NCBI GenBank assembly: GCA_021817785.1
Contig: JAKAFY010000001.1
Span: 26,446-90,445 of the forward strand
Direction of reading: 5' to 3'
DNA from: a bacterium
GTDB taxonomy: Bacteria > Patescibacteriota > Microgenomatia > UBA10105 > UBA927
Length of the DNA stretch: 64,000 nucleotides
In this document: one piece after another, positions 1 through 64,000 of the stretch
Numbering within the stretch: position 1 is the first letter of the stretch
Layout of the letters: every line of letters begins with the position of its first letter
Notes under the pieces: generated by a model
Databases searched by the model: none
Told to the model about the DNA's origin: nothing
The model's input: the letters and a program-made list of their open reading frames with translations, nothing else
Program-made: the position numbers and the translations under genes

Positions 1-2209
1 TGATGACGGTATGCGTGCCTTGGGGCACTGCTACTGCGCGAAAATCAAAATCAGCACGCAGAAGTGTGACGGGCTTGCCGTCTACCGTTGCATGCCAGCC
101 GGGTGCGAACACGTCCGAAAGGAACAGGAGTTTAGGAGTCGTCGCGTCCGTCCGGATCGTTACGGCATTGGGAAAATATGCGCTGATCGTCGCTTCCCCT
201 GCCCCGGCGCGAGGCTCAATATCCGGCTTCTGCTCTAATACAAGCGTCTCCCTGCGGTCGAATCCCGGGGAAAATAATGTGTTCAGTATCTGCTGATCCC
301 CCGTGACGACCCGGTAATCGGAGGCCAAAAACGCCCGCGGGAACGCAGCGGTGTTTTCAAACACTTCATACGTATTGTCTTTCCATATCGACCGGTACGA
401 GGGGAAATTCCAAAACGGGTATGCCCACGGGAACCGTCCGTCGCTTAGTTTATGGACAAGATAGCGCACCCCAAGCAGCCTGTTGATATCTTCCGCATAC
501 ACACCGTGTTTATTGAGCGTCACGACGGAGTGTTCCAAATTGCCGATCGTGCCGTTGGTCGCGGCCGAAATAAACTGACCATACCGCTTCTGGAATACGG
601 CATCGTATCCTTCCAGATTCGGTATGCCGAACGCGGATGTCACTTCATTGCCGAGATTTCCTGCTATCCGGGCATACGTAGGTTTCACCGTTGCCGTCAA
701 AAACGATAGAACCGGAGCCTCCGGATAGACGTATTCTTTGGGGTCAAACGGCATCCATTTAGCAGCATACCGGTACATGTCAAACGCTGTAACCAGTATG
801 AGGATAAACAGAAGAAACGGTCGCAGACGTTTCGGAGTAAAAAATCCGATGAGTACCACTCCTGCCGATCCCGCAACCAATACCACCGGCAGATAGGAAT
901 TCCGTACGGCCACGATAAGTTTTACGGCGGGCAACGGATGTCCGACGCGCAGCCAAGCCAACAAACCCACGCCGAACACCGCTATACATCCCGCCCAGAA
1001 AAACACCGAACGGCGGATGGGCTTTTGCCATGCTGCGCGCACTTCGTCCGTTCCTATTGCGGAAAGCACCGCCAGACAGAAGCTTACCAGTATGATGATC
1101 CGGGAAGCGGAACTCGTGGAAAGCACCGGAATACGGAGCGCGTACATAAGGTCGTTTAAAGGGGTGGGTACCGCCAGCATAAGAAACAGCAGTGCGGCTC
1201 CCGCAAAAAACAGGACGTGCCGGCTCCGGCGTTTGTATACGATGGCAAAAAAGGCAAGGAGCAACGGGGCGACCCCGATAAAACTCGCCCATTCTGCATA
1301 GTGGCCGAACCAATCATTCCGGGTTACCGGATTGCCGAAAAAATCAGGAGCGAACAGCGTGACAAGATACGACCAAGGGATGATCTCCCCTTTCCCGAAC
1401 GAACTGCTCCTTCCGGACGCTTCGTAGGAAGATAACGCCGGAAATATCTGTGGTGCCGCAATACTTACCCCGGCAAAAATGAACACAAAAAGCAAACCGG
1501 CGGATGTGTTCCGGGGCGATATCCGCCAGAGATAGGTCACATAGAAAAGCGCACACAGCAACACATACACGCTTATCTGAAAATGACCGGACAAGAGAGA
1601 AAGGGCAACGCCCAGAGACACAAGCGGTCCCGCCCACCGTTTCCCCTCCGTGTATCGGTTTGCCGCATAGAGGATAAGCGGCAGATACAGCGCCGCATAC
1701 CCCAGTGTGCCGTATGCCATCCATACCGTCATGAAGCCGCAAAACATAAACGAGACGCTGCCGATTACGCTAGCGGCCCGGGAACGCGCGAGACTGCGCA
1801 AAAACAGATACATAAAAAGTCCTGCGAGTAACGGCTGAAGCAAAATCATCAGGCTCCAGGCATGAATTTCCGGAAGGATGAAAAACAACAGATTCACCGG
1901 AGAGAATACGGCACTCTGGTAATTGCCGGCGTGCGCGGTTCCGGAAAAACTGTACGGATTCCAAAGCGGCACCTCTCCCTGCCGCCACGAGCTGATCGTG
2001 ACCCGTTTCCACGGGTATATTTGCGTAATCACGTCCGGCATGGCATTGTTTTTTACCGGCATGCCATGCGTCGTGCTCCATGGCGCAAAAAACGTCACCA
2101 GGTACGTCGAGGGAAATGGCACACGGTGCTTCACGATATACGGTGAAGCAAAGAGGAGCCAGACGCCGATAATACATCCTACTGCCCAACTGGAACGTAT
2201 ATATTTCAT
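1..2209 (-). CDS. YfhO-like polytopic membrane protein (GT-C-like glycosyltransferase), C-terminally truncated at window edge
   Basis: ATG at 2209 forms an ATGA overlap with the TGA of the upstream GT2 gene. Hand translation of the minus strand gives MKYIRSSWAVGCIIGVWLLFASPYIVKHRVPFPSTYLVTFFAPWSTTHGMPVKNNAMPDVITQIYPWKRVTISSWRQGEVPLWNPYSFSGTAHAGNYQSAVFSPVNLLFF... with no stop down to position 1. The WNPYxFSG/NYQSAVF motif is typical of the YfhO family. The ORF is absent from the supplied track because it has no in-window stop. The three listed minus ORFs 780..1313, 1344..1742 and 1770..2189 are a different, stop-interrupted frame. Confidence 0.7.
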   Translation of the reverse strand, partial: MKYIRSSWAVGCIIGVWLLFASPYIVKHRVPFPSTYLVTFFAPWSTTHGMPVKNNAMPDVITQIYPWKRVTISSWRQGEVPLWNPYSFSGTAHAGNYQSAVFSPVNLLFFILPEIHAWSLMILLQPLLAGLFMYLFLRSLARSRAASVIGSVSFMFCGFMTVWMAYGTLGYAALYLPLILYAANRYTEGKRWAGPLVSLGVALSLLSGHFQISVYVLLCALFYVTYLWRISPRNTSAGLLFVFIFAGVSIAAPQIFPALSSYEASGRSSSFGKGEIIPWSYLVTLFAPDFFGNPVTRNDWFGHYAEWASFIGVAPLLLAFFAIVYKRRSRHVLFFAGAALLFLMLAVPTPLNDLMYALRIPVLSTSSASRIIILVSFCLAVLSAIGTDEVRAAWQKPIRRSVFFWAGCIAVFGVGLLAWLRVGHPLPAVKLIVAVRNSYLPVVLVAGSAGVVLIGFFTPKRLRPFLLFILILVTAFDMYRYAAKWMPFDPKEYVYPEAPVLSFLTATVKPTYARIAGNLGNEVTSAFGIPNLEGYDAVFQKRYGQFISAATNGTIGNLEHSVVTLNKHGVYAEDINRLLGVRYLVHKLSDGRFPWAYPFWNFPSYRSIWKDNTYEVFENTAAFPRAFLASDYRVVTGDQQILNTLFSPGFDRRETLVLEQKPDIEPRAGAGEATISAYFPNAVTIRTDATTPKLLFLSDVFAPGWHATVDGKPVTLLRADFDFRAVAVPQGTHTVI

Positions 2210-3000
2210 ATCAGGGTTTTTTCGTGTTCGTGTGTATCCTCTACTGATTTCCGGTTTTGCAATTCCCAAAGTTTGGCATACGTGATAAACAGACTGAATG
2301 CCTGGTATATGCTCTCCACCCAACCCACCGTACCGGCTCTCCATCCCCCCTGACGGAAATAGGAATTTCCGAAACCGGTTATTGCCACCCGCAAAAGGCG
2401 CCACCAGGATATACTCGGGTGCCCGGCGTGCAACCTGAGAAGCGCTTCGGTTTCCGACCAGTCATTCGTCTTTCTGACCATTTCCTCCAGGCTCCGGTGG
2501 GTATCATGGATCAGTTCCCCGGGCAAATCCCCGATCGCGCCGTCCGTTACCGCAGTTTCATGCAGTTCTCCCTTCCATCCCTTGAGTGCGGTACGCCGGA
2601 ATAGCCGGAGCATCCGTTCGTTTCCCGGCCACCGCTGGCCCAGATAATAATTGGTACGGCACAAACGGTAGCTTGTCGGCTTTTGCTGCGACCATGTGTC
2701 TATGGCCCGGCGTATTTCCCGCGCCAGAGGGGCGCTTACCACCTCATCGGCATCGACATAGAGAAGCCACTCGCCTGTTGCCCGTTTGGCGGCAGCATTC
2801 CGAAGCTCTGCAAAATCCCCCATCGAAAATATGGCGATATGTGCCCCGTGCGCACGGGATACCGCCACGGTTTCATCCGTTGAGCCGTTATCGGCTACCA
2901 GCACCTCATCGCAGAATGCGAGCGCATCGATGCAGGTAGCGATACGCATCGCTTCATTTTTGGCAATGATGATAGCACTAAGCGAATTTTTTCGGTTCAT
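2206..3000 (-). CDS. glycosyltransferase family 2
   Basis: ORF 2206..3033. The likely start is MNRKNSLSAIIIAKNEAMRIATCIDALAFCDEVLVADNGSTDETV (ATG at 3000). GT2 DxD/NGSTD-type N-terminus. Confidence 0.8.
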   Translation of the reverse strand: MNRKNSLSAIIIAKNEAMRIATCIDALAFCDEVLVADNGSTDETVAVSRAHGAHIAIFSMGDFAELRNAAAKRATGEWLLYVDADEVVSAPLAREIRRAIDTWSQQKPTSYRLCRTNYYLGQRWPGNERMLRLFRRTALKGWKGELHETAVTDGAIGDLPGELIHDTHRSLEEMVRKTNDWSETEALLRLHAGHPSISWWRLLRVAITGFGNSYFRQGGWRAGTVGWVESIYQAFSLFITYAKLWELQNRKSVEDTHEHEKTLI

Positions 3001-3898
3001 ATTGTTTTCCCCATTTCCCGAGCATCGCATCACGGATCGCCTGTTTTTTTACCGCGCTCCCGAACCATAAAAACCGCATGCTTTCCCGTATGAGCGCAAT
3101 TTTCGTACGCATCGGCGCGTACCGCATGCCGACCAACAGTCTGTTCCGGGTTATATAGTATTCATGCAGCATATTGCCTGCCCCGCCGGTAGAGCCGGCA
3201 TTGACATGCCAGACAACGGATCGCGGGTAATACACGAGCGTATACCCCCGGGCTTTTGCCCGCAGGCAATAATCCAGATCTTCAAGATAGAGATAAAAAT
3301 GTTCATCCAGAAACCCCACGGATTCCGCAACTGACCGGCGGATCATCATGGAACACCCGGTGATAAACGGTGTTTGTTCCACGGTGTCATACTGTCCGTG
3401 ATCCACTTCATCCACTCCCTTATGACTGGCATACATATTGTCCCAATCCACCAGCCCTCCGGCATACCAGAACACGTTTCCTCGTTCTGACGCACTATAC
3501 CGGTCGTGATGGTACTCGTGACCAGGGGCAAAATATATTTTCGATCCGGCAACTCCCACCGCTTTGTCATCAAATGCGGCCACCAACGACAGCGCATCAG
3601 GGTGTACCAGGGTATCGTTATTCAGTAGCCAAATAAAATCCGCCCCATGCTCCAGTGCATAGTTCATGCCGGCGTTATTGCCTCCCGTAAACCCCAGGTT
3701 GTGTTTCAACGCGATGCAATGGACCCACGGATAGTGGTTTCGTAACACGGAAACCGAGTCGTTGGTGGAACCGTTATCGACAACCACCGTCGTAAGCGTC
3801 ACCCCGCGCTTTTTCAGTTTCATGACGGAATCCAGACATCGGGCGGTGTCCGCTATTCCGTTCCAGTTCACGATGACGATCGCGACATGTTTTGGCAT
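2978..3898 (-). CDS. glycosyltransferase family 2 (rhamnosyl/galactosyl-transferase-like)
   Basis: MPKHVAIVIVNWNGIADTARCLDSVMKLK...VVVDNGSTNDSV, 306 aa. Typical GT2 A-type fold motifs. Confidence 0.8.
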   Translation of the reverse strand: MPKHVAIVIVNWNGIADTARCLDSVMKLKKRGVTLTTVVVDNGSTNDSVSVLRNHYPWVHCIALKHNLGFTGGNNAGMNYALEHGADFIWLLNNDTLVHPDALSLVAAFDDKAVGVAGSKIYFAPGHEYHHDRYSASERGNVFWYAGGLVDWDNMYASHKGVDEVDHGQYDTVEQTPFITGCSMMIRRSVAESVGFLDEHFYLYLEDLDYCLRAKARGYTLVYYPRSVVWHVNAGSTGGAGNMLHEYYITRNRLLVGMRYAPMRTKIALIRESMRFLWFGSAVKKQAIRDAMLGKWGKQYEPKKFA

Positions 3899-3899
3899 A

Positions 3900-4514
3900 T
3901 TAATAGGTAATAATTTTTATCCGTGCGTTGTCTATGTACGCCTCTGCCCGTATGGTGGACTGCGCCATCACGATATACCGCTTATTACCGGGATCCAATG
4001 TTATCACGGCGCTCTGATGGCTGGAGGTATTGGATTCTGTTTGCAGCTGGCTCCCCCATACGTCATGTCCGTCGGTTGCATTAAATAACTTTACGTGCAT
4101 CCACCCAATACCCACAGGAATCCTAAGATAGGATTCAAACGTTACCTGTTTGATTTTGGGATACAGCGACGTATCGATCGTCGCTTCCGCTCCGGGTATT
4201 GCTTCCCATTGGTCATTTTTGGTGGTACCGCTCCCCAACGGGACATAATATTCCTTCGGCGACGTATCGGCCTGCACCGGTGCGACGGACGGCGTCACGG
4301 CAGCAGCCGGATGATCCGTGAGTTTTGCGGTGATCAGACCGGCCATAACCGGCGTGCATGCCGCGGGGCATGCCGAGGGTGCCTCCACCGATATCGGAAC
4401 TGCCGGAGCAGTGTCGGACGCTTTCCCAAAAACGACGATATCGAGAAATACCGTGTTCGTCACGACAAACAACAGCGCTGTCGCTATAAGCAATGTGTTA
4501 AATCGACCGTCCAT
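3900..4514 (-). CDS. hypothetical membrane-anchored/secreted protein
   Basis: 204 aa with an N-terminal hydrophobic helix (LLIATALLFVVTNTVFL), then Ala/Pro/Thr-rich linker and a beta-rich C-terminal domain. No recognizable family. Embedded in the glycosylation operon. Confidence 0.5.
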   Translation of the reverse strand: MDGRFNTLLIATALLFVVTNTVFLDIVVFGKASDTAPAVPISVEAPSACPAACTPVMAGLITAKLTDHPAAAVTPSVAPVQADTSPKEYYVPLGSGTTKNDQWEAIPGAEATIDTSLYPKIKQVTFESYLRIPVGIGWMHVKLFNATDGHDVWGSQLQTESNTSSHQSAVITLDPGNKRYIVMAQSTIRAEAYIDNARIKIITY

Positions 4515-5409
4515 ATCGTCGGAGCAATTTGTACCAGACCTTCAGAACCGGATTTGTCGTATTGGTCATTTTTGACGTTATTTTCCAGTAGGCAACTTCT
4601 CCTCCGGACCGGTCAAACTCTTTCAACACGGAGGACAGCGGCATGTTCTGTTCGGGAAACCGTTCCCGCTCCCAAAGCTTGGCAAATATGATAAACGAAT
4701 AAAACGACTGCAGTATCGAAAGCACCAGACCGTGCAGTCCGTCTTTATACCCGGATTGCGCGAAGTATATTTTCAGAAAATCGGACACGGGAAAACGGAT
4801 TGCGTCCGGCCAGGTTACCCGGTATTTTGCATTGACATACTTTTGCACTTCGTTTTCTATATAGATCACCTGCATTTTTTCCAGATACTGCGCTATGGAA
4901 TCATAATTGTGATGGATATAGGGCGATAGCAGCGTCGCCGTGGGACCGGTGACCGCGATATATTCATGAACGTGTTTTTGCGGGAACGACCCTTTCCCTC
5001 TGCGGAACAGTCGCAATTGCCGATCCGGCCACCACAAACCGTGCTGGATCCAACGCCCGAAAATTATGTTTTTCCGGGGAATCCAAAATCCTGAAATATC
5101 CGAGGATACCGACCGTAACCTGGTGCGAATCTCTTTGGCCAGTTCGTCCGTGACTTCTTCATCGTCATCCAGGTTCAGGATCCATTCCGACGTGGCCTTT
5201 GTGAATCCGAAATTTTTATTGACGTTGAGCATCAGATTATTCGGCTTACTATAGACATGGGGAGTATATTTCTGGGCCACCGTCACCGTATCATCGGTGG
5301 AACCGGAATCCACGACGATAAGCTCATCGGCGAGCGACCGGACCGAAGCCAACGTACGTGCCAGGCTTTTTGACCTGTTATGAGTAGATATGACAACGCT
5401 TAGGCTCAT
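4498..5409 (-). CDS. glycosyltransferase family 2
   Basis: MSLSVVISTHNRSKSLARTLASVRSLADELIVVDSGSTDDT. ATGA overlap with upstream wzx stop. Confidence 0.8.
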   Translation of the reverse strand: MSLSVVISTHNRSKSLARTLASVRSLADELIVVDSGSTDDTVTVAQKYTPHVYSKPNNLMLNVNKNFGFTKATSEWILNLDDDEEVTDELAKEIRTRLRSVSSDISGFWIPRKNIIFGRWIQHGLWWPDRQLRLFRRGKGSFPQKHVHEYIAVTGPTATLLSPYIHHNYDSIAQYLEKMQVIYIENEVQKYVNAKYRVTWPDAIRFPVSDFLKIYFAQSGYKDGLHGLVLSILQSFYSFIIFAKLWERERFPEQNMPLSSVLKEFDRSGGEVAYWKITSKMTNTTNPVLKVWYKLLRRYGRSI

Positions 5410-6854
5410 GGTAATTTACGCAGTGACCGGATAAATCCCTGTATCCGCGCACGGTCAAGCACATATACCGTCACTGCATAAAGTATAACACCCGACGCCC
5501 CCGTAACACCCAACAACGGGATTGTCCGCGGCGTATGGGGAAGAACCAGCAGGTACCACAGGCCCTGTACGACGATCCCTGCTACTGCACTCCATATCTG
5601 TTCCCAAAACGAAAACGGGACGATCTTTTTTACCTCGACCAGCACCCAGATGATCGTCAGCGATATGACGCAGAGGGCTATGGCTACTCCGTTATATCCG
5701 AACAATTTTAGTCCGATCAGGGAAAATACCCAGGTAAGGAGCGTCCACAACACCATAAAAAACAACGTCGTCTTTATCTTCCCTACCGCATTTAATGCGT
5801 TGGTAAGCGGCGTCGTCAGTCCGGCCACTGCCGCCGTGACGACAAAAAAGTAAAACGAGGTCAGCGCCGGATTCCATTTTGCGTATTTGGGGATGATGTC
5901 CACCATCGGATGTACAAAAAACAGCAATCCCATGGAAATTGGGAGCATCGTAAGCGCCAGGCCGTAAATCGTTTTTTCTATCGCTTTGCGCAGGAGATTG
6001 ACGTCATGCTGCAGGCGGGCAAACGCCGGGAATGTCACCCGGATGATGCTGTCCATGATAAGCCGCAGCGGCACCTCTGCCCATTTTTTGGCCCATCCGA
6101 TGTATCCTACCTGGGCAAAAGGCAGGGCTTTCCCCAAAAATATGGTAAATAAGTCATCTTTGAGGAGAGCCAGAAAGGAATTCATCTGGAACGGCACGCC
6201 GAACCGCAACAGGCGGTGCAGCACGTCTTTTGAAAATCCGATGGATATCTTCCACGGACGGATCATATAAATAGTCGTAAGTCCTATGATCCCGCGCGCC
6301 AGCACGCCCCAGGTAAAGCTGGTAATCCCGAATCCCCGCCATGCCAGATAGACCGTTACCACATAGAACCCGAGCGTTTCCGCGATCGTCGGGATCACTA
6401 ATTTATCAAACTGCAATTCCCGCTCCAGAAGGATGGACGGAATAGTTTTCAGCGAGGAAAGGAAAAACGATACGATGAGTGCGCGAAACAGCCAGGTTCC
6501 GGCATCGTTGAGATGGTAGAAATGAGACACAAAACTGGAGCCGATGAACGAAATGATGACCAGGATAACGACCAGAATCTGCTGGATGGTAAATGTCGTC
6601 GTGACTTCGGCATCCGTCAGCGGTTCTTTCTTTTGGACCAACGCCGCTGCCAACCCGATATCAGAAAAATATCCCAAAAACGAAATGACGGCGGACACGA
6701 CATAATACACGCCGAAAATAGACGGAGTTAAAAGAAGCGTCAGCAAAAACGTCGCGGTAAAAGCGATAATCTGCAAAAGAAATGTCCGCGTCGTCAAGGC
6801 GACGATGCCCCGGATCGACCGTTTTTTCAGTGTCGCTATATCAATGTCTTGCAT
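5406..6854 (-). CDS. wzx: Wzx-type oligosaccharide flippase (MOP superfamily polysaccharide biosynthesis protein)
   Basis: 482 aa with about 12-14 predicted TM helices. N-terminus KRSIRGIVALTTRTFLLQIIAFTATFLLTLLLTPSIFGVYYVVSAVISF is typical of the Polysacc_synt/Wzx family. Confidence 0.75.
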   Translation of the reverse strand: MQDIDIATLKKRSIRGIVALTTRTFLLQIIAFTATFLLTLLLTPSIFGVYYVVSAVISFLGYFSDIGLAAALVQKKEPLTDAEVTTTFTIQQILVVILVIISFIGSSFVSHFYHLNDAGTWLFRALIVSFFLSSLKTIPSILLERELQFDKLVIPTIAETLGFYVVTVYLAWRGFGITSFTWGVLARGIIGLTTIYMIRPWKISIGFSKDVLHRLLRFGVPFQMNSFLALLKDDLFTIFLGKALPFAQVGYIGWAKKWAEVPLRLIMDSIIRVTFPAFARLQHDVNLLRKAIEKTIYGLALTMLPISMGLLFFVHPMVDIIPKYAKWNPALTSFYFFVVTAAVAGLTTPLTNALNAVGKIKTTLFFMVLWTLLTWVFSLIGLKLFGYNGVAIALCVISLTIIWVLVEVKKIVPFSFWEQIWSAVAGIVVQGLWYLLVLPHTPRTIPLLGVTGASGVILYAVTVYVLDRARIQGFIRSLRKLP

Positions 6855-7590
6855 AGGATTTATTTCTCCATGGCCGCGTTACAAAAAGCCGCCACAGTCC
6901 TTTGAGATCGCCAATCGCCGTCCGCATGACCCGGACCGTCGATCCGGGATTGTCGATCCATGTCACCGGTTCTTCATAGATCCTCAGTCCCTGCTTTTCC
7001 CCGACGAGCAGCAGTTCGGAATCAAAAAACCATTCGTTATCCACTATATCAGGAATAAGTTCATTCACCACACGCCGGGTTACCGCCTTAAACCCGCACT
7101 GCGCGTCGGTAAAATGGACAAAAAAGAACAGTTTGATAAGCATGATGTATCCTTTTGACGTGATGTTGCGCATCAGCCCCCTGCCGTAGACACGTGAGCC
7201 TTTTGTGTTGCGGCTGCCGATCGCTATATCGAATCCGCGTTCCAGTGCATGGAGAAGCGGCGGAAAATGCTGTAAATCCGTAGAAAGGTCTATGTCCATA
7301 TAGGCGACATACTCATCCCGGCATCTGCTCCATACGTACTTTACCGCCCGACCCCGCCCTTTTTCCGAAAGATGTACGAACGAAACGCCGGTGTGTGCGG
7401 CGGCAATTTTTTTGGCGATGGCGAGTGTGCCATCCGTTGATGCGTTGTCAGCGATCGTCACGTGCCACGAAAAGTCCGTAAGGTGCTTGGACAAAAATCC
7501 CACGAGGGTCGCAACGCTTTGCATAAGTTCGCGTTCTTCGTTATACACCGGCAAAACGATATTAACCCTTGGTTTTTCTTTGTTTGACAT
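6841..7590 (-). CDS. polyprenol-phosphate sugar synthase (DPM1/GtrB-like GT2)
   Basis: Likely start MSNKEKPRVNIVLPVYNEERELMQSV...TIADNASTDGT...DIDLSTD...QCGFKA. This matches the dolichol-phosphate mannosyltransferase-like motif set. Confidence 0.8.
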   Translation of the reverse strand: MSNKEKPRVNIVLPVYNEERELMQSVATLVGFLSKHLTDFSWHVTIADNASTDGTLAIAKKIAAAHTGVSFVHLSEKGRGRAVKYVWSRCRDEYVAYMDIDLSTDLQHFPPLLHALERGFDIAIGSRNTKGSRVYGRGLMRNITSKGYIMLIKLFFFVHFTDAQCGFKAVTRRVVNELIPDIVDNEWFFDSELLLVGEKQGLRIYEEPVTWIDNPGSTVRVMRTAIGDLKGLWRLFVTRPWRNKSYARH

Positions 7591-9229
7591 AGATATACAA
7601 CAGCAATACAAACGAAACTCCAGATATAATATTCCCGAGTATCCGTACGGGAGTATCGGTGAATTTCGCCGTGATCACCGACTGCCCCGGTCCAATTTCG
7701 AGCGTCGGCAAACCGGCGGTAATACCAGGGCGCACTTCCGTGCCGTTTATGTAATATTTCCACCCCGGAAAATACGCGATGTTTATCCGTACAAGCGCCG
7801 ACGACGTAGATTCGACAACAGACTGGTTTTCAACGGCAGTCGCGCTGATCGGCGTTACGGAAATCGGCTGACGTGACTCTATTGTATCAGATACCACGTG
7901 GGACTCGGTTACGGGGCGCACTATGGCTTTCGGCAGGTATTCATCGGATATCTTTGACGCGCGCCAGCGGATGTCCCGGGACGACTCAAACGACCCTGAC
8001 GCCGGCGTATACAGATATTGCGGAACAAACCATTTTGTATTCATGCCGATCACTGCGGCGATGGCGCCAATGGTCACTACGGTCCGCCACAAAGGATGCC
8101 GGATAAGCGTTACGACAACGCCGGAAAGGGCCGCAAGTCCGAACAGGGCAAGCGCCAAAAACCGCCACGGGTACTGCAGATATGCAAACATCGGCAGTAT
8201 CCGCCACACCTCCAGGGAGAATTGGAGCGTGAGAAATATACCGATCACCGTGCTGAGGAACGCGACAAAAAGAAACCTCCGGTTTATTTTCTTTAGCGCA
8301 CCGGTCATCCACGCCAGTATGGCCACGAGCGCGAGTATGATGTGTATCTTTCCTATCATAAATGACAGACCGTCATTCAAACATCCGGGCGCGGATCCGC
8401 CGAATCCCCAGGCAGAACTCCAAAGCTGCACCATGCAGACGAAATGATCCGCATAATTAGCGGTGGCACTGACCTGGGCCGCCACATCGGTAAAACGCAT
8501 TTCCGAAAGTGCGGGCAACCAGAAAAACGAAGCCATGCCCAAACCGAGCAGGATCCACCGGAGATGCGCTGTATATTCTTTCTTGGCCGCATCGCGGCGG
8601 AATACTCGGACCAACCAGTATATGGCAAGTCCTATTCCCAAAAATACCGTCGTGGCATACCCCAAAAGGGTATGGGAAAGGATACTCCCGAAAAGGCCTA
8701 CGGCACCGGCGACCATAGCCCGGCGCTCACGCCCGCGGACGCCGTTCCATACGAGTGCGTACAGAATAAGCGGCCAAAACAGCAACTCCCAGTACTCGCC
8801 GACCGCACCGCGGACATATATCTGTACCGCATGATACGGCGCAAAAAGATACAATACTGCGGAAAGCGCTGCTGCCTGCCAACCGACCAGGGAAAACAAA
8901 ACGGCATATACTGCCGCGGCCGGAAGCACCATGCCGAGTCCGAACATTATTTTGGTCGATGTAAGGGCCGGAACCCCCAGTGCGTAAAAAAGCCCTCCGA
9001 CATAGTACGGCAACGGGCCGTAGAAATTGTAGATGGGGTACCCGTATCCGTATCCCAAATCCGCTACCCACCGCACGGGGAACTGACCTTCCTTGAGCAC
9101 CCTGCCCATCTCCACCACGCGCTCGACCTGCGTATTATCATGCATCGGGAAATATCCCCGGGATACCAGCGGCCGCCAGGCAACATAAGACAAAAGCAGT
9201 ATGCAGACCAATGGCAACAGGCGTTTCAT
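7562..9229 (-). CDS. polytopic membrane protein, YfhO/GT-C-like putative glycosyltransferase (paralog B)
   Basis: 555 aa with many TM helices. N-terminal MHDNTQVERVVEMGRVLKEGQFPVRWVADLGYGYGYPIYNFYGPLPYY loop motif is shared with the adjacent paralog. C-terminal ~130 aa is soluble and beta-rich. Confidence 0.75.
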   Translation of the reverse strand: MKRLLPLVCILLLSYVAWRPLVSRGYFPMHDNTQVERVVEMGRVLKEGQFPVRWVADLGYGYGYPIYNFYGPLPYYVGGLFYALGVPALTSTKIMFGLGMVLPAAAVYAVLFSLVGWQAAALSAVLYLFAPYHAVQIYVRGAVGEYWELLFWPLILYALVWNGVRGRERRAMVAGAVGLFGSILSHTLLGYATTVFLGIGLAIYWLVRVFRRDAAKKEYTAHLRWILLGLGMASFFWLPALSEMRFTDVAAQVSATANYADHFVCMVQLWSSAWGFGGSAPGCLNDGLSFMIGKIHIILALVAILAWMTGALKKINRRFLFVAFLSTVIGIFLTLQFSLEVWRILPMFAYLQYPWRFLALALFGLAALSGVVVTLIRHPLWRTVVTIGAIAAVIGMNTKWFVPQYLYTPASGSFESSRDIRWRASKISDEYLPKAIVRPVTESHVVSDTIESRQPISVTPISATAVENQSVVESTSSALVRINIAYFPGWKYYINGTEVRPGITAGLPTLEIGPGQSVITAKFTDTPVRILGNIISGVSFVLLLYIYVKQRKTKG

Positions 9230-9233
9230 ATCG

Positions 9234-10757
9234 TTATGCGGCTAAACGCTTCAGAACTATTCCGTAGACAATCAGGCTGACGACAGAAACGATATCGGCC
9301 ATAAACCGTTCCGGAGTTTCCCGGAATACCGCCACAATCTGATGAACGCCGGGAGGCACGGTGATCCGCATGAATCCGAATGGATTCTGATGGTCGATGG
9401 GCGTCAATACGCCGTCTATGGTCACCCCCCAACCGGGATAGTACAGTTTGTTGATCTGGAGTACGCTTGTTTCTTTTACCCATGCGGTCGTCTTGATGGC
9501 TTCTTTCGGAAATATGCGCATGCTCAAATTTGCATCGCCGCTGATGACGTCGATGGTGTCCAGAGTACGCTGCTTCGATATTTCCGACACCCACCGGGGC
9601 ATGTATTCATTGGCTACCGTGGTCGTCCCTTCGTTGGTCGTGTAATACCCGAGCGGCTGTTGGACAAACGTTATGGATTTTTCGGCGGACATGACCGGGA
9701 TGATCCACAACGCCGCAAGTATCAGAAGAAAAAGGACCCGTTTCCTCCCCGAAAGCGCCTCCGCCGTCCGCGAAACTACCCACGGTCCCAATAACACCGG
9801 CAGGACGAGAAACCGGTACGGGAACTGGACCAGTTTAGAAAGCACCGGCATCTGCCATAGGACAGCGCTTACCGGAAGCGCTAACGCGTATCCCAGCGCG
9901 ATCAATACGATAAGCGTCATATCAAACATGCGGTGTTTGCTCTTTAATCCCAATGCCAACGCGACGCACAAAAGCGTCGGTATCCCCAACAATACGGCCT
10001 GCGGAAGCGTTATGAAATATTGCGACGGATCGGAAACGGTCACGTTCTGAAATTGCACCAACGACTGTTCAAATATGGCAGGTGCCCAGAAAAATGCGGA
10101 CAGCCCGATACCGAGTGCCATGTGCCAGATATATCGCGCAGGCTTGGGTTGCGTCAGAAGAATCACGCCAAAGGCGGAACCAAACAGCAGCGCGGTCGTA
10201 TTGTGCGAAACGATAAGAAATGCATATGCCAACGGCATCAGCCAATGCAAACCTGTGGATAGGCTGAGCATCAGTACAGCGGCCGGCAGCATGGCCAATA
10301 TCTCTCCTACCGAACCGCGATGATACATGTCATACAGCACGTACGGCGCAAAAAGAAAGCTCATGGCTCCCACAAAGCTGTTTTGCGCGCCAAACCTCCG
10401 GCGCAGTGCAAAAAATATCCCGACCGCACTTCCCGCGACCGACACGCCCAGGATAACTTTTACGGCGTTGGGGAACGAAATACCGGCAAGATGCAGCAAT
10501 GAGCCGATGTACAAAAATCCGGGATACAGAAAATTCGATACCGGATACCCGTAACTGTTATTGAGCCGCCCGATGAACCGGACGGGAAACTGGCCGGAAG
10601 ACAGGCTCTGATAAAATGCGGACAACCGGATAATCATCCATCCGCCGTCATCGGATACAAAAAATCCTGGGTGAAAAAGCGGCCAGAGCACCAACAGCGA
10701 GGCTGCTACGACAGCCACTACCCATCCCCAGGGGACGCCGGTATGTTTTTTACTCAT
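9234..10757 (-). CDS. polytopic membrane protein, YfhO/GT-C-like putative glycosyltransferase (paralog A)
   Basis: Start MSKKHTGVPWGW with ATG at 10757 forming an ATGA overlap with the upstream stop. The motif FYQSLSSGQFPVRFIGRLNNSYGYPVSNFLYPGFLY is paralogous to 7562..9229. Confidence 0.75.
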   Translation of the reverse strand: MSKKHTGVPWGWVVAVVAASLLVLWPLFHPGFFVSDDGGWMIIRLSAFYQSLSSGQFPVRFIGRLNNSYGYPVSNFLYPGFLYIGSLLHLAGISFPNAVKVILGVSVAGSAVGIFFALRRRFGAQNSFVGAMSFLFAPYVLYDMYHRGSVGEILAMLPAAVLMLSLSTGLHWLMPLAYAFLIVSHNTTALLFGSAFGVILLTQPKPARYIWHMALGIGLSAFFWAPAIFEQSLVQFQNVTVSDPSQYFITLPQAVLLGIPTLLCVALALGLKSKHRMFDMTLIVLIALGYALALPVSAVLWQMPVLSKLVQFPYRFLVLPVLLGPWVVSRTAEALSGRKRVLFLLILAALWIIPVMSAEKSITFVQQPLGYYTTNEGTTTVANEYMPRWVSEISKQRTLDTIDVISGDANLSMRIFPKEAIKTTAWVKETSVLQINKLYYPGWGVTIDGVLTPIDHQNPFGFMRITVPPGVHQIVAVFRETPERFMADIVSVVSLIVYGIVLKRLAA

Positions 10758-12277
10758 AACGCTTGAACACGTGGCGCCGTCACACGATAAAACCGAAGCT
10801 TCCGATCCGTACGGTTTCCTTTTTGGTACTCCCCGATGAGTGCCAGAGGCCATCCGGCGGGAGCCACCTGTGATTCATTCAGGATAAGATATGTTGGTCT
10901 GGACAGCGCTTCTTCCTGTATGCTGTCGGGTATCACGTTCGGCAAGGGCCAGATTCCTTTTATTTTTATATTCGGATTATCCACAAGATATATCTCGATG
11001 GAATACGGCATAAGCCCGAATGTCCCTTCCGTGTATACGTTTATCTTTTCGTGACGCACCTGTTCCCGAAGATACGACACTACTTCCGGCACGCCGCCGC
11101 CTGCCGGCCAGTCATTCATATACTGATATTGGTCGGATAACGGGATGGGTGCTGCGATCGGATTGGTGACGATCATATACGAGGTCATGGCAGCGGGACT
11201 AAGGAGGAGCACGACGAGCGCCAACCGGACCAGGGGGCGTTTGATCATATCCCACAGTTCCATGAAACTTTCCGCAGCCACAAGCAGCAGCGGGATAGTC
11301 ATAAACAAGGTAAACCGCGGATACAATATCTTGGCAAAGTTTGCCAGGGCGGCAAACGGCATCGCCCACCAGACATACAGCAGCCACCGCTCCCTCGCTT
11401 TTCCCCACCGGGTAAACAGCGGTACCAGGGTGACGACAAATACCGGCAGGGTGAGATAATTTCTCAGCCAGTCAAACATGCCCTTGAGGTTTCCCGCAAA
11501 AAAACGGAACGGCTGGTTAAGCCATTCCCGCGGGCTGAATATAAAGACGTTGTCTTTCTGCGAAACGATGTGAAAAAACGGGGATAACCGCAATACGCTA
11601 TAAAACACCTGGGACAGCACTGCCGAAACGATGACCAGTCCAGCCCATCGTGCCAGCCGGTTGAATCTGTGTTCTTTGCGCCAGTCAAACAGGATGAGGG
11701 TCAACGGCATCGCGTACAAGCTCAAAAAACCGGAACTTTTGTTGAGCATGCCGCACCCTAACACCATACCGAGGAGAAGCGCTATATCAAGCCGGACTTT
11801 CCGCACCAGAAGCACGGCCAGATACAGGCTCCAGACGGAAAACAGGGAGACCATGGAGTCATAAATCGCCATGCGGTCGTACCAAAGCGTAAACGGAATG
11901 ATCACGTATAATACGCCGGTAAACCATGACACCCGCCTGTCTCGAAAAAGTTCCCACGAAAGCACGCATACGCCGATAAGCGTACCGATCCCGGCCACCA
12001 CGGATGTCAACCGCCCCACGAACAGTGGGTCTACGCCTTTGAGTACTTTGAGTAACACCATCATGACCCAGGTAAACATCGGCTGTTTTCCGTCGGTCAG
12101 CGATATGAAGCGCCAATTGGGATCCCGCATCCCGATTTGCGACCAGCGGATGTAGATGGCTTCATCGGTAAATATAGGTAACTTCGTCAGATTCAGGAGC
12201 CGGGTAACAGCATACAGCGCGATAAGCGCTCCGAAACCAAGCAGTATGCCCCACCAAAACCGCTTTTTGTTTGCCAT
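10754..12277 (-). CDS. ArnT/PMT-family (GT39/GT83-like) membrane glycosyltransferase
   Basis: Likely start MANKKRFWWGILLGFGAL at ATG 12277, with GGAG 5 nt upstream and a TATAAT-like box. The motif LPIFTDEAIYIRWSQ is the conserved DE loop of polyprenol-phosphate-dependent GT-C enzymes. 507 aa with about 12 TM. Confidence 0.8.
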   Translation of the reverse strand: MANKKRFWWGILLGFGALIALYAVTRLLNLTKLPIFTDEAIYIRWSQIGMRDPNWRFISLTDGKQPMFTWVMMVLLKVLKGVDPLFVGRLTSVVAGIGTLIGVCVLSWELFRDRRVSWFTGVLYVIIPFTLWYDRMAIYDSMVSLFSVWSLYLAVLLVRKVRLDIALLLGMVLGCGMLNKSSGFLSLYAMPLTLILFDWRKEHRFNRLARWAGLVIVSAVLSQVFYSVLRLSPFFHIVSQKDNVFIFSPREWLNQPFRFFAGNLKGMFDWLRNYLTLPVFVVTLVPLFTRWGKARERWLLYVWWAMPFAALANFAKILYPRFTLFMTIPLLLVAAESFMELWDMIKRPLVRLALVVLLLSPAAMTSYMIVTNPIAAPIPLSDQYQYMNDWPAGGGVPEVVSYLREQVRHEKINVYTEGTFGLMPYSIEIYLVDNPNIKIKGIWPLPNVIPDSIQEEALSRPTYLILNESQVAPAGWPLALIGEYQKGNRTDRKLRFYRVTAPRVQAL

Positions 12278-12334
12278 ACTCCGATTATATCGAAAAACGT
12301 GAAATCTTGCTCGTGTAAATATGCTACACTGAAA

Positions 12335-12667
12335 ATGATGCAGATCGGATTCCATCATATTTATCACCGGAAAAACTCCCGGCAGCAACCGTACACCGTT
12401 TCCCATACGGGGCTGGCCGGTTTATTTGACAAATCGGCCTTTATCATGGGAGTTGTCTCGGTCGCGGCAAACCTTCCCCAGCTCATCGCCGTCTGGACGC
12501 GCCCGAATATCTCCGGCGTATCCGTCATCTCGTGGATCGGATTTTTTCTGGGGTCGGTATTCTGGCTTGCCTACGGCCTGGTCCACAAGGCCAAACCGAT
12601 TATCGTCATGAACGGCATGCTTATCGTGGTGCAGGGACTTGTCGTCGTGGGGCTGTTGCGGCACTGA
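12335..12667 (+). CDS. SemiSWEET / PQ-loop family small sugar transporter
   Basis: ORF 12299..12667 starts on GTG; the internal ATG at 12335 is more plausible. About 110 aa with 3 TM. FIMGVVSVAANLPQLIAVWTRPNISGVSVISWIGFF contains the PQ motif at the end of TM1. It is the only plus-strand gene in the 22-kb cluster and its 3' end overlaps the convergent gene by 47 nt. Confidence 0.6.
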   Translation: MMQIGFHHIYHRKNSRQQPYTVSHTGLAGLFDKSAFIMGVVSVAANLPQLIAVWTRPNISGVSVISWIGFFLGSVFWLAYGLVHKAKPIIVMNGMLIVVQGLVVVGLLRH

Positions 12668-13790
12668 CGGGCAACAGCGCGGACAGCAATGCGAGCGCGA
12701 CTCCGGCCAAGATACACGGACTTTTCCACCACTGTTCGGTCGCGTTATACTCACCAAAATACAGATACGGGGCATAGCTTACGAGCAAACCGAAAGAAAC
12801 GATGGCGGCAAATCTGGTGAGTTTGGTATGTATCGGAAGTACCGCCACAAACGGCACGATCCATACCCAGTACCAGGGCAAAAATTCTCGCTTCAAAAGG
12901 ACCAGACCCAGGACGACAAACATGGCAATCACCATCCAATGGATGCTTCGCCGAAGAAGCAGTACGGGGATCAGAACGATCGTGACTGTCTTGGCTGCGA
13001 TAGAAAACGCAAGCCACAGCCATGCGGACCAGCGGTCTTTTGACACATACGCCCATACGGCAAGCATCGCAAAAGCGGAAAGTACCACGTCGTTATGTGC
13101 GCTGACTAAAGATTCGGCAAGGATAAGCGGATTTAATGCAAATACAGCAAGCCCGAGTGCGGCGTTTCCGGCATCCGTTTTTTCCACGACCTTTCCTACC
13201 GCCCACGCACACAACAGATACCACCCCGCAACCATGCCTTTCATCGCAAACAGCGTCGGCACAAAATACCCGAATCCCAGAATATACGGCACGAGCGTCA
13301 TGCCGATCCAGAGCGGCGCATATGCGGTGGTCAGATGCGTCCAGCGCATGAAATTCGTCCAGGGATCCACCCCGGAAAACAACAGTGGCGTTACGACATA
13401 GGGGTTTTGGTGATATACCAGCACCGTTTTCGCCGTAAACATATAGTTAAAAAAATCATAGGAAAATGCCGCGGGGTAGGAAAACACGACGATCGCAGCG
13501 ACCAAAAAGACAATACGCCACACATCCCTTTGGTTGAGCGTATTCCGCTTCACGGCGGATAACACCATGCCGTACAGGGCAAACAGCAGGAAAAGTATGC
13601 CGATATACATGCCGGCGGCAAGCGGCCGCTGATAATACCCGACGTGCTGGAATGCTTTTTCTACTGTCTGGACGACGCTCGATCTGGACAGCGTCAAATT
13701 CAGATCGACCTGCGTATAGCTAAATAACAATAACGCAATCGAAGCGGCGATGTATCCGAAAAAAATAATATGCTTCGTCTTCATATTCAT
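12621..13790 (-). CDS. polytopic membrane protein, possible GT-C fold glycosyltransferase (DUF2029-like)
   Basis: Likely start MNMKTKHIIFFGYIAASIALLLF. About 390 aa with about 11 TM helices and aromatic-rich periplasmic loops (YDFFNYMFTAKTVLVYHQNPY). Family assignment is tentative. Confidence 0.55.
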   Translation of the reverse strand: MNMKTKHIIFFGYIAASIALLLFSYTQVDLNLTLSRSSVVQTVEKAFQHVGYYQRPLAAGMYIGILFLLFALYGMVLSAVKRNTLNQRDVWRIVFLVAAIVVFSYPAAFSYDFFNYMFTAKTVLVYHQNPYVVTPLLFSGVDPWTNFMRWTHLTTAYAPLWIGMTLVPYILGFGYFVPTLFAMKGMVAGWYLLCAWAVGKVVEKTDAGNAALGLAVFALNPLILAESLVSAHNDVVLSAFAMLAVWAYVSKDRWSAWLWLAFSIAAKTVTIVLIPVLLLRRSIHWMVIAMFVVLGLVLLKREFLPWYWVWIVPFVAVLPIHTKLTRFAAIVSFGLLVSYAPYLYFGEYNATEQWWKSPCILAGVALALLSALLPVSAATAPRRQVPAPR

Positions 13791-13798
13791 GTACGGGG

Positions 13799-14548
13799 TT
13801 ACCTGTATTTCCCCCGCATCGCGTTCCAACGGATCAGCAGGATATCGCGGAGTCCCTGGAGAGAATCCTTGATCGGATTGACGCGCCGCGTTTCCACATA
13901 GTGCCATTCCACCGGGACCTCTTGAATCGAATACCCCAACTGTTTCGCCAAAAACAGCACCTCGATATCAAATCCCGCGGTCACCATGGCCCCCTGGGTT
14001 TTCTGCGGACGGCCGTATAAGCGGAGTTTGGAGAATATTTTTTTTGCGACGTTTGCTTCAAACGCTTTGAACCCGCACTGCGTGTCCGTAATGCCTTTGA
14101 GTCCCAAAAACAATCCCCTGAGGAACATAAATCCCCGCGCCATGATGATACGCGAGAACGGCGCGCCTTCACGGTTCCCGTTACGGGAGCCTATGACGAT
14201 ATTCTTTCCCCTGGCAAAATACGGCAGGAGTTTCTCCAGTTCCGCCATGGGAGTGGCCTGGTCAAGATCCGAAAACAACACGATCGATCCCTTGGCTGCC
14301 GCTACGCCGGAAACGACGGTGCCTGCTTTTCCCATGTGCGGGTTGTGGATGACGCGGAACCCGGCGTTTGCCCGTGCGAATGCTTCGAGAAGCGCCGGCG
14401 ATGCGTCTTTGGAACCGTCATCCACGATGATGACTTCCCACGTATATGTTTGCTGGGTAAGGTACCGGTTTACCTTCTCGAGCGCGCCCAACCGGATGTT
14501 GGTTTCTTCGTTATACGACGGGATGACGACGGATAGATACGGTTTCAT
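13799..14548 (-). CDS. polyprenol-phosphate mannose/glucose synthase (DPM1-like GT2)
   Basis: Start MKPYLSVVIPSYNEETNIRLGALEKVNRYL...IIVDDGSKDAS...DLDQATP...QCGFKAF. ATGA overlap with the upstream gene. Confidence 0.85.
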   Translation of the reverse strand: MKPYLSVVIPSYNEETNIRLGALEKVNRYLTQQTYTWEVIIVDDGSKDASPALLEAFARANAGFRVIHNPHMGKAGTVVSGVAAAKGSIVLFSDLDQATPMAELEKLLPYFARGKNIVIGSRNGNREGAPFSRIIMARGFMFLRGLFLGLKGITDTQCGFKAFEANVAKKIFSKLRLYGRPQKTQGAMVTAGFDIEVLFLAKQLGYSIQEVPVEWHYVETRRVNPIKDSLQGLRDILLIRWNAMRGKYR

Positions 14549-16113
14549 TTCATGGTTCCTTTGTAGTGAACGAGTTTGAATATCGTGACAAATGACACAT
14601 GCCACTGCCCCGCAATGTCCGCGCGCCCGAATCCCGCTATTTCCCACAACGAATCCCCGAGCGGTTTGCAGTCTGCTTTTTCACAAACGATGATAAGCTG
14701 GTCCGTCACGGTTTTGCGGTCGGGATCGACTGCCGTATTTTCTATCGTGACGGGCGCCCGTTTCCATAATTCAAAAAAGTATCGGTATGCATGGTCGGAA
14801 TTCCCTCCGGTCATCAGCGCGAAATTAAACGGTTTGCCGTCGGTTTTGGAAAGCGCTGCCGCGGCGATCGTACGCATCTGACCGAGCTGGTTATTCGGAG
14901 TGGACAAAAACGGCCTGCCCTGCCAGTTCAGATACAAAAGCCCAGACAAAAGGACGACGGCGATACCCGCGCCGATTTTTTTCGCGGACAGGAACCGCAG
15001 AACCAATGCCGTACACAAAAACGGCACCGCATAAAAGAGGCCGAAATAATAGTCATAAATGCCTTTTTTATAAAATCCGAACAACGTAAGCGGGACAAAG
15101 AACCAGATCAGCACCAACACCAATCCTTTCTGCCACCCGTCCGGATGTTTTTTGCGGATAAGCGACAGCGCAAAAACAAAGAGAGATGCCGCCATGACGG
15201 CAGTGACGGATGCGGGCCAGAGCCATGTCCCTATGCCGTGTATGTTCCCCAGCTGTTCCGGCGGAGGCAGACGGAATACCAGCCTGCCAAACACCCGGAA
15301 GGCAACGTCCGTGACCGTCGTCATAAACGACGACGATGCGCCGGTATCTTTCCCTTCCAGTACGAACCGCACGATAGAAATGGTGTTGGGAAATCCGTGC
15401 CGCACTTCAAACGCCAGAAACGGCGCGTATCCCACCAGAAACCCCGCAATACCCAGCGCGTAGTACCGCACCCAGGTCCATGCGCGTCCGTAGAGTAGGT
15501 ACCACACTCCCACGACCACAAAGAGAAAGAGAAAAAGGTAATGAAGCTGCAGCCCTATCCCCAAAATCACGCCGATCCAAAACAGCAGCCCAGGCTGTGT
15601 ATGAACGACGCTTTTCCACAAAAGATACATGAGAAGTACGGCAAAAAACGGCACGGGGTTGGGATTCCAGGATGACCGGGAATACGCGATGACCAGCGGA
15701 GACAATGCATACAGACCGGCAGCGGCAAGTCCCACCCAGGCATCAAACACATCGTGACCGAACCGGTAGACCAGATAAATCGTCGCTATGCCAAACAGCG
15801 CCACCATGACCGCCGCACCCGAAGGATCCAGCCGGAATAGCCACACAAACGGCAGCATGAAATAGTAGTAGATGGGTCCTAAGAAAAATCCGCCGACGGA
15901 CGCGTTCGGGCCAAGCAGCGTAAATTTGTGATTGACGATCATGTGGAGGATGACCAGCATGTCCCGCCCCTCATCCCCCAAAAACGTCATGTACTCGGAT
16001 ATCCTGTACAGACGAAGATACGACCCCACCGCGAGGATAACGGATAAAAGTGCCGTCGGGACGAACTGGCGCAAACGTTTATACCATTGCATAAAAGAAG
16101 ATGTATCGGACAA
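14545..16113 (-). CDS. ArnT/PMT-family (GT39/GT83-like) membrane glycosyltransferase
   Basis: 522 aa. N-terminal LRLYRISEYMTFLGDEGRDMLV carries the DE-containing first periplasmic loop typical of dolichyl/undecaprenyl-phosphate sugar transferases. Many TM helices. Confidence 0.8.
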   Translation of the reverse strand: MSDTSSFMQWYKRLRQFVPTALLSVILAVGSYLRLYRISEYMTFLGDEGRDMLVILHMIVNHKFTLLGPNASVGGFFLGPIYYYFMLPFVWLFRLDPSGAAVMVALFGIATIYLVYRFGHDVFDAWVGLAAAGLYALSPLVIAYSRSSWNPNPVPFFAVLLMYLLWKSVVHTQPGLLFWIGVILGIGLQLHYLFLFLFVVVGVWYLLYGRAWTWVRYYALGIAGFLVGYAPFLAFEVRHGFPNTISIVRFVLEGKDTGASSSFMTTVTDVAFRVFGRLVFRLPPPEQLGNIHGIGTWLWPASVTAVMAASLFVFALSLIRKKHPDGWQKGLVLVLIWFFVPLTLFGFYKKGIYDYYFGLFYAVPFLCTALVLRFLSAKKIGAGIAVVLLSGLLYLNWQGRPFLSTPNNQLGQMRTIAAAALSKTDGKPFNFALMTGGNSDHAYRYFFELWKRAPVTIENTAVDPDRKTVTDQLIIVCEKADCKPLGDSLWEIAGFGRADIAGQWHVSFVTIFKLVHYKGTMK

Positions 16114-16147
16114 CCGTATCTTTATCGAGTATAGCCCATTGGCCGGG

Positions 16148-17263
16148 TTATTTCTTCCATATTACCTTGGAATATATGACGTAATTCCATACCATGATGA
16201 AGGCGGTGCCGAGAAGAAAAAAGTCGAAATACCACCGGTCCCCGAACAGACGGACGCCGAGCGCTATGGTCCCCGTTTGTATCACAATCACCCCGAACGC
16301 ACTCGTCGCGTAAAAATGCAGCAATTTCGTAACGTATTGTCCGGCTCCGGAAATTTTTTTGTGGCGGAATGTCCAGAGATTATTTAAGTTATAGTTCGAA
16401 AATATGGCGACAGCCGCCCCCACCAGATTCGCGTACGTCGCCGACATATGTGCTTTGTGGAGCAGTACCAGTATGCCTGCGTTGAGGACAAATCCTATGC
16501 CTCCTACGACCAGGAATTTACCGAACGAACCGTGGATAAATTCTTCTATTCTCGCCAGGGCGATATATCTATAAATATTGAAAATATATTCCGCCGGGGC
16601 GATTTTGGAATGCCCGTACAACCGGTCCGTAAAATGAAACGGGATTTCGCGGACGATTGCGCCGTGATGGATCGATTTATGCAAAAACGCGATTTGGAAT
16701 ACGTAGCCGCTGTATTGTTCCATTTCCCGGTGCGTTGTGTCGTAAAAATGCCTGGTGTACGCGCGGTACCCGCCGGTCCAGTCGCGGACGTTGGGGTGCC
16801 AGAGTCCGAAGCGTACGATGTTGTTTCCGACGATGCTGTAAATTTTCCGTATGAGTCCCCAATTTTCCGGAATCGCGCCTCCGGGGATATACCGGCTGCC
16901 CACGGCAAACGTGGCGCCTTTTTCGATTGCTTCGAGCAACCGGGGGGCGACTGAAGGATCGTGGGACAAATCCGCATCGATCTGCAGCACGACGTCGGCA
17001 TGCATGTGCTCAAACGCTTCCGTCATACCCCGGAGGATCGCTTTGCCCAGGCCTTCTTTTTTTCCGGAGATGAGATAGACGTTTTTGTGCGTTTTCTGAT
17101 ACGCCTTGACGACGGTGGCCGTGCCGTCCGGAGAGGTATCGTCGACGACGAGGTAGGAAATGGTGTACGTTTGTTTCGTGCCAAACGCATCCGCTAATTT
17201 TGTCAGAAGGACGCGAATATTTTCTCGTTCGTTATACGTGGGAATGACAACGACAACATTCAT
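16148..17263 (-). CDS. polyprenol-phosphate mannose synthase (Ppm1/DPM1-like GT2) fused to C-terminal GtrA-like membrane domain
   Basis: MNVVVVIPTYNERENIRVLL...VVDDTSPDGT...QIDADLSHDP, followed by a 4-TM C-terminal GtrA-like segment (FLVVGGIGFVLNAGILVLL...WNYVIYSKVIWKK). Confidence 0.85.
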   Translation of the reverse strand: MNVVVVIPTYNERENIRVLLTKLADAFGTKQTYTISYLVVDDTSPDGTATVVKAYQKTHKNVYLISGKKEGLGKAILRGMTEAFEHMHADVVLQIDADLSHDPSVAPRLLEAIEKGATFAVGSRYIPGGAIPENWGLIRKIYSIVGNNIVRFGLWHPNVRDWTGGYRAYTRHFYDTTHREMEQYSGYVFQIAFLHKSIHHGAIVREIPFHFTDRLYGHSKIAPAEYIFNIYRYIALARIEEFIHGSFGKFLVVGGIGFVLNAGILVLLHKAHMSATYANLVGAAVAIFSNYNLNNLWTFRHKKISGAGQYVTKLLHFYATSAFGVIVIQTGTIALGVRLFGDRWYFDFFLLGTAFIMVWNYVIYSKVIWKK

Positions 17264-17277
17264 ACGGCCAATGTATT

Positions 17278-18234
17278 TTAGACCCGTTCTCTCCAGTAAT
17301 TGAGAAGGTCTGCGGCGGTCTTTTCAAACGCGATTTCTGGTGACCAGCCGGTTTTGGCCTTGAACTTGGATGCGTCACCGATCAGAATCGGGACATCCGA
17401 AGGTCGCATGCGCGCCGGATCCTGCTTTATTTCCACTTTTACTTTGCTCATGGCGAGCATCATGTTCAGGACGTCTGCGATTTTTATCGCTTTGCCGGTG
17501 GCAATATTGTACACTTCCCCGGGATCACACTTTTCGACGGCCAGGAGGTACGCGCGTACCATGTCCCGGACATCGGTATAGTCCCGCTGTGCTTCCAGGT
17601 TTCCGACGTAAATGACCGGCTCCTGTTTGCCTTTTTCTATAAGGGCGATCTGTTTGGCAAACGTGGATTCCGCAAACGTGTCTCCGCGGCGCGGCCCGGT
17701 GTGGTTAAATCCGCGGGTCCGGACGATTCGGGTTTTGTAGGATTCGAAATACTGGTATCCCAGATAATCCATCGCGAGTTTGGATACCGCATAGGGCGAT
17801 AACGGACGCAGCGGATTGGTTTCTTTTATCGGCACTTCGTTTTCATAGACCATGCCGTATTCTTCGGACGAACAGGCGATCTGGATGACCGGATCTATGC
17901 CGACCTGCCGCACTGCTTCGAATAAATTCGCGGATCCTACGATGTTGACCTCCAGCGTGACTGCCGGGGATCCCCAGGACGTCGGGACAAACGACTGGGC
18001 TGCCAGGTGGAAAATATAATCCGGCTTTATTTTATTGATCGTCGTATACAAACTGTGGCTATCCAGTAAATCCGCATCCTCTAAATGCAGTTTCCCTTTT
18101 ATGGACTCTATGTGGTCCATTTTGCTCCGCGGCCGGCACAAACCGGACACTTCCACGCCCTGGGAAAGCAGAAGTTCTGCCATATAACTGCCGACAAATC
18201 CGGCTATCCCCGTAATCAATGCTTTTTTTGCCAT
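17278..18234 (-). CDS. NAD-dependent sugar-nucleotide 4,6-dehydratase/reductase (GDP-mannose 4,6-dehydratase Gmd/Rmd-like)
   Basis: Start MAKKALITGIAGFVGSYMAELLLSQGVEVSGL with ATG at 18234 preceded by AGGAGG. Extended SDR motifs GxxGxxG, SSEEYG and YAVSK (YxxxK). Confidence 0.8.
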   Translation of the reverse strand: MAKKALITGIAGFVGSYMAELLLSQGVEVSGLCRPRSKMDHIESIKGKLHLEDADLLDSHSLYTTINKIKPDYIFHLAAQSFVPTSWGSPAVTLEVNIVGSANLFEAVRQVGIDPVIQIACSSEEYGMVYENEVPIKETNPLRPLSPYAVSKLAMDYLGYQYFESYKTRIVRTRGFNHTGPRRGDTFAESTFAKQIALIEKGKQEPVIYVGNLEAQRDYTDVRDMVRAYLLAVEKCDPGEVYNIATGKAIKIADVLNMMLAMSKVKVEIKQDPARMRPSDVPILIGDASKFKAKTGWSPEIAFEKTAADLLNYWRERV

Positions 18235-18306
18235 ATGCGTCCTCCTTAATAAATAATGACAGGGTCCCTCGATTACTCTCGGGATGATCACCAACATACG
18301 CGGTGA

Positions 18307-19602
18307 TCACATTCTTCCTATACCGTAATACATGAATCCCAAATTACGAACCACCGCAGGCTCGTAAATGTTTCTTCCATCAAATAATACCAGATTTTTC
18401 ATCCCTTTGGCTAGACGCACAAGGTCCAGTTGGCGGAATTCATTCCATTCGGTAATGACGGCGACGGCGTCGGCGTCTTTGGCAGCCTCGTATGCGTCTT
18501 TTGCGTAGACGACTGCTTTCGGAAGTTTCAGTTTGGCTTTTTCCGTGGCGATCGGGTCAAATACGGTCACACTGGCGCCTTTATCCAGAAGCGACGCGAT
18601 GATGTCCAAAGACGGCGCTTCGCGCATGTCATCCGTATCCGGCTTGAATGCCAGTCCCAATACCGCGATCCGTTTTCCTTTGAGGGAACCGAAATGCCGC
18701 ACCATTTTGGCCACGAAATTCTCCCGCGCTTCGTTGTTTACCTTATGTACGGCTTTGAGTAACGAAAAATCATATCCGTACTCCCCGGCTATGGCGATAA
18801 GTGCCTTGACGTCTTTAGGAAAACAGCTGCCGCCGTAGCCCACCCCGGGATACAGGAAACTGCGGCCGATCCGCTTGTCCAGACCTACCCCCTCGAGTAC
18901 CCGTTCCACATCCGCTCCCACTTTTTCGGCGAGAAACGAAATGGCGTTGGCAAACGATATTTTGGTAGCCAGCATGGAATTGGACGCATATTTGATCAGT
19001 TCCGCAGTTTCCACATTGCACAATACGTTTTTCCCGTCGATCGGTTTGTGGAGTTCTACCAATATGTCTCTCGCGCGGTCCGAATTGGTTCCGATGACGA
19101 CGCGGTCAGGGTGCATGGTGTCGGAAAGGCCGGTCCCTTCGCGCAAAAACTCAGGACACGACGCGATGGCAAACGACGACCCCTCGGGCTTGAATGTATT
19201 GACGATCTCGGATACTTTTTTCCCGGTCCCCGGGGGCACCGTACTTTTGGTCACCACGACTTTGTATCCCACCAGGGCTTTGCCGATTTCTTCCGCGGCG
19301 GCAAATACGCTGGTCAGATCCGCCTCCCCGTTGGGTTTCGACGGCGTACCCACGGCGATAAATACGACGTTTGAGGGGGCGACGGCTTCTTTATAATCCA
19401 GCGTAAAATGCAGCCTCCCTGCACCGATATTCCGTTGCACGAGTTCGGTAAGTCCCGGCTCGTAGATTAACGGGTCGCCTTTTTTCAATTTTTCAATTTT
19501 TTCTTTGGTGCGTCCTACGACCCATACGGTATTGCCCAAATCCGCAAACACCGCGGCGGTCACAAGTCCCACATATCCGTGTCCGATAAATGCAATAGTC
19601 AT
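18307..19602 (-). CDS. ugd: UDP-glucose 6-dehydrogenase
   Basis: Start MTIAFIGHGYVGLVTAAVFADLGNTVWVVGRTKEKIEKLKKGDPLIYEPGLTELV. Has the catalytic GGSCFPKD motif and a C-terminal UDP-binding domain. Confidence 0.85.
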   Translation of the reverse strand: MTIAFIGHGYVGLVTAAVFADLGNTVWVVGRTKEKIEKLKKGDPLIYEPGLTELVQRNIGAGRLHFTLDYKEAVAPSNVVFIAVGTPSKPNGEADLTSVFAAAEEIGKALVGYKVVVTKSTVPPGTGKKVSEIVNTFKPEGSSFAIASCPEFLREGTGLSDTMHPDRVVIGTNSDRARDILVELHKPIDGKNVLCNVETAELIKYASNSMLATKISFANAISFLAEKVGADVERVLEGVGLDKRIGRSFLYPGVGYGGSCFPKDVKALIAIAGEYGYDFSLLKAVHKVNNEARENFVAKMVRHFGSLKGKRIAVLGLAFKPDTDDMREAPSLDIIASLLDKGASVTVFDPIATEKAKLKLPKAVVYAKDAYEAAKDADAVAVITEWNEFRQLDLVRLAKGMKNLVLFDGRNIYEPAVVRNLGFMYYGIGRM

Positions 19603-19645
19603 AAGAAACTTAGTATACGAAAAAAATACACGCCTGTACAGGAGT

Positions 19646-20521
19646 CTATACCGTTTCCTGCCGGTGCACCTCGGCAACTCCCTCGGCAAAATCGTGCATG
19701 ACAACTCCGAGATCCGTAATTTTCCTGTTTTTCAGCACGGCGTATTGGGGTATGGGAGCGCGCCCCGAGAAATATTCGGAAAATGACGTCTCTTGTACTA
19801 AGGACGCATCGCATCCGTATATATTTGCTATCGTTTTGGCCGCTTCATACGGGGATATCCCGGTACTCGAAACGATGTGATAGATGCCCGATGCCTGCCG
19901 GGTCATAAGGGCGTCTACGGCACGCGCGATGTCATCCACAAACGTCGGAACGAATAATTGGTCGGCGGGGGCCGTCACCTGCTGCCCTGCCTGCAGGCGT
20001 TCCAGTATTTTATGGACGAAATCCTTTTTGCCTACCGGATGTGCGCGGTACGGATTGGCGATACGGATGACCAGCCCGTGGTCTCCCAGGCTTAGCACCC
20101 GTTTGGCTCCTTCGGATTTGGTCGTTGCATACCAGCCCTGCGGATGCGGCGTATCGTCTTCGCTGTATCCATCCTTTTTTGTTCCGTCAAATGCATAATC
20201 CGTATCCACATACAGCAGCCGTTTTCCCGTCTCCCGGCACGCGTCCGCGATATATTGGGTGGCAGTCACGTTTACCTTCCATGCGGCACTTTCTTCCCCA
20301 AGCGCCCGTTCCGCTTCCGCGCCCTGTACGTTGGTGTAGGCCGCAAGGTGCAGCACCCATGGGGCACTGGTTTCCGCCGTGATACGGGCGGTAATATCCG
20401 CTTTGTCGGTTATGTCTACGCCGTTTTCCAGACTGTAGTTTTCAAACGTGTATGAGGAAGACAACAGTTCTGTGACGCGGGATCCGACGAGTCCTGAAAG
20501 GCCAGTTCCCAGTAGTTTCAT
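19646..20521 (-). CDS. rmlD: dTDP-4-dehydrorhamnose reductase
   Basis: Start MKLLGTGLSGLVGSRV with ATG at 20521 forming an ATGA overlap with the rmlB stop. RmlD-like length (291 aa) with a YAxxK motif region. Confidence 0.75.
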   Translation of the reverse strand: MKLLGTGLSGLVGSRVTELLSSSYTFENYSLENGVDITDKADITARITAETSAPWVLHLAAYTNVQGAEAERALGEESAAWKVNVTATQYIADACRETGKRLLYVDTDYAFDGTKKDGYSEDDTPHPQGWYATTKSEGAKRVLSLGDHGLVIRIANPYRAHPVGKKDFVHKILERLQAGQQVTAPADQLFVPTFVDDIARAVDALMTRQASGIYHIVSSTGISPYEAAKTIANIYGCDASLVQETSFSEYFSGRAPIPQYAVLKNRKITDLGVVMHDFAEGVAEVHRQETV

Positions 20522-21534
20522 ACGGTGCCCTGATACTGCGTTGTATAGTAGGTCTGATACGCGCCTGATTTTACATCGCGCCACCACGGCTCGTTTGCCC
20601 GGTACCATTCGACCGTACGGGTGAGCCAGGTATCAAAGTCATGCTGCGGTTTCCATCCGAGGTCATTTTTGATCTTGGACCAGTCGACCGCATATCTTCG
20701 GTCATGGCCCAGGCGGTCTTTCACGAATTCGATGGAAGACTCGTCTTTCCCCATGAGGGAAATGATCTTTTTTACGATCGTTATATTATTGATATCTTCC
20801 GTGGTCCCCCCGACACAATAGGTTTCCCCGACTTTTCCGTCGGACAGTACGGCATCTATGGCGCGGCAGTGGTCCTCGACGTAGAGCCAGTCCCGGACGT
20901 TTAACCCGTCTCCGTACACCGGCACTTTTTTCCCTTCCACCAAATTCGTAATCACCAGCGGAATAAGTTTTTCCGGAAACTGGTACGGGCCGTAGTTGTT
21001 GGAGCAGTTGGTGATCGTCACCGGCAATCCAAAAGTGTGGTAATACGCCCGCACGAGATGATCCGAGCCCGCCTTGCTTGCGGAATACGGACTTCTGGGG
21101 TTATAGAGTGTTCGTTCACTAAATGTATCCGGAGTGCCCAGTTCCAGTGATCCGAACACTTCATCCGTCGATACATGATGAAACCGTCTGACTTTGGCTT
21201 TGAGCGCCGCATCCAACAGAACCTGCGTGCCCACGACATTGGTCATGACAAAAGGCGCCGCTTCCAGTATGGACCGGTCGACATGACTTTCGGCTGCAAA
21301 GTGTACCACGATGTCGATGCCGTCCATCACCGCACCGACTGCCTTCGCATCGCAGATATCCCCCTGCACGAAACGGTACTGCGGATTTTTTTCCACCGAT
21401 GTCAGATTGTTGAGGTTTCCGGCATACGTCAGCTTGTCAAAATTTACGACCGTATCCTCCGGGTGATGGGATAGCCAGTATATGATAAAGTTGGTTCCGA
21501 TAAATCCGGCTCCGCCGGTGACAAGTAATTTCAT
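20518..21534 (-). CDS. rmlB: dTDP-glucose 4,6-dehydratase
   Basis: Start MKLLVTGGAGFIGTNFIIYWLSHHPEDTVVNFDKLTYAGNLNNL, 338 aa. Classic RmlB signature including YSASKAGSDHLVRAY. Confidence 0.9.
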   Translation of the reverse strand: MKLLVTGGAGFIGTNFIIYWLSHHPEDTVVNFDKLTYAGNLNNLTSVEKNPQYRFVQGDICDAKAVGAVMDGIDIVVHFAAESHVDRSILEAAPFVMTNVVGTQVLLDAALKAKVRRFHHVSTDEVFGSLELGTPDTFSERTLYNPRSPYSASKAGSDHLVRAYYHTFGLPVTITNCSNNYGPYQFPEKLIPLVITNLVEGKKVPVYGDGLNVRDWLYVEDHCRAIDAVLSDGKVGETYCVGGTTEDINNITIVKKIISLMGKDESSIEFVKDRLGHDRRYAVDWSKIKNDLGWKPQHDFDTWLTRTVEWYRANEPWWRDVKSGAYQTYYTTQYQGTV

Positions 21535-21640
21535 AATGCATTCTGTTTGCGTTGTCCTGATGATGCGCGTCACTGCCAACCGTTACGTGTTGTCTGTGAA
21601 CTGTTATCTGTGAACTGTTGTATGTGAACTGTGAACTTCT

Positions 21641-22390
21641 TCACAGCAGTCCCTGCTTCACCCGCTCCGCCACCTGCATATTGGCAGCCAGTAACTCGTC
21701 ATGCGACGTCCCCGCGTCCACCCACCAGTCGATGACTTCGCACATCAGGGACTTTTCCTTAAGATACATGTTGTTTAAATCCGTGACTTCCAGCTGTCCC
21801 CGTGCGGACGGCGTAAGCGTGCGGACAAAGTCAAACACCCGGTGGTCATACAGATACACGCCGGTTTGGGCGATATCGCTTTTGGGTTTTTCCGGTTTTT
21901 CTTCTATGCTCAGCACTTTTCCTTCGCCATCCATTTCGATGACGCCGTATTGCCGGGCCTCGGTATCCCGCCGCACGCCAAAGACCATTGCGCCGCGCGT
22001 TTCCTTTTCAAGCTGCGCAGTAAACCGCTCGACGGATTTTTTGAGGTCGAATTTAAAGATGTTATCCCCCAATATCACCAGAAGCGGTTCATGGTGGGAA
22101 AATTCTTCCGCAAGCTTCATGGCGTCCGCAATGCCTCCGGTCGGATTATGCTGGATGGCATAATACAGACGCATATCGAATTCGTCTCCGGACTTTAACA
22201 GGTTCGCGAAATCCCCGACGTGGTCGCCGCTGGTAATAAGCAACGCTTCTTTCATCCCGGCCTGGCGCATCATCTCCAGGGGGTAGTAAATCATCGGCTT
22301 GTTATACACCGGCAACAGATGTTTATTCGTCACCCACGTCAGCGGGCGAAGTCTGGTGGCCAATCCTCCTGCAAGTACGACACCTTTCAT
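21641..22390 (-). CDS. rmlA: glucose-1-phosphate thymidylyltransferase (short form)
   Basis: Start MKGVVLAGGLATRLRPLTWVTNKHLLPVYNKPMIYYPLEMM with ATG at 22390 preceded by AAGGAG. 249 aa nucleotidyltransferase fold. Confidence 0.8.
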   Translation of the reverse strand: MKGVVLAGGLATRLRPLTWVTNKHLLPVYNKPMIYYPLEMMRQAGMKEALLITSGDHVGDFANLLKSGDEFDMRLYYAIQHNPTGGIADAMKLAEEFSHHEPLLVILGDNIFKFDLKKSVERFTAQLEKETRGAMVFGVRRDTEARQYGVIEMDGEGKVLSIEEKPEKPKSDIAQTGVYLYDHRVFDFVRTLTPSARGQLEVTDLNNMYLKEKSLMCEVIDWWVDAGTSHDELLAANMQVAERVKQGLL

Positions 22391-22410
22391 AGGTAGTAGC
22401 TCCTTTCTCT

Positions 22411-22659
22411 TTATACCGCCAGCGTCAACAGTAAAACGATGGCAATTGATCCAATGAGGACATATTCTATCACAACGTTTCGATGCAGGTCTCCCTGCAG
22501 GGCATGATGGATGATACCCCATGCGACATAAGCGATCGTCGTCACCAGTCCGGCCACCAGCTGCAATTGCGTGTTCCCTTTGGCATACCAAAAGGTCAAC
22601 GCTCCTCCGGCCAGGATACAAAGCAGGACGAATCCGTGAATCAGTTTATGGAATTTCAT
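22411..22659 (-). CDS. small membrane protein (2 TM), unknown function
   Basis: Start MKFHKLIHGFVLLCILAGGALTFWYAKG with ATG at 22659 forming an ATGA overlap with the upstream stop. Two hydrophobic helices. Confidence 0.4.
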   Translation of the reverse strand: MKFHKLIHGFVLLCILAGGALTFWYAKGNTQLQLVAGLVTTIAYVAWGIIHHALQGDLHRNVVIEYVLIGSIAIVLLLTLAV

Positions 22660-23594
22660 ATGAGTGACCCCCGCACCAGCGTCAATCCGCATACGAGTAT
22701 CGTGACCAAAAATAAGATATGGGCTATGTTATGCCCGACCAACCGCACGATCCGCCGCCGGGATACGACATACGCGTCGACTGCCAGCACACCGATAAGC
22801 AGCCCGATAAAGATATATCCTACCTGATGGGTGAGTCCCGAAATATTGACGAGCGGCGACATTTTCACACCCTGTACCAGGGCGGAAGGAGCAGTATCCA
22901 CAGGCTTTTGCTGTGACACGGCCATAGCAGGCGCCGAGGCCTGAGCCGTCGGCTCGTTGGGGACGACGGTCTTAGCCGGGAGGGGGGCGGCAGCCTGCAC
23001 CTTTGGGATTGCTGCAACAGGTGCTGCATTGGACGCACCGAACATCTGGACCACGAGCGTCGTTTCTTCCCCGTTTAACACGCCGTTTACCACGGCAAAT
23101 CCTATATCCCGGTATCCGGCTTTTACGATATTGGCTTTATGGGACGGCGATGCCATCCAGGCAGACACCACGCCGTCGCTTGTCTGGAAATTTTTGGCGA
23201 GGTTTTCCCCTGCGAGCGTATAGTGGTACCCCGCCCCGAGGATGAAATCCCACGGTGTTTTGCCCTGCGGGCTGTTATGCGCCCAATACCCGTTGGCAAA
23301 CATATCGGCCGCTTTTGCCGCCGCAGCCTGGGACAGGGTGCTGTTTAACGTAAGCGGCGACAGTCCCAGCTTTTCCCGTTCGGCATTCGTATCGGAAAGC
23401 AGCTGTTCGACCCGGATATCGGTGGCGTATCCTAATACGTCGGGCGCTTTATGGTTTAACACTTTGATACTCAGGTTAAAAATCCCGAGGATCAGGATAT
23501 AGGCCAGCAACGCTTCGTGATGCAGCGCTTTTGCCCGATGGTTATTGCCTTCATGGGGCACCAGATAATGATGGAGTATCCGAAATATATTCAT
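22656..23594 (-). CDS. CAP/SCP (PR-1-like) domain protein with N- and C-terminal TM segments
   Basis: Central region GYWAHNSPQGKTPWDFILGAGYHYTLAGENLAKNF...AWMASPSHKANIVKAGYRDIGFAV is a CAP-domain signature. Hydrophobic helices at both ends. An Ala/Pro-rich linker follows the CAP domain. Confidence 0.65.
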   Translation of the reverse strand: MNIFRILHHYLVPHEGNNHRAKALHHEALLAYILILGIFNLSIKVLNHKAPDVLGYATDIRVEQLLSDTNAEREKLGLSPLTLNSTLSQAAAAKAADMFANGYWAHNSPQGKTPWDFILGAGYHYTLAGENLAKNFQTSDGVVSAWMASPSHKANIVKAGYRDIGFAVVNGVLNGEETTLVVQMFGASNAAPVAAIPKVQAAAPLPAKTVVPNEPTAQASAPAMAVSQQKPVDTAPSALVQGVKMSPLVNISGLTHQVGYIFIGLLIGVLAVDAYVVSRRRIVRLVGHNIAHILFLVTILVCGLTLVRGSLI

Positions 23595-23649
23595 ATTCCA
23601 GCCTATATATCCATCATAGCCTACCGAAGGCGAAAAATGCCAGGCCCTA

Positions 23650-24252
23650 TTATGGGGTCGGCGTGGCTTCCTCGGAACCTAAGACGATGACGATCTGCGT
23701 CTCTTTGTCGGAGGAGCTCTTCGTGATGGAAAGAGAGCCCGTCCATGCGCCTTTCGTCACGGTTTCCGTGGTCGTATCTCCTGTGGTGAACGTCTGCTGG
23801 ACCGTCCACGTATTGGCAGCAAGCTGCGCTTTGTAATAGGAGGTGACGGCATCCGTCGCGTCAGGCGTGGACAGCGTCAGCCAAAATCCGTTGGACTTCC
23901 CTGCCTGGGCGCCGCTTAGGGAACTCGTGACTTTCGCACCGGGATACAGCGGAAATTCCTTCGGGAACGTATCCGGCACTTTGTTACTGCCGATATCGAC
24001 TTTGGATCCCGTCTTGGGATCGGTAAACGTCATTTTCCCGTTTTCCAGATCCTGCAGATTGGTCTTGACGCCGGTCCTGTTTTCGATCACTCCCTGGAGC
24101 ATTCCAAGCCCCACGCGTTTCGCAAAAAACCGCACGACAAGCGATATGGCAAGTCCTGCTACGACGATAAGGACCAGGCATCCGACGCCTACGAATACGA
24201 GGGGATTTGTTTTCTTTTTCTCTGCCTTTTGGGCAACTTTTGTGCTAGCCAT
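23650..24252 (-). CDS. hypothetical membrane-anchored protein
   Basis: 200 aa with Lys-rich N-terminus and one TM (LVFVGVGCLVLIVVAGLAISLVV), then a Thr/Ser-rich beta domain. No family recognized. Confidence 0.5.
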   Translation of the reverse strand: MASTKVAQKAEKKKTNPLVFVGVGCLVLIVVAGLAISLVVRFFAKRVGLGMLQGVIENRTGVKTNLQDLENGKMTFTDPKTGSKVDIGSNKVPDTFPKEFPLYPGAKVTSSLSGAQAGKSNGFWLTLSTPDATDAVTSYYKAQLAANTWTVQQTFTTGDTTTETVTKGAWTGSLSITKSSSDKETQIVIVLGSEEATPTP

Positions 24253-24409
24253 ATAAGTACTCCTTTTCTTAGTGACACTTAACGAATATATGAGTTTAGT
24301 GTCACTTAGACCCGCCGCTCAACCGTTCTTTGTGACGTGTACGAATAGTACTGAAAAGTCGCAAAGCAAAGTTAGGCGGACAGATATTTTTATACCTTTT
24401 ATAGTGGTA

Positions 24410-24730
24410 TCACGAATATATGGGCGTCGCAAGATCCCGTTTTCCGTTCACGGGGATATCCAGAAGCATGCCCAACGCGTTGGCGACCGTGCACCCCACT
24501 CGCAGCCCGGTAAACGAGCCGGGACCCAAAAACACGGAGATATCGGTAATATCCGAAAGCGCACGCGAGTGCTCGTGCAACAGTTCCCCGATAAGGGGCA
24601 GCAGCGTCTGGGACTTTAACATCCTGGACTCTTTCTTTTTTTCAAATGTCCCGCCGTCCACGGTGAGTGATACCCGTGCGGTATCTACGGCAGAAGTATC
24701 GATAAACAGTATGACCGGTGTATGGTTCAT
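24410..24730 (-). CDS. tsaB: tRNA threonylcarbamoyladenosine biosynthesis protein TsaB (short form)
   Basis: MNHTPVILFIDTSAVDTARVSLTVDGG...LLPLIGELLHEHSRALSDITDISVFLGPGSFTGLRVGCTVANALG, the YeaZ/TsaB N-terminal lobe. Only 106 aa. Confidence 0.7.
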   Translation of the reverse strand: MNHTPVILFIDTSAVDTARVSLTVDGGTFEKKKESRMLKSQTLLPLIGELLHEHSRALSDITDISVFLGPGSFTGLRVGCTVANALGMLLDIPVNGKRDLATPIYS

Positions 24731-24735
24731 GGCGA

Positions 24736-25329
24736 TTATCCGCTGTCTGAGCCGTCCAGCATCTGGCGGCTGTAGGTGAGTTCCAGCAATTTCTCCAGTA
24801 AATAAAACCGTGTGTACGATTGTTTTGCTGCATCCGATCCCATATGCCCTTCATTCTCGCGCAGTATCAGCGTTCCACCAAGGCGTTTCCATAAATACAG
24901 CCCCTGCTTTTCATCGCACCTCCACGGATCCGCACTTGAATTGATGATGATAATATCCCGCGCGTTTTGACCCATACGCTTCCAGTTATAGCGCTTTTTG
25001 AGCATCGGCTCAGTCGATTCCTTTTTGAGCCACCTGGAGTTGCCGAAAGCTGCGACAAAAATCGCTTTGTATACCGGAGACCTCAATTGTTCTAATACGC
25101 TGAGAAGCAACGCACCCCCGAGGGAGTGGCCGATAAGGATAGTTGATTCGGAAAATTTTCCGTGTTCGACCACATAGGGCAGCCAATTTGTAAGATCCGG
25201 TTTTTCCGGCACGGGCAACTGCGGCACCCATACACTATATCCGCGACCTTCCAGAAACCGCTGTATCGACGGATACCAAAACGATTTCGGCGTACTGTAC
25301 CCTCCGTGGAGAATAATGGCGTTTTTCAT
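24736..25329 (-). CDS. RBBP9/YdeN-family alpha/beta serine hydrolase
   Basis: MKNAIILHGGYSTPKSFWYPSIQRFLEGRGYSVWVPQLP...LIGHSLGGALLL (GHSxG nucleophile elbow)...DPW. Paralog of 40043..40585. Confidence 0.75.
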   Translation of the reverse strand: MKNAIILHGGYSTPKSFWYPSIQRFLEGRGYSVWVPQLPVPEKPDLTNWLPYVVEHGKFSESTILIGHSLGGALLLSVLEQLRSPVYKAIFVAAFGNSRWLKKESTEPMLKKRYNWKRMGQNARDIIIINSSADPWRCDEKQGLYLWKRLGGTLILRENEGHMGSDAAKQSYTRFYLLEKLLELTYSRQMLDGSDSG

Positions 25330-25907
25330 ACTACGATGGCCCCCTGCCGCACAATGGTATACGGCGTCACGCTACAATCAACGACGGTTGATGCTTGTTT
25401 GACGCTGCATGCTCCGGGGACGACGTAATCTACCAACTTCATAAGCTCGGGATCCAACTGTTCGAACGTATACGGTGTCGGGCTTCCGTGAAAGTTTGCC
25501 GACGGCCCCAGTACCGGTACACCCACCCCGCGGATAAGGGCCAGTGCCGTTTCGTGGTTTGGCTGGCGGACGCCGATCGTGTCTCCGCCGCCGCGGATAG
25601 GGGAGTGGATCAACTCTTTTTTACACCGGGCGATGATCGTGAGCGCTCCCGGCCAATATGTTTTCATAAAACGTCGCACAATATCATCAGGGGAGTCGAG
25701 GTAGGAGAGTGCCATGGGTTCCGAGTCAACCAGTACCGGCGTGGCCTGCGTCAGCGGCCGCTTGCGCAGTGCAAACAACCGATCGACGGATGCGGGGCGG
25801 TCTATCCGGCACCCTATGCCAAATGCGGTATCGGTGGGATATATGACAATTCCTCCGGACATAAGCACCCGGATTGCTTCGTTGATCTGTTCAGACGTAG
25901 CCTTCAT
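25326..25907 (-). CDS. tsaC: L-threonylcarbamoyladenylate synthase (YrdC/Sua5 domain)
   Basis: AIRVLMSGGIVIYPTDTAFGIGCRIDRPASVDRLFALRKRP...ALTIIARC...SANFHGSPTP, the YrdC-domain signature. Confidence 0.85.
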   Translation of the reverse strand: MKATSEQINEAIRVLMSGGIVIYPTDTAFGIGCRIDRPASVDRLFALRKRPLTQATPVLVDSEPMALSYLDSPDDIVRRFMKTYWPGALTIIARCKKELIHSPIRGGGDTIGVRQPNHETALALIRGVGVPVLGPSANFHGSPTPYTFEQLDPELMKLVDYVVPGACSVKQASTVVDCSVTPYTIVRQGAIVV

Positions 25908-25930
25908 ATAGTATGTATCTTATACGACGT

Positions 25931-26085
25931 TCGTTACTTTGTTACTTCGTTACTTTGTTACTTCGTTACTTTGTTACTTCGTTACTTTGTTACTTCGTTA
26001 CTTTGTTACTTCGTTACTTTGTTACTTCGTTACTTTGTTACTTCGTTACTTTGTTACTTTGTCAATTTGTCACTTTGTTAATTCC
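25931..26085. repeat. tandem repeat array, 16-bp unit TCGTTACTTTGTTACT (itself two 8-mers TYGTTACT), about 8 perfect 16-bp copies plus degenerate 8-mers
   Basis: Read directly: ...tcgttactttgttacttcgttactttgttact... x8, then ttgtcaatttgtcactttgttaatt. Lies between the tsaE stop (26070) and tsaC start (25907). The degenerate end overlaps the last tsaE codons. The period is not a multiple of 3. Confidence 0.85.
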
Positions 26086-26528
26086 ATCTCTATCGTATGA
26101 CTCCCATCGGGCAGCGCCGCAAATCGTATATCCACCCGTGTATCCGGCAACAGCATGCCTAACCGCTCCGGCCATTCGATCACGACATATGCGGCGGGAT
26201 CCGTACGCATTTCGTCAAACCCCAACGCTTCGATGTCTGATGTGCCCTGCACGCGGTACAAATCCATGTGATAGAGCATGCGCGTCGTTTTCGGAATACT
26301 ATAACGTCGCACAATAATAAAGGTAGGCGAGGGCAGGCGACTGGTTATGCCAAGTCCCCTGGCCAGGCCCTGGGTAAACGTCGTTTTTCCGCTGCCTAGT
26401 TCTCCCCACAGGCACAGGACCCGGGGCGCCTCTCCCCTCTTGTCTGCTAAAAGGGTATGTCCAAGCGTCTCGCCCAGCTTCTGAGTAGCTTCGGCGCTTT
26501 TTGTAATTGTGTGCAAAGGTAATACCAT
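26070..26528 (-). CDS. tsaE: tRNA threonylcarbamoyladenosine biosynthesis ATPase TsaE
   Basis: TITKSAEATQKLGETLGHTLLADKRGEAPRVLCLWGELGSGKTTFTQGLARGLG. Walker A in the YjeE/TsaE context. Confidence 0.85.
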   Translation of the reverse strand: MVLPLHTITKSAEATQKLGETLGHTLLADKRGEAPRVLCLWGELGSGKTTFTQGLARGLGITSRLPSPTFIIVRRYSIPKTTRMLYHMDLYRVQGTSDIEALGFDEMRTDPAAYVVIEWPERLGMLLPDTRVDIRFAALPDGSHTIEMELTK

Positions 26529-26860
26529 ATAAGTGCGGCTCCCGTGGCGTCAATTATAACATCGCGGACGGTCGGTTCGCGGCTTGGCGTAAATATCTGG
26601 TGTATTTCGTCGCTAGCCCCATAGCCAAATGCGATAAGAAACGCGATGATCCCCCACCACCGTTTGCGCTTGGGATATGTGGCGGCCATAGCGCGGTACG
26701 ACAGCGTAAACAGCGTCATATATTCTATAAGGTGCAGCATTTTGAAAAATGCGAAGTTGAGCCAGTATTCCGGGGCTACCCGTACGCTGTGTTGGCTCGA
26801 CAGCACGAAAATCGTCGTCATCCACAACAGAACCGGCAACCAGTATCCAAAAAATAGCAT
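26447..26860 (-). CDS. VanZ-like family membrane protein
   Basis: Likely start MLFFGYWLPVLLWMTTIFVLSS. DEIHQIFTPSREPTVRDVIIDATGAAL is a VanZ signature. ORF 26447..27019 has a non-protein-like N-terminal extension. The 3' end overlaps tsaE by 82 nt. Confidence 0.6.
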   Translation of the reverse strand: MLFFGYWLPVLLWMTTIFVLSSQHSVRVAPEYWLNFAFFKMLHLIEYMTLFTLSYRAMAATYPKRKRWWGIIAFLIAFGYGASDEIHQIFTPSREPTVRDVIIDATGAALIWYYLCTQLQKAPKLLRSWARRLDIPF

Positions 26861-26931
26861 TCTTTTTGATCTTGCTCCTTCGCCGTGCCCCGCGAAGCCT
26901 TGGCGGAGTAGGGGTGTTTTCGTTGTTTTCG

Positions 26932-27756
26932 TCATTCTCGTTTTATAATTTTTTTCCATACGTCTGTTTTCTGCCACGCGGTCGCAAACGAAAGCAATGC
27001 GAGTCCGCTGCCGATACACAAAAACGAAAAGACAAACGGCGATTGGCTGACCCGCGCGCCGCTTATGGTCGCCTCGTCGCTTGTCTCCGGTATCGCATCC
27101 GAGGTTTCCACACTCTCCGATGCGATTGCACTTCCCAGTATATCAGGATTTATTTGTTCCGTGGGTGACGGCGCGCCCGTCGATGACGGTGTCGCCGTGG
27201 GAGTGACGGATGGAGATGGTGTATGGGTAGCGGTGGGATTGGGCGTATTAGTAGGAGCAGTTGTAGTAGTCGGAACTGGCGTAGGCGTATGGGTAGGGCC
27301 GGTGATGGCAATAGTTACTTCCCCGCTCCACACCGAGGCGGAACTGCAGCTAGGCGTATACCGGCCTACCTTAAACAGATATTCTCCCGGGCCGTTGTAG
27401 TACGGGCTTGCCGTATCCGGCTTCACCTTCAATACCCCGCTCCAGGTCCCCTCTTTCGAAAGATCGGTTTGCAGGATTTTATAGTACTGGGTGCAGCTTC
27501 CTCCCGGCGCATTGGTCCACGTGCCGTCGTTACTCTGCGTATAGCCAAAGTAGCTTGATCCGCTGGGATAAAACGCCCCGCGCAGATAGGAGTCGGTGCT
27601 GCAGCTGGGGCAGGAAAACTGTACGGTGATTTCCGATTCCGCGTTTTCATCCAAAGTCGTAGGAACCGCGGAAAGCGAGAGCGTCTGCGTGCTCGCAGCA
27701 AGGACAAGCGGAACAAATAATTTCCCAATGACGCTGAACCATGGCAGATGGTTCAT
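26932..27756 (-). CDS. secreted surface protein with Pro/Thr-rich linker and C-terminal hydrophobic anchor
   Basis: Signal-peptide-like N-terminus (MNHLPWFSVIGKLFVPLVLAAS). Cys-containing beta domain. The linker ITGPTHTPTPVPTTTTAPTNTPNPTATHTPSPSVTPTATPSSTGAPSPT is low complexity. C-terminal FVFSFLCIGSGLALLSFATAW helix plus basic tail. Confidence 0.6.
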   Translation of the reverse strand: MNHLPWFSVIGKLFVPLVLAASTQTLSLSAVPTTLDENAESEITVQFSCPSCSTDSYLRGAFYPSGSSYFGYTQSNDGTWTNAPGGSCTQYYKILQTDLSKEGTWSGVLKVKPDTASPYYNGPGEYLFKVGRYTPSCSSASVWSGEVTIAITGPTHTPTPVPTTTTAPTNTPNPTATHTPSPSVTPTATPSSTGAPSPTEQINPDILGSAIASESVETSDAIPETSDEATISGARVSQSPFVFSFLCIGSGLALLSFATAWQKTDVWKKIIKRE

Positions 27757-27866
27757 TTGATATACCAGTGTACGGGATGTTTATGGAAAATTCTGTACGA
27801 TGGATTGCAGTACAGGTGTTGGGACGAAATCGGAACAACAATTAACGCTATCTTAAATTTTTGATT

Positions 27867-28508
27867 TTAGCCCTTAATTTGTTTCCTGAATTCATTCTTA
27901 ATATCAAGTATTAGCTTTTCATACTTATCTTTTACGGCTTTGTTTGTTTTAATAGTTGATTCTGCATCCTTTTTTGTGAATCCCAATTGCTGTGAGCTTT
28001 GAGGCGATGTGCTTCTGATATCAATAAGTTTCAGTTTTCCAAATCTAAATTGCTCAAATTGACTAAATAATTCCATTAATTTTTTGTAATGCGATTGTTC
28101 TATAAGTAGTGTATTCTCTTCAACAGCATTTTTCGTTAATCTTATCTGCTCAGAAAATGATGGGATTTTTTCAGGAGATGGGTTGTTCCAAAGCGCATCT
28201 GCCAGCTGTTTGGTTACCATTAAAATTTTCCAAAGATTATTATAGAGTTCAAATTGTTTTTCTGAGTATCTTAAAAAGAGTACTTTTGTTTTTTCCAATT
28301 CAGTTTTTGTTTTTTCTAGTTCGGTTTGATACTTATTTTTCAAATCTTCTAATCCTCGTTCATGTGAATTTTTATACTTTTCAAGTATCCCCTGAGAGAT
28401 AATTTCACCTAACCATTTTGCAATCGCAATAATTATTGCTCCAGCCCCAAAAGTGGAGATAAAAAATGCTGCCACGATATTAAATGCGCTTTGGAATGAT
28501 ACATTCAT
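27867..28508 (-). CDS. hypothetical protein, N-terminal TM plus coiled-coil (low-GC island gene A)
   Basis: ORF 27867..28541. Start at MNVSFQSAFNIVAAFFISTFGAGAIIIAIAKWLG (28508) avoids overlap with gene B. Lys/Glu-rich coiled-coil (ELEKTKTELEKTK). AT-rich codon usage unlike flanking genes. Confidence 0.5.
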   Translation of the reverse strand: MNVSFQSAFNIVAAFFISTFGAGAIIIAIAKWLGEIISQGILEKYKNSHERGLEDLKNKYQTELEKTKTELEKTKVLFLRYSEKQFELYNNLWKILMVTKQLADALWNNPSPEKIPSFSEQIRLTKNAVEENTLLIEQSHYKKLMELFSQFEQFRFGKLKLIDIRSTSPQSSQQLGFTKKDAESTIKTNKAVKDKYEKLILDIKNEFRKQIKG

Positions 28509-28510
28509 AA

Positions 28511-28867
28511 TTAATAATTTAGATTGTTTGCCCTTAACCAATCGTGTAGTTGATCGGGATCAACATTGTTAAACCCTAAATATCTGTTCTTAGTTAAATA
28601 TCCAATATGCTGCCCATTTAAATAAATTGCTGGGGGAGTACTTGTATAAGGGTTAAACGGACTTAATGAGGAATACTGACTTCCGTAGGTTCCATATTTG
28701 TTAAAAATTGATGTTGCGGAGTATTGATTCCCATAATATCCATAAGGGTTGGAAATTGATTCAGCATCAAAATTATTAAGCGAAAGTTTTCCAAGATATT
28801 GACCGTCATTAGCAAGTAAAAACGATTCATGGTTTTGAGCTTTTGCAAGGATTTGCTGAAATTCCAT
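28511..28867 (-). CDS. hypothetical protein with NPYG/Tyr-Gly-rich repeats (island gene B)
   Basis: 118 aa with SNPYGYYGNQYSATSIFNKYGTYGSQYSSLSPFNPYTSTPP repeat-like region. No family recognized. Confidence 0.45.
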   Translation of the reverse strand: MEFQQILAKAQNHESFLLANDGQYLGKLSLNNFDAESISNPYGYYGNQYSATSIFNKYGTYGSQYSSLSPFNPYTSTPPAIYLNGQHIGYLTKNRYLGFNNVDPDQLHDWLRANNLNY

Positions 28868-28885
28868 ATAATAATTTTTAAAACG

Positions 28886-29578
28886 CTAAGCCATCTCTTT
28901 ATCGTATTTTTGGGTTAATAATTCAGCTTCTATCCAGTGAGTTGTTAATTTTATCAATTCTTTTAGATTACTTATGTCTTTATCTGTCCAAGTTCGATAG
29001 TAATGAACCTCATCGTTTCCTAGCCACGCCGCTCTCTCAGTACATTTTTTAATATTTGTATCATCTATCAGAGCTAAGACAGGTGCGAGTGTCTTATATT
29101 TTTTAATTTCCTCTGCTCGTTCAGGGTATTTTACAGATAGGTAATCTTTAACTAAGTACTCCAGACTCTTCCTATAGCCTCCACCACAAACCTCATCTAA
29201 ACCCATTGATTCTGCTATATAAGCTTGATTATATATTCTTCGAAATTTAGGCGACGTCATGTTAATTTCATTAGGAAATTCAATTGGTTTAAAATACTCA
29301 GGGACTCCAACCTGGGCCAATGTAAAATAATCGCCATGACGTCCCACCTTGGAATAATATGCAATAAAATATCTCTTACATTCGTTGCGAGAACACTTAA
29401 AAACAACTTCAACTATTTCGTCATAGTCCCATAACGCACCCAAATTTTGAGAATTCTTAAATATTGGACTTGTTGGTTTTCCACACCTCCCGCAGATATC
29501 AGGAAAGTCGTTTATCGTAATTGAACCACGACTTCCTTCATTAATCTCTAACGATATCAAAGATGTATCTCTAGCCAT
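28886..29578 (-). CDS. zinc-ribbon plus DUF4145-like domain protein (island gene C)
   Basis: 230 aa. N-terminal Cys4 (CGRCGKPTSP...CSRNECKRY). C-terminal ERAAWLGNDEVHYYRTW resembles the DUF4145 R-x-GN-x-x-H core. The assignment is tentative. Confidence 0.5.
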   Translation of the reverse strand: MARDTSLISLEINEGSRGSITINDFPDICGRCGKPTSPIFKNSQNLGALWDYDEIVEVVFKCSRNECKRYFIAYYSKVGRHGDYFTLAQVGVPEYFKPIEFPNEINMTSPKFRRIYNQAYIAESMGLDEVCGGGYRKSLEYLVKDYLSVKYPERAEEIKKYKTLAPVLALIDDTNIKKCTERAAWLGNDEVHYYRTWTDKDISNLKELIKLTTHWIEAELLTQKYDKEMA

Positions 29579-29777
29579 ATAATTAGCAACATCGTACCAC
29601 TACTTAACCTAAAGTCAATTGTTTTTAAGTAATGGTTTCGCGCCGCCGCGTTAATGCGAGTCAAGGGAGCGTTCGCGCACTCGTTCAATCCTTCACATCC
29701 GTGAAAGACATCAACCCGCCACGCTGATTAGTTTTACACCTCGTCCCATAGGCTACCTCGTCCAAGTTTATTAGTTC

Positions 29778-29798
29778 GCACCCCCGGTGTGTGGGCAG
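29778..29798. repeat. GC-rich palindromic element copy 1 (variant CGCACCCCCGGTGTGTGGGCA)
   Basis: Read in the divergent C/D intergenic region. Shares the GCAC..CC..GG..GGTGTG..GGG core with copies 2-4 but has the central CCGGGGG inverted to CCCCCGG. Confidence 0.5.
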
Positions 29799-29869
29799 AT
29801 AACTCCCATAGAGGTCATATTGTTAGCAGATGAAAAGATGTAATTTAGAGCGTATAATTGCCCTTTACT

Positions 29870-30502
29870 ATGAATTACGAACGTATTTTGCCTCATACAA
29901 CCGAACGGGAGATTGTTCGTGAAGCTGCTTCCAAGAGTCCATTACATTTGGTTTTCGCGGGCGCATCAAGTACAGGAAAAACAACAATGATGGAGATATT
30001 GAGTACGCAGATTGGAGTACCAACCATACCGGAAACGGCACGCTCAATCATAAAAGAACAGGGTTGGAAACGTGAAGACTTAGACAATGCCGCCACACTG
30101 TATGATCTTCAGCAGCGGATTGTAACCAAACAGTACGAACAAGAAATTGTGCTCGCACACGTACCACATTGTTCTGATCGAAGTATCTTTGATCCCCTAG
30201 TGTACGCAGAAATGTATCTCGGGCTGGAAGCGATGGAAAAACTCAAACAGATGCCGGAATATTCCGGGATAGATACCATATATAAAAATGCGCTATTTAT
30301 CGTTATCGAACCAAACGAACGCACATTTCGTAATGATGGGGTTCGGATTTTACCGGATATTCAATTCGCACGGGAATTTAATAACCGCATTAAACGGATT
30401 TTAGAGGACTATAAATTGCCCTACATAGAAATACACTCGGCCTCTATACACGAGCGCGAGGAGGAAATCTATAGAAAGCTGGCACAAAAACTTCTTTTGT
30501 GA
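29870..30502 (+). CDS. P-loop NTPase (AAA_28/NadR-like ATPase or kinase) (island gene D)
   Basis: ORF 29858..30502 starts on TTG inside a TATAAT box; ATG at 29870 (MNYERIL) is more likely. Walker A LVFAGASSTGKTTMMEIL and a Walker B-like LFIVIEPNE. Confidence 0.6.
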   Translation: MNYERILPHTTEREIVREAASKSPLHLVFAGASSTGKTTMMEILSTQIGVPTIPETARSIIKEQGWKREDLDNAATLYDLQQRIVTKQYEQEIVLAHVPHCSDRSIFDPLVYAEMYLGLEAMEKLKQMPEYSGIDTIYKNALFIVIEPNERTFRNDGVRILPDIQFAREFNNRIKRILEDYKLPYIEIHSASIHEREEEIYRKLAQKLLL

Positions 30503-30510
30503 GCTTGTTT

Positions 30511-30532
30511 CGTACACCGGGGGTGTGGGTGA
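30511..30532. repeat. GC-rich palindromic element copy 2 (CGTACACCGGGGGTGTGGGTGA)
   Basis: Nine nt after the stop of island gene D. Stem CACACC / GGTGTG around GGG. Confidence 0.7.
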
Positions 30533-30547
30533 ATAGTTTCTTCATTT

Positions 30548-30964
30548 TTGACTTATAATAATTTCCGGTGTACTATTTGTCCGATGGCACGCGTATATCA
30601 CACCGGCGGAAAAGAAGATACTATAATCGGATTTACAGCTGTCGAGTTTAACGCTAATAATCACACCCTCCGAATAACAACTGACTCACCCAAATCCCTC
30701 GCCAACTGGATACGGAGAGACCTCCGTAGAGGTGATATATCTCTTTGGCTCGCATCCGAAGACAAAGCTGATTTAGCGTACACATCAGATATATTAAAAC
30801 GGCGGGTTATTACTCGTGATCGAGGTTCATTGGCATTTCGCCTACGGGAATCAGGGACGGCAAAAGTCACAATATACCCTTCACGAATGAGCCGGAAACA
30901 AATTAAACCCATTGAGTTACCTGTATTCGCAGAGTTATTTTTTAGACCGTCGCACGACGCCTGA
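30548..30964 (+). CDS. hypothetical protein (island gene E)
   Basis: 138 aa ORF with no recognizable motifs. Alternative start at MARVYHTGG (30584). Confidence 0.4.
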   Translation: MTYNNFRCTICPMARVYHTGGKEDTIIGFTAVEFNANNHTLRITTDSPKSLANWIRRDLRRGDISLWLASEDKADLAYTSDILKRRVITRDRGSLAFRLRESGTAKVTIYPSRMSRKQIKPIELPVFAELFFRPSHDA

Positions 30965-31016
30965 AGTTAGATACGTACAATCTTTATTACGCGTTCTCGA
31001 AAATGAACATCCACTA

Positions 31017-31424
31017 TTAGGCGGTGGTGCGTACCATTTTTTGGGGGAAATTTATCCCAAGAAAATAATCAGTAGGTTTATGTGACGCTAGGAGTGCTTT
31101 GATTTGATCCACAACCGGCAGTTTTAATGACTTAATATCAAATGGCGTTCTCATGTCTAAGTGGATGCTGGCAAACGACATCGGGTGAAGCAGATCCGCA
31201 GCATCAGCGGTTAATGTTTCTAACAGCGGGCGTTCTTGAGACTTGGCCATCAATGTAACGTTAACGTATTTATGTACTTGATACGGCTTTACTACTTTCC
31301 AGCCTTTTGAGTGCGCTACGCGATCTTCGGTGGTTCTAAACAGTAAATCTCCCTTCTGGTTCATTTCAAGAGAGGCTTCTTTAATCATGGAAGAAATTAT
31401 ACCTATTTTTGAAGAAAATGTCAA
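31017..31424 (-). CDS. hypothetical protein (island gene F)
   Basis: 135 aa ORF. Possible internal start MIKEASLEMNQ. No recognizable motifs. Confidence 0.4.
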   Translation of the reverse strand: MTFSSKIGIISSMIKEASLEMNQKGDLLFRTTEDRVAHSKGWKVVKPYQVHKYVNVTLMAKSQERPLLETLTADAADLLHPMSFASIHLDMRTPFDIKSLKLPVVDQIKALLASHKPTDYFLGINFPQKMVRTTA

Positions 31425-31442
31425 CTATAGGCTATATATTTT

Positions 31443-31497
31443 ACGCACACCGGGGGTGTGGGTGAGTAGGCATTACATCGACAGCCGGTCGACTTCG
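31443..31497. repeat. direct repeat copy 3: palindromic element ACGCACACCGGGGGTGTGGGTGA plus a duplicated gene 3' end (..ACATCGACAGCCGGTCGACTTCG)
   Basis: About 52-bp repeat nearly identical to 31813..31864. Its minus-strand reading gives ..HEVDRLSM-stop, a remnant of the C-terminal codons (..FEVDRLSI-stop) of the gene at 31840..33042. Confidence 0.75.
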
Positions 31498-31557
31498 TGA
31501 AAATTTCATTCTTACAAAAGCCCAGCGTGTGAGGTTGATCATTTCGAACAGGAACTA

Positions 31558-31770
31558 TTAATGACCTCCAAACGGCCAATGTAATCCCTTTTTTCTAGTT
31601 TTCTGTTCATTCTTCTTCCAATCTTCGCCCGTTTCACCAAATGGATGACATGGCATAGGACACACAACACTTCCACCAGGAATTTTATCCAGATTTGGTT
31701 TTTTGACCTTTAATTTAGTTCCGTCACCCCAATCTACTTCTTTTACTTTAGTTTCGTTTTTACCACCCAT
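31558..31770 (-). CDS. hypothetical small protein (island gene G)
   Basis: ORF 31558..31818. Likely start MGGKNETKVKEVDWG (31770). Lys-rich with a CPMPCHPFG motif. Flanked by the ~52-bp direct repeats. Confidence 0.35.
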   Translation of the reverse strand: MGGKNETKVKEVDWGDGTKLKVKKPNLDKIPGGSVVCPMPCHPFGETGEDWKKNEQKTRKKGLHWPFGGH

Positions 31771-31812
31771 AAGAAGAGAGATTATAACAGAATTAGTTAT
31801 TAAACAAAAATA

Positions 31813-31864
31813 ACGCACACCGGGGGCATGGGTGAAAAATTATATTGACAGCCGGTCGACTTCG
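31813..31864. repeat. direct repeat copy 4: palindromic element ACGCACACCGGGGGCATGGGTGA plus the authentic 3' end of the C39-like peptidase gene
   Basis: Overlaps the stop codon (31840) of the PcsB-like gene. Same ~52-bp unit as copy 3. Confidence 0.75.
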
Positions 31865-33042
31865 AAGACGCTTCCCAGGGAATAGCTATCCGTAAACACT
31901 TTGTCGTGTCCCCCGTCCTGATAGGGATCGTTCATGATGTACTGGCCGTTGGAGTAGGATTTTATGACGACAAAGTGCGTATCAAATGGTCCATAATTAA
32001 TTCCAACAATAACTGGACCATCTTTAACCAAATCAGGACTTAATTTATATCCGACACTAAATCTATTAATAGTTACTCCCTTTACGCTTATAAAGCCTTT
32101 AAGTAACATTGCTGTTCCAACGGAAAAATTACTTGGATCAGATACGGCGATATCTAGTGGCTTAATATCGGTGCGTCCTAAATGACTTGCTACCATGGCA
32201 ACAGATGTAACAAGACATCCGACACGAGCAATACTACATGACCCATTACAATCGTTTCTCCCGTTTATTAATACATTCCCCCACTGGCTGTCCCGCTGGT
32301 TGTAATAGCATCCCCAACTATCGCAGTGCGTTTGTCCCGACAGCAATCCGCCGCCCTGGCTGGTCGCAAAGCTTGCAAATCCTGCCAGCTGCGCCCGCGC
32401 GGCAGCCAGTAAGCTCTGGTATTTGCTCTCGTCATTTTGGGTTTGGGACAGAAGCGACTGTTTCTCGCTTTTTTGCTGGGCCAGCAAATTGGTGCGCTGC
32501 ACGAGCTGTTTATTGAGCGCTTCCTGCTCTATGCGCTTTTTCTCCCGCATGTCTTTCCGGTCGTTATAGTCGTTTTGGGTAAGCTGCAGCTGTTTATACA
32601 GCTGGGTGTCTTCTTCCTGCAGTTGCATCAGGTACTTTGCCCTGGTAATCATCTCGGTAAAGTCGGAACTAAACAGCAGCCACCCGAACTGCGACGCGGT
32701 CGACCGTTTGTACGACTGCGGTATGCGGTACAGCACCATCTGCAGCCGTTGGGTTTTCAGATCCTCCAGCTTGCCGATTTCGCCGTCCAGCTGGTTTATC
32801 TCTCCGTCCAGCGCCGTAATTTTCCGTTTGGTATCGTCTATCTGCAGACTCGTCAGCGTAATCTGGGAATTGAGAAGCGTGATTTGTTTGGACAGGGTGT
32901 CTTTCTGTGTCTGCAGTCCCGCAATGGTTTGCTCCAGTGTTGCGATCGTCGTCTGCAAATCCGTCTGGGAATCCGCAAAAACCCTCACGGACACAAGCGT
33001 GAGTATAAAGACGATGACGCCGATCTGAAGAATTTTTTTCAT
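31840..33042 (-). CDS. secreted coiled-coil protein with C-terminal C39-like (papain-fold) cysteine peptidase domain; PcsB/EnvC-like FtsEX-associated hydrolase candidate
   Basis: 400 aa with signal peptide (MKKILQIGVIVFILTLVSVRVFA), a long Q/L-rich coiled-coil (aa 25-230), and a C-terminal domain. That domain carries HCDSWGCYYNQ...CSIARVGCLVTSVAMVASHLG...GINYGPFDTHFVVIKSY...NDPY, matching the Peptidase_C39_2 Cys/His arrangement. Sits immediately downstream of ftsX. Confidence 0.7.
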   Translation of the reverse strand: MKKILQIGVIVFILTLVSVRVFADSQTDLQTTIATLEQTIAGLQTQKDTLSKQITLLNSQITLTSLQIDDTKRKITALDGEINQLDGEIGKLEDLKTQRLQMVLYRIPQSYKRSTASQFGWLLFSSDFTEMITRAKYLMQLQEEDTQLYKQLQLTQNDYNDRKDMREKKRIEQEALNKQLVQRTNLLAQQKSEKQSLLSQTQNDESKYQSLLAAARAQLAGFASFATSQGGGLLSGQTHCDSWGCYYNQRDSQWGNVLINGRNDCNGSCSIARVGCLVTSVAMVASHLGRTDIKPLDIAVSDPSNFSVGTAMLLKGFISVKGVTINRFSVGYKLSPDLVKDGPVIVGINYGPFDTHFVVIKSYSNGQYIMNDPYQDGGHDKVFTDSYSLGSVFEVDRLSI

Positions 33043-33064
33043 ACGGGCGCGTACGTAGATATGG

Positions 33065-33958
33065 TTACTTTAAGTAACGGATAAGTGCGGTCCAGCTCCC
33101 CACGGCGCCGAGAATAAATCCCAATACCACGGTGCTCACAAAAAATCCGAATGCGGACAGCAAGAACACGGGGCTTACGAGACTGGCAAACAGCAGGTGA
33201 AGCATGGGAATCATGCCCAAAAATCCGTACAACAACGGCCGCATCCACGCGATAACGCCGATCAAAATGAGAGACGCGATAGCCGCGCCCACGGCGCCAT
33301 AGGTGCCGCCCTCTACGATAAACGGCGCGCGTATGGTCCACGGCGACGCACCGACGAGTGTCAGAATTTCTATCTCATCGCGTTTGAGCGCTACCTTCAT
33401 CGCGATTACCGTCCCGATGATAAGCAGCGAATCTATGGCCAGAAGCAGTGCCAATGTGCCGCCCACCAGGCGGATAGCATTGGTCCAGTTGAGTAGCGAC
33501 TCTACCACATCGCGCTGGTAGACCACTTCATCCACTCCCTCGCTTCCCTGGATAAGCGGCGTCAACTGCGAAAGATACTGCGGGTCGGTCGCAGACACTT
33601 CGAGGGAGGCGGGCAATATGTCCGCCGTCACCATCTCGAGAAGCAGCGGATCGTTTTTGTTTTGCTGCTGGTAGATGGACAGTGCCTCGTCTTTGGAAAT
33701 AAATTTCGTGGAGGCGACTTTGCCGGTGGCTTCCAGTTTCTTTTTCAGCGCATCCGCTTCCACCTGCCCTGCTTTCGGCGTAAAAAAGACGGTAATCTGG
33801 GGCTTTCCTTCAAAAAATCCCAGGATGGAGACCGAGGCCATGCTTGCCAGGAAAAATACGCCGCCGACCAGAAACGTCAGGAACATAGTAAGCGTCGCTG
33901 CCAAGGCCTGGTTGGGAGATCTGCGGATATGGGTGCGTACTTCTCTAATGAGCGGCAT
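33065..33958 (-). CDS. ftsX: cell division ABC transporter permease FtsX
   Basis: 297 aa with N-terminal TM, a large extracytoplasmic loop and 3 C-terminal TM helices. Position after ftsE. Confidence 0.85.
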   Translation of the reverse strand: MPLIREVRTHIRRSPNQALAATLTMFLTFLVGGVFFLASMASVSILGFFEGKPQITVFFTPKAGQVEADALKKKLEATGKVASTKFISKDEALSIYQQQNKNDPLLLEMVTADILPASLEVSATDPQYLSQLTPLIQGSEGVDEVVYQRDVVESLLNWTNAIRLVGGTLALLLAIDSLLIIGTVIAMKVALKRDEIEILTLVGASPWTIRAPFIVEGGTYGAVGAAIASLILIGVIAWMRPLLYGFLGMIPMLHLLFASLVSPVFLLSAFGFFVSTVVLGFILGAVGSWTALIRYLK

Positions 33959-34676
33959 CGTGTTTCCCTCCTTTGGGTTCTTTTTTCTCGTGTTTGGTCA
34001 GATGATAATGTCCTTTTTCCTCGTCGCGGACGACATGTCCGTGTTCTATGGTGATCGTACGGCGTTTCAGCCGGTTGACGACGTCCGCATTATGGCTGGC
34101 GACGATGACGGTCGTGCCCAGGCGGTTTATTTCTTCCAGTATGTCGATGATGCCCCAGGACGTTTCCGGGTCCAGGTTGCCCGTCGGTTCGTCGGCAAGC
34201 AGCATTTTCGGACCGCCCACGATTGCGCGTGCGATACTCACCCGTTGCATCTCCCCGGCAGAAAGCTGTATGGGGAACACGTCTTTTTTATCCAAAAGGC
34301 CGACCAGTTCCAGGACGTTTTTCACGCCGTCCGGTATGTCTTTGACGGGTTTGCCCAGAATTTCCAGCACCATCGCCACATTTTCGTAGACGGTGCGGTC
34401 CATAAGCAGTTTGAAATCCTGAAATACGATACCCACTTTGCGCCGCAGCAGATGGATGTTTTTGGGCGTTAACTTTTTCAGGTCGTATTCATCGATCACG
34501 ATATTACCCGAGGTAGGCAAAAGGTCGCGGATGAGCAGACGCAGGATAGTCGTTTTGCCGGAGCCGGATGGGCCGATAAGGAACACAAATTCACCATCCG
34601 GTATTTCTACGGACAGGTCAACGATTCCCGGAATTTTCCCCGGATAAAATTTGGAGACGTCAGTAAAGCGAATCAT
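33945..34676 (-). CDS. ftsE: cell division ATP-binding protein FtsE
   Basis: GPSGSGKTT Walker A, LSAGEMQRVSIARA signature and [11 protein letters not shown] Walker B. MIRFTDVSKFYPG N-terminus typical of FtsE. Confidence 0.9.
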   Translation of the reverse strand: MIRFTDVSKFYPGKIPGIVDLSVEIPDGEFVFLIGPSGSGKTTILRLLIRDLLPTSGNIVIDEYDLKKLTPKNIHLLRRKVGIVFQDFKLLMDRTVYENVAMVLEILGKPVKDIPDGVKNVLELVGLLDKKDVFPIQLSAGEMQRVSIARAIVGGPKMLLADEPTGNLDPETSWGIIDILEEINRLGTTVIVASHNADVVNRLKRRTITIEHGHVVRDEEKGHYHLTKHEKKEPKGGKHDAAH

Positions 34677-34700
34677 CCCAGATACCAGATACCAATACCG

Positions 34701-35228
34701 TTACTGTACTTCCAGCCGCTCGACATCCATAAGCCATGGAGCCTTGAGGGCCTGTAACGTAGCGCCGCACACTTTTACTTTCAGGCCGACGTATTGATCG
34801 AGGTCGATGATGGAAGAGATAAGGTACGCCGTCTGCGACGGGCCGCCCGGACGGGTGAGATGGTGTGTCCCCTCTCCGTCTATGCCGCCTTTGTCGAGCG
34901 TGCCGACCGGACAGTTGGTAAACTTGGATGCATCCTGCACTCCGGCTACCTTTGCCGGATTGCCCGCCGTGCCGGTGGTGACGACCATGGCAGCGCCGGA
35001 CGTGCTTTTATGCGACAGGATATAGCCGGTCCCCAACCCGAAAAGTATAAGGACGACATATACTGCCAAAATGACCATGGAATTCTGTTTCATCTGCTGT
35101 ACGGGATGTTTGGCGTCGCGCGCATCGATCGGACGGACAAGCTCGCTGGGTTGTGTATTCATAGATAGTTCGGCGGGGTCCGTTGTGGGACGCACCGGTT
35201 TCGGTTTCATATCTTTTCTCATTATCAC
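34701..35228 (-). CDS. hypothetical membrane-anchored protein
   Basis: 175 aa with basic N-terminus and one TM (MVILAVYVVLILFGLGTGYIL), then a soluble domain. Located between prfB and ftsE. Confidence 0.5.
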   Translation of the reverse strand: MIMRKDMKPKPVRPTTDPAELSMNTQPSELVRPIDARDAKHPVQQMKQNSMVILAVYVVLILFGLGTGYILSHKSTSGAAMVVTTGTAGNPAKVAGVQDASKFTNCPVGTLDKGGIDGEGTHHLTRPGGPSQTAYLISSIIDLDQYVGLKVKVCGATLQALKAPWLMDVERLEVQ

Positions 35229-35231
35229 GGC

Positions 35232-36242
35232 TTACGAATATTTTTTCAAGTATGCGAGTATAAAGTCTTCGAGATTCCCGTCCAGCACGCTTTCGGTGTC
35301 GGATGTTTCGTATTCCGTACGCAGGTCTTTGACCATGTGGTACGGGTGCAGCACGTAGGAGCGGATCTGGTTACCCCAGCCCGGCGTTTTGTATACGCCG
35401 CGCAAATCTTTCTGCTGCGCGATACGCTTCTGATTTTCCATTTCCCATAGTTTGGCCCGCAGCATTTTCAGCGCGAACTCGCGGTTCTGCCCCTGGTACC
35501 GCTGCGCCTGGCTGGCGACGATGATGCCGGTAGGCTTATGCTTCAAGCGCACGGCGGTAGAAACCTTGTTGACGTTTTGGCCGCCTTTGCCGCCGCTCCG
35601 ATAAAATTCCCATTCCAGGTCTTCTTCGCGTATGTCCGATCCTGCGTCTTCTTCGATGATCGGCAGCACTTCCACCATGGCAAACGACGTCTGACGCAGT
35701 TTGTCCGCATTAAACGGAGACTGGCGCACGAGGCGGTGCACCCCGGCTTCTGCTTTGAGGAATCCGAATGCGTACCGGCCCGTCACTTCAAACGTAATGC
35801 TTTTTATGCCTGCTTCGTCTCCCGGCGTATAGTCCATTTCTTCCGCTTTCCAGCCTTTGATTTCTATATAGCGCGTGTACATGCGATAGAGCATCTGCGT
35901 CCAGTCCATGGCTTCCGTCCCACCCTGGCCGGCGTGGAGTGCGATGATGGCGTTTCCTTTGTCATACGGCCCCGAAAGATAGAGTGCAAATTCCAGCCGG
36001 GTGATTTCTTTGGCAAGTGCCGCTTCATCGCCAAGCTCGACCATGAGCTCAAACTCTTCCCCTTCGGCAAGTTCCTTTTGCAGGGAAGAAAGTTCCTGCA
36101 TCTTTTTGGCGGCGCGTTCGGGCTCTTTCCAAAAATCCTCATGCATGGTTTCGGCTTCCAGTTCGCGGATGTCGTGGCGCATGCCGTCCAGGTTCAGTTT
36201 CGCAAGCAATTCTGCTGCACGTGCTTTCAGTGCTTCATCCAT
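35232..36242 (-). CDS. prfB: peptide chain release factor 2
   Basis: SPF tripeptide (RQSPFNAD) and GGQ ([11 protein letters not shown]). Uninterrupted ORF, with no programmed +1 frameshift site (no CTTTGAC) upstream. Confidence 0.9.
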
Positions 36243-36261
36243 GGAAGTATTGTACCATGCG

Positions 36262-37011
36262 TCACGCTTTCCCGAGGAAATGCTGGACGATTGGGATAAG
36301 AAGCGTCCCTAAAATGAGTAACGTGATCTGCATCAGGGACGTGGTTCCTTTGCGTTTGGTGAGAAGTTCCGGGATCAGGTCGCTGGACGCAATATAGATA
36401 AAGTTTCCGGCCGCAAACGGCAGCATGTATTGCTCGACCACGCGGTATTGGGTGGCGGCATACAGAAGAAGCAGCGTCCCGGCTACCGCAGTCAGTGCGG
36501 AATAAAAATTATACGTGAGCGCTTTTTTGTGGGAAAATCCTCCGTGAATAAGTACCAGAAAATCACTTAATTCGTGCGGAATTTCGTGGGCGATGATGGC
36601 AAGCGTCGTCGTAATCCCGATCGGAATGGACGCGATATATGCGGCGCCTATGACCGCTCCGTCGGTAAAGTTATGGATCCCGTCGCCGATGAGGGTAAGG
36701 TATGCCACCGGTTTCTCTTCTTCGTGTTCATGATCGCCGTCGATATGGTGGTGCCAGGAAATCAGCTTTTCCAGACAAAAAAACGACACGATACCGACCA
36801 AAATCCAGGTGTACGTCGCCCCTCCCAGCCGGTCTATGCTTTCGGGTATGAGGTCCAAAAACGCGCCCCCCAGCAATACCCCGGAAGAAAACGCCAATGA
36901 ATACGTGATAATTTCTTCCAGTACCTGTTTTTTAAACCGCACGAGCGACGCGCCCAGCAGGGAGAGCAAACTGACGATCGTCACGGATAACAGGGCCAAC
37001 CAAACGTTCAT
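36262..37011 (-). CDS. ZIP-family zinc/metal transporter (ZupT-like)
   Basis: Likely start [15 protein letters not shown]. His-rich loop [18 protein letters not shown] and HEIPHE motifs of ZIP transporters. ORF 36262..37200 has a non-protein-like N-terminal extension. Confidence 0.8.
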
Positions 37012-37025
37012 GTGCGTGTATTGTA

Positions 37026-37412
37026 TCACTGTTTTGTAGCACTCGGTGTCGCGCAAAGGATTTGCTGCAGTTCCGCTTTCTGACTGTCCGGCAGGGTGTT
37101 CACCTGTCCCACGATCTGTTTGACCACCTGGGAGACGACTGCCTGGGAAGCGGACTGGGCGATACTGGAAACGATTGCGTTCCCCTGGGCCACTGCCCAA
37201 TCCTGTACGTTTATGGGTGTGGTCGGTTGATTATCGGTAACGCCCAGTACGTCTGCTGCCTGTTTCCCGAGCGGCGTTTGCTCTACCGCCTGGCGCACCT
37301 GAGAAAGTGCCGCAGGGCTTGGCTTGCTGGTGAGTTTGGGCCACAACAGACTGGCGACGGAAATCGCCACAGCAGCTCCCACGGCGGCAAACAAAAACTG
37401 AAGTGCGGACAT
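37026..37412 (-). CDS. hypothetical small secreted/membrane protein
   Basis: Start MSALQFLFAAVGAAVAISVASLLWPKL with ATG at 37412 and TATAAT-like plus AGGGG upstream. Gln/Ala/Val-rich. ORF 37026..37772 extends spuriously antisense to ruvC. Confidence 0.45.
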   Translation of the reverse strand: MSALQFLFAAVGAAVAISVASLLWPKLTSKPSPAALSQVRQAVEQTPLGKQAADVLGVTDNQPTTPINVQDWAVAQGNAIVSSIAQSASQAVVSQVVKQIVGQVNTLPDSQKAELQQILCATPSATKQ

Positions 37413-37473
37413 ACCCCTATTATAGCGGCATATATAGAATTGCGCATCGCGCTCATGGTATAACAGGTACGGT

Positions 37474-37974
37474 ATGATTCGTATATTAGGCATAGATCCG
37501 GGGACGGCACGGGTGGGCTGGGGCATGATCGAAGAAAACTTCGGCAGAATCACCACATTACAATACGGCTGTATTACCACGGAAAAAGACGAACTGGCAG
37601 AACGGCGGCTTTCCGTCATTTTCCACTCGCTTACGAAATTGCTTACGGTACTTCGTCCCGACTGCGTCAGTGTCGAGGATTTGTTTTTTGCCACCAATGC
37701 CAAGACGGCGATCGCGGTAGGCCAGGCCCGCGGCGTCATACTGTTGGCTGCATCCGAGCGGCATATTCCCATAGCCTCCTATAGCCCCGTTGCCGTCAAA
37801 AAAGCCATCTGCGGCACGGGTACCGCCCCCAAAGAACAGGTAGGGAAAATGATTACGAAACTGTTGCGCTTAAAAGAAATTCCCAAGCCGGACGACACGG
37901 CCGACGCGCTCGCTATAGCCGCTACCCATGCGTATTCGTATAAACTAAAAGCAGAGATGCAAAAACCCCGCTAA
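37474..37974 (+). CDS. ruvC: Holliday junction resolvase RuvC
   Basis: MIRILGIDPGTARVGWGMIEE...VEDLFF...DALAIAATHA, RuvC catalytic motifs. Confidence 0.9.
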   Translation: MIRILGIDPGTARVGWGMIEENFGRITTLQYGCITTEKDELAERRLSVIFHSLTKLLTVLRPDCVSVEDLFFATNAKTAIAVGQARGVILLAASERHIPIASYSPVAVKKAICGTGTAPKEQVGKMITKLLRLKEIPKPDDTADALAIAATHAYSYKLKAEMQKPR

Positions 37975-37997
37975 TCTGCTACGCTCTAGGGCACTAT

Positions 37998-38567
37998 ATG
38001 ATCGCGCAGTTAACCGGCACCATCGCAAGCGAGCATGGATATAACCCCATCATTATCGACGTCCATGGCGTAGGCTACAGTGTGCATGTCCCCGGCCGCA
38101 TCGCGCACCAGGTACAAAAAGGACAATCCGTCGTCATGCACATCCATACCCACGTCCGGGAAGATGCGCTGGACCTTTTCGGCTTTGTATCCCGCGATGA
38201 GCTTTCGATGTTTAACCTGCTCCTGACCGTATCCGGGGTAGGACCTAAAACCGCGCTCGGCGTCATGGACCACGAAGCGTCCCATATACGCCGCGCTATA
38301 GAAAAAGGAGACGTGGACTTTTTTACGTCGGTGCCCCGTCTTGGGAAAAAGAACGCGCAAAAAATCATTATCGAGCTCCGCTCCAAACTGACCGGAGTCA
38401 CCGGCGATCTGCCGGATGACGGGGAGGGAGAAACCAAGGAGTTGGCCGACGCATTGCTTTCCATGGGATTTGACCGCACGGAAATACGCAACGTCATGAA
38501 AAAATTGCCGGACGGCACGCTGGAAGTAAAACTCCGCCACGCGCTCAAATATTTGGGAAAAACATAA
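37998..38567 (+). CDS. ruvA: Holliday junction branch migration protein RuvA
   Basis: MIAQLTGTI...LFGF...ELSMFNLLLTVSGVGPKTALGV, RuvA HhH domain. Confidence 0.9.
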   Translation: MIAQLTGTIASEHGYNPIIIDVHGVGYSVHVPGRIAHQVQKGQSVVMHIHTHVREDALDLFGFVSRDELSMFNLLLTVSGVGPKTALGVMDHEASHIRRAIEKGDVDFFTSVPRLGKKNAQKIIIELRSKLTGVTGDLPDDGEGETKELADALLSMGFDRTEIRNVMKKLPDGTLEVKLRHALKYLGKT

Positions 38568-38570
38568 TGT

Positions 38571-39605
38571 ATGGCCAAAAAAAATGATTTCATAGACCCG
38601 CTCGTAAACGCCGTCACTCCCGAGGAACAAAATCTCCTGGTGTCGCTTCGCGCCGGCGACTGGTCGGAATTCGCCGGACAGATCGGCGTCAAAAAGGCGC
38701 TGCACATCGCCATCGCGGCGGCCAAAAAACGCAAAGAACCCATGGAACATATCCTGCTCTATGGCCCGCCGGGACTTGGCAAAACCACACTTGCACACAT
38801 CATCGGCAAAGAACTGGGAGTCAATGTCCGGGTCACGAGCGGCCCTGCCATCGAGCGAAGCGGCGACCTGGCTGCCATCCTGACGAATTTGGAACCCAAC
38901 GATATTTTATTTATTGATGAAATCCACAGGCTGAATAAAGTCGTCGAAGAAACCCTGTATCCTGCGATGGAAGACTATGCGCTGGATATCGTCATCGGCA
39001 AAGGCCCGTCGGCACGGTCCGTGCGGCTGGACCTTCCCCCGTTTACGATCATCGGCGCCACCACCCGGGCGGGTTTGCTTTCCAGCCCCATGCGGGACCG
39101 GTTCGGGCTTATCTCCCGGCTGGAATTTTACTCCCCTGTTGAAGTCGAAGAGATACTGGAACGGGCAGCCAAAAAGTTGCAGGTAAAAATGGATGCGGTC
39201 GCCAAAAAAGAACTGGCAAAGCGAAGCAGGGGTACCCCGCGTATCGCGCTCCGGCTTTTAAAGCGCGTCCGGGATGTGGCCCAGGTAGAAGGAGAAGGAG
39301 TGATCACCGTGCCGATTCTCGACCGGTCGCTTTCGCTCTTTGAAGTAGACGGTATGGGGCTAGACCGCTCGGACCGGAGACTGCTTACCCTCATGATCGA
39401 CAAATTTGACGGCGGACCCGTGGGTATCGAGACATTGGCGGCGGCTCTTGCCGAAGATATGGGCACGGTAGAAGAGGTATTGGAGCCGTATCTTATGCAG
39501 ATCGGGTTTCTGAAACGCACACCCCGCGGCCGGCAGGTCACCCAGGCGGCATTTACCCACATGGGCAAAGTTCCGACCAAAAAACAGCAGGAAGAATTGT
39601 TCTGA
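38571..39605 (+). CDS. ruvB: Holliday junction branch migration ATPase RuvB
   Basis: [23 protein letters not shown]...[12 protein letters not shown]...[18 protein letters not shown]. Confidence 0.95.
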
Positions 39606-39659
39606 TATACTATACGCATGGTTGAATTGGGAAATTCGCACGAACACGCGCCGTTTAAG

Positions 39660-40037
39660 ATGGCATATATCGGCATCAAATTTCATCCCGACGGCAGCAA
39701 CTCCGAAAAGATCCGATCCATCAAACAAGCCGTACAGGATGCCGGCATCACTCCCTACGCGTTTGTAGAAGAAACCAATACCCACGCATCGCCACAGGAA
39801 ATGATGGCAAAGGATATGCAAAAAATGGACGAGTGCGATGTGCTTGTGCTCGATGCGTCAGAGCCGTCTATAGGGCTAGGCATAGAAGCTCAATATGCGT
39901 TCGGCAAAAAACCTATTATCACGATCGCAGAGGAAGGGTCTACCGTATCGGATTCCATAAAAGGAATATCCGACCGCTTTTTGGAATACAAAAACGAGAA
40001 TGATCTGAAAGAAAAATTGAAAGAGGCATTACAGTAA
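39660..40037 (+). CDS. nucleoside 2-deoxyribosyltransferase-like protein
   Basis: Start MAYIGIKFHPDGSN. CDVLVLDASEPSIGLGIEAQYAFGKKPIITIAE matches the PF05014 core (D-x-G-T/S-x-x-E-x-G-y-A-x-x-x-g-K-p). Confidence 0.55.
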   Translation: MAYIGIKFHPDGSNSEKIRSIKQAVQDAGITPYAFVEETNTHASPQEMMAKDMQKMDECDVLVLDASEPSIGLGIEAQYAFGKKPIITIAEEGSTVSDSIKGISDRFLEYKNENDLKEKLKEALQ

Positions 40038-40042
40038 CCTCT

Positions 40043-40585
40043 TTATTCTATCAACTTCAGTAAAAGAGGAAATTCTTTATATGGCTGATGCATGGCGTTA
40101 GAACCCATATGCCCTTCGCCGTGACGGATGATGAGCGTTCCGCCAAATGTGTCAAACAACTTTCTTCCCTGTGTATCGTCACACCCCCATGGGTCGTTGT
40201 CGGAATTTATGAAGATCAAATCTTCGCAATGTGACGTAATTTTTTCCGCATCATATGCCTCTTTTAGGATAGGCTGCTGGTCCGATTTGAGCGGTGTCAT
40301 AAATCCCGCTATGAATATGGCCCGTTTTATCCTGACATGTATGGATTCCAACACGGATAATATGATCGCCGCGCCACTGGAATGACCAACGATTACCGTT
40401 TCGTCCGTAAACACTCCGTGTTGCAAAATAAAGGGAAGCTGAATCTTCAAATCCGGCGTATCCGCTCCGGGCAGTTGCGGCGTCCACACGTCCCACTGTT
40501 TTGTCCGCAACGTATTTGTAATCCAGGGATACCACAATTGATCAGGAGTAGCACTTTGCCCGTGGAGGATGATCGCGTTCTTCAT
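40043..40585 (-). CDS. RBBP9/YdeN-family alpha/beta serine hydrolase (paralog)
   Basis: MKNAIILHGQSATPDQLWYPWITNTLRTKQWDVWTPQLP...VGHSSGAAIIL...DPWGCDD. Same architecture as 24736..25329. Confidence 0.75.
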   Translation of the reverse strand: MKNAIILHGQSATPDQLWYPWITNTLRTKQWDVWTPQLPGADTPDLKIQLPFILQHGVFTDETVIVGHSSGAAIILSVLESIHVRIKRAIFIAGFMTPLKSDQQPILKEAYDAEKITSHCEDLIFINSDNDPWGCDDTQGRKLFDTFGGTLIIRHGEGHMGSNAMHQPYKEFPLLLKLIE

Positions 40586-40651
40586 GTTGCCATTATATAG
40601 AGAGATTACCTGAAGTTCAAAAGAATACGGATCTTATCGGAGAAATCATGT

Positions 40652-41518
40652 TTACAGCGAAGACCAATCGGACTGGTGCTCGAAGAGGGCGTCATGCATT
40701 TCCCAGAATTTTCCCTGGTCGGATGCGCATGCCGCTGCTTCCGCGGATTTCTGTGCGCGCGGGTGGATACTTACCAGCGGAAAATATTTGTACGCTAACA
40801 CTACTTTGTCCCCGTATTCTTTTTCCACCTGCTTGATCGTGGGATACGCCTGTTCGCAGTATGGGCACTGGAAATCCGAAAATTCCACGATCGTTACCGG
40901 AGCTCCCGCTTTCCCCCGTATATGCGCATCCCCGATGGATACGGCACGCGGCTTCGGGTCAAAGGCTCCCTGTTTGGCAGCGGCCTGCAGGTTCTGGGAA
41001 TAATCCGCCGGGTTGTCAGAACCCGTACCGGCTAATTCCTTATCGATAATTTCCTTAAAACTTTCAAACGGAAATGCGCCGCCCAACAGTCGGCCGTTGA
41101 TGAAAAACGCCGGCGTACCGTTTACTCCGGCTGCGTTTCCTTCGGCGACATCTTTAGCAATCACTGGCGCTTTGGACCCGCTGTTCATGCACGTTATCAG
41201 TTTGTTGCTGTCTGCTTTTGCAAATTTGGCCATCGCTGCCATGGCATCTTCAAATGATTTGTATTTGGCAGCAGGAGCTCCCGGAGCTGCTGCCGTTGGC
41301 GCGGAACCGTTTTTCTCCAGGTATTGCACTTTGGTATACAAAGTCCCCAGCAAAAACGATGCGATACACAGTAATACGACGAGGATAATGATGCTTACCG
41401 GCATTTTATACGGGGTAGCCATCGTTTGGACCGGAGCATATGAAACCGGCGCTGCTGCCGGAGGCGGCATCATCGGCGCGGATAGCTCTGCGGTTTTTGT
41501 TTTCTTTGCTCTCGGCAT
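40652..41518 (-). CDS. membrane-anchored DsbA-like thiol-disulfide oxidoreductase with apparently permuted domain order
   Basis: ORF 40652..41602; likely start MPRAKKTK (41518). One TM (VSIIILVVLLCIASFLLGTL). GVNGTPAFFINGRLLGGAFPFESF (cis-Pro strand, normally C-terminal) comes before VTIVEFSDFQCPYCEQAYPTIK (CxxC, normally N-terminal) and QGKFWEMHDALFEHQ. The protein then ends. Confidence 0.6.
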   Translation of the reverse strand: MPRAKKTKTAELSAPMMPPPAAAPVSYAPVQTMATPYKMPVSIIILVVLLCIASFLLGTLYTKVQYLEKNGSAPTAAAPGAPAAKYKSFEDAMAAMAKFAKADSNKLITCMNSGSKAPVIAKDVAEGNAAGVNGTPAFFINGRLLGGAFPFESFKEIIDKELAGTGSDNPADYSQNLQAAAKQGAFDPKPRAVSIGDAHIRGKAGAPVTIVEFSDFQCPYCEQAYPTIKQVEKEYGDKVVLAYKYFPLVSIHPRAQKSAEAAACASDQGKFWEMHDALFEHQSDWSSL

Positions 41519-41633
41519 ACACCATATAATAAAGGACTGTTTTCCCACATGCAATATCTCAAAATGTTTCCGGCATGCCGGAATTGTAATGTAATCGATC
41601 ACGGACGCGTGATAACCGTGTTATACTTTGGCT

Positions 41634-42665
41634 ATGAAGTCGTTTCTTTTCCGGTTTTGGAAATGGATTGCAGTCGGAACTATTTTCGTCATCGCGCTTT
41701 TCGGATGGACGCGCTACAACAGTGCCAAACAAACCGCATCGCTTATCGGCACGGCGAAAGTGGCGCGAATGGATTTTGTCAAAGCCATATCCTCGTCCGG
41801 AAAAACTGCTGATGATACGTCGGTAGACCTGAAATTCCAGACCTCCGGCAAACTCGCGTGGGTCGGGGTCAAAGAAGGAGACGCCGTCCGCAAAGGCCAG
41901 GTCATCGCGTCGCTGGACCAGCGGGAAGTCCAGAAAACGCTTCAGAAAGACCTCAATACGTATATGACCCAGCGCTGGACATTTGACCAGACGCATCAGG
42001 ATAACCAGGGACAGATCGTCACGGATGCGCTGAAGCGAATACTTGATAAATCGCAATTTGCGCTGGACAACACCGTGCTGGACGTCGAACTTCAAAACCT
42101 TGCGATAGAATTTTCCAACCTCACCTCCCCCATAGACGGCATCGTCACTCATATCGATACGCCGGTCGCGGGCGTAAACATAACACCCGCTGCCGCGGTA
42201 TTTACCGTCGCCGACCCCAAAAGCCTGGTGTTTACCGCCAATGTGGATGAAACGGATGTCGGCAGCCTGTCCCTGGGACAGCCGGCCACCATCACGCTGG
42301 ACGCGTTTCCCGAAGCCACGTTTTCCGGAAAAGTATCGTATATCTCGTATTCTTCCGAACTTTCCAGCGGAGGGGCTACCGTATTTCCCGTCAAAGTACT
42401 TTTCGACGCGCCCGCAAACCTCCGTATCGGACTAAACGGCGATATATCGATCATCGTGGACCGCCAGACGGATGTACTTACCATCCCTACGTCTGCCATA
42501 CGCGAAGATACCAGCGCCACGTACGTCTATCGGAAAACAAAAACGGGATATCAGAAAACCGCGGTGACATTGGGCGCACGAAACGATACGGACGCCGTCG
42601 TTACCTCGGGACTTTCCAACGGAGACAGCGTCGTAATCAAAGGGTTCAGCAGTATTCCAAAATGA
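41634..42665 (+). CDS. efflux transporter periplasmic adaptor subunit (HlyD/MacA family)
   Basis: ORF 41628..42665 starts on TTG; ATG at 41634 (MKSFLF). N-terminal TM. Lipoyl/beta-barrel motifs (GKLAWVGVKEGDAVRKGQVIASLD). Confidence 0.8.
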   Translation: MKSFLFRFWKWIAVGTIFVIALFGWTRYNSAKQTASLIGTAKVARMDFVKAISSSGKTADDTSVDLKFQTSGKLAWVGVKEGDAVRKGQVIASLDQREVQKTLQKDLNTYMTQRWTFDQTHQDNQGQIVTDALKRILDKSQFALDNTVLDVELQNLAIEFSNLTSPIDGIVTHIDTPVAGVNITPAAAVFTVADPKSLVFTANVDETDVGSLSLGQPATITLDAFPEATFSGKVSYISYSSELSSGGATVFPVKVLFDAPANLRIGLNGDISIIVDRQTDVLTIPTSAIREDTSATYVYRKTKTGYQKTAVTLGARNDTDAVVTSGLSNGDSVVIKGFSSIPK

Positions 42666-43357
42666 CAGACCTGCTCCGGCTTTCCGGTATTTCCAAAGCA
42701 TACGAAATGGATGGGGTGACGTTCCAGGCTCTGGATAACGTCTCGCTGTCTATCCAGAAAGGGGAATTTGTCGCTATCATGGGTCCGTCCGGCAGCGGTA
42801 AATCGACGCTCATGCATATCGTGGGCTGTCTGGACCGGCCCACATCAGGCCACGTCATCATCGAAGACCGCGATATCTCTACCGCCAGCGACCGCGAACT
42901 TGCCGCTATCCGCAACACCCATATAGGATTTGTATTCCAGCAGTTCAATCTTCTCCGCAAAACGAGTGCGCTGACCAATGTGGAACTTCCCATGGTCTAT
43001 GCCAATGTGGCCCCGAAAGTCCGTCATGACCGCGCGGTTGCCATGCTTGCTGAGGTGGGATTGTCGGAAAAAATGAACAATTATCCTTCCCAACTCTCCG
43101 GAGGGCAGCAGCAGCGCGTGGCTATAGCGCGTGCTCTGGTCACCAATCCCAGTATTATTTTGGCGGATGAGCCGACCGGCAATCTGGACAGCAAATCCGG
43201 CAAAGACATCATGGCAATTTTCGAGCATCTCCATGCGGCGGGCGGCACCATCGTACTCGTCACGCATGACGAGTCGGTTGCCCGGCATGCGAAACGGATC
43301 GTACGGATAGCTGACGGTAAAATTTTATCGGATAGCGGAAAACGGAAACGGATATGA
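42662..43357 (+). CDS. ABC transporter ATP-binding protein (MacB/LolD type)
   Basis: [27 protein letters not shown] and [11 protein letters not shown]. Confidence 0.9.
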
Positions 43358-44547
43358 ATTTTTTGGAATACATCACATTAGCGCTTACGTCGCTTCGGAC
43401 GAACAAAGTCCGGTCGCTTCTTACCATGCTCGGTATCATCATCGGCGTAGCTTCCGTCATCCTGCTGGTGTCCATTGGTTCCGGACTACAAGCATTTATC
43501 ACCCAGCAATTTGCGAGTTTAGGAGCCAACACGCTTTTCGTACTCCCCGGCAAAGTGGATTTGCGGAGCGGCGGCCCTGCGACCCCGGTATCCAAATTCG
43601 AAATATCGGATATCTACGACATCCTCCACGAAAGCGAATACGTGCGACTGGCAGTTCCCGGCGTCATCCAACAGGCGACCCTGACGGCCAAAGGCAATAC
43701 CGCGTCCGAGCAGATCGCGGGGATATGGGAGGATTATTTTAAAATCGCATCCTATGAGGCAAATTACGGCGACATCATCCGTCAGACCGACGTCGAGCGC
43801 ACGCGCAAAGTCATCGTATTGGGCGCTACCGCGGCTAAAGACCTGTTCGGCGATACCGATCCGGTGGGACAAACGGTGACGCTGGGAGACGTGCGGTATA
43901 TCGTCAAAGGGGTACTGGTAGCCAAAGGCGGCGGGGGCGGACTGGGGTCGGACATCGACCAGCGCGCGTTTATCCCCTACACGACGGCGCTCCGGCAGTT
44001 TAACCTGACCCGGCCGTACGCCATATTTATACAGACGACGGATGCCAAAACCGTGGCCCAGGCCGCGGAAGACGTGAAGCGTATCCTGCTTAAACGCTTG
44101 AAACCCGATGACTTCACCGTCCTGCAACAAACCGAACTGTTAAATACCATAACCCAATTTCTGAGTGTGATTACCGTCGCCCTCGGGGGGATCGCCGCCA
44201 TATCGCTGCTTGTCGGAGGCATCGGCATTATGAATATCATGCTGGTATCGGTCACCGAGCGCACCCGCGAAATAGGACTACGGAAAGCGGTAGGCGGAAC
44301 ATCGCAGGATATCTTGATCCAGTTTCTTATCGAAGCGATTATTCTAAGTCTCGTCGGCGGACTGTTAGGCATAGCCATCGGCTCCCTGGGGGCATACGCC
44401 ATGCATTCGTTTATTCAGACCCAGGTGACGGCCTGGTCCGTGGGACTTGCCGCGGGATTTTCCACACTGATCGGCGTCATTTTCGGAGTAGCCCCTGCCA
44501 TACGGGCGGCAAAACTCGATCCTATCGAAGCATTGCGGTACGAATAA
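43354..44547 (+). CDS. ABC transporter permease (MacB/FtsX-like fold)
   Basis: [36 protein letters not shown], a large periplasmic domain and 3 C-terminal TM. Confidence 0.85.
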
Positions 44548-44559
44548 TGGGATGACAGG

Positions 44560-47097
44560 TCACTGCACGATTTTCAAAGACTTCACGATTTCAAACCACG
44601 CCACGCTGACGACGGATGCCACGGCCACCAGTCCGATGTCGCCGATAGGCAATGCGCCGAAGTGAAAAAGTCCCCGTAAAAACGGCTGGTATAAAATACC
44701 GAACACCGCTACAATTGCTCCGACCATCACGGACCACAATGCGGTATTTCTGCGTGTGAGAATGGTAAAAAAGTTCTCCCGCCAGGATAAATTGATGACG
44801 ATAAGCAGCAGATCCGCCAGCACGAGTGCCAGAAAAGCCACAGCGCGTGTTTCCGTTTCGCTGGCTCCTGAATGCATGACGTAGAGGATGAGTGCTACCA
44901 CCGCACCCAAAATCCCGATTCCCTGCAGTGCGGAGACGCCCACCATACGCATATCAAACAGCCGTTGCCGGAGCGGCCTGGGCGGCCGTTTCATGATCTG
45001 TTCGTCTTCGGGCTCCGCTTCGAATACCGTAGAACAGGACGGGTCGATGATAAGTTCCAAAAAGGCGATGTGGGCGGGAAGCAATATGATCGGCAAACGG
45101 AAAAGCGGCATAAGCAGCGACAATCCGGCGATGGGCAAATGCACGGCGATCGTATACCCCATGGCGCGTTTGAGATTGTCGTAGATCCGCCGCCCTAACC
45201 GCACTGCCGACACGATCGACGAAAAATCGTCATTTAACAGTACCAATGCCGACGCCTCGCGGGCCACATCGGTACCCCGCTCCCCCATGGCTATGCCGAT
45301 GTGTGCGGATTTCAGCGCCGGCGCATCGTTTACCCCGTCGCCTGTCATGGCGACGATGTCCCCGTTTGCCTTGAGCGCATTAACGATGGCCAGTTTTTGT
45401 TCCGGCATGATGCGGGCGAATACATTGGTCACCCGTATGCGTTCGCGGAGCGTTTCCTCCGTCATGTGCGCCAGTTCCGTGCCGGTAATGACGGCGTTGG
45501 GATTGGCAAATCCCGCTTCTCCGGCTATCCACGATGCGGTACCCGGATAATCTCCGGTTATCATGATGACCCGCATCCCGGCATCATACGTTTCCCGGAT
45601 TGCCGCGGGGACGCTACTTCTTACCGGATCCAAAAATCCTAACAATCCCATAAACTCGAAACGGAACCGGTGCTGGTTTTCCGGAAGAATTTTTTTGGTA
45701 AATGATGCTTTGGCTACCCCAAGCACCCGCAGACCCCGTTTGGATAATTCTTCGATGCGGGACAGCAATATATCGCGGTCATGTTTGGACATGTGGCATA
45801 GTTCCGCGATCGCTTCCGGAGCTCCTTTTGCAGCCACGACATACGACGAGGAATCCGGGGATTTCCAGACATGGGAAAGCGCCAATAATTTTTCCGATAA
45901 CGGATATTCCCGGACAATCGTCCATTTGTCGTGCAGATGCTCCGTACCGGACAGATATTCCACTCCCACCCGACGGATATCTTTTTCGATCGGGTCATAG
46001 GGATCCCGCTGGCTTGCCAGCACCGCATATTCCAATAACCGGTGATACGACTCGGACAACGGCGCGGATGCGGATGTCGTGACTTCCCGGTACGACGTGC
46101 GGTCGGCTAGGGTAACAAGCGTCATTTTATTTTGCGTCAGCGTCCCGGTTTTATCGACGCACAAAACGGTAGCCGCACCCAGCGTCTCTATGGCTGCGGC
46201 CCTGCGGGTCAGCACTTTCCGTTTGGAAATCCGCCATGCGCCCAGGGTAAGAAACACCAGCAATACGACCGGAAACTCTTCGGGAAGCAATGCCATGGAA
46301 AGCGTGAGTCCGGCGAGAAGACCCTGCAACAGCGTGCCGCGCATGACGCTATATACGACGGCCACCAGCACGCAGAGCGCCAGTCCTCCGATGGTTGCGA
46401 TACGCACGATATGTGCCGTTTCTTTATGGAGCAGGGTGTCTTCTTCGTGGACGGCGCTTAATGCTTTGCCGATTTTTCCCATCTCCGTACGTATCCCGGT
46501 ATGGATGACCCGGGCGACCCCGCGGCCTGCCACCACCATGGTGCCCGAGTAGATGTACGGCAATCCGTCTCCACCCGGGCGGGCGGATTTGTCTTCTTTG
46601 CGCCACACCGTCTTCCTCACCGGAACGGATTCTCCCGTCAGGAGCGACTCGTCTACCGACAAATTTTCCTGCTCCAGTAATACGGCATCCGCAGGCACCC
46701 TGTCCCCTTCGCGCAAAACGATAATGTCGTCGCATACTACCTCGCGGCCGGATATCCGCAGTCTGATGCCGCCCCGTATGACGAGCGCCCTGGGGCTTGC
46801 CAGATTCCGAAGTGCTTCAAGTGTGCGCTCTGTCTTGTGTTCCTGATACAGGGTTATGCCGATGACGACGAACACAAACGAAAGCAGCATAAGCGCGTCT
46901 TTCGGTTCGCCCAATATAAAATACAATCCGCCGGTACCCAAAAGGAGAAGCAGCATCGGCTCCGACAAGACGCGCAAAAAGATTGCGAAGACGCTTTGTT
47001 TCCGCTGGGACGGAAGTTCATTGGGGCCGTCCCGAAGGAGACGCTTCTCAACTTCTTCGTTTGTGAGTCCTTGTATGACGGGTAAATGTGTTGTCAT
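44560..47097 (-). CDS. cation-transporting P-type ATPase (P2/P3-type, Ca2+/Mg2+-ATPase-like)
   Basis: 845 aa. CVDKTGTLTQNKM phosphorylation motif, TGDGVNDAPALK hinge and about 10 TM. Confidence 0.9.
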   Translation of the reverse strand: MTTHLPVIQGLTNEEVEKRLLRDGPNELPSQRKQSVFAIFLRVLSEPMLLLLLGTGGLYFILGEPKDALMLLSFVFVVIGITLYQEHKTERTLEALRNLASPRALVIRGGIRLRISGREVVCDDIIVLREGDRVPADAVLLEQENLSVDESLLTGESVPVRKTVWRKEDKSARPGGDGLPYIYSGTMVVAGRGVARVIHTGIRTEMGKIGKALSAVHEEDTLLHKETAHIVRIATIGGLALCVLVAVVYSVMRGTLLQGLLAGLTLSMALLPEEFPVVLLVFLTLGAWRISKRKVLTRRAAAIETLGAATVLCVDKTGTLTQNKMTLVTLADRTSYREVTTSASAPLSESYHRLLEYAVLASQRDPYDPIEKDIRRVGVEYLSGTEHLHDKWTIVREYPLSEKLLALSHVWKSPDSSSYVVAAKGAPEAIAELCHMSKHDRDILLSRIEELSKRGLRVLGVAKASFTKKILPENQHRFRFEFMGLLGFLDPVRSSVPAAIRETYDAGMRVIMITGDYPGTASWIAGEAGFANPNAVITGTELAHMTEETLRERIRVTNVFARIMPEQKLAIVNALKANGDIVAMTGDGVNDAPALKSAHIGIAMGERGTDVAREASALVLLNDDFSSIVSAVRLGRRIYDNLKRAMGYTIAVHLPIAGLSLLMPLFRLPIILLPAHIAFLELIIDPSCSTVFEAEPEDEQIMKRPPRPLRQRLFDMRMVGVSALQGIGILGAVVALILYVMHSGASETETRAVAFLALVLADLLLIVINLSWRENFFTILTRRNTALWSVMVGAIVAVFGILYQPFLRGLFHFGALPIGDIGLVAVASVVSVAWFEIVKSLKIVQ

Positions 47098-47204
47098 GGC
47101 GAAGTACCAGTATACGAAATATCCGGCGCGACAATCTGTACACTTTCGTACACATTTTCATAGTACCGCATTTCCTGCGTAGACGCTCTGTATATGACGG
47201 AGGT

Positions 47205-48557
47205 TCAGACGGATGCCAATACGCGGGTAAGAACATCGATAACCCGTACCATTTCTTCGGGTGACTCCAGCCCCGGGGATATACGGAGAAATATGTTTTC
47301 AAAGGGACTGCGCGGAGACCATGTGTATACACGCGTTACCGGAGTGCCGAATGTGCTCCCGGCAAGAAGCGGGACATGGCTCTTTTTGGCTTCACGGACC
47401 ACAGATTGCATTACTGCTCTATACGTGCGGTATGACGCTCCGGGGAATTCTATGGCGACAAACGCACCGGTATACCCTATCCGTTTGGCCGTACGAAATC
47501 CCGCATGCGACGCCAAACCGGGATAGCTTGCGCGGACATGCGGCAGGGAGGAAATTGCGCGAGCGATTTCTGCCGCATTTGTTGCTAACCTCTGAAGATA
47601 ACCCGCATGAACTTTTTTGTTCGGGGAAGGCATGGTAGCCGCCGCTGCTTCCGATATATTTACTCCGGCATGGTCGCGCACGCGATAGATCGTATCTGCC
47701 GGTATGCCGTGTGCCCACAGTATGCCCCCTGTCGTCCGATCCAACCCGAACTGATGAAATTTATTGAGACTCTCATATGCCATCAGCGATACGTTCCGCG
47801 CAAGATATGCGTGGGCCGGCATCCGGAAATGTTCCATAGATACGCATGTCGTATCGATCACCATATCGACATGATGCCTAAGTTTCCCCGCAAACGCATA
47901 AATGCGCGAAACATCCGCAACAGTCATGGAGGGGTCGTTTGCCAGAAGATCAAAAAATATGGCATGGGGCGCGATATCTGCGAGTGCGGCCGGCGATGCT
48001 TCATCAAATATGGTTATACGGTCATCAGGAAACATCATGTGCAAAAGTTCCTGATTTTCGAAATAGCTGTGCCGGCCCACGGCAATGCGATAGGTATCCG
48101 GCAACCGCTGCCGGACGACAAGCGCTGCAACCGTAAGCGCCGCCATGCCGCTCGTCGTAGCAAACGCGGTGGGAGCACCGAACAAACGGGGTATGTATTC
48201 GCGTACATATGCTTTTTCATATGCGATTCCTACGGGGTGCTGGTCCCGTTTATAGTCATTTATATTTGCGAGAATTTTTCCCTGTTCGTCTCCGACTTCG
48301 TTTGCGTACGATGCATCAAACGCGGGCGACTGCCAATGATCCGCGGTAAGTGTTCCCCCGAGCTGACCATATAAAACATGACAGTGCTGGAATACCCCGT
48401 GCCATGCGCCGATATCGGCCGGTTCGTTCCGCTGTACACATTCCCGAAGCGTTTGAAATTCGCGTACTAGCTGCGATGCATTCCGTTTTTTCCGGAGCTT
48501 TTGCGCGGCATCGTCGACAAGATACAGAAGGATTTGATTTTGCACATCCATACGCAC
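47205..48557 (-). CDS. PLP-dependent enzyme, Cys/Met-metabolism family (cystathionine gamma-synthase/lyase-like)
   Basis: AFATTSGMAALTVA and ESLNKFHQFGLDRTTGGIL resemble the SGMAA and SxTKYxGGHSD PLP-lysine region. The N-terminal ~60 aa extension is atypical. Confidence 0.6.
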   Translation of the reverse strand: MRMDVQNQILLYLVDDAAQKLRKKRNASQLVREFQTLRECVQRNEPADIGAWHGVFQHCHVLYGQLGGTLTADHWQSPAFDASYANEVGDEQGKILANINDYKRDQHPVGIAYEKAYVREYIPRLFGAPTAFATTSGMAALTVAALVVRQRLPDTYRIAVGRHSYFENQELLHMMFPDDRITIFDEASPAALADIAPHAIFFDLLANDPSMTVADVSRIYAFAGKLRHHVDMVIDTTCVSMEHFRMPAHAYLARNVSLMAYESLNKFHQFGLDRTTGGILWAHGIPADTIYRVRDHAGVNISEAAAATMPSPNKKVHAGYLQRLATNAAEIARAISSLPHVRASYPGLASHAGFRTAKRIGYTGAFVAIEFPGASYRTYRAVMQSVVREAKKSHVPLLAGSTFGTPVTRVYTWSPRSPFENIFLRISPGLESPEEMVRVIDVLTRVLASV

Positions 48558-48577
48558 ACCATTATATAATATGTCTC

Positions 48578-49285
48578 ATGGAAAACCCCGTACGCATCAC
48601 CATTACCGCCGGCATGGACGGAGATGAATATACAGGGATCGAAGCCGCACGCGTGGTAGAGAAAAAGTACCGGACCCAAAAAAATATCGTCGTCCTCCCG
48701 CTCATAAACGAAGCAGGATACAAACATCACACCAGCTGGTCGCCAATTGATAACAAATATCCCAAATTTGTTTTTCCCGGCTCACATCGCGGCACCCACA
48801 CAGCACAACGTATGTATGAGTTGTTTGAAACATATATCAAACACACGGACCTTTGGATAGATCTGCACGGCGGAGCGACCAATGAAATACTTACCCCGTT
48901 TCTCTGGCTCTACCGGAGCAGGCATCGGGATATCCGGGCTATACACCAACGGGTGATCGAAACCACGAGTGCGCCCATCGTCGTCTATGACCGGCATCCG
49001 TTTATGAATTATTCTGCGCTGTTAGACAAGCTGCATATCGCCCATATCCTGATGGAATGCGGGGATCAGGGGACAGCGCGGAAAGAGGATGTGCGTGCGC
49101 TGATTACCTGGGTAGATGAAATCATACACCCCACTGCGACTACACACCGAAATCCTCTGGTCTACACATCAGTACGCTATGTGTTTGATGTAAACAAACG
49201 AATCGAAAACGGTCAGCTTTTGTGGAAACGCACGGATACGGATATACCCAGAGGTGAGGTAGCGGCGGCGTATGCGCTGCGGTAA
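48578..49285 (+). CDS. succinylglutamate desuccinylase/aspartoacylase (AstE/AspA) family zinc hydrolase
   Basis: Start MENPVRITITAGMDGDEYTGIEAARVV with ATG at 48578 after TATAAT...DLHGG. Divergent from the PLP-enzyme gene. Confidence 0.65.
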   Translation: MENPVRITITAGMDGDEYTGIEAARVVEKKYRTQKNIVVLPLINEAGYKHHTSWSPIDNKYPKFVFPGSHRGTHTAQRMYELFETYIKHTDLWIDLHGGATNEILTPFLWLYRSRHRDIRAIHQRVIETTSAPIVVYDRHPFMNYSALLDKLHIAHILMECGDQGTARKEDVRALITWVDEIIHPTATTHRNPLVYTSVRYVFDVNKRIENGQLLWKRTDTDIPRGEVAAAYALR

Positions 49286-49286
49286 C

Positions 49287-50396
49287 TTACTCTTTACACC
49301 CGGTCCCAAGTCCTCCGACGCAATCTTCTGCGGGCGGCTTCCCCCGCTCCGGACACTTGAGCGAATAGATACACGCATCATCGGCGACACTCTGGATTTC
49401 CTGTGCTACCGGGGTTTGGTCGCTGCCGACGATGACCAGCAGACGGTCCAAATCTTTGGGTTCGTATGAATCATACGGCGTCACTTCTTTCCCGTTTACA
49501 TAGAGTGTCACCTTTTTTCCGGAAAAGCTTAGCTTCAAGGAATCAAATAAGTCTTTTAACGTGACGCCCTGTTTGTGGATATGGATAAGGTCTCCTTTTC
49601 CGTCATGGAAATGGATAAACTCGTTCAGGTCCTTCCCGTCTTTGGACTGGTATATGGCCTGGGTGAAGTCTATGGGTTTGCCGTCCAGGACGACCTTTAT
49701 GTTGGCATGCGCATGATAGGACTCTGCAGGAGTAATGTTCGGAGTTGGCGCCTTTGCTATGGCGGCTTTCACCAATGCCTCAAAGTCTGCAAGACTTCCG
49801 GGATTTTCCAGCTTTATGCCATCAAGATAAAATGTCGGGGTCGCATTCACGCCCAGGGAATTGCCGTCCTGCGTATCCCGGTCCACGATGTTTTTGATTT
49901 CCGCGCTGTCCAGATCTTTGGTAAATGTAGGGACATCCAACCCGATATCTTTGGCGTAGCCCAAAATGTATTTTCGCGCATCAGTCCCTTCCGACCACTC
50001 CGCTTGCTTCTCGTACAGCATGTTGTGCATTTCCCAGTATTTGCCCTGTTTGCCCGCAGCCTGCGCGGCATCCGCGGCAATGGGTGCGTTGGGATGCATG
50101 GGAAGCGGAAATTCGCGGAACACATACGTTAACGAACTTTTGAAATCCGACAGCACCTGCTTCACCAGCGGGTGATACGCGCCGCAGGCCGGACACTGAT
50201 AGTCCCCGAACTCGACGAGCGTGACCGTCGCGGACGTCGTGGATATTTTATAACTATCGGGACGGATAAGCAGGGACATATCGGCTTTTTGGGGAGTTCC
50301 GGCGGATGAATTCCCGCTCAGAAAAAACAATGCGCCGCCGATGATGGCGACGGTAGCTACGATGATACCGACGAACAGCTTGGTTTCATCACTCAT
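49287..50396 (-). CDS. membrane-anchored DsbA-like thiol-disulfide oxidoreductase with ~170-aa C-terminal extension
   Basis: TM (LFVGIIVATVAIIGGALFF), VTLVEFGDYQCPACG (CxxC), GKYWEMHNMLYEKQ and GVNATPTFYLDG in canonical order. The extra C-terminal domain ends in a Cys-rich tail (CIYSLKCPERGKPPAEDCVGGLGTGC). Confidence 0.75.
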   Translation of the reverse strand: MSDETKLFVGIIVATVAIIGGALFFLSGNSSAGTPQKADMSLLIRPDSYKISTTSATVTLVEFGDYQCPACGAYHPLVKQVLSDFKSSLTYVFREFPLPMHPNAPIAADAAQAAGKQGKYWEMHNMLYEKQAEWSEGTDARKYILGYAKDIGLDVPTFTKDLDSAEIKNIVDRDTQDGNSLGVNATPTFYLDGIKLENPGSLADFEALVKAAIAKAPTPNITPAESYHAHANIKVVLDGKPIDFTQAIYQSKDGKDLNEFIHFHDGKGDLIHIHKQGVTLKDLFDSLKLSFSGKKVTLYVNGKEVTPYDSYEPKDLDRLLVIVGSDQTPVAQEIQSVADDACIYSLKCPERGKPPAEDCVGGLGTGCKE

Positions 50397-50440
50397 ATAT
50401 GTCAGCGATTATAGTACACCTTCCCGGTCTCACCAAGGGA

Positions 50441-50923
50441 TCAATATAATTTCGCTTTTTCCGGTTTTCCGATCTTTACATAATACTGCTTCCACAGCGA
50501 CGCGGATTGTTCCTTAAGGTCGGCGTATGGCGCTTCGGTGACCGTCATGGCACCAAAAAATCCATCAAACTCCGGCGTATGCTTTAAATCGGCCATGCCG
50601 GCTTTCTGCGGATCGATCATGGCAAAGTGCACGTCGGATATATTCGTCCGTGCGATAAAGAAACTGCACGCGCAGCAGGGCTCAGCGGAACTGATAAGCA
50701 TAAATTTCCTATGCGGATCTAGAAGCGTATTGATATCCATCTTCCGGAGACACTGTATTTCGGCATGGGCGCTGATATCGCGGGTGGAAAAATTTTCGTT
50801 TTGTCCTTCGGCGACAACGGTGCCGGATTCGTCAATGATGAGCGACCCGATCGGATAGTTCCCGGAGTCGAGTGCCTGCCGCGCTAATACAATTGTTTTT
50901 TCCAGATAATCCCGTGTATTCAT
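50441..50923 (-). CDS. CMP/dCMP-type zinc deaminase (tRNA adenosine deaminase TadA-like)
   Basis: ORF 50441..50971 begins on GTG overlapping secA. ATG at 50923 (MNTRDYLEK) forms an ATGA overlap with the secA stop. HAEIQCLRK and PCCACS zinc-binding motifs. Confidence 0.7.
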   Translation of the reverse strand: MNTRDYLEKTIVLARQALDSGNYPIGSLIIDESGTVVAEGQNENFSTRDISAHAEIQCLRKMDINTLLDPHRKFMLISSAEPCCACSFFIARTNISDVHFAMIDPQKAGMADLKHTPEFDGFFGAMTVTEAPYADLKEQSASLWKQYYVKIGKPEKAKLY

Positions 50924-53616
50924 TGCGTCTGCGGATAATGACACTTCTTCCACTTTTTTCCGCTGCCGCACCAGCAGGGGTCATTGCGGCCCAGGGAAGA
51001 ATTTTTGACCACCGGCGTAGGTGTGCCGGATGCTTCTGCGGCATTTGTATGCATATGTTTGGCTGCTTGGGACAACGCCGTTTCCTGGGGGATGACGGGA
51101 GCCGATGCCACCTGCTGTGCCGCCGGATTCTGCTGCACCTGTACTTTAAATATCCGATGGGCGATCTCGCTGTCTATCCCGGCTACTAATTGTTCGAACA
51201 TGGTAAATGCTTCATTTTTATACTCGACGAGCGGATCGCGCTGCCCGTAGCCTCTGAGCCCGATTCCCTCGCGCAGATCATCTATGGCATCCAGGTGGTC
51301 CATCCAGAGATTATCGATGACCTGCAGACTCACCCATCGCTCCACCTGCCGCATGATATCCGGGGTCACCTGCGTTTCCCGCTGGGCGTACACGTCGGCT
51401 ACTATCTTGGCAAGAAAATCGGTGATATCTGCCGGATTATGCAGCTGTTCGACCTGTTTTAACAACTGCTGCTGGGACGCTTCGTCAAACGGGATAATGG
51501 AAACAAACTCCGTCACGATTTTCGCCCTGTCTATGACTTCATTTTCCGGGCTGTAGACTGCGACGATATTTCCCACCTCGCCGGTTATTTTTTTGATAAT
51601 CGCGTCCTTTTGGTTTTCCCCTTCCAGAATTTTTCTTCTGCGGCGGTAGATGATTTCGCGGTGCTTATTGAGGACGTCATCGTATTCCACCAGATGCTTC
51701 CGGCTGTCAAAGTGGAATCCCTCGACTTTCGTCTGCGCCTGCTCCAACGCGCGGCTGACCATAGCGTGTTCGAGCGGCACTTCCTCCGGAAGTTTGAAAA
51801 TCGTCATGAGCTTGGATACCTGGTCTCCGCCGAACAAACGCATGATTTCGTCTTCCAGCGATACGTAGAAACGGCTGGCCCCGGGGTCTCCCTGACGGCC
51901 GCTACGGCCACGCAGCTGATTGTCTATGCGCCGGGATTCGTGCCGCTCCGTGCCGATGACATACAACCCGCCTGCCGCCACCACCTCATCATGGCGCTTC
52001 TGCCATGCGGCCATATCTTTTTTCCACTCGGATTCCGTTTTATACTCCCATTTTTCCTTTTTGGATCCGCCGAGGATAATGTCCACACCTCGGCCCGCCA
52101 TGTTGGTAGCTACCGTAATAGCCCCTTTCTTTCCGGCTTCGGTAATGATCATGGCTTCCTTGAGATGATTTTTGGCGTTTAATACCTGGTGTGGGATGCC
52201 TTTGTGGGTGAGTAAATCGCTTATGATTTCGTTCTTATCTATCGAGGTCGTGCCTACCAGTACCGGCTGCCCTTTTTTGTAGTGCTCGATGATGTCTTCT
52301 GCCACAGCCGTGTATTTGGCGCGGGTGGTTTTGTATACCATATCCGCGTAGTCCGCACGTGCCAGCGGCCGGTGCGTCGGGATGATGAGTACGTCGAGGT
52401 TATAGATTTTTTTGAATTCTTCGGCTTCGGTTGCCGCCGTACCCGTCATGCCGCCGAGTTTCTCGTACATACGGAAATAGTTTTGCAGAGATACGGTGGC
52501 CAAGGTGCGGCTTTCCTGCTGGATTGCGACGCCTTCTTTGGCCTCTATAGCCTGGTGGATGCCTTCGCTGAATCTCCTGCCGGTAAGCAAGCGTCCGGTA
52601 AACTCGTCAACGATGACCACCTGCCCGTCTTTGACGATGTAATCTTTCTCCCGGTGAAACAGCGCCCGGGCTTTCAGCGCTGCTTCTATGTGGTGTACAG
52701 TTTCAAAACTGGTTTCGTAGATATTGCCCAAGCCCAGCATTTTCTCCACTTTGAGTATGCCGTGATCGGTCAGGTGCGCGGTGCGCAGTTTTTCGTCTAT
52801 CATGTAATCCGTTTCGGCGGTAAGTTTTTCCACTATTTTGGCGTAATCATAATATTTGTGCGTGGCCTCTGCCGCAGGCGCGGAAATGATGTGCGGCGTA
52901 CGTGCCTCATCGATGAGAATCGAGTCTACCTCGTCGATGATGGCATAGTGATATTCGCGCTGGACCAGCTGGCTCATGTCGCTTGCCATGTTGTCCCGTA
53001 GATAGTCAAAACCGAATTCGGAGTTTATGCCATAGGTAATATCGGCAAGATATGCCTCCCTGCGGCTTACCGGTTTGAGATGTTCGAGCCTCCAGTCGTT
53101 TGCCGTGGGATTTACATAGTCAGGATCATAGACAAATGACTGTTCTCCGATGATGGCCGATACGGACAAACCCAGCATGTGGTATATGCGTCCCATCCAG
53201 CCGGCATCGCGCCGGGCCAGATAATCGTTTACGGTCACCAAATGGGCGCCCCTCCCGGTGAGCGCGTTGAGGTACAGCGCCGGAGTCGCGGACAACGTCT
53301 TTCCTTCTCCGGTTTTTTGCTCGGCCACCTTCCCCTGATGGAGCGCGATAGCAGCGATAAGCTGTACGTCGTAGTGGCGTTCGCCGATGGTACGGAATGC
53401 CGCTTCCCGGACCAATGCGTATGCTTCCGGTAATAGGTCATCGAGCGTTTGCCCGGCGGCTAACCGTTCCTTGAATTCTGCCGTCTTTTTGGCAAAATCC
53501 GTATCTTTCAGGAGCTTGACGTCCGCGTCCTGCGCATTGATACGCTCGACGATAGCGCGCAATCTGGTAATCTCTTTTTCGTTCGTATCCAAAAGCTTCG
53601 AGAGGAATTTAAACAT
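50920..53616 (-). CDS. secA: preprotein translocase ATPase SecA
   Basis: 898 aa with DEAD-motor motifs and a C-terminal zinc finger CWCGSGKKWKKCH. Confidence 0.95.
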   Translation of the reverse strand: MFKFLSKLLDTNEKEITRLRAIVERINAQDADVKLLKDTDFAKKTAEFKERLAAGQTLDDLLPEAYALVREAAFRTIGERHYDVQLIAAIALHQGKVAEQKTGEGKTLSATPALYLNALTGRGAHLVTVNDYLARRDAGWMGRIYHMLGLSVSAIIGEQSFVYDPDYVNPTANDWRLEHLKPVSRREAYLADITYGINSEFGFDYLRDNMASDMSQLVQREYHYAIIDEVDSILIDEARTPHIISAPAAEATHKYYDYAKIVEKLTAETDYMIDEKLRTAHLTDHGILKVEKMLGLGNIYETSFETVHHIEAALKARALFHREKDYIVKDGQVVIVDEFTGRLLTGRRFSEGIHQAIEAKEGVAIQQESRTLATVSLQNYFRMYEKLGGMTGTAATEAEEFKKIYNLDVLIIPTHRPLARADYADMVYKTTRAKYTAVAEDIIEHYKKGQPVLVGTTSIDKNEIISDLLTHKGIPHQVLNAKNHLKEAMIITEAGKKGAITVATNMAGRGVDIILGGSKKEKWEYKTESEWKKDMAAWQKRHDEVVAAGGLYVIGTERHESRRIDNQLRGRSGRQGDPGASRFYVSLEDEIMRLFGGDQVSKLMTIFKLPEEVPLEHAMVSRALEQAQTKVEGFHFDSRKHLVEYDDVLNKHREIIYRRRRKILEGENQKDAIIKKITGEVGNIVAVYSPENEVIDRAKIVTEFVSIIPFDEASQQQLLKQVEQLHNPADITDFLAKIVADVYAQRETQVTPDIMRQVERWVSLQVIDNLWMDHLDAIDDLREGIGLRGYGQRDPLVEYKNEAFTMFEQLVAGIDSEIAHRIFKVQVQQNPAAQQVASAPVIPQETALSQAAKHMHTNAAEASGTPTPVVKNSSLGRNDPCWCGSGKKWKKCHYPQTQ

Positions 53617-53644
53617 GAGACCCTTATTTTATCATACCCAAGTC

Positions 53645-54283
53645 TTATCGGGCGAGGAAAAACCGGTTGTACGGCAGGTCAGCCCGGGAGACACGGGAAA
53701 ATTGTTTTTTCAGTATCGTGTAAAGACCTTCTGATCGTTGTTCAAACGCGCCGTCGTGCAGAAAATTGAAAAGAACCGACCCCCCAGGCGTTATGCGCGC
53801 GCGCAGATGTCGTACAAATTGTTCTGAGGATTCAAACTCTGGGATCATTCGGCCGATATACAAATCAACGATGATGAGATCGTATTTCTTCCTGTCCTTT
53901 TGGACGTATTCCGACGCATCAGAGGTGACAAGCTTCAATGGTGTAATACCCGATAGTCCAAAATATTTCCGACCTATGGCGATGATCCGTTCATCTATAT
54001 CCACTCCCGTAAGCGATGCCCCGGGATACCGCGCGTGAAGCATATGGATGACCGATCCGCCGCCTACGCCCAAGACCAGGATGGTTTGTACCCTGGTCAC
54101 CTCCGGAAGCTCCACGTGCGAAAACGCGTACATCCAGAAGCCTTCGATCATCGGCCCGGATTGCTGGATACCGTTCACCAACAGTTTTTTCCTGCCGTTT
54201 TCCATCACCACGCGGATATCCCTATTATACGGAGACGATGCACGGGTGATCGTCCGGGGAAAAAGATAAGAAAGCCAGTTCAT
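53645..54283 (-). CDS. class I SAM-dependent methyltransferase, spermidine synthase-like
   Basis: ILVLGVGGGSVIHMLHARYPGASLTGVDIDERIIAIGRKYF and DLIIVDLY, a Rossmann MTase/aminopropyltransferase-like fold. Confidence 0.6.
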   Translation of the reverse strand: MNWLSYLFPRTITRASSPYNRDIRVVMENGRKKLLVNGIQQSGPMIEGFWMYAFSHVELPEVTRVQTILVLGVGGGSVIHMLHARYPGASLTGVDIDERIIAIGRKYFGLSGITPLKLVTSDASEYVQKDRKKYDLIIVDLYIGRMIPEFESSEQFVRHLRARITPGGSVLFNFLHDGAFEQRSEGLYTILKKQFSRVSRADLPYNRFFLAR

Positions 54284-55608
54284 CGGCGTATTTCTTTTTT
54301 GCCAACCAGTGGCTGCAAAACCTCCGGAATACGTATGGACCCATCCGCCTGCTGATAATTTTCCAGTATGGCGATGAGAATCCGCGGGGATGCGATCGCC
54401 GTATTATTGAGCGTATGGACGTATTTTGTCGACCCGTCTTTTGCTTTATACCGGATTTTCAGCCGACGTGACTGAAAGTCGCCCATAAATGAATTTGACA
54501 TGGTTTCTCCGTAATTTCCATATCCTGAGCCTGCCGAAGGACGCCCGGGCATCCACGTTTCCACGTCATACTTTTTTACCTGCGGCTCCCCCATATCTCC
54601 GGTGCACATCAAAAGTACCCGGTATGGGAGTCCCAGATCCTGCAATATTTCCTCTGAATTCGCCAACAACTCTTCATGGAGAGTAAGGGAAGTACTCGTT
54701 TCCGCTGGCGCCACAATTACTTGTTCAATTTTGTTAAATTGGTGCACTCTGTAGACCCCTTTGGTATCTTTGCCGTAACTGCCCGCCTCCCTGCGGTAAC
54801 AGGACGAAAACGCGACAAATTTTTTCGGTAAATCTTTTTCAAGAAGCATCTCGTCTGCAAAATATGAGGTCACCGGCACTTCTGCCGTCCCGGCAAGATA
54901 CATATCATCTTTTTCGAGATGATACACTTCATCCCGCCCCCATGGCAGCTGTGCATTCCCAAACAACGTAAACTCTTTGACGATGCTTGGTGCGATCAAC
55001 GGAGTATATCCTTTGGCCACCAGTTTCTGAAACGCATAAAACATCACGGCAAATTCAAGCATGGCTGCTTCATTTTTCAGAAAATAGGCGCGGAATCCGC
55101 CGACTTTCGCACCCCGATCAAAATCGATAAGGTCCAATGACCGTGCAAGCTCTATATGATCTTTTGGAACGAAATCAAACTCAGGAATCTTTCCAACTTT
55201 TTTTACCTCGACGTTATCATGCTCATCTTTTCCGATAGGCACCGACGCGTCCGGCACATTGGGGACGGTAAGCATAAGCAGATTAAACTGCTCTTCCGTC
55301 GCCCGCGTTTCGTCTTCCAGCGCCTTGAGCTCCCCCTCCGGATGACTGAATTGCCGTACCGCTTCATCGACAGCCTTTTGTTTCTTTTCCTTATCCGCAC
55401 GATCCTCCGGAGATAGTTGTTGTATCGCTTGCTTTATGGCGTCGTTTACTTTGTTCTTCTCCGACTTCATGGCATCCCGCTTCTCGATAAGCTCCCGCCG
55501 CTTCTCATCGAGCCGCAGCAGTGCATCCCAATCTACCTCGCGATTTTTGTTTTTCGCAGCGGTTTTGCAAAGTTCCAGATTTTCCCGAATAAATTTTATA
55601 TCCAGCAT
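54280..55608 (-). CDS. serS: seryl-tRNA synthetase
   Basis: Start MLDIKFIRENLE. N-terminal coiled-coil arm and class II motifs (FRREAGSYGKDTKGVYRVHQF, GSGYGNYGE). Confidence 0.9.
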   Translation of the reverse strand: MLDIKFIRENLELCKTAAKNKNREVDWDALLRLDEKRRELIEKRDAMKSEKNKVNDAIKQAIQQLSPEDRADKEKKQKAVDEAVRQFSHPEGELKALEDETRATEEQFNLLMLTVPNVPDASVPIGKDEHDNVEVKKVGKIPEFDFVPKDHIELARSLDLIDFDRGAKVGGFRAYFLKNEAAMLEFAVMFYAFQKLVAKGYTPLIAPSIVKEFTLFGNAQLPWGRDEVYHLEKDDMYLAGTAEVPVTSYFADEMLLEKDLPKKFVAFSSCYRREAGSYGKDTKGVYRVHQFNKIEQVIVAPAETSTSLTLHEELLANSEEILQDLGLPYRVLLMCTGDMGEPQVKKYDVETWMPGRPSAGSGYGNYGETMSNSFMGDFQSRRLKIRYKAKDGSTKYVHTLNNTAIASPRILIAILENYQQADGSIRIPEVLQPLVGKKEIRR

Positions 55609-55768
55609 ACCGAGTAGTGAAATTTCGACCATTGCGTTTTACGCTTTGGGAAATTCCCTCTTCCTTTCTATCGCAATCGCATTCAATATATTTCCGGGTA
55701 ATCAATTTCTTATGCAATGACACCAAAGCGTGTCGAAATTCTACTACCCGGATAGTTGTAGAATACGG

Positions 55769-56416
55769 CTAAAGTGCATGGTTTGCAAGGTTAGACCGTA
55801 AGCCCTCTAAATGTTTTGTATCGTTTACCGCACTCACCTTTACTTCATCGCCTTTAAGATATATCGTTGTGATGGCCGCGGGCTGAAGTTCTATATTCCA
55901 CATCTTATCAGGGTCCATCGCAAGCAAATCTACCAATAGCGACCGGATAATATTATCATGGGTCACTACTACAGTAGTACCGTAAACAGCCGGCAGTAGT
56001 TCGTTCCACCAGTCCATTGTGCGCATCCTGGTCTGTGCAAATGTTTCCCCGCCGGGAAATGCCGCCTGAGACGGAGCACTTTGCCATAACGCATATTCTC
56101 TGGTCCAGCGGTCACGTATCGCTCCAATAGCATTCCCTTCCCAATCACCATGGTTTGTTTCAATAATTTTAGGCTCTACTTCCACCGATACTTCGGCATG
56201 CCACTTTGCTATAGCGTCCGCCGTCTGCCGCGTACGCGTTAAAGGACTCGTAATAAGTCGGTCTATCTGTATATCACGTAACCGATCGCCCAACGCATTG
56301 GCTTGCCTTTGCCCCAACTCCGATAACGGCGTGTCATAGGTTTGTCCCTGATATATGCCCTCGGTATTTGCTACCGATTCGCCATGACGCACCAAATACA
56401 GCATTTTTTCGACCAT
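55769..56416 (-). CDS. histidine phosphatase family protein (phosphoglycerate mutase/CobC-like)
   Basis: LYLVRHGESVANTEGIYQG...SPLTRTRQTA. RHG catalytic motif. Confidence 0.8.
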   Translation of the reverse strand: MVEKMLYLVRHGESVANTEGIYQGQTYDTPLSELGQRQANALGDRLRDIQIDRLITSPLTRTRQTADAIAKWHAEVSVEVEPKIIETNHGDWEGNAIGAIRDRWTREYALWQSAPSQAAFPGGETFAQTRMRTMDWWNELLPAVYGTTVVVTHDNIIRSLLVDLLAMDPDKMWNIELQPAAITTIYLKGDEVKVSAVNDTKHLEGLRSNLANHAL

Positions 56417-56660
56417 AAAAAAACACCTCCTTTTCTTTTTGAAAAGACGAGGTGTTCTCGTGGTGCCACTTTTCTTTGGTATATCGTTGCCGATATACGC
56501 TTCGTCACTTCTCCGCCAGTTGGCGACAAAGCGACTATTCTGTAACGGGAACTCCCGGATTTTCTTCGATACTCCTGTTGTAGTACTTTCGAAAATCGGC
56601 TCTACCGAGGGAATGTTCGGTATATAACGCCTGTATGTACTTGTTAACGTTCATATATTA
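56417..56660 (-). promoter_or_regulatory. structured ~240-nt 5' leader ending in a terminator/anti-SD hairpin directly abutting the start codon (riboswitch- or attenuator-like)
   Basis: The minus-strand RNA ends ...ACACCUCGUCUUUUCAAAAAGAAAAGGAGGUGUUUUUUUAUG. About 13 bp of stem (ACACCUC/GAGGUGU plus CUUUUC/GAAAAG) sequesters GGAGG. A U7 tract follows, then AUG. There is no room for a separate promoter between hairpin and start. Confidence 0.45.
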
Positions 56661-57311
56661 TCACGATTTTCTGCCTTCCACAACATCCCGTACTGCAAAA
56701 TGCGCTTCCGCAAACGGCAACGCCAGACGGAACACCACGAAAAATACCGCGGCGTTTATGTACATAAGTACCGCCCGCTGCAGGCCAAAGAGAGCAAACG
56801 TCAGGATACCGAGTACGGTATCCATAAGCAGAAAAAACTTGGGGGCGGATATGCGGCTGAATTTTCGGACAATCGGCATGATCGAACTGTAGCTGCCGAA
56901 ACTATAGCCGTTCGCCATAACAAGCGCGATAGCCAGCGCCGCCGAAGTGCCTTGGGTGATAGTAAAAAACATGTAGGAAACGAGCGGTTCGTGCGCTACC
57001 TGCTGGATATGGAGGAAATTTTTTGACGAATCGATAAAAAACGAAACCAGCACGTACCCGTACACCCCACGCAACCCGGCAGTTTTTCCCGCGATCACAA
57101 ACGAGAGGAGTAATACTATCGTGTTTGCGATAAGCAGCGTCATACCGACCGGGAAATGAAGGACATAATTGATATCCAGTGCGTATCCCGGAAACCCACC
57201 GCTTACCAGCCGATACCGCCATGAGAGATAGTTTATAGACAGTCCCAACAAGATGATGCCAAAGGATGATATGACCAACCGGTATAGTTCACGTACTATT
57301 TTTTTGTTCAT
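56661..57311 (-). CDS. YitT-family (DUF161) membrane protein
   Basis: 216 aa with 5-6 TM. SFGIILLGLSINYLSWRYRLVSGGFPGYAL is a YitT N-terminal signature. Confidence 0.7.
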   Translation of the reverse strand: MNKKIVRELYRLVISSFGIILLGLSINYLSWRYRLVSGGFPGYALDINYVLHFPVGMTLLIANTIVLLLSFVIAGKTAGLRGVYGYVLVSFFIDSSKNFLHIQQVAHEPLVSYMFFTITQGTSAALAIALVMANGYSFGSYSSIMPIVRKFSRISAPKFFLLMDTVLGILTFALFGLQRAVLMYINAAVFFVVFRLALPFAEAHFAVRDVVEGRKS

Positions 57312-57922
57312 GATTGTAGCGTCTGGAAATAGAGCTTTATCCGCTCGACGGCGTGTTTTCTGTGATTATACCTGTCCGTTTCTTCTGCGGTCATTATGTT
57401 TTGGTCATAGTACTTTCCTATGGTCGGTAAAAAAAGAATCGAGCGGTATGGGAATCCTTCCGACCGAGCGGTCGACGGTGCAAGAGGCACAATGCCGCGC
57501 ACTTTATCTTCGGCCGTAGCCAGTACCTTGCCGTCGGCAGATACGAGCACCAATACGAGCCGGAGTTGCGCCTGGCGTTTCGTAAGCGGTATATCTTTCA
57601 TCCGTTCAAACGCATAGGCGATAAGTTCCGCATCCGTGCTCTCCCGATTTTTGTGTACCCACCTATGGGAATGGATCCCCGGCTCGCCGCCAAGTGCATC
57701 TATCTCAAATCCCCCATCATCGGCCAGCGTCATAAGACCGGATTTTTTTGCGTAATACCTGGCTTTTAAAACCGCGTTTTCTTCAAATGTGTTCCCTGTT
57801 TCTTCTACGCTGTCCGTGATGCAGACATCCTTGAGACTTACCAGATCGAGCGGCACGTCGGAAAGGAATTTCCGTATCTCGGCGAGTTTTCCGGGGTTGG
57901 TAGTAGCGATAAGTAATTTCAT
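57308..57922 (-). CDS. rdgB: non-canonical purine NTP pyrophosphatase (RdgB/HAM1)
   Basis: MKLLIATTNPGKLAEIRKFL...ETGNTFEENAVLKARY. Confidence 0.85.
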   Translation of the reverse strand: MKLLIATTNPGKLAEIRKFLSDVPLDLVSLKDVCITDSVEETGNTFEENAVLKARYYAKKSGLMTLADDGGFEIDALGGEPGIHSHRWVHKNRESTDAELIAYAFERMKDIPLTKRQAQLRLVLVLVSADGKVLATAEDKVRGIVPLAPSTARSEGFPYRSILFLPTIGKYYDQNIMTAEETDRYNHRKHAVERIKLYFQTLQS

Positions 57923-57980
57923 AAAGCTCAAATATCAAAATCCAAATGACAAACCAAATCTAAAATCCAAATCGTCAGAC

Positions 57981-58349
57981 TTATTTATTCAGAATAGCAG
58001 AGAAAATCAAAACCAGCTCATGCACTTCTTTCCATAGTAGCCGACACGTCTCTACGCCCTGCGGTACCGCTTTAGATATCATGCGTAGCCAGTGCATCGT
58101 TTCTTTACTTTCCTTCTTGCACAACGCTATCTTAAATCGAAAATCCTTTTTAGAATCAGCGGCATCAGCTTCCATGTAGTTTGCCCCAATACTTGTCGCT
58201 GACCGGACAAGTTGGTTGATGAGCGGAGAATTTATTGGCGAAGCCGGGACAGTGCTGGCAAATTCGATAACGCGCTCGCCGAATACGGCCGTTCGTTCCT
58301 GTAAATCATACTTTTTTGAGGGCTTTGAACTTTGAGCTTGATTTGTCAT
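57981..58349 (-). CDS. four-helix-bundle protein (23S rRNA intervening-sequence protein family, TIGR02436-like)
   Basis: Start MTNQAQSSKPSKKYDLQERTAVFGERVIEFASTVP...SIGANYMEADAADSKKDFRFKIALCKKESKETMHWLRMI. Confidence 0.7.
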   Translation of the reverse strand: MTNQAQSSKPSKKYDLQERTAVFGERVIEFASTVPASPINSPLINQLVRSATSIGANYMEADAADSKKDFRFKIALCKKESKETMHWLRMISKAVPQGVETCRLLWKEVHELVLIFSAILNK

Positions 58350-58372
58350 TTGAGCGTTGACCTTTGAGCGTA

Positions 58373-58975
58373 TTATAATCCGAGTTCTTCGTGATGGTCC
58401 TGCATGGTCTTCAGCGTGAGGGCAATAAAATCTGCAAGCGGAATGTGCAGCTTTTCTTCGCATTGGGCGATCTGTTCACGTTCTACCGCAGCGGCAAATG
58501 CCTTTTGTTTCCATTTCTTTAACACTGCCTCTACGGTCACCTGTTGTAATCGACTCTTTCCTTGCCCCTCCGAAGCTTCATGCGAAGGGAGGTCGGGACG
58601 AACAAGCGCAACAGCGACGATAAAGCCAGTCAATTCATCGACAGTCTCCAACGCCCATTCCATATCTCCTTCGAGCTCTGCCAGATGCGTGAGTTTTCGG
58701 TTATGCGACATCATGGCATGAACAATAGGCCCATCTGTTTCCCCCGTATCATTAAGCCACGCAAGCGTGTGCTTGGTGTGCATATCCGGCGTGTCTTTGG
58801 TTTCTTCCCAGTCTGCGTCGTGGAGAAGCCCCAATGTCTCCCACATATCGGGGTTTCCCCCCAGCTTTTCTGCCAGCGCCCGCATGGCAAATCCTACCGC
58901 ATACATGTGCCGGCGGAGATTCTGGTTTTGGGTGTGTGCGTGGAGCAAATCGAGTGCCTGATTCTTCGTGATCAT
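58373..58975 (-). CDS. HD-domain phosphohydrolase (YqeK/HDIG-like)
   Basis: Start MITKNQALDLLHAHTQNQNLRRHMYAVGFAMRALAEKLGG...LGLLHDADWE (H...HD...D). Confidence 0.65.
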   Translation of the reverse strand: MITKNQALDLLHAHTQNQNLRRHMYAVGFAMRALAEKLGGNPDMWETLGLLHDADWEETKDTPDMHTKHTLAWLNDTGETDGPIVHAMMSHNRKLTHLAELEGDMEWALETVDELTGFIVAVALVRPDLPSHEASEGQGKSRLQQVTVEAVLKKWKQKAFAAAVEREQIAQCEEKLHIPLADFIALTLKTMQDHHEELGL

Positions 58976-58979
58976 GGAT

Positions 58980-60914
58980 TTATTTAAAAAGTGAAAATTT
59001 CTTGGTAAACTCACGAAGCTCGTCTGTTTTTCCAAACAGACAGATACCGAAATAATCAAGTTCAGCCTCCGGTGTTTCACCGGTTTTGCGGACCTGATCC
59101 GCCGATGTACCGACGGTCATCGTACTCGTAAAGTCGGTGAATATAATACCGCGTTTTTTTGCTTCTTCACGCACTGATCTGATTTGTTTTGCGTTATCTG
59201 CTTTCAATACGATAAACGGGAAGTGGGAAATATTTGGATGCACTCCCCCCTCTTTATCTTTATATTGCAAAAAGCACATATCTTTGGCTTTCTCAAATCC
59301 TCCGGCCAAACCGGCCGTCATGTGACCCAGGGCATTCATCAATCTGCCCGCTTCGACATCGTCTCGCAGAATTGCGATAAACCGCATACTCTTTTCATCC
59401 GGCAACGAAGTGGCCTTGACTGCTACCGGAGCTACGTCAACACCTGTCATTTTCTCCGGTCTAAGTGTGGGAAATGGGATCACTTCTTTAATCGATCGTG
59501 CGTCGGTAAGAAGCATCACGAACCGGTCGATACCTATGGCTATCCCGCACGTCGGAGGAAATCCGTGTTCGATCGCGGTGAGATAATCGTAGTCCGTCTG
59601 ATGCGCTTCATCGAAGCCTGCTTTTTCCCGTTCTTTTTCGTCGATAAACCGTTTGCGTAAATCTATCGGGTCGTTCAACTCCGTATAGTTGTTGCCGAGT
59701 TCGGAGCCAAACGCAAACATTTCGAACCGTTGGGTAAACCGCGGGTCCGCACATTTTTTGGCCAATGGCGAAATTTCTATCGGATAGTCATAGATAATCG
59801 TCGGCTGGATAAGTTTTTCCTCCACTGCTTCTTCAAACAGGAATGCGATACATTCTCCGATATGCTGCATTTTTTTCAATTCCGCGAATTTATGTTCGGC
59901 TATGCCTTCTACTTTTTGTATTGCGGCTTTCGCCTCGGCCAGCGTCTTCCACGATAGTGCATCGACCCCGGTAAATTCTTTGATGGCTTCCACGACTTTG
60001 TACCTGCTCCAGGGGCGTTTTACGTTCATCTCCACACCCTGATACATAAATTTCGTGGTTCCCAATACTTTGAGCGCTGTGTACTCAAAAATTTCTTCGA
60101 TGATATCCATGCCATAGGAATAATCCTCATACGCAATTTGCGCTTCAAACATCGTAAATTCCGGATTATGATCATGATCCACTCCTTCATTCCGGAATAC
60201 TTTTGTGATTTCAAACACTTTATCAAATCCACCGACGATCATCCGTTTCAAATACATTTCATCGGAAATCCTAAGATAAAAATTTGCATCGAGTTCGTTG
60301 TGGTGGGTAGAAAACGGCCTGGCAAATCCGCCGCCATAGACCGGCTGCAATGTCGGGGTTTCCACTTCCAGAAATCCGCGGTCCGTCAGAAAATCCCGCA
60401 CGCTATCTATAATCTTGCTTCGCAGTTGCAACCGATGTTTTACGTCTTCATTGAGTATCGTATCCAGATACCGTTTGCGGTACCGTTCCTCTACATCCTT
60501 CAATCCATGCCATTGATCAGGAAGAGGCAAAAGTGTTTTCGTAAGCAGCTGGAAGTCACTCGCAAAGACAGACACTTCACCCGCCTGCGTTTTGCCAATC
60601 ATGCCCTGCACGGCAATAAAATCAGCAATATCGAGAAGCGGAATAAGGGAAAATGCGGCGGCAGTACACGAGTCGGCTTTGAGCACCACCTGAATGTGCC
60701 CTGATTCGTCCTGCATGTCGACGAAATAGATTTTTCCGTGTCCGCGCATACCGACGATACGTCCGGTGATCGCCACTTCTTTTGCATCCATCTCACGAGC
60801 TTGTCCGATGGTTTGGTCGCGGCGCACGCTAGAGGGATATGGGTCTATCCCCTGCTTTTTTAACGCTTCAAGCTTTTCCAACCGAGCCTTTTTCAGATCA
60901 TCTATGGTTGCCAT
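58980..60914 (-). CDS. lysS: lysyl-tRNA synthetase (class II) with ~150-aa C-terminal DUF2000-like extension
   Basis: Start MATIDDLKKARLEKLE. OB anticodon-binding domain plus class II motifs through GIAIGIDRFVMLLTDARSIKEVIPFPTLRP. An extra domain follows: KSMRFIAILRDDVEAGRLMNALGHMTAGLAGG...FPFIVLKADNAKQIR... Confidence 0.85.
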   Translation of the reverse strand: MATIDDLKKARLEKLEALKKQGIDPYPSSVRRDQTIGQAREMDAKEVAITGRIVGMRGHGKIYFVDMQDESGHIQVVLKADSCTAAAFSLIPLLDIADFIAVQGMIGKTQAGEVSVFASDFQLLTKTLLPLPDQWHGLKDVEERYRKRYLDTILNEDVKHRLQLRSKIIDSVRDFLTDRGFLEVETPTLQPVYGGGFARPFSTHHNELDANFYLRISDEMYLKRMIVGGFDKVFEITKVFRNEGVDHDHNPEFTMFEAQIAYEDYSYGMDIIEEIFEYTALKVLGTTKFMYQGVEMNVKRPWSRYKVVEAIKEFTGVDALSWKTLAEAKAAIQKVEGIAEHKFAELKKMQHIGECIAFLFEEAVEEKLIQPTIIYDYPIEISPLAKKCADPRFTQRFEMFAFGSELGNNYTELNDPIDLRKRFIDEKEREKAGFDEAHQTDYDYLTAIEHGFPPTCGIAIGIDRFVMLLTDARSIKEVIPFPTLRPEKMTGVDVAPVAVKATSLPDEKSMRFIAILRDDVEAGRLMNALGHMTAGLAGGFEKAKDMCFLQYKDKEGGVHPNISHFPFIVLKADNAKQIRSVREEAKKRGIIFTDFTSTMTVGTSADQVRKTGETPEAELDYFGICLFGKTDELREFTKKFSLFK

Positions 60915-60961
60915 ATATGTATTATATACATCCACCTTCGCCAAGGCTACGGTGGACACAG

Positions 60962-60992
60962 AAAACCCCGCTCGTCGGCGGGGTTATTTTTT
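60962..60992. terminator. bidirectional rho-independent terminator (greA 3' end)
   Basis: AACCCCGC-TCGTCG-GCGGGGTT hairpin with T6 on the plus strand and U4C on the minus strand. Confidence 0.55.
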
Positions 60993-61005
60993 ATATCAGC
61001 TGATC

Positions 61006-61470
61006 TTACTCTATGTGTAAGATCTTGTAGAGGATTTTACCCGCCGGGGCTTCTACCTCTACTTTGTCGCCGACCTTCTTGCCAAGCAATGCTTTGCCAA
61101 GTGGCGACTCATGGGAGATTTTTTTACTCATGGGATCCGCTTCCCACTCGCCGACGATGGTAAATTCTTCTTTTTTGCCGTTGATGTGGAGCGTGACTTT
61201 GCATCCCAAATCTATCTGGCCTTTGGAGTGGCTGCTGATGACTTTTACGCCGTGCAATATTTCCTCCAGCTCGAGTATGCGTCCGTCGATGAACGCCAGC
61301 GCCTGTTTGGCGTCGGTGTATTCGCTGTTTTCGGACAGATCTCCCTGCTCGCGGGCGTTGGCAAGGCGTTCCACAGCTACCGGGCGTTTTGTGCTCACCA
61401 GGTCCTCATACTCGGCCTTGAGCGTCGCCAGTCCTTCTTTGGTCAACATGACATTATGATTGGTATCCAT
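61006..61470 (-). CDS. greA: transcription elongation factor GreA
   Basis: Start MDTNHNVMLTKEGLATLKAEYEDLV...NAREQGDLSENSEYTDAKQ. Confidence 0.85.
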   Translation of the reverse strand: MDTNHNVMLTKEGLATLKAEYEDLVSTKRPVAVERLANAREQGDLSENSEYTDAKQALAFIDGRILELEEILHGVKVISSHSKGQIDLGCKVTLHINGKKEEFTIVGEWEADPMSKKISHESPLGKALLGKKVGDKVEVEAPAGKILYKILHIE

Positions 61471-61695
61471 ATATTCAGTAAAAAAAGCCTCCCCAGGAGC
61501 ATATATATTCCGGGGAGACACTACGTTATAAATTCATCGGGTACGCGTTTAGGCGTACCAACCAGCTAGAATTCTCTCAAACTTATATACCCTTGTCAAG
61601 TCCCGATAGCCTCAAAAAATGGCTATCGTGGATGCACGATCCCGGCTTCGCCGAGGATCGGCACGCATATATAATATTTGATAAAATACAATGTA

Positions 61696-61947
61696 ATGTT
61701 CTTTGTTTATATACTTAAATCGATTAAGTCAGGAACTTATTACATAGGATGCACAAACGATATCGAGAGAAGATTAAAAGAGCATAATTCAGGTATTAGC
61801 ATCTACACAAAAACCGATAAACCATGGAAATTATGTTACAATGAAGCGTTCAATTCGTTATCGGAAGCAAGAAAAAGAGAAAATCAAATTAAATCGTGGA
61901 AAAAACGTAAAGCGATTGAGAAATTAATACAGGCCCCCATCGTCTAG
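61696..61947 (+). CDS. GIY-YIG nuclease-family small protein (UPF0213-like)
   Basis: MFFVYILKSIKSGTYYIGCTNDIERRLKEHNSG. AT-rich. The last 5 codons overlap the tRNA-Glu 5' end. Confidence 0.6.
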   Translation: MFFVYILKSIKSGTYYIGCTNDIERRLKEHNSGISIYTKTDKPWKLCYNEAFNSLSEARKRENQIKSWKKRKAIEKLIQAPIV

Positions 61948-62006
61948 CGGCCTAGGACGGTTCCTTCTCAAGGAACAAATCGTCGGTCCGAATCCGACTG
62001 GGGGTA
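61933..62006 (+). tRNA. tRNA-Glu (anticodon CUC)
   Basis: Hand-folded cloverleaf: acceptor GCCCCCA/TGGGGGT, D-stem GTCT/GGAC, anticodon stem GTTCC/GGAAC with loop TTCTCAA (anticodon CTC), T-stem GTCGG/CCGAC with loop TCCGAAT, discriminator A. Confidence 0.8.
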
Positions 62007-62014
62007 CATACAAT

Positions 62015-62046
62015 AAATCGCTTGGCAATGCCGAGCGATTTTTTGT
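62015..62046 (+). terminator. rho-independent terminator after tRNA-Glu
   Basis: AATCGCTTGGC-AAT-GCCGAGCGATT hairpin followed by TTTTTTG. Confidence 0.55.
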
Positions 62047-62405
62047 ATACGCCAGACGGTGAGGAACGACCAACGGTGCGTCGACTGGTTCGTTAGCGAG
62101 CTAATTCTGATTGGCGAGCTTACGAACCATCGATCCTCGAAGGGGAAATCCGACTGGAGGCGAACCGCGTACGGTGCGCGCCGCTTTGAACGAAGTGAAA
62201 AGCAAGTACTCTCGGAGTAAATCCGACATGGCTATCGTGTTGAATCATCAATCTGTCAACACCCGGTGTTGGTAAAGCTAAAATTTGGAGTATGAATTAT
62301 GGCCAACTCAAGGCTAATTCCAAATGTATAAATAGTACGATTTTGTAAAATAGATTACATCGGAATATAACAGTTAATGATATATTATAAGACACTTAAG
62401 TCATC

Positions 62406-62639
62406 ATGGTTATGTGTTTAAAACGGATTGAAAAAAATAATGCAATTGATGCATTGGAAAAGGCCCTTGAAGCTCACGCGGCAGCGTATCAGGCCGGAGG
62501 ATGGGGAGCCTTATCCCCATACGCACAAAAATTGCATGAGCTAGATGAGATAGCATTTCGATCAGCACGCGCTCCAAAAGGTGGTAAGCAAGCTCGACTT
62601 TTGCGTGGATACCAAGAGGTGCGCCGTCGATTCTTCTAA
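62406..62639 (+). CDS. hypothetical small protein
   Basis: 77 aa ORF in the AT-rich region downstream of the tRNA. No motifs. Confidence 0.3.
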   Translation: MVMCLKRIEKNNAIDALEKALEAHAAAYQAGGWGALSPYAQKLHELDEIAFRSARAPKGGKQARLLRGYQEVRRRFF

Positions 62640-62708
62640 TGCCATTTTGGCTTCTACTTCCACGGACATCAGACGAAGATCACACAACATCCAATTCCGT
62701 TGGCATCT

Positions 62709-63347
62709 CTATACGTTTGAATCTTTATTGGATTCCAGAATATAATTTGCTAATTCTTTTCTACTCCATAACTCTACATTTAATTTATTTGATACGTATT
62801 CAGCATTTTTCGTAAAGCTGCTATTTGTTATGACAAGGGCATGGTCACAGTTAAACATCGCCTTTGCAGCAACTAGCTTTTCTACTGCCGTATTGTCTAC
62901 GTGCTCATGTTGTCGATAGCGTTTGGCTTGCACCGCAGTTTTTTGTCCATCCTTAGTAATTATCAAATCTGCACCATACTCGTTACCCGGATGTGACTGA
63001 GAAAAATGATCAACGGAATATCCTAATCTCTGAAACAGAATCACCAAGTATTTCTCAAATTGCTCACCCGTCATTTTGTCAATCTCTGGTAGCCCGGCTC
63101 GAAAGATTTTTAGTTGTTCATATATCTGATAAACAAAACCAATGATTACAAGCTCTGCAAGAAGAACTAGGAGGGCCCAGACCCATGCGGGAACAAACAC
63201 ATCGACATTTGGGATATATGCACCAGTTGTTGTAATACCGTGGTTCTTGGTAATAACAAGGAACCCGATATACCCGGCTAAAAGAGCTCCAAATTGATAC
63301 AATAAATTCTCTAACGAATATTTCGATCTACGCCTATAACTCATCAA
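62709..63347 (-). CDS. membrane-anchored Mrr_cat-type restriction endonuclease-like protein
   Basis: Two N-terminal TM helices, then GEQFEKYLVILFQRLGYSVDHFSQSHPGNEYGADLIITKDGQKTAVQAKRYRQHEHV (PD-(D/E)xK Mrr catalytic core). Confidence 0.65.
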   Translation of the reverse strand: MMSYRRRSKYSLENLLYQFGALLAGYIGFLVITKNHGITTTGAYIPNVDVFVPAWVWALLVLLAELVIIGFVYQIYEQLKIFRAGLPEIDKMTGEQFEKYLVILFQRLGYSVDHFSQSHPGNEYGADLIITKDGQKTAVQAKRYRQHEHVDNTAVEKLVAAKAMFNCDHALVITNSSFTKNAEYVSNKLNVELWSRKELANYILESNKDSNV

Positions 63348-63470
63348 TTACCACTATATACCGCAGTGAAAAAAAGTTCCAATTCGTTCCAAACTGATGT
63401 ACTACATACCATTCGGTCTACGGCTATAACGCAAATTTCACCCATACACTGAAGGCGCAGAGCTCCAGAA

Positions 63471-63812
63471 CTATGAAGATGTATGTACTCCCCTAGCGCC
63501 CATATACACCATGACCAACAACACAATTGCTTCTATATGATACCCATCCGGACGAAGAAGTCTTTGCATAAATGCGGTATTTTGATGAAAGACTACATGA
63601 AATACGACGGAAATGGGCAACGTAAACCACAGCCACGCTGTCCGGGAAACACGTACGGAGAATTTTGCAGCCAGTCGGGACAGGATCGGTGCCAAAATAT
63701 AGATCCCTATATAGGAGACGACGACATCAAAAATCGCATACGGACCAATCCGGAAGTGCCGCAGATATGTTATATCTATCACCCGTATAGTGTACCAGAT
63801 GCTTTCCTCCAC
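63471..63812 (-). CDS. hypothetical membrane protein
   Basis: 113 aa, hydrophobic. No motifs. Confidence 0.3.
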   Translation of the reverse strand: MEESIWYTIRVIDITYLRHFRIGPYAIFDVVVSYIGIYILAPILSRLAAKFSVRVSRTAWLWFTLPISVVFHVVFHQNTAFMQRLLRPDGYHIEAIVLLVMVYMGARGVHTSS

Positions 63813-63937
63813 AAGGGATACTAATCAATGTAAGTCTAAAATATTCTATTCAATCGCTTCCATATCATCGTGTATACAAAAATTTGTATTTTATATCACA
63901 CATTACTACACTGGATAATAGAAAGGGGTACCACGTT

Positions 63938-64000
63938 ATGAAATCATCATCTTCGCTTTCCAGACAAACGTTCGGCATGATGATCGGCCTCGGAGTCCAA
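63938..64000 (+). CDS. partial CDS start (MKSSSSLSRQTFGMMIGLGVQ...), function unknown
   Basis: ATG preceded by AAAGGGG. Runs off the window end. Confidence 0.3.
   Translation, partial: MKSSSSLSRQTFGMMIGLGVQ

Follow-up and report, generated by a model that had tools for sequence, protein, structure and literature searches.

A conserved gene cluster of Candidatus Gottesmanbacteria that probably encodes a composite of transmembrane glycosylation modules for a cell-envelope glycan

The genes of the cluster occupy positions 2–22390 of the window, as the whole 64,000-nucleotide stretch of DNA analysed here is called, and are encoded on the minus strand. The host genome belongs to Candidatus Gottesmanbacteria (Microgenomates, Patescibacteria/CPR). 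The family assignments (Table 1) were made computationally with Pfam and NCBIfam profile searches. The original prediction had placed a single-strand glycosylation cluster at 1–22621. The cluster does lie there, but its boundaries had to be corrected. Position 22621 belongs to the longest ORF, whereas the real start of rmlA is at about 22390. The left edge of the window is not the end of the cluster: about 7 kb more follow beyond it in sequence of the same population (99.985% identity). The whole cluster spans about 30 kb, of which the window carries the right-hand 22 kb. The extension encodes a GT4, a second YfhO, another GT2, a SAM methyltransferase and one more polytopic protein. The ORFs listed at 780–2189 were rejected as genes, being wrong-frame shadows of the YfhO gene.

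Table 1. Genes of the cluster and its neighbours in the window
Product	Position	Strand	Basis
YfhO-family GT-C	2–2209	-	Pfam YfhO 80.5 bits (cut-off 28.5)
GT2a glycosyltransferase, GT2c paralogue	2206–3030	-	Pfam Glycos_transf_2 E 4e-14; colinear in related loci
GT2b glycosyltransferase	2978–3898	-	Pfam Glyco_tranf_2_3 E 3e-18
Accessory membrane-anchored protein	3900–4514	-	N-terminal TM helix, CxxxC motif, disordered linker, C-terminal jelly-roll
GT2c glycosyltransferase	4498–5409	-	Pfam Glycos_transf_2 E 4e-25
Wzx-type (MOP superfamily) flippase	5406–6854	-	Pfam Polysacc_synt_3 E 9e-52
PPS1, synthase-like GT2, 249 aa, no TM domain	6841–7590	-	best PDB matches DPMS 5mlz (E 1e-14), ArnC
GT-C, Pfam PTPS_related, YfhO-like group	7562–9229	-	PF10131 34.9 bits (cut-off 26.4)
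GT-C of a family without Pfam model	9234–10757	-	firmly among GT-C enzymes by fold searches
PMT2a, GT-C, Pfam PMT_2	10754–12277	-	PMT_2 38.2 bits (cut-off 26.1)
SemiSWEET (MtN3_slv/PQ-loop), 73-aa membrane protein	12446–12667	+	Pfam MtN3_slv 33.4 bits (cut-off 23.7)
GT-C, GT87/MptA_B-like (formerly DUF2029)	12621–13790	-	PF09594 20.8 bits, under cut-off 25
PPS2, synthase-like GT2, 249 aa	13799–14548	-	best PDB matches DPMS, GtrB (sll0501), ArnC
PMT2b, GT-C, Pfam PMT_2	14545–16092	-	PMT_2 35.7 bits (cut-off 26.1)
PPS3, DPMS-type synthase, GT2 domain + 4-TM GtrA/DPMS domain	16148–17263	-	Pfam GT2 + GtrA_DPMS_TM
Extended SDR, nearest Rmd (GDP-6-deoxy-D-lyxo-4-hexulose reductase)	17278–18234	-	281 bits to A. 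thermoaerophilus Rmd 2pk3
Ugd, UDP-glucose (NDP-sugar) 6-dehydrogenase	18307–19602	-	all three UDPG_MGDP_dh Pfam domains, E 2e-59, 3e-37, 7e-35
RmlD-like dTDP-4-dehydrorhamnose reductase	19646–20521	-	Pfam RmlD_sub_bind E 4.5e-56; TIGR01214 187 bits, under cut-off 224
RmlB, dTDP-glucose 4,6-dehydratase	20518–21534	-	TIGR01181 486 bits (cut-off 365)
RmlA-like glucose-1-phosphate thymidylyltransferase	21641–22390	-	Pfam NTP_transferase E 1.5e-54; TIGR01207 227 bits, under cut-off 360
CAP-domain protein, membrane-anchored, conserved neighbour	22656–23594	-	Pfam CAP E 1.9e-18
Membrane-anchored Ser/Thr-rich protein, variable neighbour	23650–24252	-	in only 2 longer metagenome loci

The near-continuous operon arrangement that had been predicted was confirmed. 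The intergenic spacing is −53 to +106 nt nearly throughout, overlaps included. Two gaps are wider: 343 nt separate the GT87-like from the PMT2a gene, and 265 nt separate CAP from rmlA. The claim that one strand carries the cluster applies to all genes listed in the prediction, but the SemiSWEET gene lies inside it on the opposite strand. This gene was found in just 7 of 68 related loci; it is a recent insertion outside the conserved cluster membership.

The predicted genes rmlA, rmlB, rmlD and ugd and the Gmd/Rmd-like gene are all present. RmlB is the sole sugar-nucleotide protein that scores above an NCBIfam equivalog cut-off. The SDR aligns end to end with the Rmd structure 2pk3, about half of the positions being identical as judged by eye, and it reaches 199 bits against the NCBIfam gmd model, under the cut-off of 415. 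Neither rmlC nor a Gmd partner for the Rmd-like SDR was found within the window. In a sister clade, a Gmd-like SDR adjoins the Rmd-like SDR.

As predicted, the nearest solved relatives of three small GT2s are synthases of polyprenyl-phosphate sugars, namely DPMS, GtrB and ArnC. PPS1 and PPS2 share 30% identity, and the top NCBIfam match of both is PgfS, which comes from the protein-glycosylation locus of S. mutans. PPS1 also matches AglJ, Dol-P-hexose transferase, PpgS and ArnC, and it stays under the cut-off of each of these five models. PPS3 gives a full-length alignment with the Dol-P-Man synthase of Pyrococcus furiosus, 5mlz (E 1e-37). Its GT2–GtrA layout, which had been regarded as a fusion, is the ordinary architecture of archaeal-type DPMS.

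Six membrane proteins in the window had been described as GT-C-like, and profile searches and, for the protein without a Pfam match, fold searches place them among the GT-C enzymes. An acidic, catalytic-type motif just after TM1 reaches at least 93% conservation in each of the six orthologue sets (54–83 sequences). In the YfhO protein this motif is D59 (n=64). The left window edge truncates the YfhO gene, so that the first 736 of 768 aa lie inside and the C-terminus runs past it; the full length of 768 aa is seen in loci L002, L003 and L089. Three YfhO-like proteins had been proposed. One matches Pfam YfhO, but the other two, at 7562–9229 and 9234–10757, are paralogues of each other (25% identity, E 4e-32) and only distant kin of YfhO. 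The former conserves H30-D31 after TM1 (n=76) and the latter has no Pfam match. Both proteins predicted to be ArnT/PMT-like have the expected acidic pair, a D-E pair in PMT2a (n=74) and the motif G-D40-E41-G-R-D44 in PMT2b (n=54). The likely start of PMT2a is M44 of the longest ORF (10754–12406), the median orthologue length being 506 aa; a PDB sequence search with this protein gave no match. The predicted DUF2029-like protein was also upheld. Although it scores under the PF09594 cut-off itself, 17 of 24 orthologues match this model (best 4.8e-9), the protein and its orthologues carry a precomputed PF26314 MptA_B_family match, and D29 after TM1 is invariant. None of the six proteins shows detectable sequence similarity to solved GT-C structures, and donors and acceptors therefore cannot be transferred by homology.

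The three additional GT2s and the Wzx flippase of the prediction were likewise recovered. GT2a and GT2c share 32% identity. GT2b weakly resembles rhamnosyltransferase and GlfT1 models (NCBIfam TIGR01556 rhamnosyltransferase, 58.8 bits, under cut-off). The exact Wzx protein occurs on 9 contigs of independent assemblies. The accessory protein has no Pfam match and only 21 homologues, all unnamed or from Patescibacteria, and it is encoded in a minority of related loci. Its jelly-roll domain is modelled by AF2 with pLDDT >90, and Foldseek matches it best to the TNF-like lectins PLTL and BC2L-C-Nt, to CBMs and to ExsFA. The modelled domain thus resembles lectins and CBMs. Neither the cluster nor the scanned parts of the window yielded an initiating phosphoglycosyl transferase, a Wzy polymerase, a chain-length regulator, an LCP ligase or a transferase of the O-antigen-ligase type.

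The CAP protein and the two unknown secreted proteins that had been listed exist, but the CAP protein and one of the unknowns lie to the right of position 22621. The CAP protein consists of a TM helix, the CAP domain, a P/A/S/T-rich linker and two TM helices, a layout common to 27 orthologues. The gene order TsaC–CAP–RmlA is retained in the majority of the longer metagenome loci. The protein at 23650–24252, which has no Pfam match, is probably not a core member. Thr/Pro-rich secreted proteins are also encoded nearby.

Comparison of related loci revealed strong synteny. Of 48 fully flanked loci at species level, 34 retain the full set of 16 core genes in colinear order, and 46 retain the central six. 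This shared order holds between different species at 29–74% amino-acid identity and is conserved far beyond chance. The comparison also revealed modularity. Module A comprises the genes for CAP, RmlA, RmlB, RmlD, Ugd, the Rmd-like SDR, PPS3 and PMT2b; module B those for PPS2, the GT87/MptA_B-like protein, PMT2a, the two YfhO-related GT-Cs and PPS1; module C those for Wzx, the three GT2s and YfhO, together with the five genes of the left extension. Modules B and C are present without A in Levybacteria-type loci, where a core persists. In a second clade module A stands alone, followed by housekeeping genes. PMT2b always comes directly after PPS3, even where the remainder of the cluster is missing. 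The original prediction called the locus not a textbook one. This is true of the combination, but each part is of a known kind and the arrangement is the standard one of its lineage.

On balance, and with slightly better than even confidence, we regard the locus as an operon-like, vertically inherited cluster for a cell-envelope glycan, composed of at least three modules. They are probably multi-component transmembrane glycosylation modules that build this glycan outside the membrane. Such systems combine three parts: a GT-A enzyme that synthesises a C55-P-sugar, a flippase of the GtrA or Wzx type, and a GT-C whose loop carries a DxD-like motif (PMC8035078). The prediction that polyprenyl-phosphate sugars feed glycosylation outside the membrane fits all tests, including the synthase-like GT2s and the GT-C motifs. 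The term "periplasmic" used for this glycosylation is loose wording, the CPR cell presumably being single-membraned.

Computation shows the families and folds, the conserved catalytic-type motifs, the tight gene spacing, the synteny and the modularity; what follows on substrates, membrane topology, flipping, the sequence of steps and the acceptor is inferred. Module A would make nucleotide sugars, one of which would be loaded onto polyprenyl phosphate and transferred outside the membrane. Module B would make two further polyprenyl-phosphate sugars for use by four GT-C enzymes, and module C would build a lipid-linked oligosaccharide on the cytoplasmic face, to be flipped and modified further. 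In this scheme, soluble or peripheral GT2 and GT4 enzymes would assemble a primer on the polyprenyl carrier, which Wzx would flip. The three PPS enzymes would charge polyprenyl phosphate with single sugars, and either the DPMS/GtrA-type TM domain or Wzx would flip these. At the outer face, seven or eight GT-Cs would elongate and branch the glycan, each relying on an Asp that is conserved in the first outer loop. The favoured acceptor is a wall polysaccharide or lipoglycan. The ratio of GT-C to PPS enzymes, at least 7:3 across the full cluster, and the MptA_B-family assignment of one GT-C point to several linkages being built per donor. This would place the system closer to mycobacterial lipomannan/arabinan assembly, which likewise takes place outside the membrane, than to one-sugar decoration.

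An artefact, either a chimeric assembly or transporters mistaken for glycosyltransferases, is highly improbable; these are the two outcomes that the original prediction named as refuting it, and neither was borne out. Its sole foothold is that the proteins at 9234–10757 and 12621–13790 individually fail Pfam thresholds, and this is answered by the fold searches and the orthologue matches described above. The window is 99.95–100% identical to contigs of several independent runs and assemblies (ENA, NCBI, Logan), and the same succession of genes is found again at 80 loci in genomes and about 30 long loci in metagenomes, with dozens of species represented. The locus is not chimeric. There is a modest chance that the cluster instead unites several independent decoration systems that are merely co-located, each PPS/GT-C set adding single side-chain sugars to teichoic-acid-like polymers, wall polysaccharide or glycolipid made elsewhere, as in Lactococcus CsdAB, CsdCD and CsdEF and Bacillus CsbB/YfhO. 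The adjacent GT-A/GT-C gene pairs PPS3–PMT2b and PPS2–GT87 are in line with this, and modules found apart from one another in other lineages do not have to serve a single product. Because the cluster lacks an initiating transferase, a polymerase and a ligase, the start and anchoring of a polymer are unexplained if the cluster builds one; the incomplete nucleotide-sugar set also counts against the favoured reading. So does the precedent that GT-A/GT-C pairs of characterised Firmicutes merely decorate polymers made elsewhere, the characterised Gram-positive YfhO and PMT_2 enzymes all being decorators (PMC8035078). However, known decoration systems have GT-Cs and synthases at 1:1, whereas here seven or eight GT-Cs are encoded with three synthases. 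Wzx, four or five cytoplasmic glycosyltransferases and the methyltransferase belong to the same conserved string of overlapping genes, modules B and C are strictly colinear down to about 35% identity, and the MptA/B-like GT-C belongs to a polymerising family.

Protein O-glycosylation as the main function is unlikely. PMT-like, TfpW-like or streptococcal PgfM/PgtC-like GT-Cs would then act on Ser/Thr-rich surface proteins such as an S-layer, type IV pilins or membrane-anchored proteins, possibly including the CAP protein, and an S-layer-type glycan would come from the rml, Rmd-like, GT2, GT4 and methyltransferase genes. The PgfS matches of PPS1 and PPS2 point in this direction, as does the closeness of the SDR to Rmd of A. 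thermoaerophilus, an enzyme of the S-layer glycan pathway. PMT_2, matched twice, is named for protein O-mannosyltransferases, but neither protein is detectably similar in sequence to solved Pmt1, Pmt2 or Pmt4, and the family also spans ArnT as well as many enzymes that decorate teichoic acid and wall polysaccharide (PMC8035078). In streptococci, GT-Cs are documented to glycosylate disordered regions rich in Ser/Thr (PMC12041528), and the CAP linker and the Thr/Pro-rich secreted proteins encoded nearby also speak for this reading. Yet the linker varies in length and composition among orthologues, the precedents for YfhO and GT87/MptA_B act on glycopolymers or glycolipids, and the cluster contains neither an S-layer gene nor a Wzy_C-type oligosaccharyltransferase.

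We therefore favour assembly of an envelope glycan by the composite cluster. Since its gene order is nearly constant throughout an entire class of CPR bacteria, which are tiny and uncultured, the cluster probably makes the main surface glycan of these organisms.

All substantial genes between positions 2 and about 26500 of the window are located on the minus strand. Their families were assigned by Pfam and NCBIfam scans, and the gene inventory of the original prediction proved to be correct. Its placement of the CAP-domain protein and of one "unknown secreted protein" within the cluster has to be corrected, as both lie outside the end that it had drawn. The genes of the cluster overlap or are at most 106 nt apart, with the exception of a gap of 343 nt between the genes for the GT87-like protein and PMT2a and a gap of 265 nt between the CAP gene and rmlA. 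The YfhO gene is one long frame that starts with MKYIRSS at 2209 and extends beyond the left edge, so that the window encodes at least 736 aa of it. The ORFs 780-1313, 1344-1742 and 1770-2189 (minus strand) were rejected as genes; they are arginine-rich wrong-frame shadows within the YfhO gene. Scans for promoters and terminators were uninformative: promoter-like sites occurred at or below shuffle expectation, and terminator-like sites were found mostly within genes.

Genes of the glycosylation cluster and neighboring features of the window. Motif, conserved residues after the first TM helix.
Feature	Position (nt)	Strand	Remarks
TsaE and TsaC, housekeeping, then serine hydrolase	upstream end of the listed genes	-	Pfam/NCBIfam
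Membrane-anchored Ser/Thr-rich protein	23650-24252	-	no assigned function
CAP-domain protein, membrane-anchored	22656-23594	-	
RmlA	21641-22390	-	
RmlB	20518-21534	-	
RmlD	19646-20521	-	
Ugd	18307-19602	-	
Extended SDR	17278-18234	-	
GT2 with GtrA_DPMS_TM domain (PPS3)	16148-17263	-	
PMT_2 protein (PMT2b)	14545-16092	-	motif D40-E41
GT2 (PPS2)	13799-14548	-	
GT87-like protein	12621-13790	-	motif D29
SemiSWEET (MtN3_slv/PQ-loop), 73 aa	12446-12667	+	
PMT_2 protein (PMT2a)	10754-12277	-	motif D-E pair
Pfam-less protein	9234-10757	-	no Pfam match; motif D36-D37
PTPS_related protein	7562-9229	-	motif H30-D31
GT2 (PPS1)	6841-7590	-	
Wzx	5406-6854	-	
GT2 (GT2c)	4498-5409	-	
Predicted jelly-roll protein	3900-4514	-	no assigned function
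GT2 (GT2b)	2978-3898	-	
GT2 (GT2a)	2206-3030	-	
YfhO	2-2209	-	runs off left window edge; motif D59
Secreted Thr/Pro-rich protein	26932-27756	-	no Pfam match
Low-GC island	27800-31800		
Island ORFs	27867-28541, 28511-28867, 28886-29578		no Pfam match
Island AAA_28 ATPase	29858-30502		
Ser_hydrolase paralogs	24736-25329, 40043-40585	-	
DsbA-like thioredoxins	40652-41602, 49287-50396	-	
tRNA-Glu	61933-62007		

The left end of the cluster lies beyond the window. Locus L089 contains it; with 99.985% identity over 6459 nt, this locus represents the same population, and it extends the cluster by about 7 kb. The extension encodes the rest of the YfhO protein (768 aa), a GT4, a second YfhO protein (749 aa), a GT2, a SAM methyltransferase and a 575-aa polytopic protein. 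The gene of the latter (L089 11667-13394, about 5.2-6.9 kb left of the window edge) ends the cluster and is followed by an opposite-strand gene. Measured from rmlA to the gene for the 575-aa protein, the cluster is about 29 kb long; including the CAP gene raises this to about 30.5 kb. It makes up roughly 3% of a Gottesmanbacteria chromosome (OY969569.1, 995 kb).

The possibility that the locus is a chimeric assembly artefact, raised with the original prediction, is excluded by independent contigs. The exact Wzx and GT2a proteins are encoded on contigs of the NCBI MAG GCA_027424485.1, of ENA assemblies and of several Logan run assemblies, with 99.95-100% identity between these contigs and the window. 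Relatives were detected in 172 species when species-representative genomes were scanned, and 80 loci were compared. Apart from generic or evidently misbinned titles, these loci are titled Gottesmanbacteria, Levybacteria, Woesebacteria, Microgenomates or Patescibacteria, and the homologs of the Pfam-less protein have the source names Patescibacteria or Candidatus Gottesmanbacteria. Several cluster-bearing MAG records (L042, L074, L081 and many among L012-L088) are titled Bacteroidia, Parcubacteria, Pacearchaeota or "uncultured Gammaproteobacteria"; such titles likely reflect misbinned contigs or placeholder taxonomy. Synteny was assessed by tblastn, with the 23 window proteins as queries and the 80 genome loci as targets. 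Of the 48 fully flanked loci, 34 have the complete set of 16 core genes from RmlD to YfhO in colinear order, and 46 have the central six (PPS2, the GT87-like protein, PMT2a, the Pfam-less protein, the PTPS_related protein and Wzx) in colinear order. The gene order is thus kept in related genomes, at amino-acid identities of 29-74% across the compared loci.

Levybacteria-type loci keep the genes from PPS2 through YfhO and have extra YfhO-like copies, and the rml-to-PMT2b block is missing at that position. A second clade of metagenome loci contains the CAP-to-PMT2b block, which is directly followed by housekeeping genes (phosphoribosyltransferase, SecDF). The block of this clade (L145 7093-10000; L127-L172 generally) encodes CAP, Rml proteins, Ugd, an Rmd-like SDR, a Gmd-like SDR, an epimerase, a DPMS and a PMT_2 protein; the Gmd-like SDR and the epimerase are missing from the window lineage. 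Since the two blocks are found separately, the locus is made up of separable modules that have been fused. Most of the longer metagenome loci show the order TsaC, CAP, RmlA, (RmlC), RmlB, RmlD, Ugd, SDR, PPS3, PMT2b. This retained position makes the CAP protein a conserved neighbor; the serine hydrolase and the 200-aa Ser/Thr-rich protein are not conserved neighbors.

The genes for nucleotide-sugar supply are incomplete for both deoxysugars that they bring to mind. In the NCBIfam scans RmlB scores above its equivalog cut-off, and RmlA and RmlD give the correct best matches below theirs. RmlC, the remaining member of the dTDP-L-rhamnose set, was not found anywhere in the 64-kb window with an RmlC query. 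The same query detects rmlC between rmlA and rmlB in nine sister loci (L103, L104, L107, L109, L110, L115, L116, L120 and L126), which shows that its absence is real at that sensitivity and that it was lost from this position, the junction 21534-21641, in the window lineage. Either rmlC is located elsewhere in the genome or the product is a sugar other than L-rhamnose. The original prediction had described the SDR as a Gmd/Rmd-like dehydratase. It does belong to that group, but its nearest solved relative is a reductase, the Rmd of A. thermoaerophilus (2pk3; 281 bits, end-to-end, with about half of the positions identical as judged by eye). No Gmd partner is encoded in the window, which leaves the Gmd and Rmd pair for GDP-D-rhamnose incomplete as well. 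In the sister clade the Gmd-like SDR adjoins the Rmd-like SDR and scores 447 bits to Pfam GDP_Man_Dehyd. The nucleotide-sugar part of the window lineage therefore looks reduced by the loss of rmlC, gmd and the epimerase.

The three GT2 proteins PPS1, PPS2 and PPS3 share about 30% identity with each other. Their best solved relatives are the polyprenyl-phosphate glycosyltransferases DPMS, GtrB (sll0501) and ArnC. Among NCBIfam models, PgfS, AglJ, Dol-P-hexose transferase, ArnC and PpgS fit them best, none of these matches reaching its equivalog cut-off. PPS3 contains both Pfam domains, the GT2 catalytic domain and a C-terminal GtrA/DPMS domain with four TM helices (GtrA_DPMS_TM, 63.4 bits). Its residues 1-369 align with residues 23-372 of the dolichol-phosphate mannose synthase of Pyrococcus furiosus (5mlz, E 1e-37). 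The "GtrA-fused" synthase of the original prediction thus has a GtrA-type domain, but the end-to-end alignment identifies the arrangement as the standard DPMS architecture, and the fusion was rejected as a novelty. By this architecture PPS3 is predicted to be a DPMS-type synthase. The proteins GT2a, GT2b and GT2c do not show the polyprenyl-P-synthase match pattern of PPS1-3 and are best read as ordinary cytoplasmic glycosyltransferases. The Wzx protein matches Polysacc_synt_3 with an E-value of 9e-52.

The HMM searches and the fold analysis upheld the GT-C reading of the large membrane proteins: four pass Pfam thresholds, and the Pfam-less protein is assigned by Foldseek. PMT2a and PMT2b score 38.2 and 35.7 bits to PMT_2 (PF13231; cut-off 26.1), the YfhO protein 80.5 bits to PF09586 (gathering score 28.5) and the PTPS_related protein 34.9 bits (cut-off 26.4). 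The second YfhO protein, encoded past the window edge, scores 82.3 bits to PF09586. Of the three proteins that had been called YfhO-like, only the one at the left edge matches the Pfam YfhO model; the other two are the PTPS_related and the Pfam-less protein. These two are mutual paralogs with 25% identity over their full length (E 4e-32), and their family HMMs cross-match at E 1e-60 to 1e-67. Their kinship with YfhO is faint (family HMM E 4e-7), with just 5 of 22 family members of the Pfam-less protein matching YfhO weakly. They would function like GT-Cs, and by the Pfam test they are not members of YfhO. The GT87-like protein stays below the threshold of Pfam GT87 (20.8 bits, cut-off 25). GT87 is matched by 17 of its 24 orthologs (E<=0.01; best 4.8e-9), and the precomputed annotation places PF26314 MptA_B_family on it. 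A PDB profile search with its family was empty.

An AlphaFold model of the Pfam-less protein was built from a 22-sequence alignment (pLDDT 83.8, pTM 0.84). The top Foldseek matches of this model in the PDB are all GT-C enzymes, namely AftD, PglB, STT3, ALG12, ArnT and AftA, with AftD and AftA being the nearest among bacterial structures. The family is large and comprises 2650 representatives of 50%-identity clusters at E<=1e-30. In all six GT-C families of the window, the first TM helix is immediately followed by an acidic motif, whose conservation among orthologs from 54-83 loci is at least 93%. The catalytic Asp of characterized GT-C enzymes occupies this position. GT-Cs with a DxD-like loop motif have been described (PMC8035078). 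At the sequence level, searches of the PDB with single GT-C sequences and two family profiles gave no match at E<=1. Both PMT_2 proteins likewise matched no PDB chain at this cut-off, and no sequence tie to ArnT or Pmt was detected. Donors and acceptors are therefore not inferable by homology. The 575-aa protein at the left end of the cluster has a "PDEFD" sequence after TM1. It is matched by no Pfam model and by none of the six GT-C family HMMs, and for this reason it was not counted as a confirmed GT-C. Possibly it represents a further GT-C family and would then be the eighth GT-C of the cluster.

Several accessory proteins are encoded in or near the cluster. The predicted jelly-roll protein has only 21 detectable homologs, all unnamed or from Patescibacteria, and its gene occurs in a minority of the related loci. 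A TM helix at its N-terminus is accompanied by a CxxxC motif that most homologs conserve, by a disordered linker and by a C-terminal domain predicted as a jelly roll with pLDDT >90. This domain resembles the TNF-like lectins PLTL and BC2L-C-Nt, carbohydrate-binding modules and the exosporium protein ExsFA at TM-scores of about 0.5, so that the likeness of the model to lectins and CBMs is suggestive only. It has been proposed that small GT-Cs may need a separate acceptor-binding protein (PMC8035078), and a role of the jelly-roll protein as a carbohydrate-binding helper would fit this suggestion. The CAP protein has an architecture common to 27 orthologs, in which a TM helix precedes the CAP domain and a variable linker rich in P, A, S and T leads to two further TM helices. 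This protein may serve as a substrate, or it may have nothing to do with the pathway. In the secreted protein near the cluster, a long tract rich in Thr and Pro (PTHTPTPVPTTTTAPTNTPNPTATHTPSPSVTPTATPSST) is combined with a TM helix at the C-terminus; a role as an O-glycosylation substrate is plausible.

Within the cluster, only the SemiSWEET gene lies on the plus strand; it overlaps the GT87-like gene at the 3′ end of the latter. Its location is curious given that MPDU1, the eukaryotic Dol-P-Man utilization factor, is also a PQ-loop protein. It is present in 7 of 68 related loci. Its confinement to the closest relatives indicates a recent insertion, and its candidacy as a core component, a bacterial MPDU1 counterpart acting as polyprenyl-P-sugar flippase or chaperone, was rejected. 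Outside the cluster, the low-GC island (GC 0.36-0.42 versus about 0.52 elsewhere) contains orphan ORFs; it has probably been acquired and could be a mobile or defence island. The window of this small genome also contains two paralogous Ser_hydrolase genes, two genes for DsbA-like thioredoxins and a tRNA-Glu gene. The remaining housekeeping genes encode TsaC/TsaE, FtsEX, RF2, RuvAB, SecA, a MacAB-like ABC system and a P-type ATPase.

Multi-component transmembrane glycosylation has been defined by a GT-A C55-P-sugar synthase, a GtrA/Wzx-type flippase and a GT-C with an acidic loop motif (PMC8035078). As judged from sequence, the parts of the cluster match this definition. PPS1-3 would be the synthases, the GtrA_DPMS_TM domain of PPS3 and the Wzx protein are candidate flippases, and the polytopic GT-C-fold proteins carry the acidic loop motif; the difference is one of scale and stoichiometry. 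As in GtrA/GtrB/GtrC, CsbB-GtcA-YfhO, GacI-L and Lactococcus CsdA-F, a GT2 synthase adjoins a polytopic GT-C with an acidic outer-loop motif. A GtrA/DPMS-type TM domain, a Wzx-type flippase and the Pfam families YfhO and PMT_2 are also shared with the GtrABC/CsbB-type systems (PMC8035078). In contrast to the isolated 1:1 pairs of those systems, three synthases and seven or eight GT-Cs are encoded here in one conserved string of ~30 kb. Furthermore, a free-standing GtrA is missing, two GT-Cs belong to a family without a Pfam model, and the host, a CPR bacterium, has a genome of only about 1 Mb.

The PPM- and DPA-dependent assembly in mycobacteria and corynebacteria (Ppm1, PimE, MptA/B/C, Emb, Aft, the rhamnose linker) likewise employs few donors and several GT-Cs. 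Both systems include a DPMS/Ppm-like synthase and dTDP-rhamnose genes, one GT-C of the cluster is a candidate member of GT87/MptA_B, and AftD and AftA are the bacterial structures nearest in fold to the Pfam-less protein. At the sequence level the cluster does not resemble PimE, Emb or Aft, and genes for a DPA pathway, for PIM or for phosphatidylinositol were not seen. Its genes form a single operon-like cluster, and those of mycobacteria are scattered. The stretch of Ugd, SDR, GT2 synthase and PMT_2 genes (19602 down to 14545) mirrors the Ugd, ArnA, ArnC and ArnT of the lipid A aminoarabinose pathway, and ArnC is among the PDB matches of PPS1, PPS2 and PPS3. However, no aminotransferase, formyltransferase, deformylase or ArnE/F is encoded here, the SDR is Rmd/Gmd-like and not ArnA-like, and PPS3 is DPMS-like. 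Lipid A is reported to be lacking in CPR bacteria, as stated for a Parcubacterium (PMC5220378).

The slg clusters of Aneurinibacillus and Geobacillus and the clusters for rhamnose-rich wall polysaccharides of streptococci and lactococci share with the locus the rml genes, an Rmd-like reductase, GT2/GT4 proteins, a methyltransferase, Wzx and GT-C side-chain transferases. The reductase of the locus is most similar to the A. thermoaerophilus enzyme. Unlike those clusters, the locus has no ABC transporter, WsaB/O-antigen-ligase-type transferase, LCP ligase or GacO/TagO-type initiator, lacks rmlC and gmd, and has a far higher GT-C content.

We favor the reading that the cluster encodes an integrated assembly line for a glycan. 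A primer flipped by Wzx would be extended and given branches on the outer side of the membrane, much as lipomannan or arabinan is assembled in mycobacteria. This is favored by the ratio of three synthases to seven or eight GT-Cs, by the Wzx protein, the four or five cytoplasmic glycosyltransferases and the methyltransferase embedded with them, and by the GT-C annotated as a member of the MptA/B family, characterized members of which polymerize mannan from polyprenyl-P-mannose. All functional steps of this proposal are ones that we infer from the observed families, fold, motifs and synteny. Against it speaks that of the Wzx/Wzy pathway Wzx alone was found, with no initiating phosphoglycosyl transferase, Wzy polymerase, chain-length regulator or ligase among the cluster genes and the scanned window ORFs. 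The separability of the modules also argues against a single line. Both features are in favor of decoration, in which GT-A/GT-C pairs would add sugars to polymers made elsewhere; in Firmicutes such pairs only have this function (PMC8035078).

Protein O-glycosylation is a live alternative. The name of the PMT_2 family and the PgfS-like best matches of the synthases point to it, as do the similarity of Rmd to an S-layer-glycan enzyme and the Ser/Thr/Pro-rich neighbors. Going beyond the favored assembly line, it is a tentative and rather doubtful proposition that Microgenomates make a lineage-specific envelope polymer, a lipoglycan or wall heteroglycan, that is polymerized outside from three polyprenyl-P-sugar donors by the seven or eight GT-Cs.

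The formation and structure of the CPR envelope have been described as unclear, with only the abundance of glycosyltransferase and rml genes being noted (PMC5220378). Full-text literature searches on glycosylation in CPR, Patescibacteria, Gottesmanbacteria and Microgenomates yielded no description of this cluster. The cluster of glycosylation genes is real, as originally claimed. Each component is of a known enzymatic kind and no new enzymatic principle is implied; the advance would lie in the organization and the lineage biology, as the cluster is an unusually elaborate and deeply conserved version of a known type of system. It also points to a large GT-C family that lacks a Pfam model. Since these organisms are mostly uncultured, have genomes of ~1 Mb and retain a 30-kb cluster in the same order across the class, the cluster is probably central to their biology, and it probably specifies the main surface glycoconjugate of the lineage. 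The three synthases, seven or eight GT-Cs, Wzx and soluble glycosyltransferases provide a testable parts list for this dominant glycoconjugate. If the envelope polymer proposed here exists, it would be a second, independent case of the mycobacterial strategy of building outside, with two GT-Cs from a large Pfam-less family. About 3% of a 1-Mb genome would then be devoted to a polymer that probably forms the episymbiont surface meeting the hosts.

Follow-up and report, generated by a model that had tools for sequence, protein, structure and literature searches.

A gene for a small SemiSWEET-like transporter that lies antisense within a cluster of glycosylation genes raises the question of whether its product serves the surrounding pathway or has a function of its own. 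The locus lies in a 64,000-nucleotide stretch of a bacterial contig (JAKAFY010000001.1), here called the window and numbered from its first base. The original prediction described a three-transmembrane-helix (3-TM) PQ-loop protein whose gene stands alone on the plus strand over about 22 kb, and took this position as a hint of sugar uptake or recycling feeding glycosylation, or of antisense regulatory interplay. The strand description is correct: from the window start to position 29578 the other credible genes are all on the minus strand, the sole ambiguous stretch in this survey being a 483-nt gap at 24253-24735. The SemiSWEET-family coding sequence (12338-12667, plus strand) is divergent from a gene for a PMT_2 (ArnT/PMT-like) GT-C glycosyltransferase of 507 amino acids (10754-12277, minus strand; Pfam PF13231, 38.4 bits) and convergent with one for a GT-C membrane glycosyltransferase of 389 amino acids that is MptA_B-family or GT87-like (12621-13790, minus strand; PF26314 as a precomputed match, GT87 with an E-value of 4e-4) and is matched at 49-71% identity by over 120 clusters of homologues. 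The upstream part of the cluster comprises three further minus-strand genes (13799-17263), encoding a GT2 enzyme that resembles polyprenyl-phosphate-hexose synthases (13799-14548), a second PMT_2 GT-C protein (14545-16113) and a fusion of GT2 with a GtrA/DPMS transmembrane domain (16148-17263).

The open reading frame is a real gene under strong purifying selection, its orthologues showing pN of 0.10-0.34 against a saturated pS of 0.65-0.89, with a dN/dS of 0.04 in the closest pair. At its longest the frame could run from a GTG at 12299 to 12667 on the plus strand (122 residues), but in an alignment with four orthologues the shared beginning MQ(I/T)GFHH (MQIGFHH... in the window) marks the second ATG, at 12338, as the start; the product then has 109 residues, followed by the stop codon. 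The alternative ATG at 12335 would give 110 residues, so that the length of about 110 first proposed holds for that start, whereas the orthologues favour the shorter form. Position 12278, which had been given as the beginning of the gene, is instead the first base of the divergent spacer. Since the PMT_2 gene starts at 12277, a start that the orthologous reading frames and a conserved TATAAT box both support, the spacer measures 57 nt to 12335, exactly as predicted together with the ArnT-like neighbour, or 60 nt if 12338 is taken. In the public annotation, this DNA is given a SemiSWEET gene of only 73 codons, from 12446, and a PMT_2 gene extended to 550 codons rather than 507. Both calls are probably wrong, and the 73-residue protein in particular is doubted because the first half of TM1 would be missing from it.

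Profile matches, fold and motifs together establish that the protein is SemiSWEET-like and of PQ-loop type. Searches with the two Pfam families named for this purpose in the original prediction both returned matches above the cut-off, MtN3_slv (PF03083) with 34.5 bits against 23.7 over residues 46-114 of the 122-residue reading frame, and PQ-loop (PF04193), the weaker of the two, by the slim margin of 23.8 bits against 22. A profile that combined the window protein with two close relatives matched solved SemiSWEETs at 3e-9, and one made from 68 sequences of its clade matched the Vibrio SemiSWEET 4qnd at 2.6e-19 (72.6 bits). Similarity to the curated NCBIfam families SemiSWEET_1, SemiSWEET_2 and SemiSWEET_3 (NF037967-9) is significant (E-values of 7e-13 to 1e-4), but the scores of 48.6, 45.4 and 22.6 lie far below the respective cut-offs of 80, 100 and 200; the clade stands outside these subfamilies. 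The AF2 model built on the 68-sequence alignment (pLDDT 86.4), which superseded a run on a 3-sequence alignment (pLDDT 68), is the expected three-helix bundle, with helices at residues 26-55, 64-83 and 87-109. When the model was compared with the PDB using Foldseek, the best 15 matches were all SemiSWEETs, 4rng and 4qnc superposing with a TM-score of 0.90 and an rmsd of 1.3-1.4 Å, and the next fold matches were MPC structures.

The residues of the SemiSWEET hinge and pocket are likewise in place. The predicted ANLPQL motif is present, its Pro47 and Gln48 codons at 12476-12481 (plus strand) forming the PQ hinge motif in TM1, and over 449 clade sequences the proline is 97% and the glutamine 100% conserved. 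A hinge role has been described for this motif in EcSemiSWEET, where P21, W50 and N66 had their roles tested by mutagenesis (PMC4309421). The distances between these three residues recur exactly in the window protein, with 29 positions from proline to tryptophan and 16 from tryptophan to asparagine, which leads to Trp76 (12563-12565) and Asn92 (12611-12613, both plus strand) as the predicted sugar-pocket residues; both align with pocket residues of 4rng, 4qnc and 4qnd. Between them lie Tyr79-Gly80 and His83-Lys-Ala-Lys-Pro87. The SemiSWEETs of Thermodesulfovibrio yellowstonii, Leptospira biflexa and E. coli (4RNG, 4QNC and 4X5M/N) match the model closely in fold (TM-scores of 0.87-0.90, rmsd 1.3-1.5 Å) at 23-27% sequence identity, and share the P, W and N spacing, a Y-G after the pocket tryptophan and a proline before TM3, while their D-x-S in loop 1 corresponds to G-V-S here. 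In sequence, the clade profile is matched best by the SemiSWEET of Vibrio sp. N418 (4QND, 9KON), which shares the PQ hinge, both pocket residues (Trp and Asn) and two further motifs, TM1 being followed by G-[VL]-S-x-x-[ST]-W and TM2 by Y-G-x-x-H-K; it is about 26% identical to the window protein and superposes on the model with a TM-score of 0.76 and an rmsd of 1.8 Å.

Across the clade the pocket is less uniform, the tryptophan being 98% conserved but the asparagine only 46%, with tyrosine in its place in 30%, so that the clade as a whole may share no single sugar substrate. Relatives built on the same triple-helix bundle carry amino acids, in the case of PQ-loop proteins, or pyruvate, in the case of MPC. 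This variation, the place of MPC as next-best fold match and a set of clade-specific invariant residues (D31, G60, S62, W66 and H83, the figure for H83 being biased by the search pattern described below) would be compatible with transport of a small metabolite other than a sugar. Gene-context work has also suggested substrates beyond sugars for SemiSWEETs, and physiological substrates are uncertain even for characterized members (PMC5972207); the literature that we found held no transport assay for any member of the clade. However, Trp and Asn are both retained, with canonical spacing, in the window protein and all of its orthologues, and in sequence as in fold the resemblance to sugar-transporting SemiSWEETs far exceeds that to MPC. 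A non-sugar substrate is unlikely for this protein, and a sugar is the substrate that analogy with the solved transporters would suggest.

The window protein belongs to a large SemiSWEET clade whose members come mostly from bacteria of the CPR (Patescibacteria) and from DPANN archaea. An exhaustive search returned 357 cluster representatives at E<=1e-10, and the 115 loci verified in species-representative genomes carry 33 CPR and 45 DPANN labels, most of the others being unspecified or bearing unverified bin labels. Labels of the latter kind on 20 loci ('uncultured Gammaproteobacteria' and 'uncultured Methanosarcinales') were checked by nearest-neighbour identity only; the sequences labelled Methanosarcinales adjoin DPANN sequences at 44-75% identity, and those labelled Gammaproteobacteria are ambiguous. 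SemiSWEET transporters have already been reported from DPANN genomes (PMC10936187). Clade loci were collected with a degenerate DNA pattern for W-x2-YG-x2-H[KR][DE][KR]P, which biases conservation at residues 83-87 and which the window protein itself (HKAKP) does not match. Most of the best 150 clade matches have 100-115 residues and align from about profile positions 1-10. They thereby keep as a clade feature the His/Lys/Arg-rich N-terminal tail, which in the window protein comprises residues 1-31 (MQIGFHHIYHRKNSRQ...FD; 12338-12430, plus strand) and is disordered in the model, with a pLDDT of 50-57 over the first 20 residues. The tail averages 6.5 Lys plus Arg and 3.5 His across the clade, and such a tail, of about 30 residues and rich in His and Lys, is absent from the Vibrio protein as from the other crystallized SemiSWEETs.

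The distribution of charge extends this difference to the predicted orientation. Lys plus Arg in the clade average 6.5 in the N-tail, 0.7 in loop 1, 1.9 in loop 2 and 0.3 in the C-tail, from which the positive-inside rule, a statistic of the sequence, predicts an N-in/C-out arrangement, the reverse of that in crystallized SemiSWEETs. EcSemiSWEET is oriented N-out/C-in with an intracellular TM1-TM2 loop (PMC4309421). In the T. yellowstonii, L. biflexa and E. coli proteins this intracellular loop is basic, with 3-4 Lys or Arg, whereas the basic residues of the clade are found in the N-tail and the TM2-TM3 loop instead. A search of the window found no second member of the SemiSWEET family encoded there, which fits a homodimer.

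The reading that gave the locus its interest, in which a SemiSWEET coupled to the cluster imports or recycles sugar to feed RmlA/B/D, UDP-glucose dehydrogenase and the glycosyltransferases, has several attractions. These nucleotide-sugar genes of the cluster begin from glucose-1-phosphate, and in other bacteria SemiSWEETs occur beside polysaccharide-synthesis and RmlA/RmlB genes (PMC5972207). Moreover, the gene is found at this same place in seven loci (the window, L001, L047, L083, L128, L208 and L209) while its product has diverged to about 50-59% identity, and such persistence would be compatible with a functional link specific to the lineage. Against this, glycosyltransferases were rare and not enriched among 215 immediate neighbours at some 110 clade loci, where TatD, methyltransferases, L27, NUDIX and HAD were the commonest families. 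An association with polyprenyl-phosphate-sugar synthase and GT-C genes is confined to one syntenic group, called Gottesmanbacteria-like from two Candidatus Gottesmanbacteria MAGs with the same cluster, and is lacking at some 190 further loci of the clade; the closest relatives outside this group (45-47% identity) have unrelated neighbours. The cluster also occurs without the gene. At L210-L213 the gene order is the same with the flanking genes only 7-51 nt apart, a six-frame HMM search of these four loci revealed no SemiSWEET, and in an unbiased sample taken from the glycosyltransferase side the gene was missing from four of six clusters. In addition, the SemiSWEET gene lies on the strand opposite to the cluster genes, outside the shared strand expected of an operon, and has a conserved promoter element of its own (below). 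The coupling would in any case be unspecific, because any sugar importer supplies glycan synthesis. With no enrichment of glycosyltransferases, clusters that lack the gene and a separate promoter element, the proposed link to glycosylation is unsupported and we regard it as unlikely. From these comparisons, the gene is an optional insert in a cluster that does not seem to need it, and probably no part of a glycosylation operon.

A narrower role in the cluster, as a prokaryotic analogue of MPDU1 that translocates polyprenyl-phosphate-hexose for the adjacent GT-C enzymes, would make sense of a gene whose surroundings encode a PMT_2 GT-C, an MptA_B-like GT-C and a GT2 resembling polyprenyl-phosphate-hexose synthases. 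The window protein passes the Pfam PQ-loop cut-off and has the PQ motif found in the eukaryotic proteins MPDU1 and cystinosin. MPDU1, which has been linked to the use of the lipid-linked sugars Dol-P-Man and Dol-P-Glc, is classed in the same superfamily (PMC3281891), and the head group of monoolein fills the pocket in an EcSemiSWEET crystal (PMC4309421). However, MPDU1 and cystinosin have seven helices in two repeats whereas the window protein is a single three-helix unit of 109 residues, closer to MtN3 and the SemiSWEETs than to PQ-loop proteins proper. Nor is there a general genomic tie to lipid-linked-sugar enzymes, the clade showing no association with GT-C or GT2 genes, and our literature search found nothing that links SemiSWEETs to flippase activity. 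The cluster already contains candidate translocators of lipid-linked sugars in its GtrA-domain fusion and in a Wzx-like polysaccharide flippase (Polysacc_synt_3; 5406-6854, minus strand; Pfam 176.5 bits). Proteins of these two types are likewise small or multi-pass membrane proteins found beside GT2 and GT-C genes in glycosylation clusters, but their folds are unrelated to that of SemiSWEETs, and the cluster contains both; the SemiSWEET is optional in it (absent, as noted, from four of six sampled clusters). On the strength of the neighbour survey, the insert-free clusters and these GtrA and Wzx candidates, a flippase was rejected as the main reading and is highly improbable.

The overlap of the SemiSWEET gene with its convergent neighbour invites a different explanation, namely that the gene is mainly regulatory: its transcript would extend antisense over the 3' end of the MptA_B-like gene, read-through from the cluster would cross the gene in the opposite sense, and the glycosylation genes would be tuned by transcriptional interference or an RNA duplex. 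The predicted overlap of 47 nt is present (12621-12667), the minus-strand gene ending at 12621, and convergent overlap is found in all seven insert-carrying loci. The insert splits a cluster that otherwise occupies a single strand, and a terminator scan found no terminator-like site between the two genes. (A terminator-like hairpin within the SemiSWEET coding sequence, at 12415-12439 on the plus strand, was dismissed, the number of such sites being that expected from shuffled sequence.) The length and sequence of the overlap nevertheless vary, from 47 nt here to 29, 29, 23, 20, 17 and 14 nt in the relatives, and at other clade loci the gene has short convergent overlaps with unrelated genes, for example one for a P-type ATPase, as is typical of compact genomes; compaction of the genome would explain the overlap no less well than regulation. 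Because the protein is under purifying selection and its family is widespread, its coding function is taken to be primary, and a mainly regulatory gene is very unlikely.

The divergent spacer points to separate transcription of the two genes that it divides. An invariant TATGCTACACT block that resembles an extended -10 element (TGnTACACT; 12320-12330, plus strand) is kept in five out of five orthologous spacers and ends 7 nt before the ATG at 12338, or 6-10 nt before the ATG across the five aligned spacers. Its conservation suggests that this block is the SemiSWEET gene's own promoter, and from its distance to the start codon a leaderless or near-leaderless mRNA is predicted. On the minus strand, the PMT_2 ATG is preceded at a distance of 6 nt by a -10 box, GATATAAT (12284-12291), which is also invariant in the five spacers. 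Three of the four insert-free clusters (L210, L212 and L213) likewise have a TATAAT box there, at 6-9 nt from the PMT_2 ATG, so that PMT_2 has its own box with or without the insert, which again speaks against a regulatory role. The block GTGAA (12299-12303) between the two -10 elements is invariant in the same alignment. Neither element was reported by a sigma-70 scan, because the scan needs a -35 match and there is none; conservation is consequently the whole of the argument for their being promoters.

Taken together, we consider it probable that 12338-12667 is an independently transcribed SemiSWEET gene whose product is a homodimeric sugar uniporter for general uptake, inserted into the cluster in one lineage. 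Each protein would form one triple-helix bundle in a TM1-TM3-TM2 arrangement, and, if it behaves like all SemiSWEETs of solved structure, two protomers would pair into a homodimer. The hinge would be the Pro-Gln kink in TM1, and Trp and Asn would line a pocket at the dimer axis, through which a mono- or disaccharide would diffuse down its gradient in low-affinity uniport. In reduced CPR and DPANN organisms such a protein would most plausibly serve as a general sugar-uptake channel. In the Gottesmanbacteria-like lineage the gene, with an extended -10 promoter of its own, would occupy the space that separates the MptA_B-like stop codon from a pre-existing PMT_2 promoter.

As originally posed the finding is ordinary, a SemiSWEET-type channel gene inside a cluster for which it is dispensable. 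The two conserved -10 elements stand back to back at 4-10 nt from their start codons, which suggests leaderless transcription in this CPR lineage. A more far-reaching and tentative reading, which we regard as unlikely on present evidence, is that the clade constitutes a SemiSWEET variant of inverted orientation (N-in/C-out) in which the cytoplasmic His/Lys-rich tail gates or regulates the channel, for example through pH, metal or a partner protein, and which provides the principal sugar gateway of symbionts dependent on host sugars, its fixed place in the GT-C cluster of the Gottesmanbacteria-like lineage reflecting co-option to supply that cluster. In CPR and DPANN organisms, which rely on nutrients from outside, few sugar transporters can be recognized. 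If this clade is their main route of sugar entry, a protein of only 109 residues would offer a simple target for the study of carbon acquisition by ultra-small symbionts.

We consider it likely that the 109-residue protein encoded at window positions 12338–12667 (plus strand), whose residue numbering is used here, would be a homodimeric SemiSWEET-type sugar uniporter of a clade centred on CPR and DPANN genomes, which would serve general sugar uptake and whose gene would have entered a glycosylation cluster by a lineage-specific insertion. The original prediction of a SemiSWEET-like PQ-loop protein proved right by both profile and fold. The Pfam models MtN3_slv (34.5 bits, cut-off 23.7) and PQ-loop (23.8 bits, cut-off 22) were both passed, while the NCBIfam SemiSWEET_1/2/3 models gave significant matches with scores far under their cut-offs. 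An AlphaFold model from a 68-sequence alignment (mean pLDDT 86.4, residues 31–110 averaging above 90) presents the expected three helices preceded by a disordered N-terminal tail of about 25 residues. Against solved structures, a three-sequence profile, built from the window protein plus two close relatives, matched SemiSWEETs only (4rng from Thermodesulfovibrio, 3e-9), and the 68-sequence clade profile matched the Vibrio SemiSWEET 4qnd at 2.6e-19. The best 15 Foldseek matches in the PDB are all SemiSWEET chains (TM 0.87–0.90, rmsd 1.3–1.5 Å to 4rng, the Leptospira structure 4qnc and 5uhs), followed by weaker matches to the mitochondrial pyruvate carrier. The spacing of P21-Q22, W50 and N66 in E. 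coli SemiSWEET is exactly that of P47-Q48, W76 and N92 here; in the E. coli protein the proline kink acts as a hinge, the Trp and Asn line the sugar pocket (PMC4309421; PMC5972207) and the Asn is essential for sucrose uptake (PMC4309421). A non-sugar substrate, to be weighed beside the carrier matches on one side and this sugar-pocket spacing on the other, is quite unlikely.

The open frame, which begins at a GTG (12299), ends at 12667 and contains in-frame ATGs at 12335, 12338 and 12446, lies between a PMT_2/ArnT-like gene starting at 12277 and an MptA_B/GT87-like gene ending at 12621, both on the minus strand. These coordinates bear out the 57-nt divergent spacer (60 nt with the start at 12338) and the 47-nt convergent overlap described earlier. 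The gene's solitary position on the plus strand also held, all other credible genes from the window start to 29578 lying on the minus strand, with one undecided 483-nt stretch between minus-strand genes (24253–24735) where ORFs of 106–119 aa compete (24272–24619 and 24420–24779, plus; 24410–24730, minus). At four orthologous loci whose flanking genes match those of the window (L001, L128, and L047 and L083 from Candidatus Gottesmanbacteria UBA5942 and UBA6580) the protein always begins M-Q/H-T-G-[FM]-H-H, in register with ATG 12338, and P0002, a 107-aa relative of 58% identity, retains the N-terminal extension MQxGFHHxxHR. Orthologues differ by 0.10–0.34 per non-synonymous site and by a saturated 0.65–0.89 per synonymous site, with a dN/dS of 0.04 for the closest pair. 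Judged by these comparisons the ORF is a real gene, and ATG 12338 is its best start; a spurious ORF is excluded by the orthologue start and selection evidence together with that of family, fold and motifs.

Public annotation of this DNA calls a SemiSWEET of 73 aa (start 12446), a product that public collections contain in identical form, on contigs as long as 151 kb, and a PMT_2 protein of 550 aa (start 12406), whereas orthologue alignments favour 109 aa (start 12338) and 507 aa (start 12277) respectively. The 73-aa form loses the first half of TM1 and the 550-aa gene is over-extended through the spacer; both are probably mis-annotations. The related cluster L208 carries the same 73-aa under-call, yet its ORF fits the family profile at positions 1–108. 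Just upstream of ATG 12446, inside the coding sequence at 12415–12439 (plus), lies a terminator-like hairpin, GGCCGGTTTATTTGACAAATCGGCC, with a T-rich tail; terminator-like sites are as numerous in the region as shuffling predicts.

Alignment of five orthologous spacers reveals three invariant blocks: ATTATAT(C) at 12284–12291, which on the minus strand reads GATATAAT and lies 6 nt upstream of the PMT_2 ATG; GTGAA at 12299–12303; and TATGCTACACT at 12320–12330, an extended −10-like TGnTACACT whose end lies 7 nt upstream of ATG 12338 and 6–10 nt upstream of the orthologue ATGs. A TATAAT box 6–9 nt before the PMT_2 ATG is also found in three of four clusters devoid of the insert (L210, L212 and L213). 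A generic sigma-70 scan, for which a −35 match is required, did not call the invariant blocks. From conservation and position we infer two putative back-to-back promoters giving leaderless or nearly leaderless mRNAs; on this reading the SemiSWEET gene would form a transcription unit by itself, and PMT_2 would re-initiate whether or not the insert is there. Antisense or interference regulation, to which the convergent overlap is pertinent on one side and this two-promoter arrangement on the other, is very unlikely.

The surrounding cluster contains five or six GT2 genes, a Wzx-like flippase (5406–6854), a PTPS_related GT-C-like membrane protein (7562–9229), a GT-C-like membrane protein with no Pfam match (9234–10748), PMT_2 (10754–12277, minus), MptA_B/GT87-like (12621–13790, minus) and second PMT_2 (14545–16113) GT-C proteins, a GT2 fused to a GtrA domain (16148–17263), and an epimerase/dehydratase, UDP-glucose dehydrogenase, RmlD, RmlB and RmlA. 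The five successive GT-C-like multi-pass proteins (7562–16113) are interleaved with polyprenyl-phosphate-hexose-synthase-like GT2 genes, and their order is kept in at least 10 related CPR contigs. SemiSWEET genes adjoining polysaccharide and Rml genes had already been observed in other bacteria (PMC5972207).

The functional coupling to glycosylation originally proposed found no support. Pfam scanning of 215 immediate neighbours of genes called at verified clade loci gave TatD (5), methyltransferases (4) and ribosomal L27 (3) as the commonest families, then NUDIX and HAD, with GT1/GT4 domains occurring twice; in one scanned batch (L008–L127) the TatD-family DNase was the single most frequent neighbour (5/110). 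A phmmer search of 12 cluster proteins against all ORFs of 204 clade loci recovered the cluster, besides window copies, only in the four orthologous loci. Beside the next-closest relatives (45–47% identity) lie unrelated genes, for instance for a PAP2 phosphatase or for proteins with no match, and in other Microgenomates a P-type ATPase, GT1 or GT2 adjoins the homologue. A 900-aa P-type cation ATPase overlaps it convergently by 18 nt in a Daviesbacteria MAG (L031:3922–6624) and by 12 nt on a 754-kb metagenome contig (L138:8325–11036), where a GT1/GT4 glycosyltransferase is encoded upstream; Microgenomates here show a second conserved arrangement, unlike that of the window. Starting instead from the glycosyltransferases, we found over 120 clusters of homologues (49–71% identity) for the MptA_B-like protein. 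All six examined on long contigs keep the order epimerase, GT2-GtrA, PMT_2, GT2, MptA_B, PMT_2, unknown membrane protein, PTPS_related. In two (L208, L209) an antisense SemiSWEET gene separates MptA_B from PMT_2; the other four (L210–L213) have only 7–51 nt at this point, and a six-frame HMM search of these four found no SemiSWEET. The gene is therefore an optional insert of one sub-lineage in an otherwise conserved cluster that works without it. That the protein specifically supplies the cluster with sugar, or recycles it, a role suggested by position and set against these four clusters and the rarity of glycosyltransferase neighbours, is unlikely; MPDU1-like translocation of lipid-linked sugars, for which the same location and the same four clusters are pertinent, is hardly credible.

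The protein belongs to a wide clade. Exhaustive HMMER searching of 1.84 billion representatives returned 1620 proteins with E ≤ 1e-3, of which 357 reach E ≤ 1e-10. Among the top 150 matches, most have 100–115 aa and align from profile positions ~1–10, which makes the N-terminal tail a trait of the clade (consensus MxxGxHHxHKRK...D...PQLxxIW....GVSxxSW......FWxxYGxxHKEKPII). A degenerate DNA pattern for W-x2-YG-x2-H[KR][DE][KR]P found at least 120 loci in species-representative genomes, and the clade HMM verified 115 of 120 among the matches listed. The record titles of these 115 carry CPR/Patescibacteria (33), DPANN (45), unspecified ‘archaeon’ or ‘bacterium’ (16), Candidatus Altimarinota (1) and other labels (20: 11 ‘uncultured Gammaproteobacteria’, 7 ‘uncultured Methanosarcinales’, 1 Pseudomonadales, 1 Bdellovibrionales); all of the last 20 except Bdellovibrionales derive from MAG assemblies of third-party (TPA) origin, often co-assembly bins, whose labels were checked only in part. 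Among 449 unique clade sequences, conservation is 97% at P47, 100% at Q48, 98% at W76, 100% at Y79, 96% at G80, 93% at D31 and 97% at H83, the values for residues 83–87 being inflated by the search pattern. The pocket residue N92 (12611–12613) is Asn in 46% and Tyr in 30%, which suggests sub-clades with different substrates. CPR and DPANN sequences intermix by similarity, best matches often crossing domains at 40–52% identity, a hint of inter-domain transfer. Public annotation names these proteins ‘PQ loop repeat’ or ‘MtN3 and saliva related’. A 2018 survey placed archaeal SemiSWEETs in Euryarchaeota and Thaumarchaeota only (PMC5972207) and a DPANN survey mentions SemiSWEET transporters in passing (PMC10936187); our literature search found no paper on the clade or its tail, nor any on patescibacterial SemiSWEETs.

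Elsewhere in the window, G+C falls to 0.36–0.42 (~0.52 elsewhere) at 28001–32000 and 62001–64000. The first region, which may be acquired DNA, holds ORFs without Pfam matches (27867–28541, 28886–29578), an AAA_28/deoxynucleoside-kinase-like gene (29858–30502, plus) and a Peptidase_C39_2 protein (31840–33042). An open frame of at least 801 codons (1–2404, minus) runs off the window start and covers a probably spurious ORF at 780–1313; tRNA-Glu (CTC) at 61933–62007 (plus) is the sole RNA gene in the window by ARAGORN and Rfam.

Mean Lys+Arg content over 68 clade members is 6.5 in the N-terminal tail (plus 3.5 His), 0.7 in the TM1–TM2 loop, 1.9 in the TM2–TM3 loop and 0.3 at the C-terminal end. 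The TM1–TM2 loop of the Thermodesulfovibrio and Leptospira SemiSWEETs is, in contrast, basic (3–4 Lys/Arg), and that of E. coli SemiSWEET is described as intracellular (PMC4309421). By the positive-inside rule the clade is therefore predicted to be N-in/C-out, the reverse of the crystallised SemiSWEETs. Worth retaining are an unstudied CPR/DPANN clade with a basic, His-rich tail and possibly inverted orientation, a conserved pair of putative leaderless-type promoters, and SemiSWEET and PMT_2 gene calls that are probably wrong. If true, the inverted orientation need not change function in a symmetric uniporter, and would be a distinctive trait.

Follow-up and report, generated by a model that had tools for sequence, protein, structure and literature searches.

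A mosaic islet of foreign AT-rich DNA at the 3' end of a PcsB-like peptidase gene in a Candidatus Gottesmanbacteria genome

The genome studied here belongs to Candidatus Gottesmanbacteria (CPR) and carries an AT-rich patch of ~4.4 kb, which is foreign DNA and whose insertion point is the 3' end of a pcsB-like host gene. We consider it probable that this islet is a horizontally acquired mosaic, derived from at least three to four separate acquisitions through att-like accretion, and not one operon or system.

A compositionally foreign islet in a strain-variable slot

Within the window, i.e. the whole 64-kb stretch of DNA that was analysed, the GC content falls from ~0.52 to 0.32-0.45 across about 27,830-32,260. 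In 500-nt windows, the DNA outside the islet has a mean GC of 0.516 (sd 0.035), and the islet itself comprises two compositional blocks: a distal block of ~0.33 GC (0.32-0.33 at 27,750-29,250) and a proximal block of ~0.43 GC (0.40-0.44 at 29,250-32,250). The GC3 of genes A, B, C and G is 0.25-0.29, compared to 0.58-0.68 in the flanking genes. The first-pass annotation had proposed, from an impression of low GC, a foreign AT-rich block at 27800-31870, at the 3' end of an FtsEX-linked PcsB-like C39 peptidase gene. The computed GC and GC3 profiles agree with a real foreign block at this gene, but it is not a single block and does not end at 31,870, as the island composition continues for ~420 nt inside the pcsB-like gene, up to ~32,260. 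An assembly artefact is ruled out because the identical arrangement is found on contigs of seven independent samples or assemblies.

The pcsB-like gene lies directly downstream of ftsE and ftsX, and this synteny is kept in relatives, where the conserved gene order is RF2-FtsE-FtsX-PcsB-surface protein-TsaE-Sua5-TsaB. The encoded protein matches Pfam Peptidase_C39_2 (E=1e-6), with weak CC_PcsB, EnvC and PcsB matches. Mosaicism is general in the PcsB family. The junction between pcsB and the surface-protein gene is a strain-variable slot, as the first-pass annotation had suspected: it is empty (55-88 bp) in five relatives (L009, L011, L030, L034, L178) and holds different content, in the form of small genes, in others (L008, L031, L172/L173, L176). 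None of the relatives examined has any of A-G at this locus. In L008, the strain's own pcsB 3' end is independently duplicated over 87 nt, both copies encoding the same 28 residues (read by hand). Direct comparison with empty or occupied sites (L008, L030, L031, L034) places the left edge of the islet just past the native intergenic DNA upstream of the surface-protein gene, which holds a conserved motif, CATCGTACAGA, within a CTGTAC/GTACAG hairpin at 27793-27815. The spacer between the two blocks holds a promoter-like site for gene C (TTGACT-16-TACGAT, promoter scan); it has no Rfam or tRNA match, and shuffled sequences fold at least as well. The features of the islet are listed in Table 1.

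Table 1 Features of the islet and its borders, in window positions
Feature	Position	Strand	Description
Native intergenic DNA	27757..27830	-	Upstream of 274-aa surface-protein gene; has conserved motif
Gene A	27867..28508	-	213 aa; N-terminal TM helix, long helix, four-helix bundle; second gene of pair
Gene B	28511..28867	-	118 aa; Tyr/Gly/Ser-rich domain, no signal peptide; first gene of pair
Gene C	28886..29578	-	230 aa; N-terminal Cys4 zinc ribbon, C-terminal DUF4145/HEPN-like helical domain
Spacer	29579..29773	.	Non-coding, between compositional blocks; GC 0.45 over 29579-29857
Hairpin hp1	29774..29802	.	Most diverged copy (69% identity); flanks like others
Gene D	29870..30502	+	210 aa; P-loop AAA_28/NadR ribosylnicotinamide-kinase-like small kinase
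Hairpin hp2	30508..30536	.	Between D and E; 90% identical to hp3
ORF E	30548..30964	+	126-138 aa; candidate ORF, convergent with F
Gene F	31017..31388	-	123 aa; orphan
Repeat unit U3	31441..31497	-	26-nt non-coding pcsB 3' remnant (31472-31497) and hp3 (31441-31469)
Gene G	31558..31770	-	70 aa; called gene, Cys/His-containing orphan; ORF reaches GTG at 31818
Repeat unit U4	31811..31864	-	Last 26 nt of pcsB including stop codon, and hp4 (31811-31839)
pcsB-like gene	31840..33042	-	400 aa; signal peptide, coiled coil, C39_2 peptidase domain
pcsB 3' ~420 nt	31840..32262	-	Island-like composition; GC 0.41, GC3 0.36

Hairpin repeats and the 3' end of pcsB

In the proximal block, D, E+F and G form three mini-cassettes, kept apart by a 29-nt hairpin repeat in four copies (hp1 to hp4, at 29774, 30508, 31441 and 31811) with the core CACACC-GGG-GGTGTG; in hp1 the loop is flipped, reading GGG and not CCC on the reported strand. 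Three matches were obtained at <=3 mismatches, against 0 in shuffles. No further copy occurs outside the islet in the window, no match was found in viral contigs, and the hairpin is absent from every other occupied relative examined. A GC-rich palindrome had been claimed for the cassette boundaries, which holds for the D-G cassettes; it does not bound A, B or C. The claim that the right end duplicates the 3' codons of the host gene is borne out, as the last codons of pcsB recur with 24 of 26 positions identical (92%; 31472-31497 versus 31839-31864) and an 18-nt exact core. Only hp3 and hp4 carry this pcsB-derived part, and U3 and U4 form a ~57-nt direct repeat on either side of the 367-370-bp G cassette. 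The degraded stem of hp4 is followed by a T-run, and U4/hp4, flagged as terminator-like in the promoter scan, is therefore probably the pcsB terminator. Because hp1 and hp2 are without the pcsB part and the hp4 stem is degraded, the att reading rests on four short repeats.

The island-like 3' part of pcsB differs from the 5' part of the gene (GC 0.52, GC3 0.68), and orthologues keep a GC of 0.5-0.6 over the 3' part. In nucleotide sequence, this part is less like the closest relative than two relatives farther away are like each other; the proteins show a modest discordance (88% versus 76% identity to P0003). These observations suggest that the 3' ~420 nt of pcsB may have been replaced by incoming DNA.

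A domain search detected no recombinase in A-G, and neither an autonomous parent element nor a circular form was found. Three cassettes between four repeats, without a recombinase, are what recurrent insertion at a single att-like site would leave. We propose that the islet would fill the slot between the pcsB stop codon and the native terminator of the gene. The distal block would consist of two independent mobile modules, C and B-A, and the proximal block would have grown as element after element inserted at a single att-like site overlapping the pcsB 3' end, leaving the D-G cassettes as decayed, integrase-less elements accreted in tandem. With each new arrival the older cassettes would move farther from pcsB, and the newest would also have brought the present 3' ~420 nt of pcsB, such that the gene stays intact.

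It is possible, although we think it unlikely, that no site-specific recombination was involved, and that transformation with DNA of related, lower-GC Gottesmanbacteria was followed by homologous or homology-facilitated illegitimate recombination (HFIR) anchored in pcsB. A pcsB 3' domain, terminator hairpin and downstream gene from the donor would replace the resident end, and the illegitimate joint would leave behind the final 26 nt of the resident, along with the resident hairpin. HFIR is well documented in natural transformation (e.g. PMC8116780), and the contiguity of the pcsB 3' ~420 nt with G, at the same composition, fits such a course of events, as does the failure to find a recombinase. 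The second 87-nt pcsB copy in L008 has synonymous differences only versus the first (read by hand), which is what a piece of a functional donor gene would show, and it abuts the cargo instead of flanking it. However, hp2 and hp1 flank D far from the pcsB remnants, yet are copies of the 29-nt repeat; exactly four repeats between three cassettes are left unexplained; and this hairpin does not follow the stop codon in relatives at 70-80% PcsB identity.

Cargo of the islet and the question of a defence system

Gene C belongs to the zinc-ribbon/DUF4145 (HEPN) family, in agreement with the first-pass annotation. A conserved R...GN...H signature stands alongside its Cys4 zinc ribbon, the C-terminal domain of its model fits HEPN folds in structure comparison, and DUF4145 is matched by 21 of its 39 homologues, gene C itself being below the Pfam match; DUF4145 has been assigned to the HEPN superfamily (PMC3710099). 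The spacing of 9 residues between R182 and H192 exceeds that of the canonical Rx4-6H. Neither a PADLOC model nor, by profile, a PDB sequence was matched. Homologues are found in lysogeny modules of pneumococcal prophages, next to NERD and HicAB in phage AP45 and, in CPR, next to an NmeDI-like REase and a serine recombinase; they stand alone or with unrelated neighbours and occur without A, B or D. By its architecture, gene C is most likely a candidate stand-alone RAZR-like abortive-infection RNase, one that would stay inactive until triggered by a phage protein.

Genes B and A, the latter starting 2 nt past the stop of B, are a conserved, tightly coupled pair that moves between phyla, and only these two genes travel together. 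Genes with 57-77% identity to the pair are present in Bacteroidales, in one other CPR genome and on a viral contig, and gene B is found with A in L165-L171 (61-77% identity). In the other CPR genome, the two genes are adjacent at a different locus. In Bacteroidales, they are again adjacent, in a restriction-modification neighbourhood where they directly follow a ResIII helicase and an Eco57I/MmeI-type methyltransferase and where HipA is nearby. Adjacent copies on an IMG/VR contig neighbour two ORFs identified by eye, one for a Dam-like methylase and one for a reverse transcriptase. The GC of the pair is 0.29-0.33 in every context, and it occurs without C or D. The B domain is present in 3,209 representative clusters, and several of the longer matches join it to secreted or surface modules; on viral contig L179, a CI/LexA-like repressor ORF (by eye) is followed by a B-domain protein that has a signal peptide and belongs to a phage lysogeny module. 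No functional annotation was found for A or B, and the fold match of A is a generic helical bundle. An envelope-level role in phage exclusion or defence may be suggested by these settings.

Gene D matches Pfam AAA_28 (E=8e-23), dNK (1.6e-4), the NCBIfam NadR domain, NadR/RNK in the PDB (7e-5) and a thymidylate-kinase-like PHROG family. Its function could be plain nucleotide or NAD salvage, and the cassette looks metabolic, not defensive. The coding status of ORF E is uncertain because public gene callers did not call it; its codon-position GC pattern is weak, and it has no family, PDB or viral match. Gene F, also without a family or PDB match, has a perfect TTGACA-17-TATAAT promoter upstream, at 31424-31396 (12/12 match). 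Gene G, with a TTGTTT...TATAAT promoter-like site upstream, has no match in Pfam, PHROGs, NCBIfam, PADLOC or viral contigs. Every cassette carries a promoter-like site of its own, and the genes do not all point the same way.

The annotation had suggested that the seven genes may be one uncharacterised defence or toxin-immunity system with a DUF4145 protein and a P-loop NTPase at its core. The variable hotspot, the small uncharacterised products and the HEPN membership of C are in keeping with this idea, which we nevertheless regard as very unlikely and largely refuted. The islet has two compositional blocks and repeat boundaries inside it, and promoter-like sites and orientations are those of separate units; C homologues occur without A, B or D, the B-A pair without C or D, and D in a cassette of its own. 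A functional pair of DUF4145 protein and NTPase was rejected, as D is a NadR-type kinase, outside the defence ATPase families, in a separate and compositionally different cassette. PADLOC recognised no known defence system and no known defence protein among A-G, and no toxin-immunity signature was found in the islet. The islet is likely a hotspot islet whose cargo is of defence type and includes an RNase that probably serves in phage defence.

Comparison with known systems

Integron arrays and CALINs resemble D-G in their short cassettes, the palindromic sites between them and growth at one end. One- or two-gene units between imperfect palindromes, in an array that starts at a fixed site, could suggest a CALIN whose attC sites are the hairpins; this is highly improbable, as neither strand has R''/R' box pairs (RYYYAAC...GTTRRRY) at attC spacing, the stem is 6 bp with a 3-nt loop, most copies fold no better than shuffles, the cassettes have their own promoters and differing orientation, and no IntI is present. 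That the region is native, either an AT-rich stretch that evolves fast under vertical inheritance or a chimera of the assembly, is barely credible: the pcsB-downstream spacer is variable in many relatives without compositional anomaly, but this reading is already contradicted by the seven independent assemblies, the absence of A-G from every relative examined, the B-A matches in other lineages and a GC3 drop of about 0.35.

The accretion that we favour has precedents. ICESt1 and ICESt3 are examples of integrative elements stacked in tandem at a target gene's 3' end, in this case fda. The D-G cassettes share with CIMEs and microCIMEs the integrase-less units, direct att-like repeats and tandem stacking beside a housekeeping gene, which stays intact while the gene-proximal repeat includes its 3' end. 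In contrast, the D-G units are very small, with one or two genes in 0.37-0.95 kb; their repeat, a 29-nt hairpin, has gene-derived sequence in two copies only; and no parent ICE, IME, phage or cognate integrase was found. ICEs of such a type are not known from CPR bacteria. Elsewhere, integrase-less CIMEs and microCIMEs are accreted in tandem at a target gene (PMC7563491).

Defence islands and hotspots differ from the islet, in which PADLOC recognises no gene and at least one cassette (D, the NadR-like kinase) is metabolic in look. They are alike in the strain-variable slot between conserved genes, in AT-rich cargo that includes a HEPN protein, and in modules that elsewhere stand beside restriction-modification and toxin genes. 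For gene C, the closest parallel is RAZR (ring-activated zinc-finger RNase), an Abi RNase with a zinc-finger domain and a DUF4145-HEPN domain (PMC13017515). Gene C differs in that neither PADLOC models nor PDB chains match it detectably in sequence; it also has a larger N-terminal domain, R182/H192 versus R146/H154 in RAZR, and a CPR host. It shares with RAZR/PD-T7-4 a single-gene format of ~215-230 aa, an N-terminal Cys4 zinc ribbon, a C-terminal divergent HEPN domain of DUF4145 type with conserved Arg and His, and a family spread across many phyla and also present on mobile DNA.

An AT-rich islet in a variable slot

The AT-rich stretch beside the pcsB-like gene is a hotspot genomic islet, a known kind of structure. 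Outside it, mean GC is 0.516 (sd 0.035) in 500-nt windows; across ~27,750-32,250 GC drops in two steps, to 0.32-0.33 at 27.75-29.25 kb and to 0.40-0.44 at 29.25-32.25 kb, and GC3 is 0.26-0.29 in genes A, B, C and G against 0.58-0.68 in the genes on either side (those of the surface protein, TsaE, FtsX and FtsE, with pcsB taken in its 5' part). These profiles bear out the low-GC impression of the first-pass annotation, all of whose ORFs A to G were found in the window; the island it described is present, with its span of 27800-31870 corrected to ~27,830-32,260. On identical contigs, public gene callers recognise A (213 aa), B (118), C (230), D (210), F (123) and G (70) and leave E uncalled. The arrangement is identical on contigs from seven independently assembled samples (ENA, NCBI GCA_027424485.1, Logan), and the islet is therefore no chimera. 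Moving off pcsB, the order is U4 (the pcsB end with hp4, the fourth copy of a hairpin repeat), G, U3 (a pcsB remnant with hp3), F and E, hp2, D, hp1, a spacer, C, the B-A pair and the native terminator. The islet has no DNA similarity match in phage or plasmid records, and neither Rfam (E<=1) nor ARAGORN placed an RNA gene in it. The spacer was considered as an RNA or a relic and rejected, as it folds no better than shuffled sequence, holds no ORF and does not resemble the relatives.

The locus comprises RF2, a hypothetical gene, FtsE, FtsX, the PcsB-like coiled-coil/C39_2 peptidase and a 274-aa putative surface protein, followed by a 190-aa protein, which we take to be VanZ-like, and then TsaE, Sua5 and TsaB. 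The gene order from RF2 to TsaB is conserved across the nearest public genomes, MAGs of Candidatus Gottesmanbacteria and of other Microgenomates. Among relatives with 53-80% PcsB identity, the junction between pcsB and the surface-protein gene is empty and short in L009, L011, L030, L034 and L178 (55-88 bp), holds two small genes in L031 (729 bp), a small Cys-rich ORF in L172/L173 (305 bp) and a 129-aa gene in L176, and in L008 (827 bp) carries a second, 87-nt copy of that genome's own pcsB 3' end with, beyond it, an oppositely oriented gene of 196 aa. None of the seven genes A-G occurs at the relatives' pcsB loci, where the inserts show no compositional deviation. The proposal that this slot is a hotspot with variable cargo is thus upheld by junctions that are empty or differently filled. 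The motif CATCGTACAGA is kept upstream of the surface-protein gene at all loci compared, as native DNA, and in the window it lies within a terminator-like hairpin; therefore, the insertions lie between the pcsB stop codon and the native terminator.

In L008, the closest GTDB relative, the duplicate lies 53 nt downstream of the intact pcsB end, both copies give the same 28 residues by hand translation, a different hairpin (CAACCC-GTC-GGGTTG) lies between them, and the 196-aa gene is an orphan. The small ORF of L172/L173 looks by eye related to one in L031; on this reading a Cys-rich ORF of ~78 aa, convergent with pcsB, would be common to L031 and L172. In that case an old gene, retained in a patchy way, rather than a recent insertion, may make up part of the "variable" spacer. 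Elsewhere in the window, a 16-nt tandem repeat TTCGTTACTTTGTTAC (9.4 copies, 96% matches) is the source, on the + strand, of spurious 'LLRYFVTSLLCYFVT' ORFs. A second AT-rich stretch (GC 0.41-0.45) extends from a tRNA-Glu gene to a far boundary beyond the window; its genes include a small one for a GIY-YIG nuclease, abutting or overlapping the tRNA, and one for a membrane-anchored protein resembling Mrr_cat restriction endonucleases (Pfam E=3e-26). It is a possible second islet, here at a tRNA gene.

Coordinates of the islet, its repeats and other features in the window and in other contigs
Feature	Sequence	Position	Strand
Tandem repeat between Sua5/TsaC-like and TsaE genes	window	25,930-26,080	
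Terminator-like hairpin with CATCGTACAGA	window	27793-27815	
Rejected fifth hairpin copy	window	~27,812-27,826	
Islet, corrected limits	window	~27,830-32,260	
Gene B	window	28,511-28,867	
Spacer	window	29579-29857	
hp1	window	29774	
hp2	window	30508	
hp3	window	31441	
U3	window	31441-31497	
Copy of pcsB-like 3' end	window	31472-31497	
hp4	window	31811	
U4	window	31811-31864	
Last 26 nt of pcsB-like gene	window	31839-31864	
pcsB 3' stretch	window	31840-32262	
Second AT-rich stretch	window	61,678-64,000	
GIY-YIG nuclease gene	window	61678-61947	+
tRNA-Glu	window	61933-62007	
Mrr_cat gene	window	62709-63347	-
pcsB 3' end and its duplicate	L008	11,105-11,334	
Cys-rich ORF	L031	6,190-6,440	
Cys-rich ORF	L172	1,250-1,480	
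Intergenic hairpin	L055	1,271-1,296	
Intergenic hairpin	L154	2,616-2,640	
ORFs next to B-A pair, with apparent retroelement	L165	2,400-6,900	

Cargo of the islet

Gene C matches phrog_1305 (E=2e-38) and has hundreds of homologues, in CPR genomes, Leptospira, Pseudomonas, Bacillaceae, Elizabethkingia and Streptococcus prophages, several of which carry the NCBI name DUF4145. The Pfam DUF4145 model misses C itself and matches 21 of 39 homologues; across these 39, cysteines C32, C62 and C67 show no variation and C29 reaches at least 90% conservation, in an N-terminal region modelled as beta strands (pLDDT 80-90), and in the motif RAAWLGNDExH residues G187, N188, D189 and H192 are invariant and R182 is nearly so. 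DUF4145 has been assigned to the HEPN RNase superfamily, and fusions to zinc ribbons were noted (PMC3710099). PD-T7-4, renamed RAZR (ring-activated zinc-finger RNase) in 2026, is an abortive-infection RNase, cleaving ssRNA, with a zinc finger and a DUF4145-HEPN domain; it is activated by assembly around ring-shaped phage proteins (PMC13017515). Both parts of RAZR, the N-terminal Cys4 zinc-ribbon domain and the C-terminal DUF4145-type HEPN domain, are present in C. R182 and H192 are candidates for the catalytic Arg/His pair, which in RAZR is R146/H154; their spacing (9 residues) exceeds the canonical Rx4-6H. In PADLOC (E<=0.01), C and its 39 homologues matched no model except for two stray hits, and a profile search with C found no RAZR chain among PDB sequences, a RAZR entry not being certain in either library. 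Because the architecture is shared, yet PADLOC and PDB gave no match and the R-to-H spacing is longer, C is likely to work like RAZR, while its orthology to RAZR is unproven. The genomic context of the homologues agrees with a defence role. In pneumococcal prophages they lie between a cI-like repressor and cro, and in phage AP45 the homologue adjoins a NERD nuclease and HicAB. In CPR contigs their neighbours are a serine recombinase with an NmeDI-like endonuclease, or else MazE, GIY-YIG and ImmA-type genes; a copy with 80% identity is solitary.

Genes B and A form a pair, with 2 nt from the B stop to the A start. The pair is intact at a different locus in another CPR genome (731-kb contig; 77% and 72% identity) and in Xylanibacter and other Bacteroidales (61% and 58%). 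In these Bacteroidales it directly follows genes for an Eco57I/MmeI-type methyltransferase and a ResIII helicase and precedes a DUF2971 protein, with HipA nearby; the pair is abundant in gut Bacteroidales. It also occurs on an IMG/VR viral contig (L165), next to ORFs that by eye encode a Dam-type methylase and the reverse transcriptase of an apparent diversity-generating retroelement, in whose target gene near-repeat variable and template segments were likewise read by eye. In all contexts its GC is 0.29-0.33. Pfam and PADLOC gave no match for either protein. The B domain (~95 aa, rich in Tyr, Gly and Ser; P0361-P0510) falls into 3,209 representative clusters, has no Pfam model and is often tandem or C-terminal; several longer matches combine it with PKD, InlB B-repeat, Fn3-associated, T9SS-tail or trypsin modules, partners that suggest an extracytoplasmic domain. 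On a phage contig, a version of B with a signal peptide lies 3' of an ORF read by eye as a CI/LexA-type repressor. The model of A (pLDDT 81) runs from a transmembrane helix through a long helix to a four-helix bundle, and the structure search matched generic four-helix or sensor-type bundles. By guilt by association, we infer that B-A could be a mobile, envelope-associated pair with a role in phage exclusion or defence.

Gene D matches AAA_28 over the full length of the profile (E=8e-23, positions 3-164 of 164) and the NadR RNK structures 6gye and 1lw7 (E ~8e-5), and is a P-loop kinase of the AAA_28/NadR-ribosylnicotinamide-kinase-like kind. It is a member of the family and not an orthologue, because its score is far under the NadR equivalog cut-off. 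E, F and G have no relatives detected in the family libraries, in PDB (E and F) or among useful viral-contig matches; viral-contig searches with D, E and G yielded nothing useful, and that with F one negligible hit.

The first-pass annotation had read the block as a possible defence or toxin-immunity system, and this holds in part: the slot is a hotspot for insertions, and its cargo is variable, mobile and defence-flavoured, but it is not one system. PADLOC-DB 2.0.0 recognised no defence-system protein among A-G, giving weak P-loop noise for D (E ~0.01) and no match for the other six. The suggested unit of DUF4145 protein and NTPase falls, since C homologues occur without A, B or D and D is a NadR-type kinase, not a defence-type NTPase; a conserved C-B-A operon is likewise ruled out, as homologues of A and B accompany no C homologue.

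Repeats at the cassette boundaries and the origin of the islet

Four copies of a 29-nt repeat (TCACCCACACCCCCGGTGTGCG; core CACACC-GGG-GGTGTG) lie in the islet, with three matches at <=3 mismatches against zero in shuffles and no copy elsewhere in the 64 kb. All copies fall within 2.1 kb, so that dispersed palindromes of the REP/BIME kind are not seen within these 64 kb. As had been claimed, the 3' codons of the host gene are duplicated: its final 26 nt recur with 24/26 identical positions and an exact core of 18 nt. Direct-repeat units of ~57 nt, U3 and U4, thus combine the pcsB end with the hairpin and bracket G, while the F/E and D boundaries share just the 29-nt hairpin part, without pcsB-derived sequence. 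The hairpins are weak, only hp3 and an extended hp2 folding slightly better than shuffles; hp4 is followed by a T-run and resembles the present pcsB terminator. A fifth, degenerate copy at the left edge was rejected as too weak a resemblance, and the idea of a half-hairpin where the inserts of L031 and L009 end was dropped, the left "half" in L031 sitting within a small coding gene.

The islet was probably built by serial insertion at one att-like site. Repeated insertion at a single site of this kind would leave three cassettes between four copies of one repeat, recombinase-free, and no recombinase, relaxase or transposase domain was found in A-G. The recombination mechanism is one that we infer, because the repeat was not found elsewhere: viral contigs gave 0 matches, and the metagenome scan was swamped by a purD-like motif. 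In that scan an 18-mer from the repeat, a poor choice of probe, returned 120 loci, nearly all of them chance matches or one conserved coding motif, GPNTGGMG, which by eye is that of purD. In two contigs, unrelated and of GC 0.44 (L055 and L154), the hairpin occurs between genes in a 25-nt version that is identical in both, ACACACACCGGGGGTGTGGGTGAAC; in L055 it lies 3' of a TM/coiled-coil gene, itself downstream of a large helicase-like ORF whose translation reads as type-III-restriction-like; this version may reflect chance or a wider repeat family.

The chief alternative is that DNA of a lower-GC relative was brought in by homologous or homology-facilitated illegitimate recombination. The 3' ~420 nt of pcsB have GC 0.41 and GC3 0.36, against 0.52 and 0.68 in the 5' part, and the orthologues L008 and L009 have GC 0.5-0.6 in the same stretch. 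There, similarity between the window and L008 (0.66-0.71) is lower than between L008 and L009 (0.77-0.83), though L009 is more distant, whereas over the 5' part no two of the three are closer than the window and L008. At the protein level the effect is modest (88% identity to P0003, the PcsB of a relative, in the N-terminal part and 76% in the C-terminal part), and C-terminal mosaicism is general in the family. With moderate confidence, we read the pcsB 3' end as having been replaced by incoming DNA. Recombination with such a relative accounts well for this replacement, for the 26-nt remnant and for the structure of L008, but leaves the extra hairpin copies around D unexplained.

It is rather doubtful that B-A is an undescribed inter-phylum mobile module for phage exclusion or defence and that the mini-cassettes mark a capture site at the pcsB end, served by a trans-acting recombinase from elsewhere in the genome; if true, the latter would give CPR bacteria a mechanism that resembles integrons without being related to them. 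That D-G form an integron-like array or CALIN is unlikely, since RYYYAAC...GTTRRRY pairs at 40-150 nt spacing are absent from both strands of 27,700-32,000, the hairpins lack strength, IntI is absent from A-G, and, where an integron has promoterless cassettes in one direction beside intI/attI, the islet has mixed orientation, a perfect promoter before F (TTGACA-17-TATAAT) and promoter-like sites upstream of G, D and C.

Significance and the nearest known systems

CPR bacteria (Patescibacteria) have tiny genomes with few recognised defence systems or mobile elements, and a documented hotspot would show that such reduced genomes sample accessory genes. Among close relatives the slot is empty, differently filled or heavily filled, and the islet cargo has 57-77% protein identity to proteins of Bacteroidales and of a viral contig. 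Most of the remaining novelty lies in the unannotated inter-phylum B-A module and in the recombinase-free, hairpin-bounded mini-cassettes. B-A would be a widespread module of restriction-modification neighbourhoods that merits functional attention, and C a CPR representative of the zinc-ribbon-HEPN architecture, the mechanism of which was solved only in 2026. The array of three cassettes and four repeats may record, in compact natural form, a series of insertions, and is a usable lead to the recombinase responsible.

For serial insertion at an att-like site, the closest described analogue is the tandem accretion, at a target gene, of CIMEs (integrase-less decayed integrative elements) and microCIMEs (PMC7563491). 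No integrase or related autonomous element that uses this att site turned up in viral contigs, in the metagenome scan or in the 64 kb covered here. In CIMEs each unit lies between direct att repeats that take in the 3' end of the target gene; G fits this pattern, but at the F/E and D boundaries only the hairpin part is shared. Like CIMEs, the units are free of recombination and transfer genes, with none seen in A-G.
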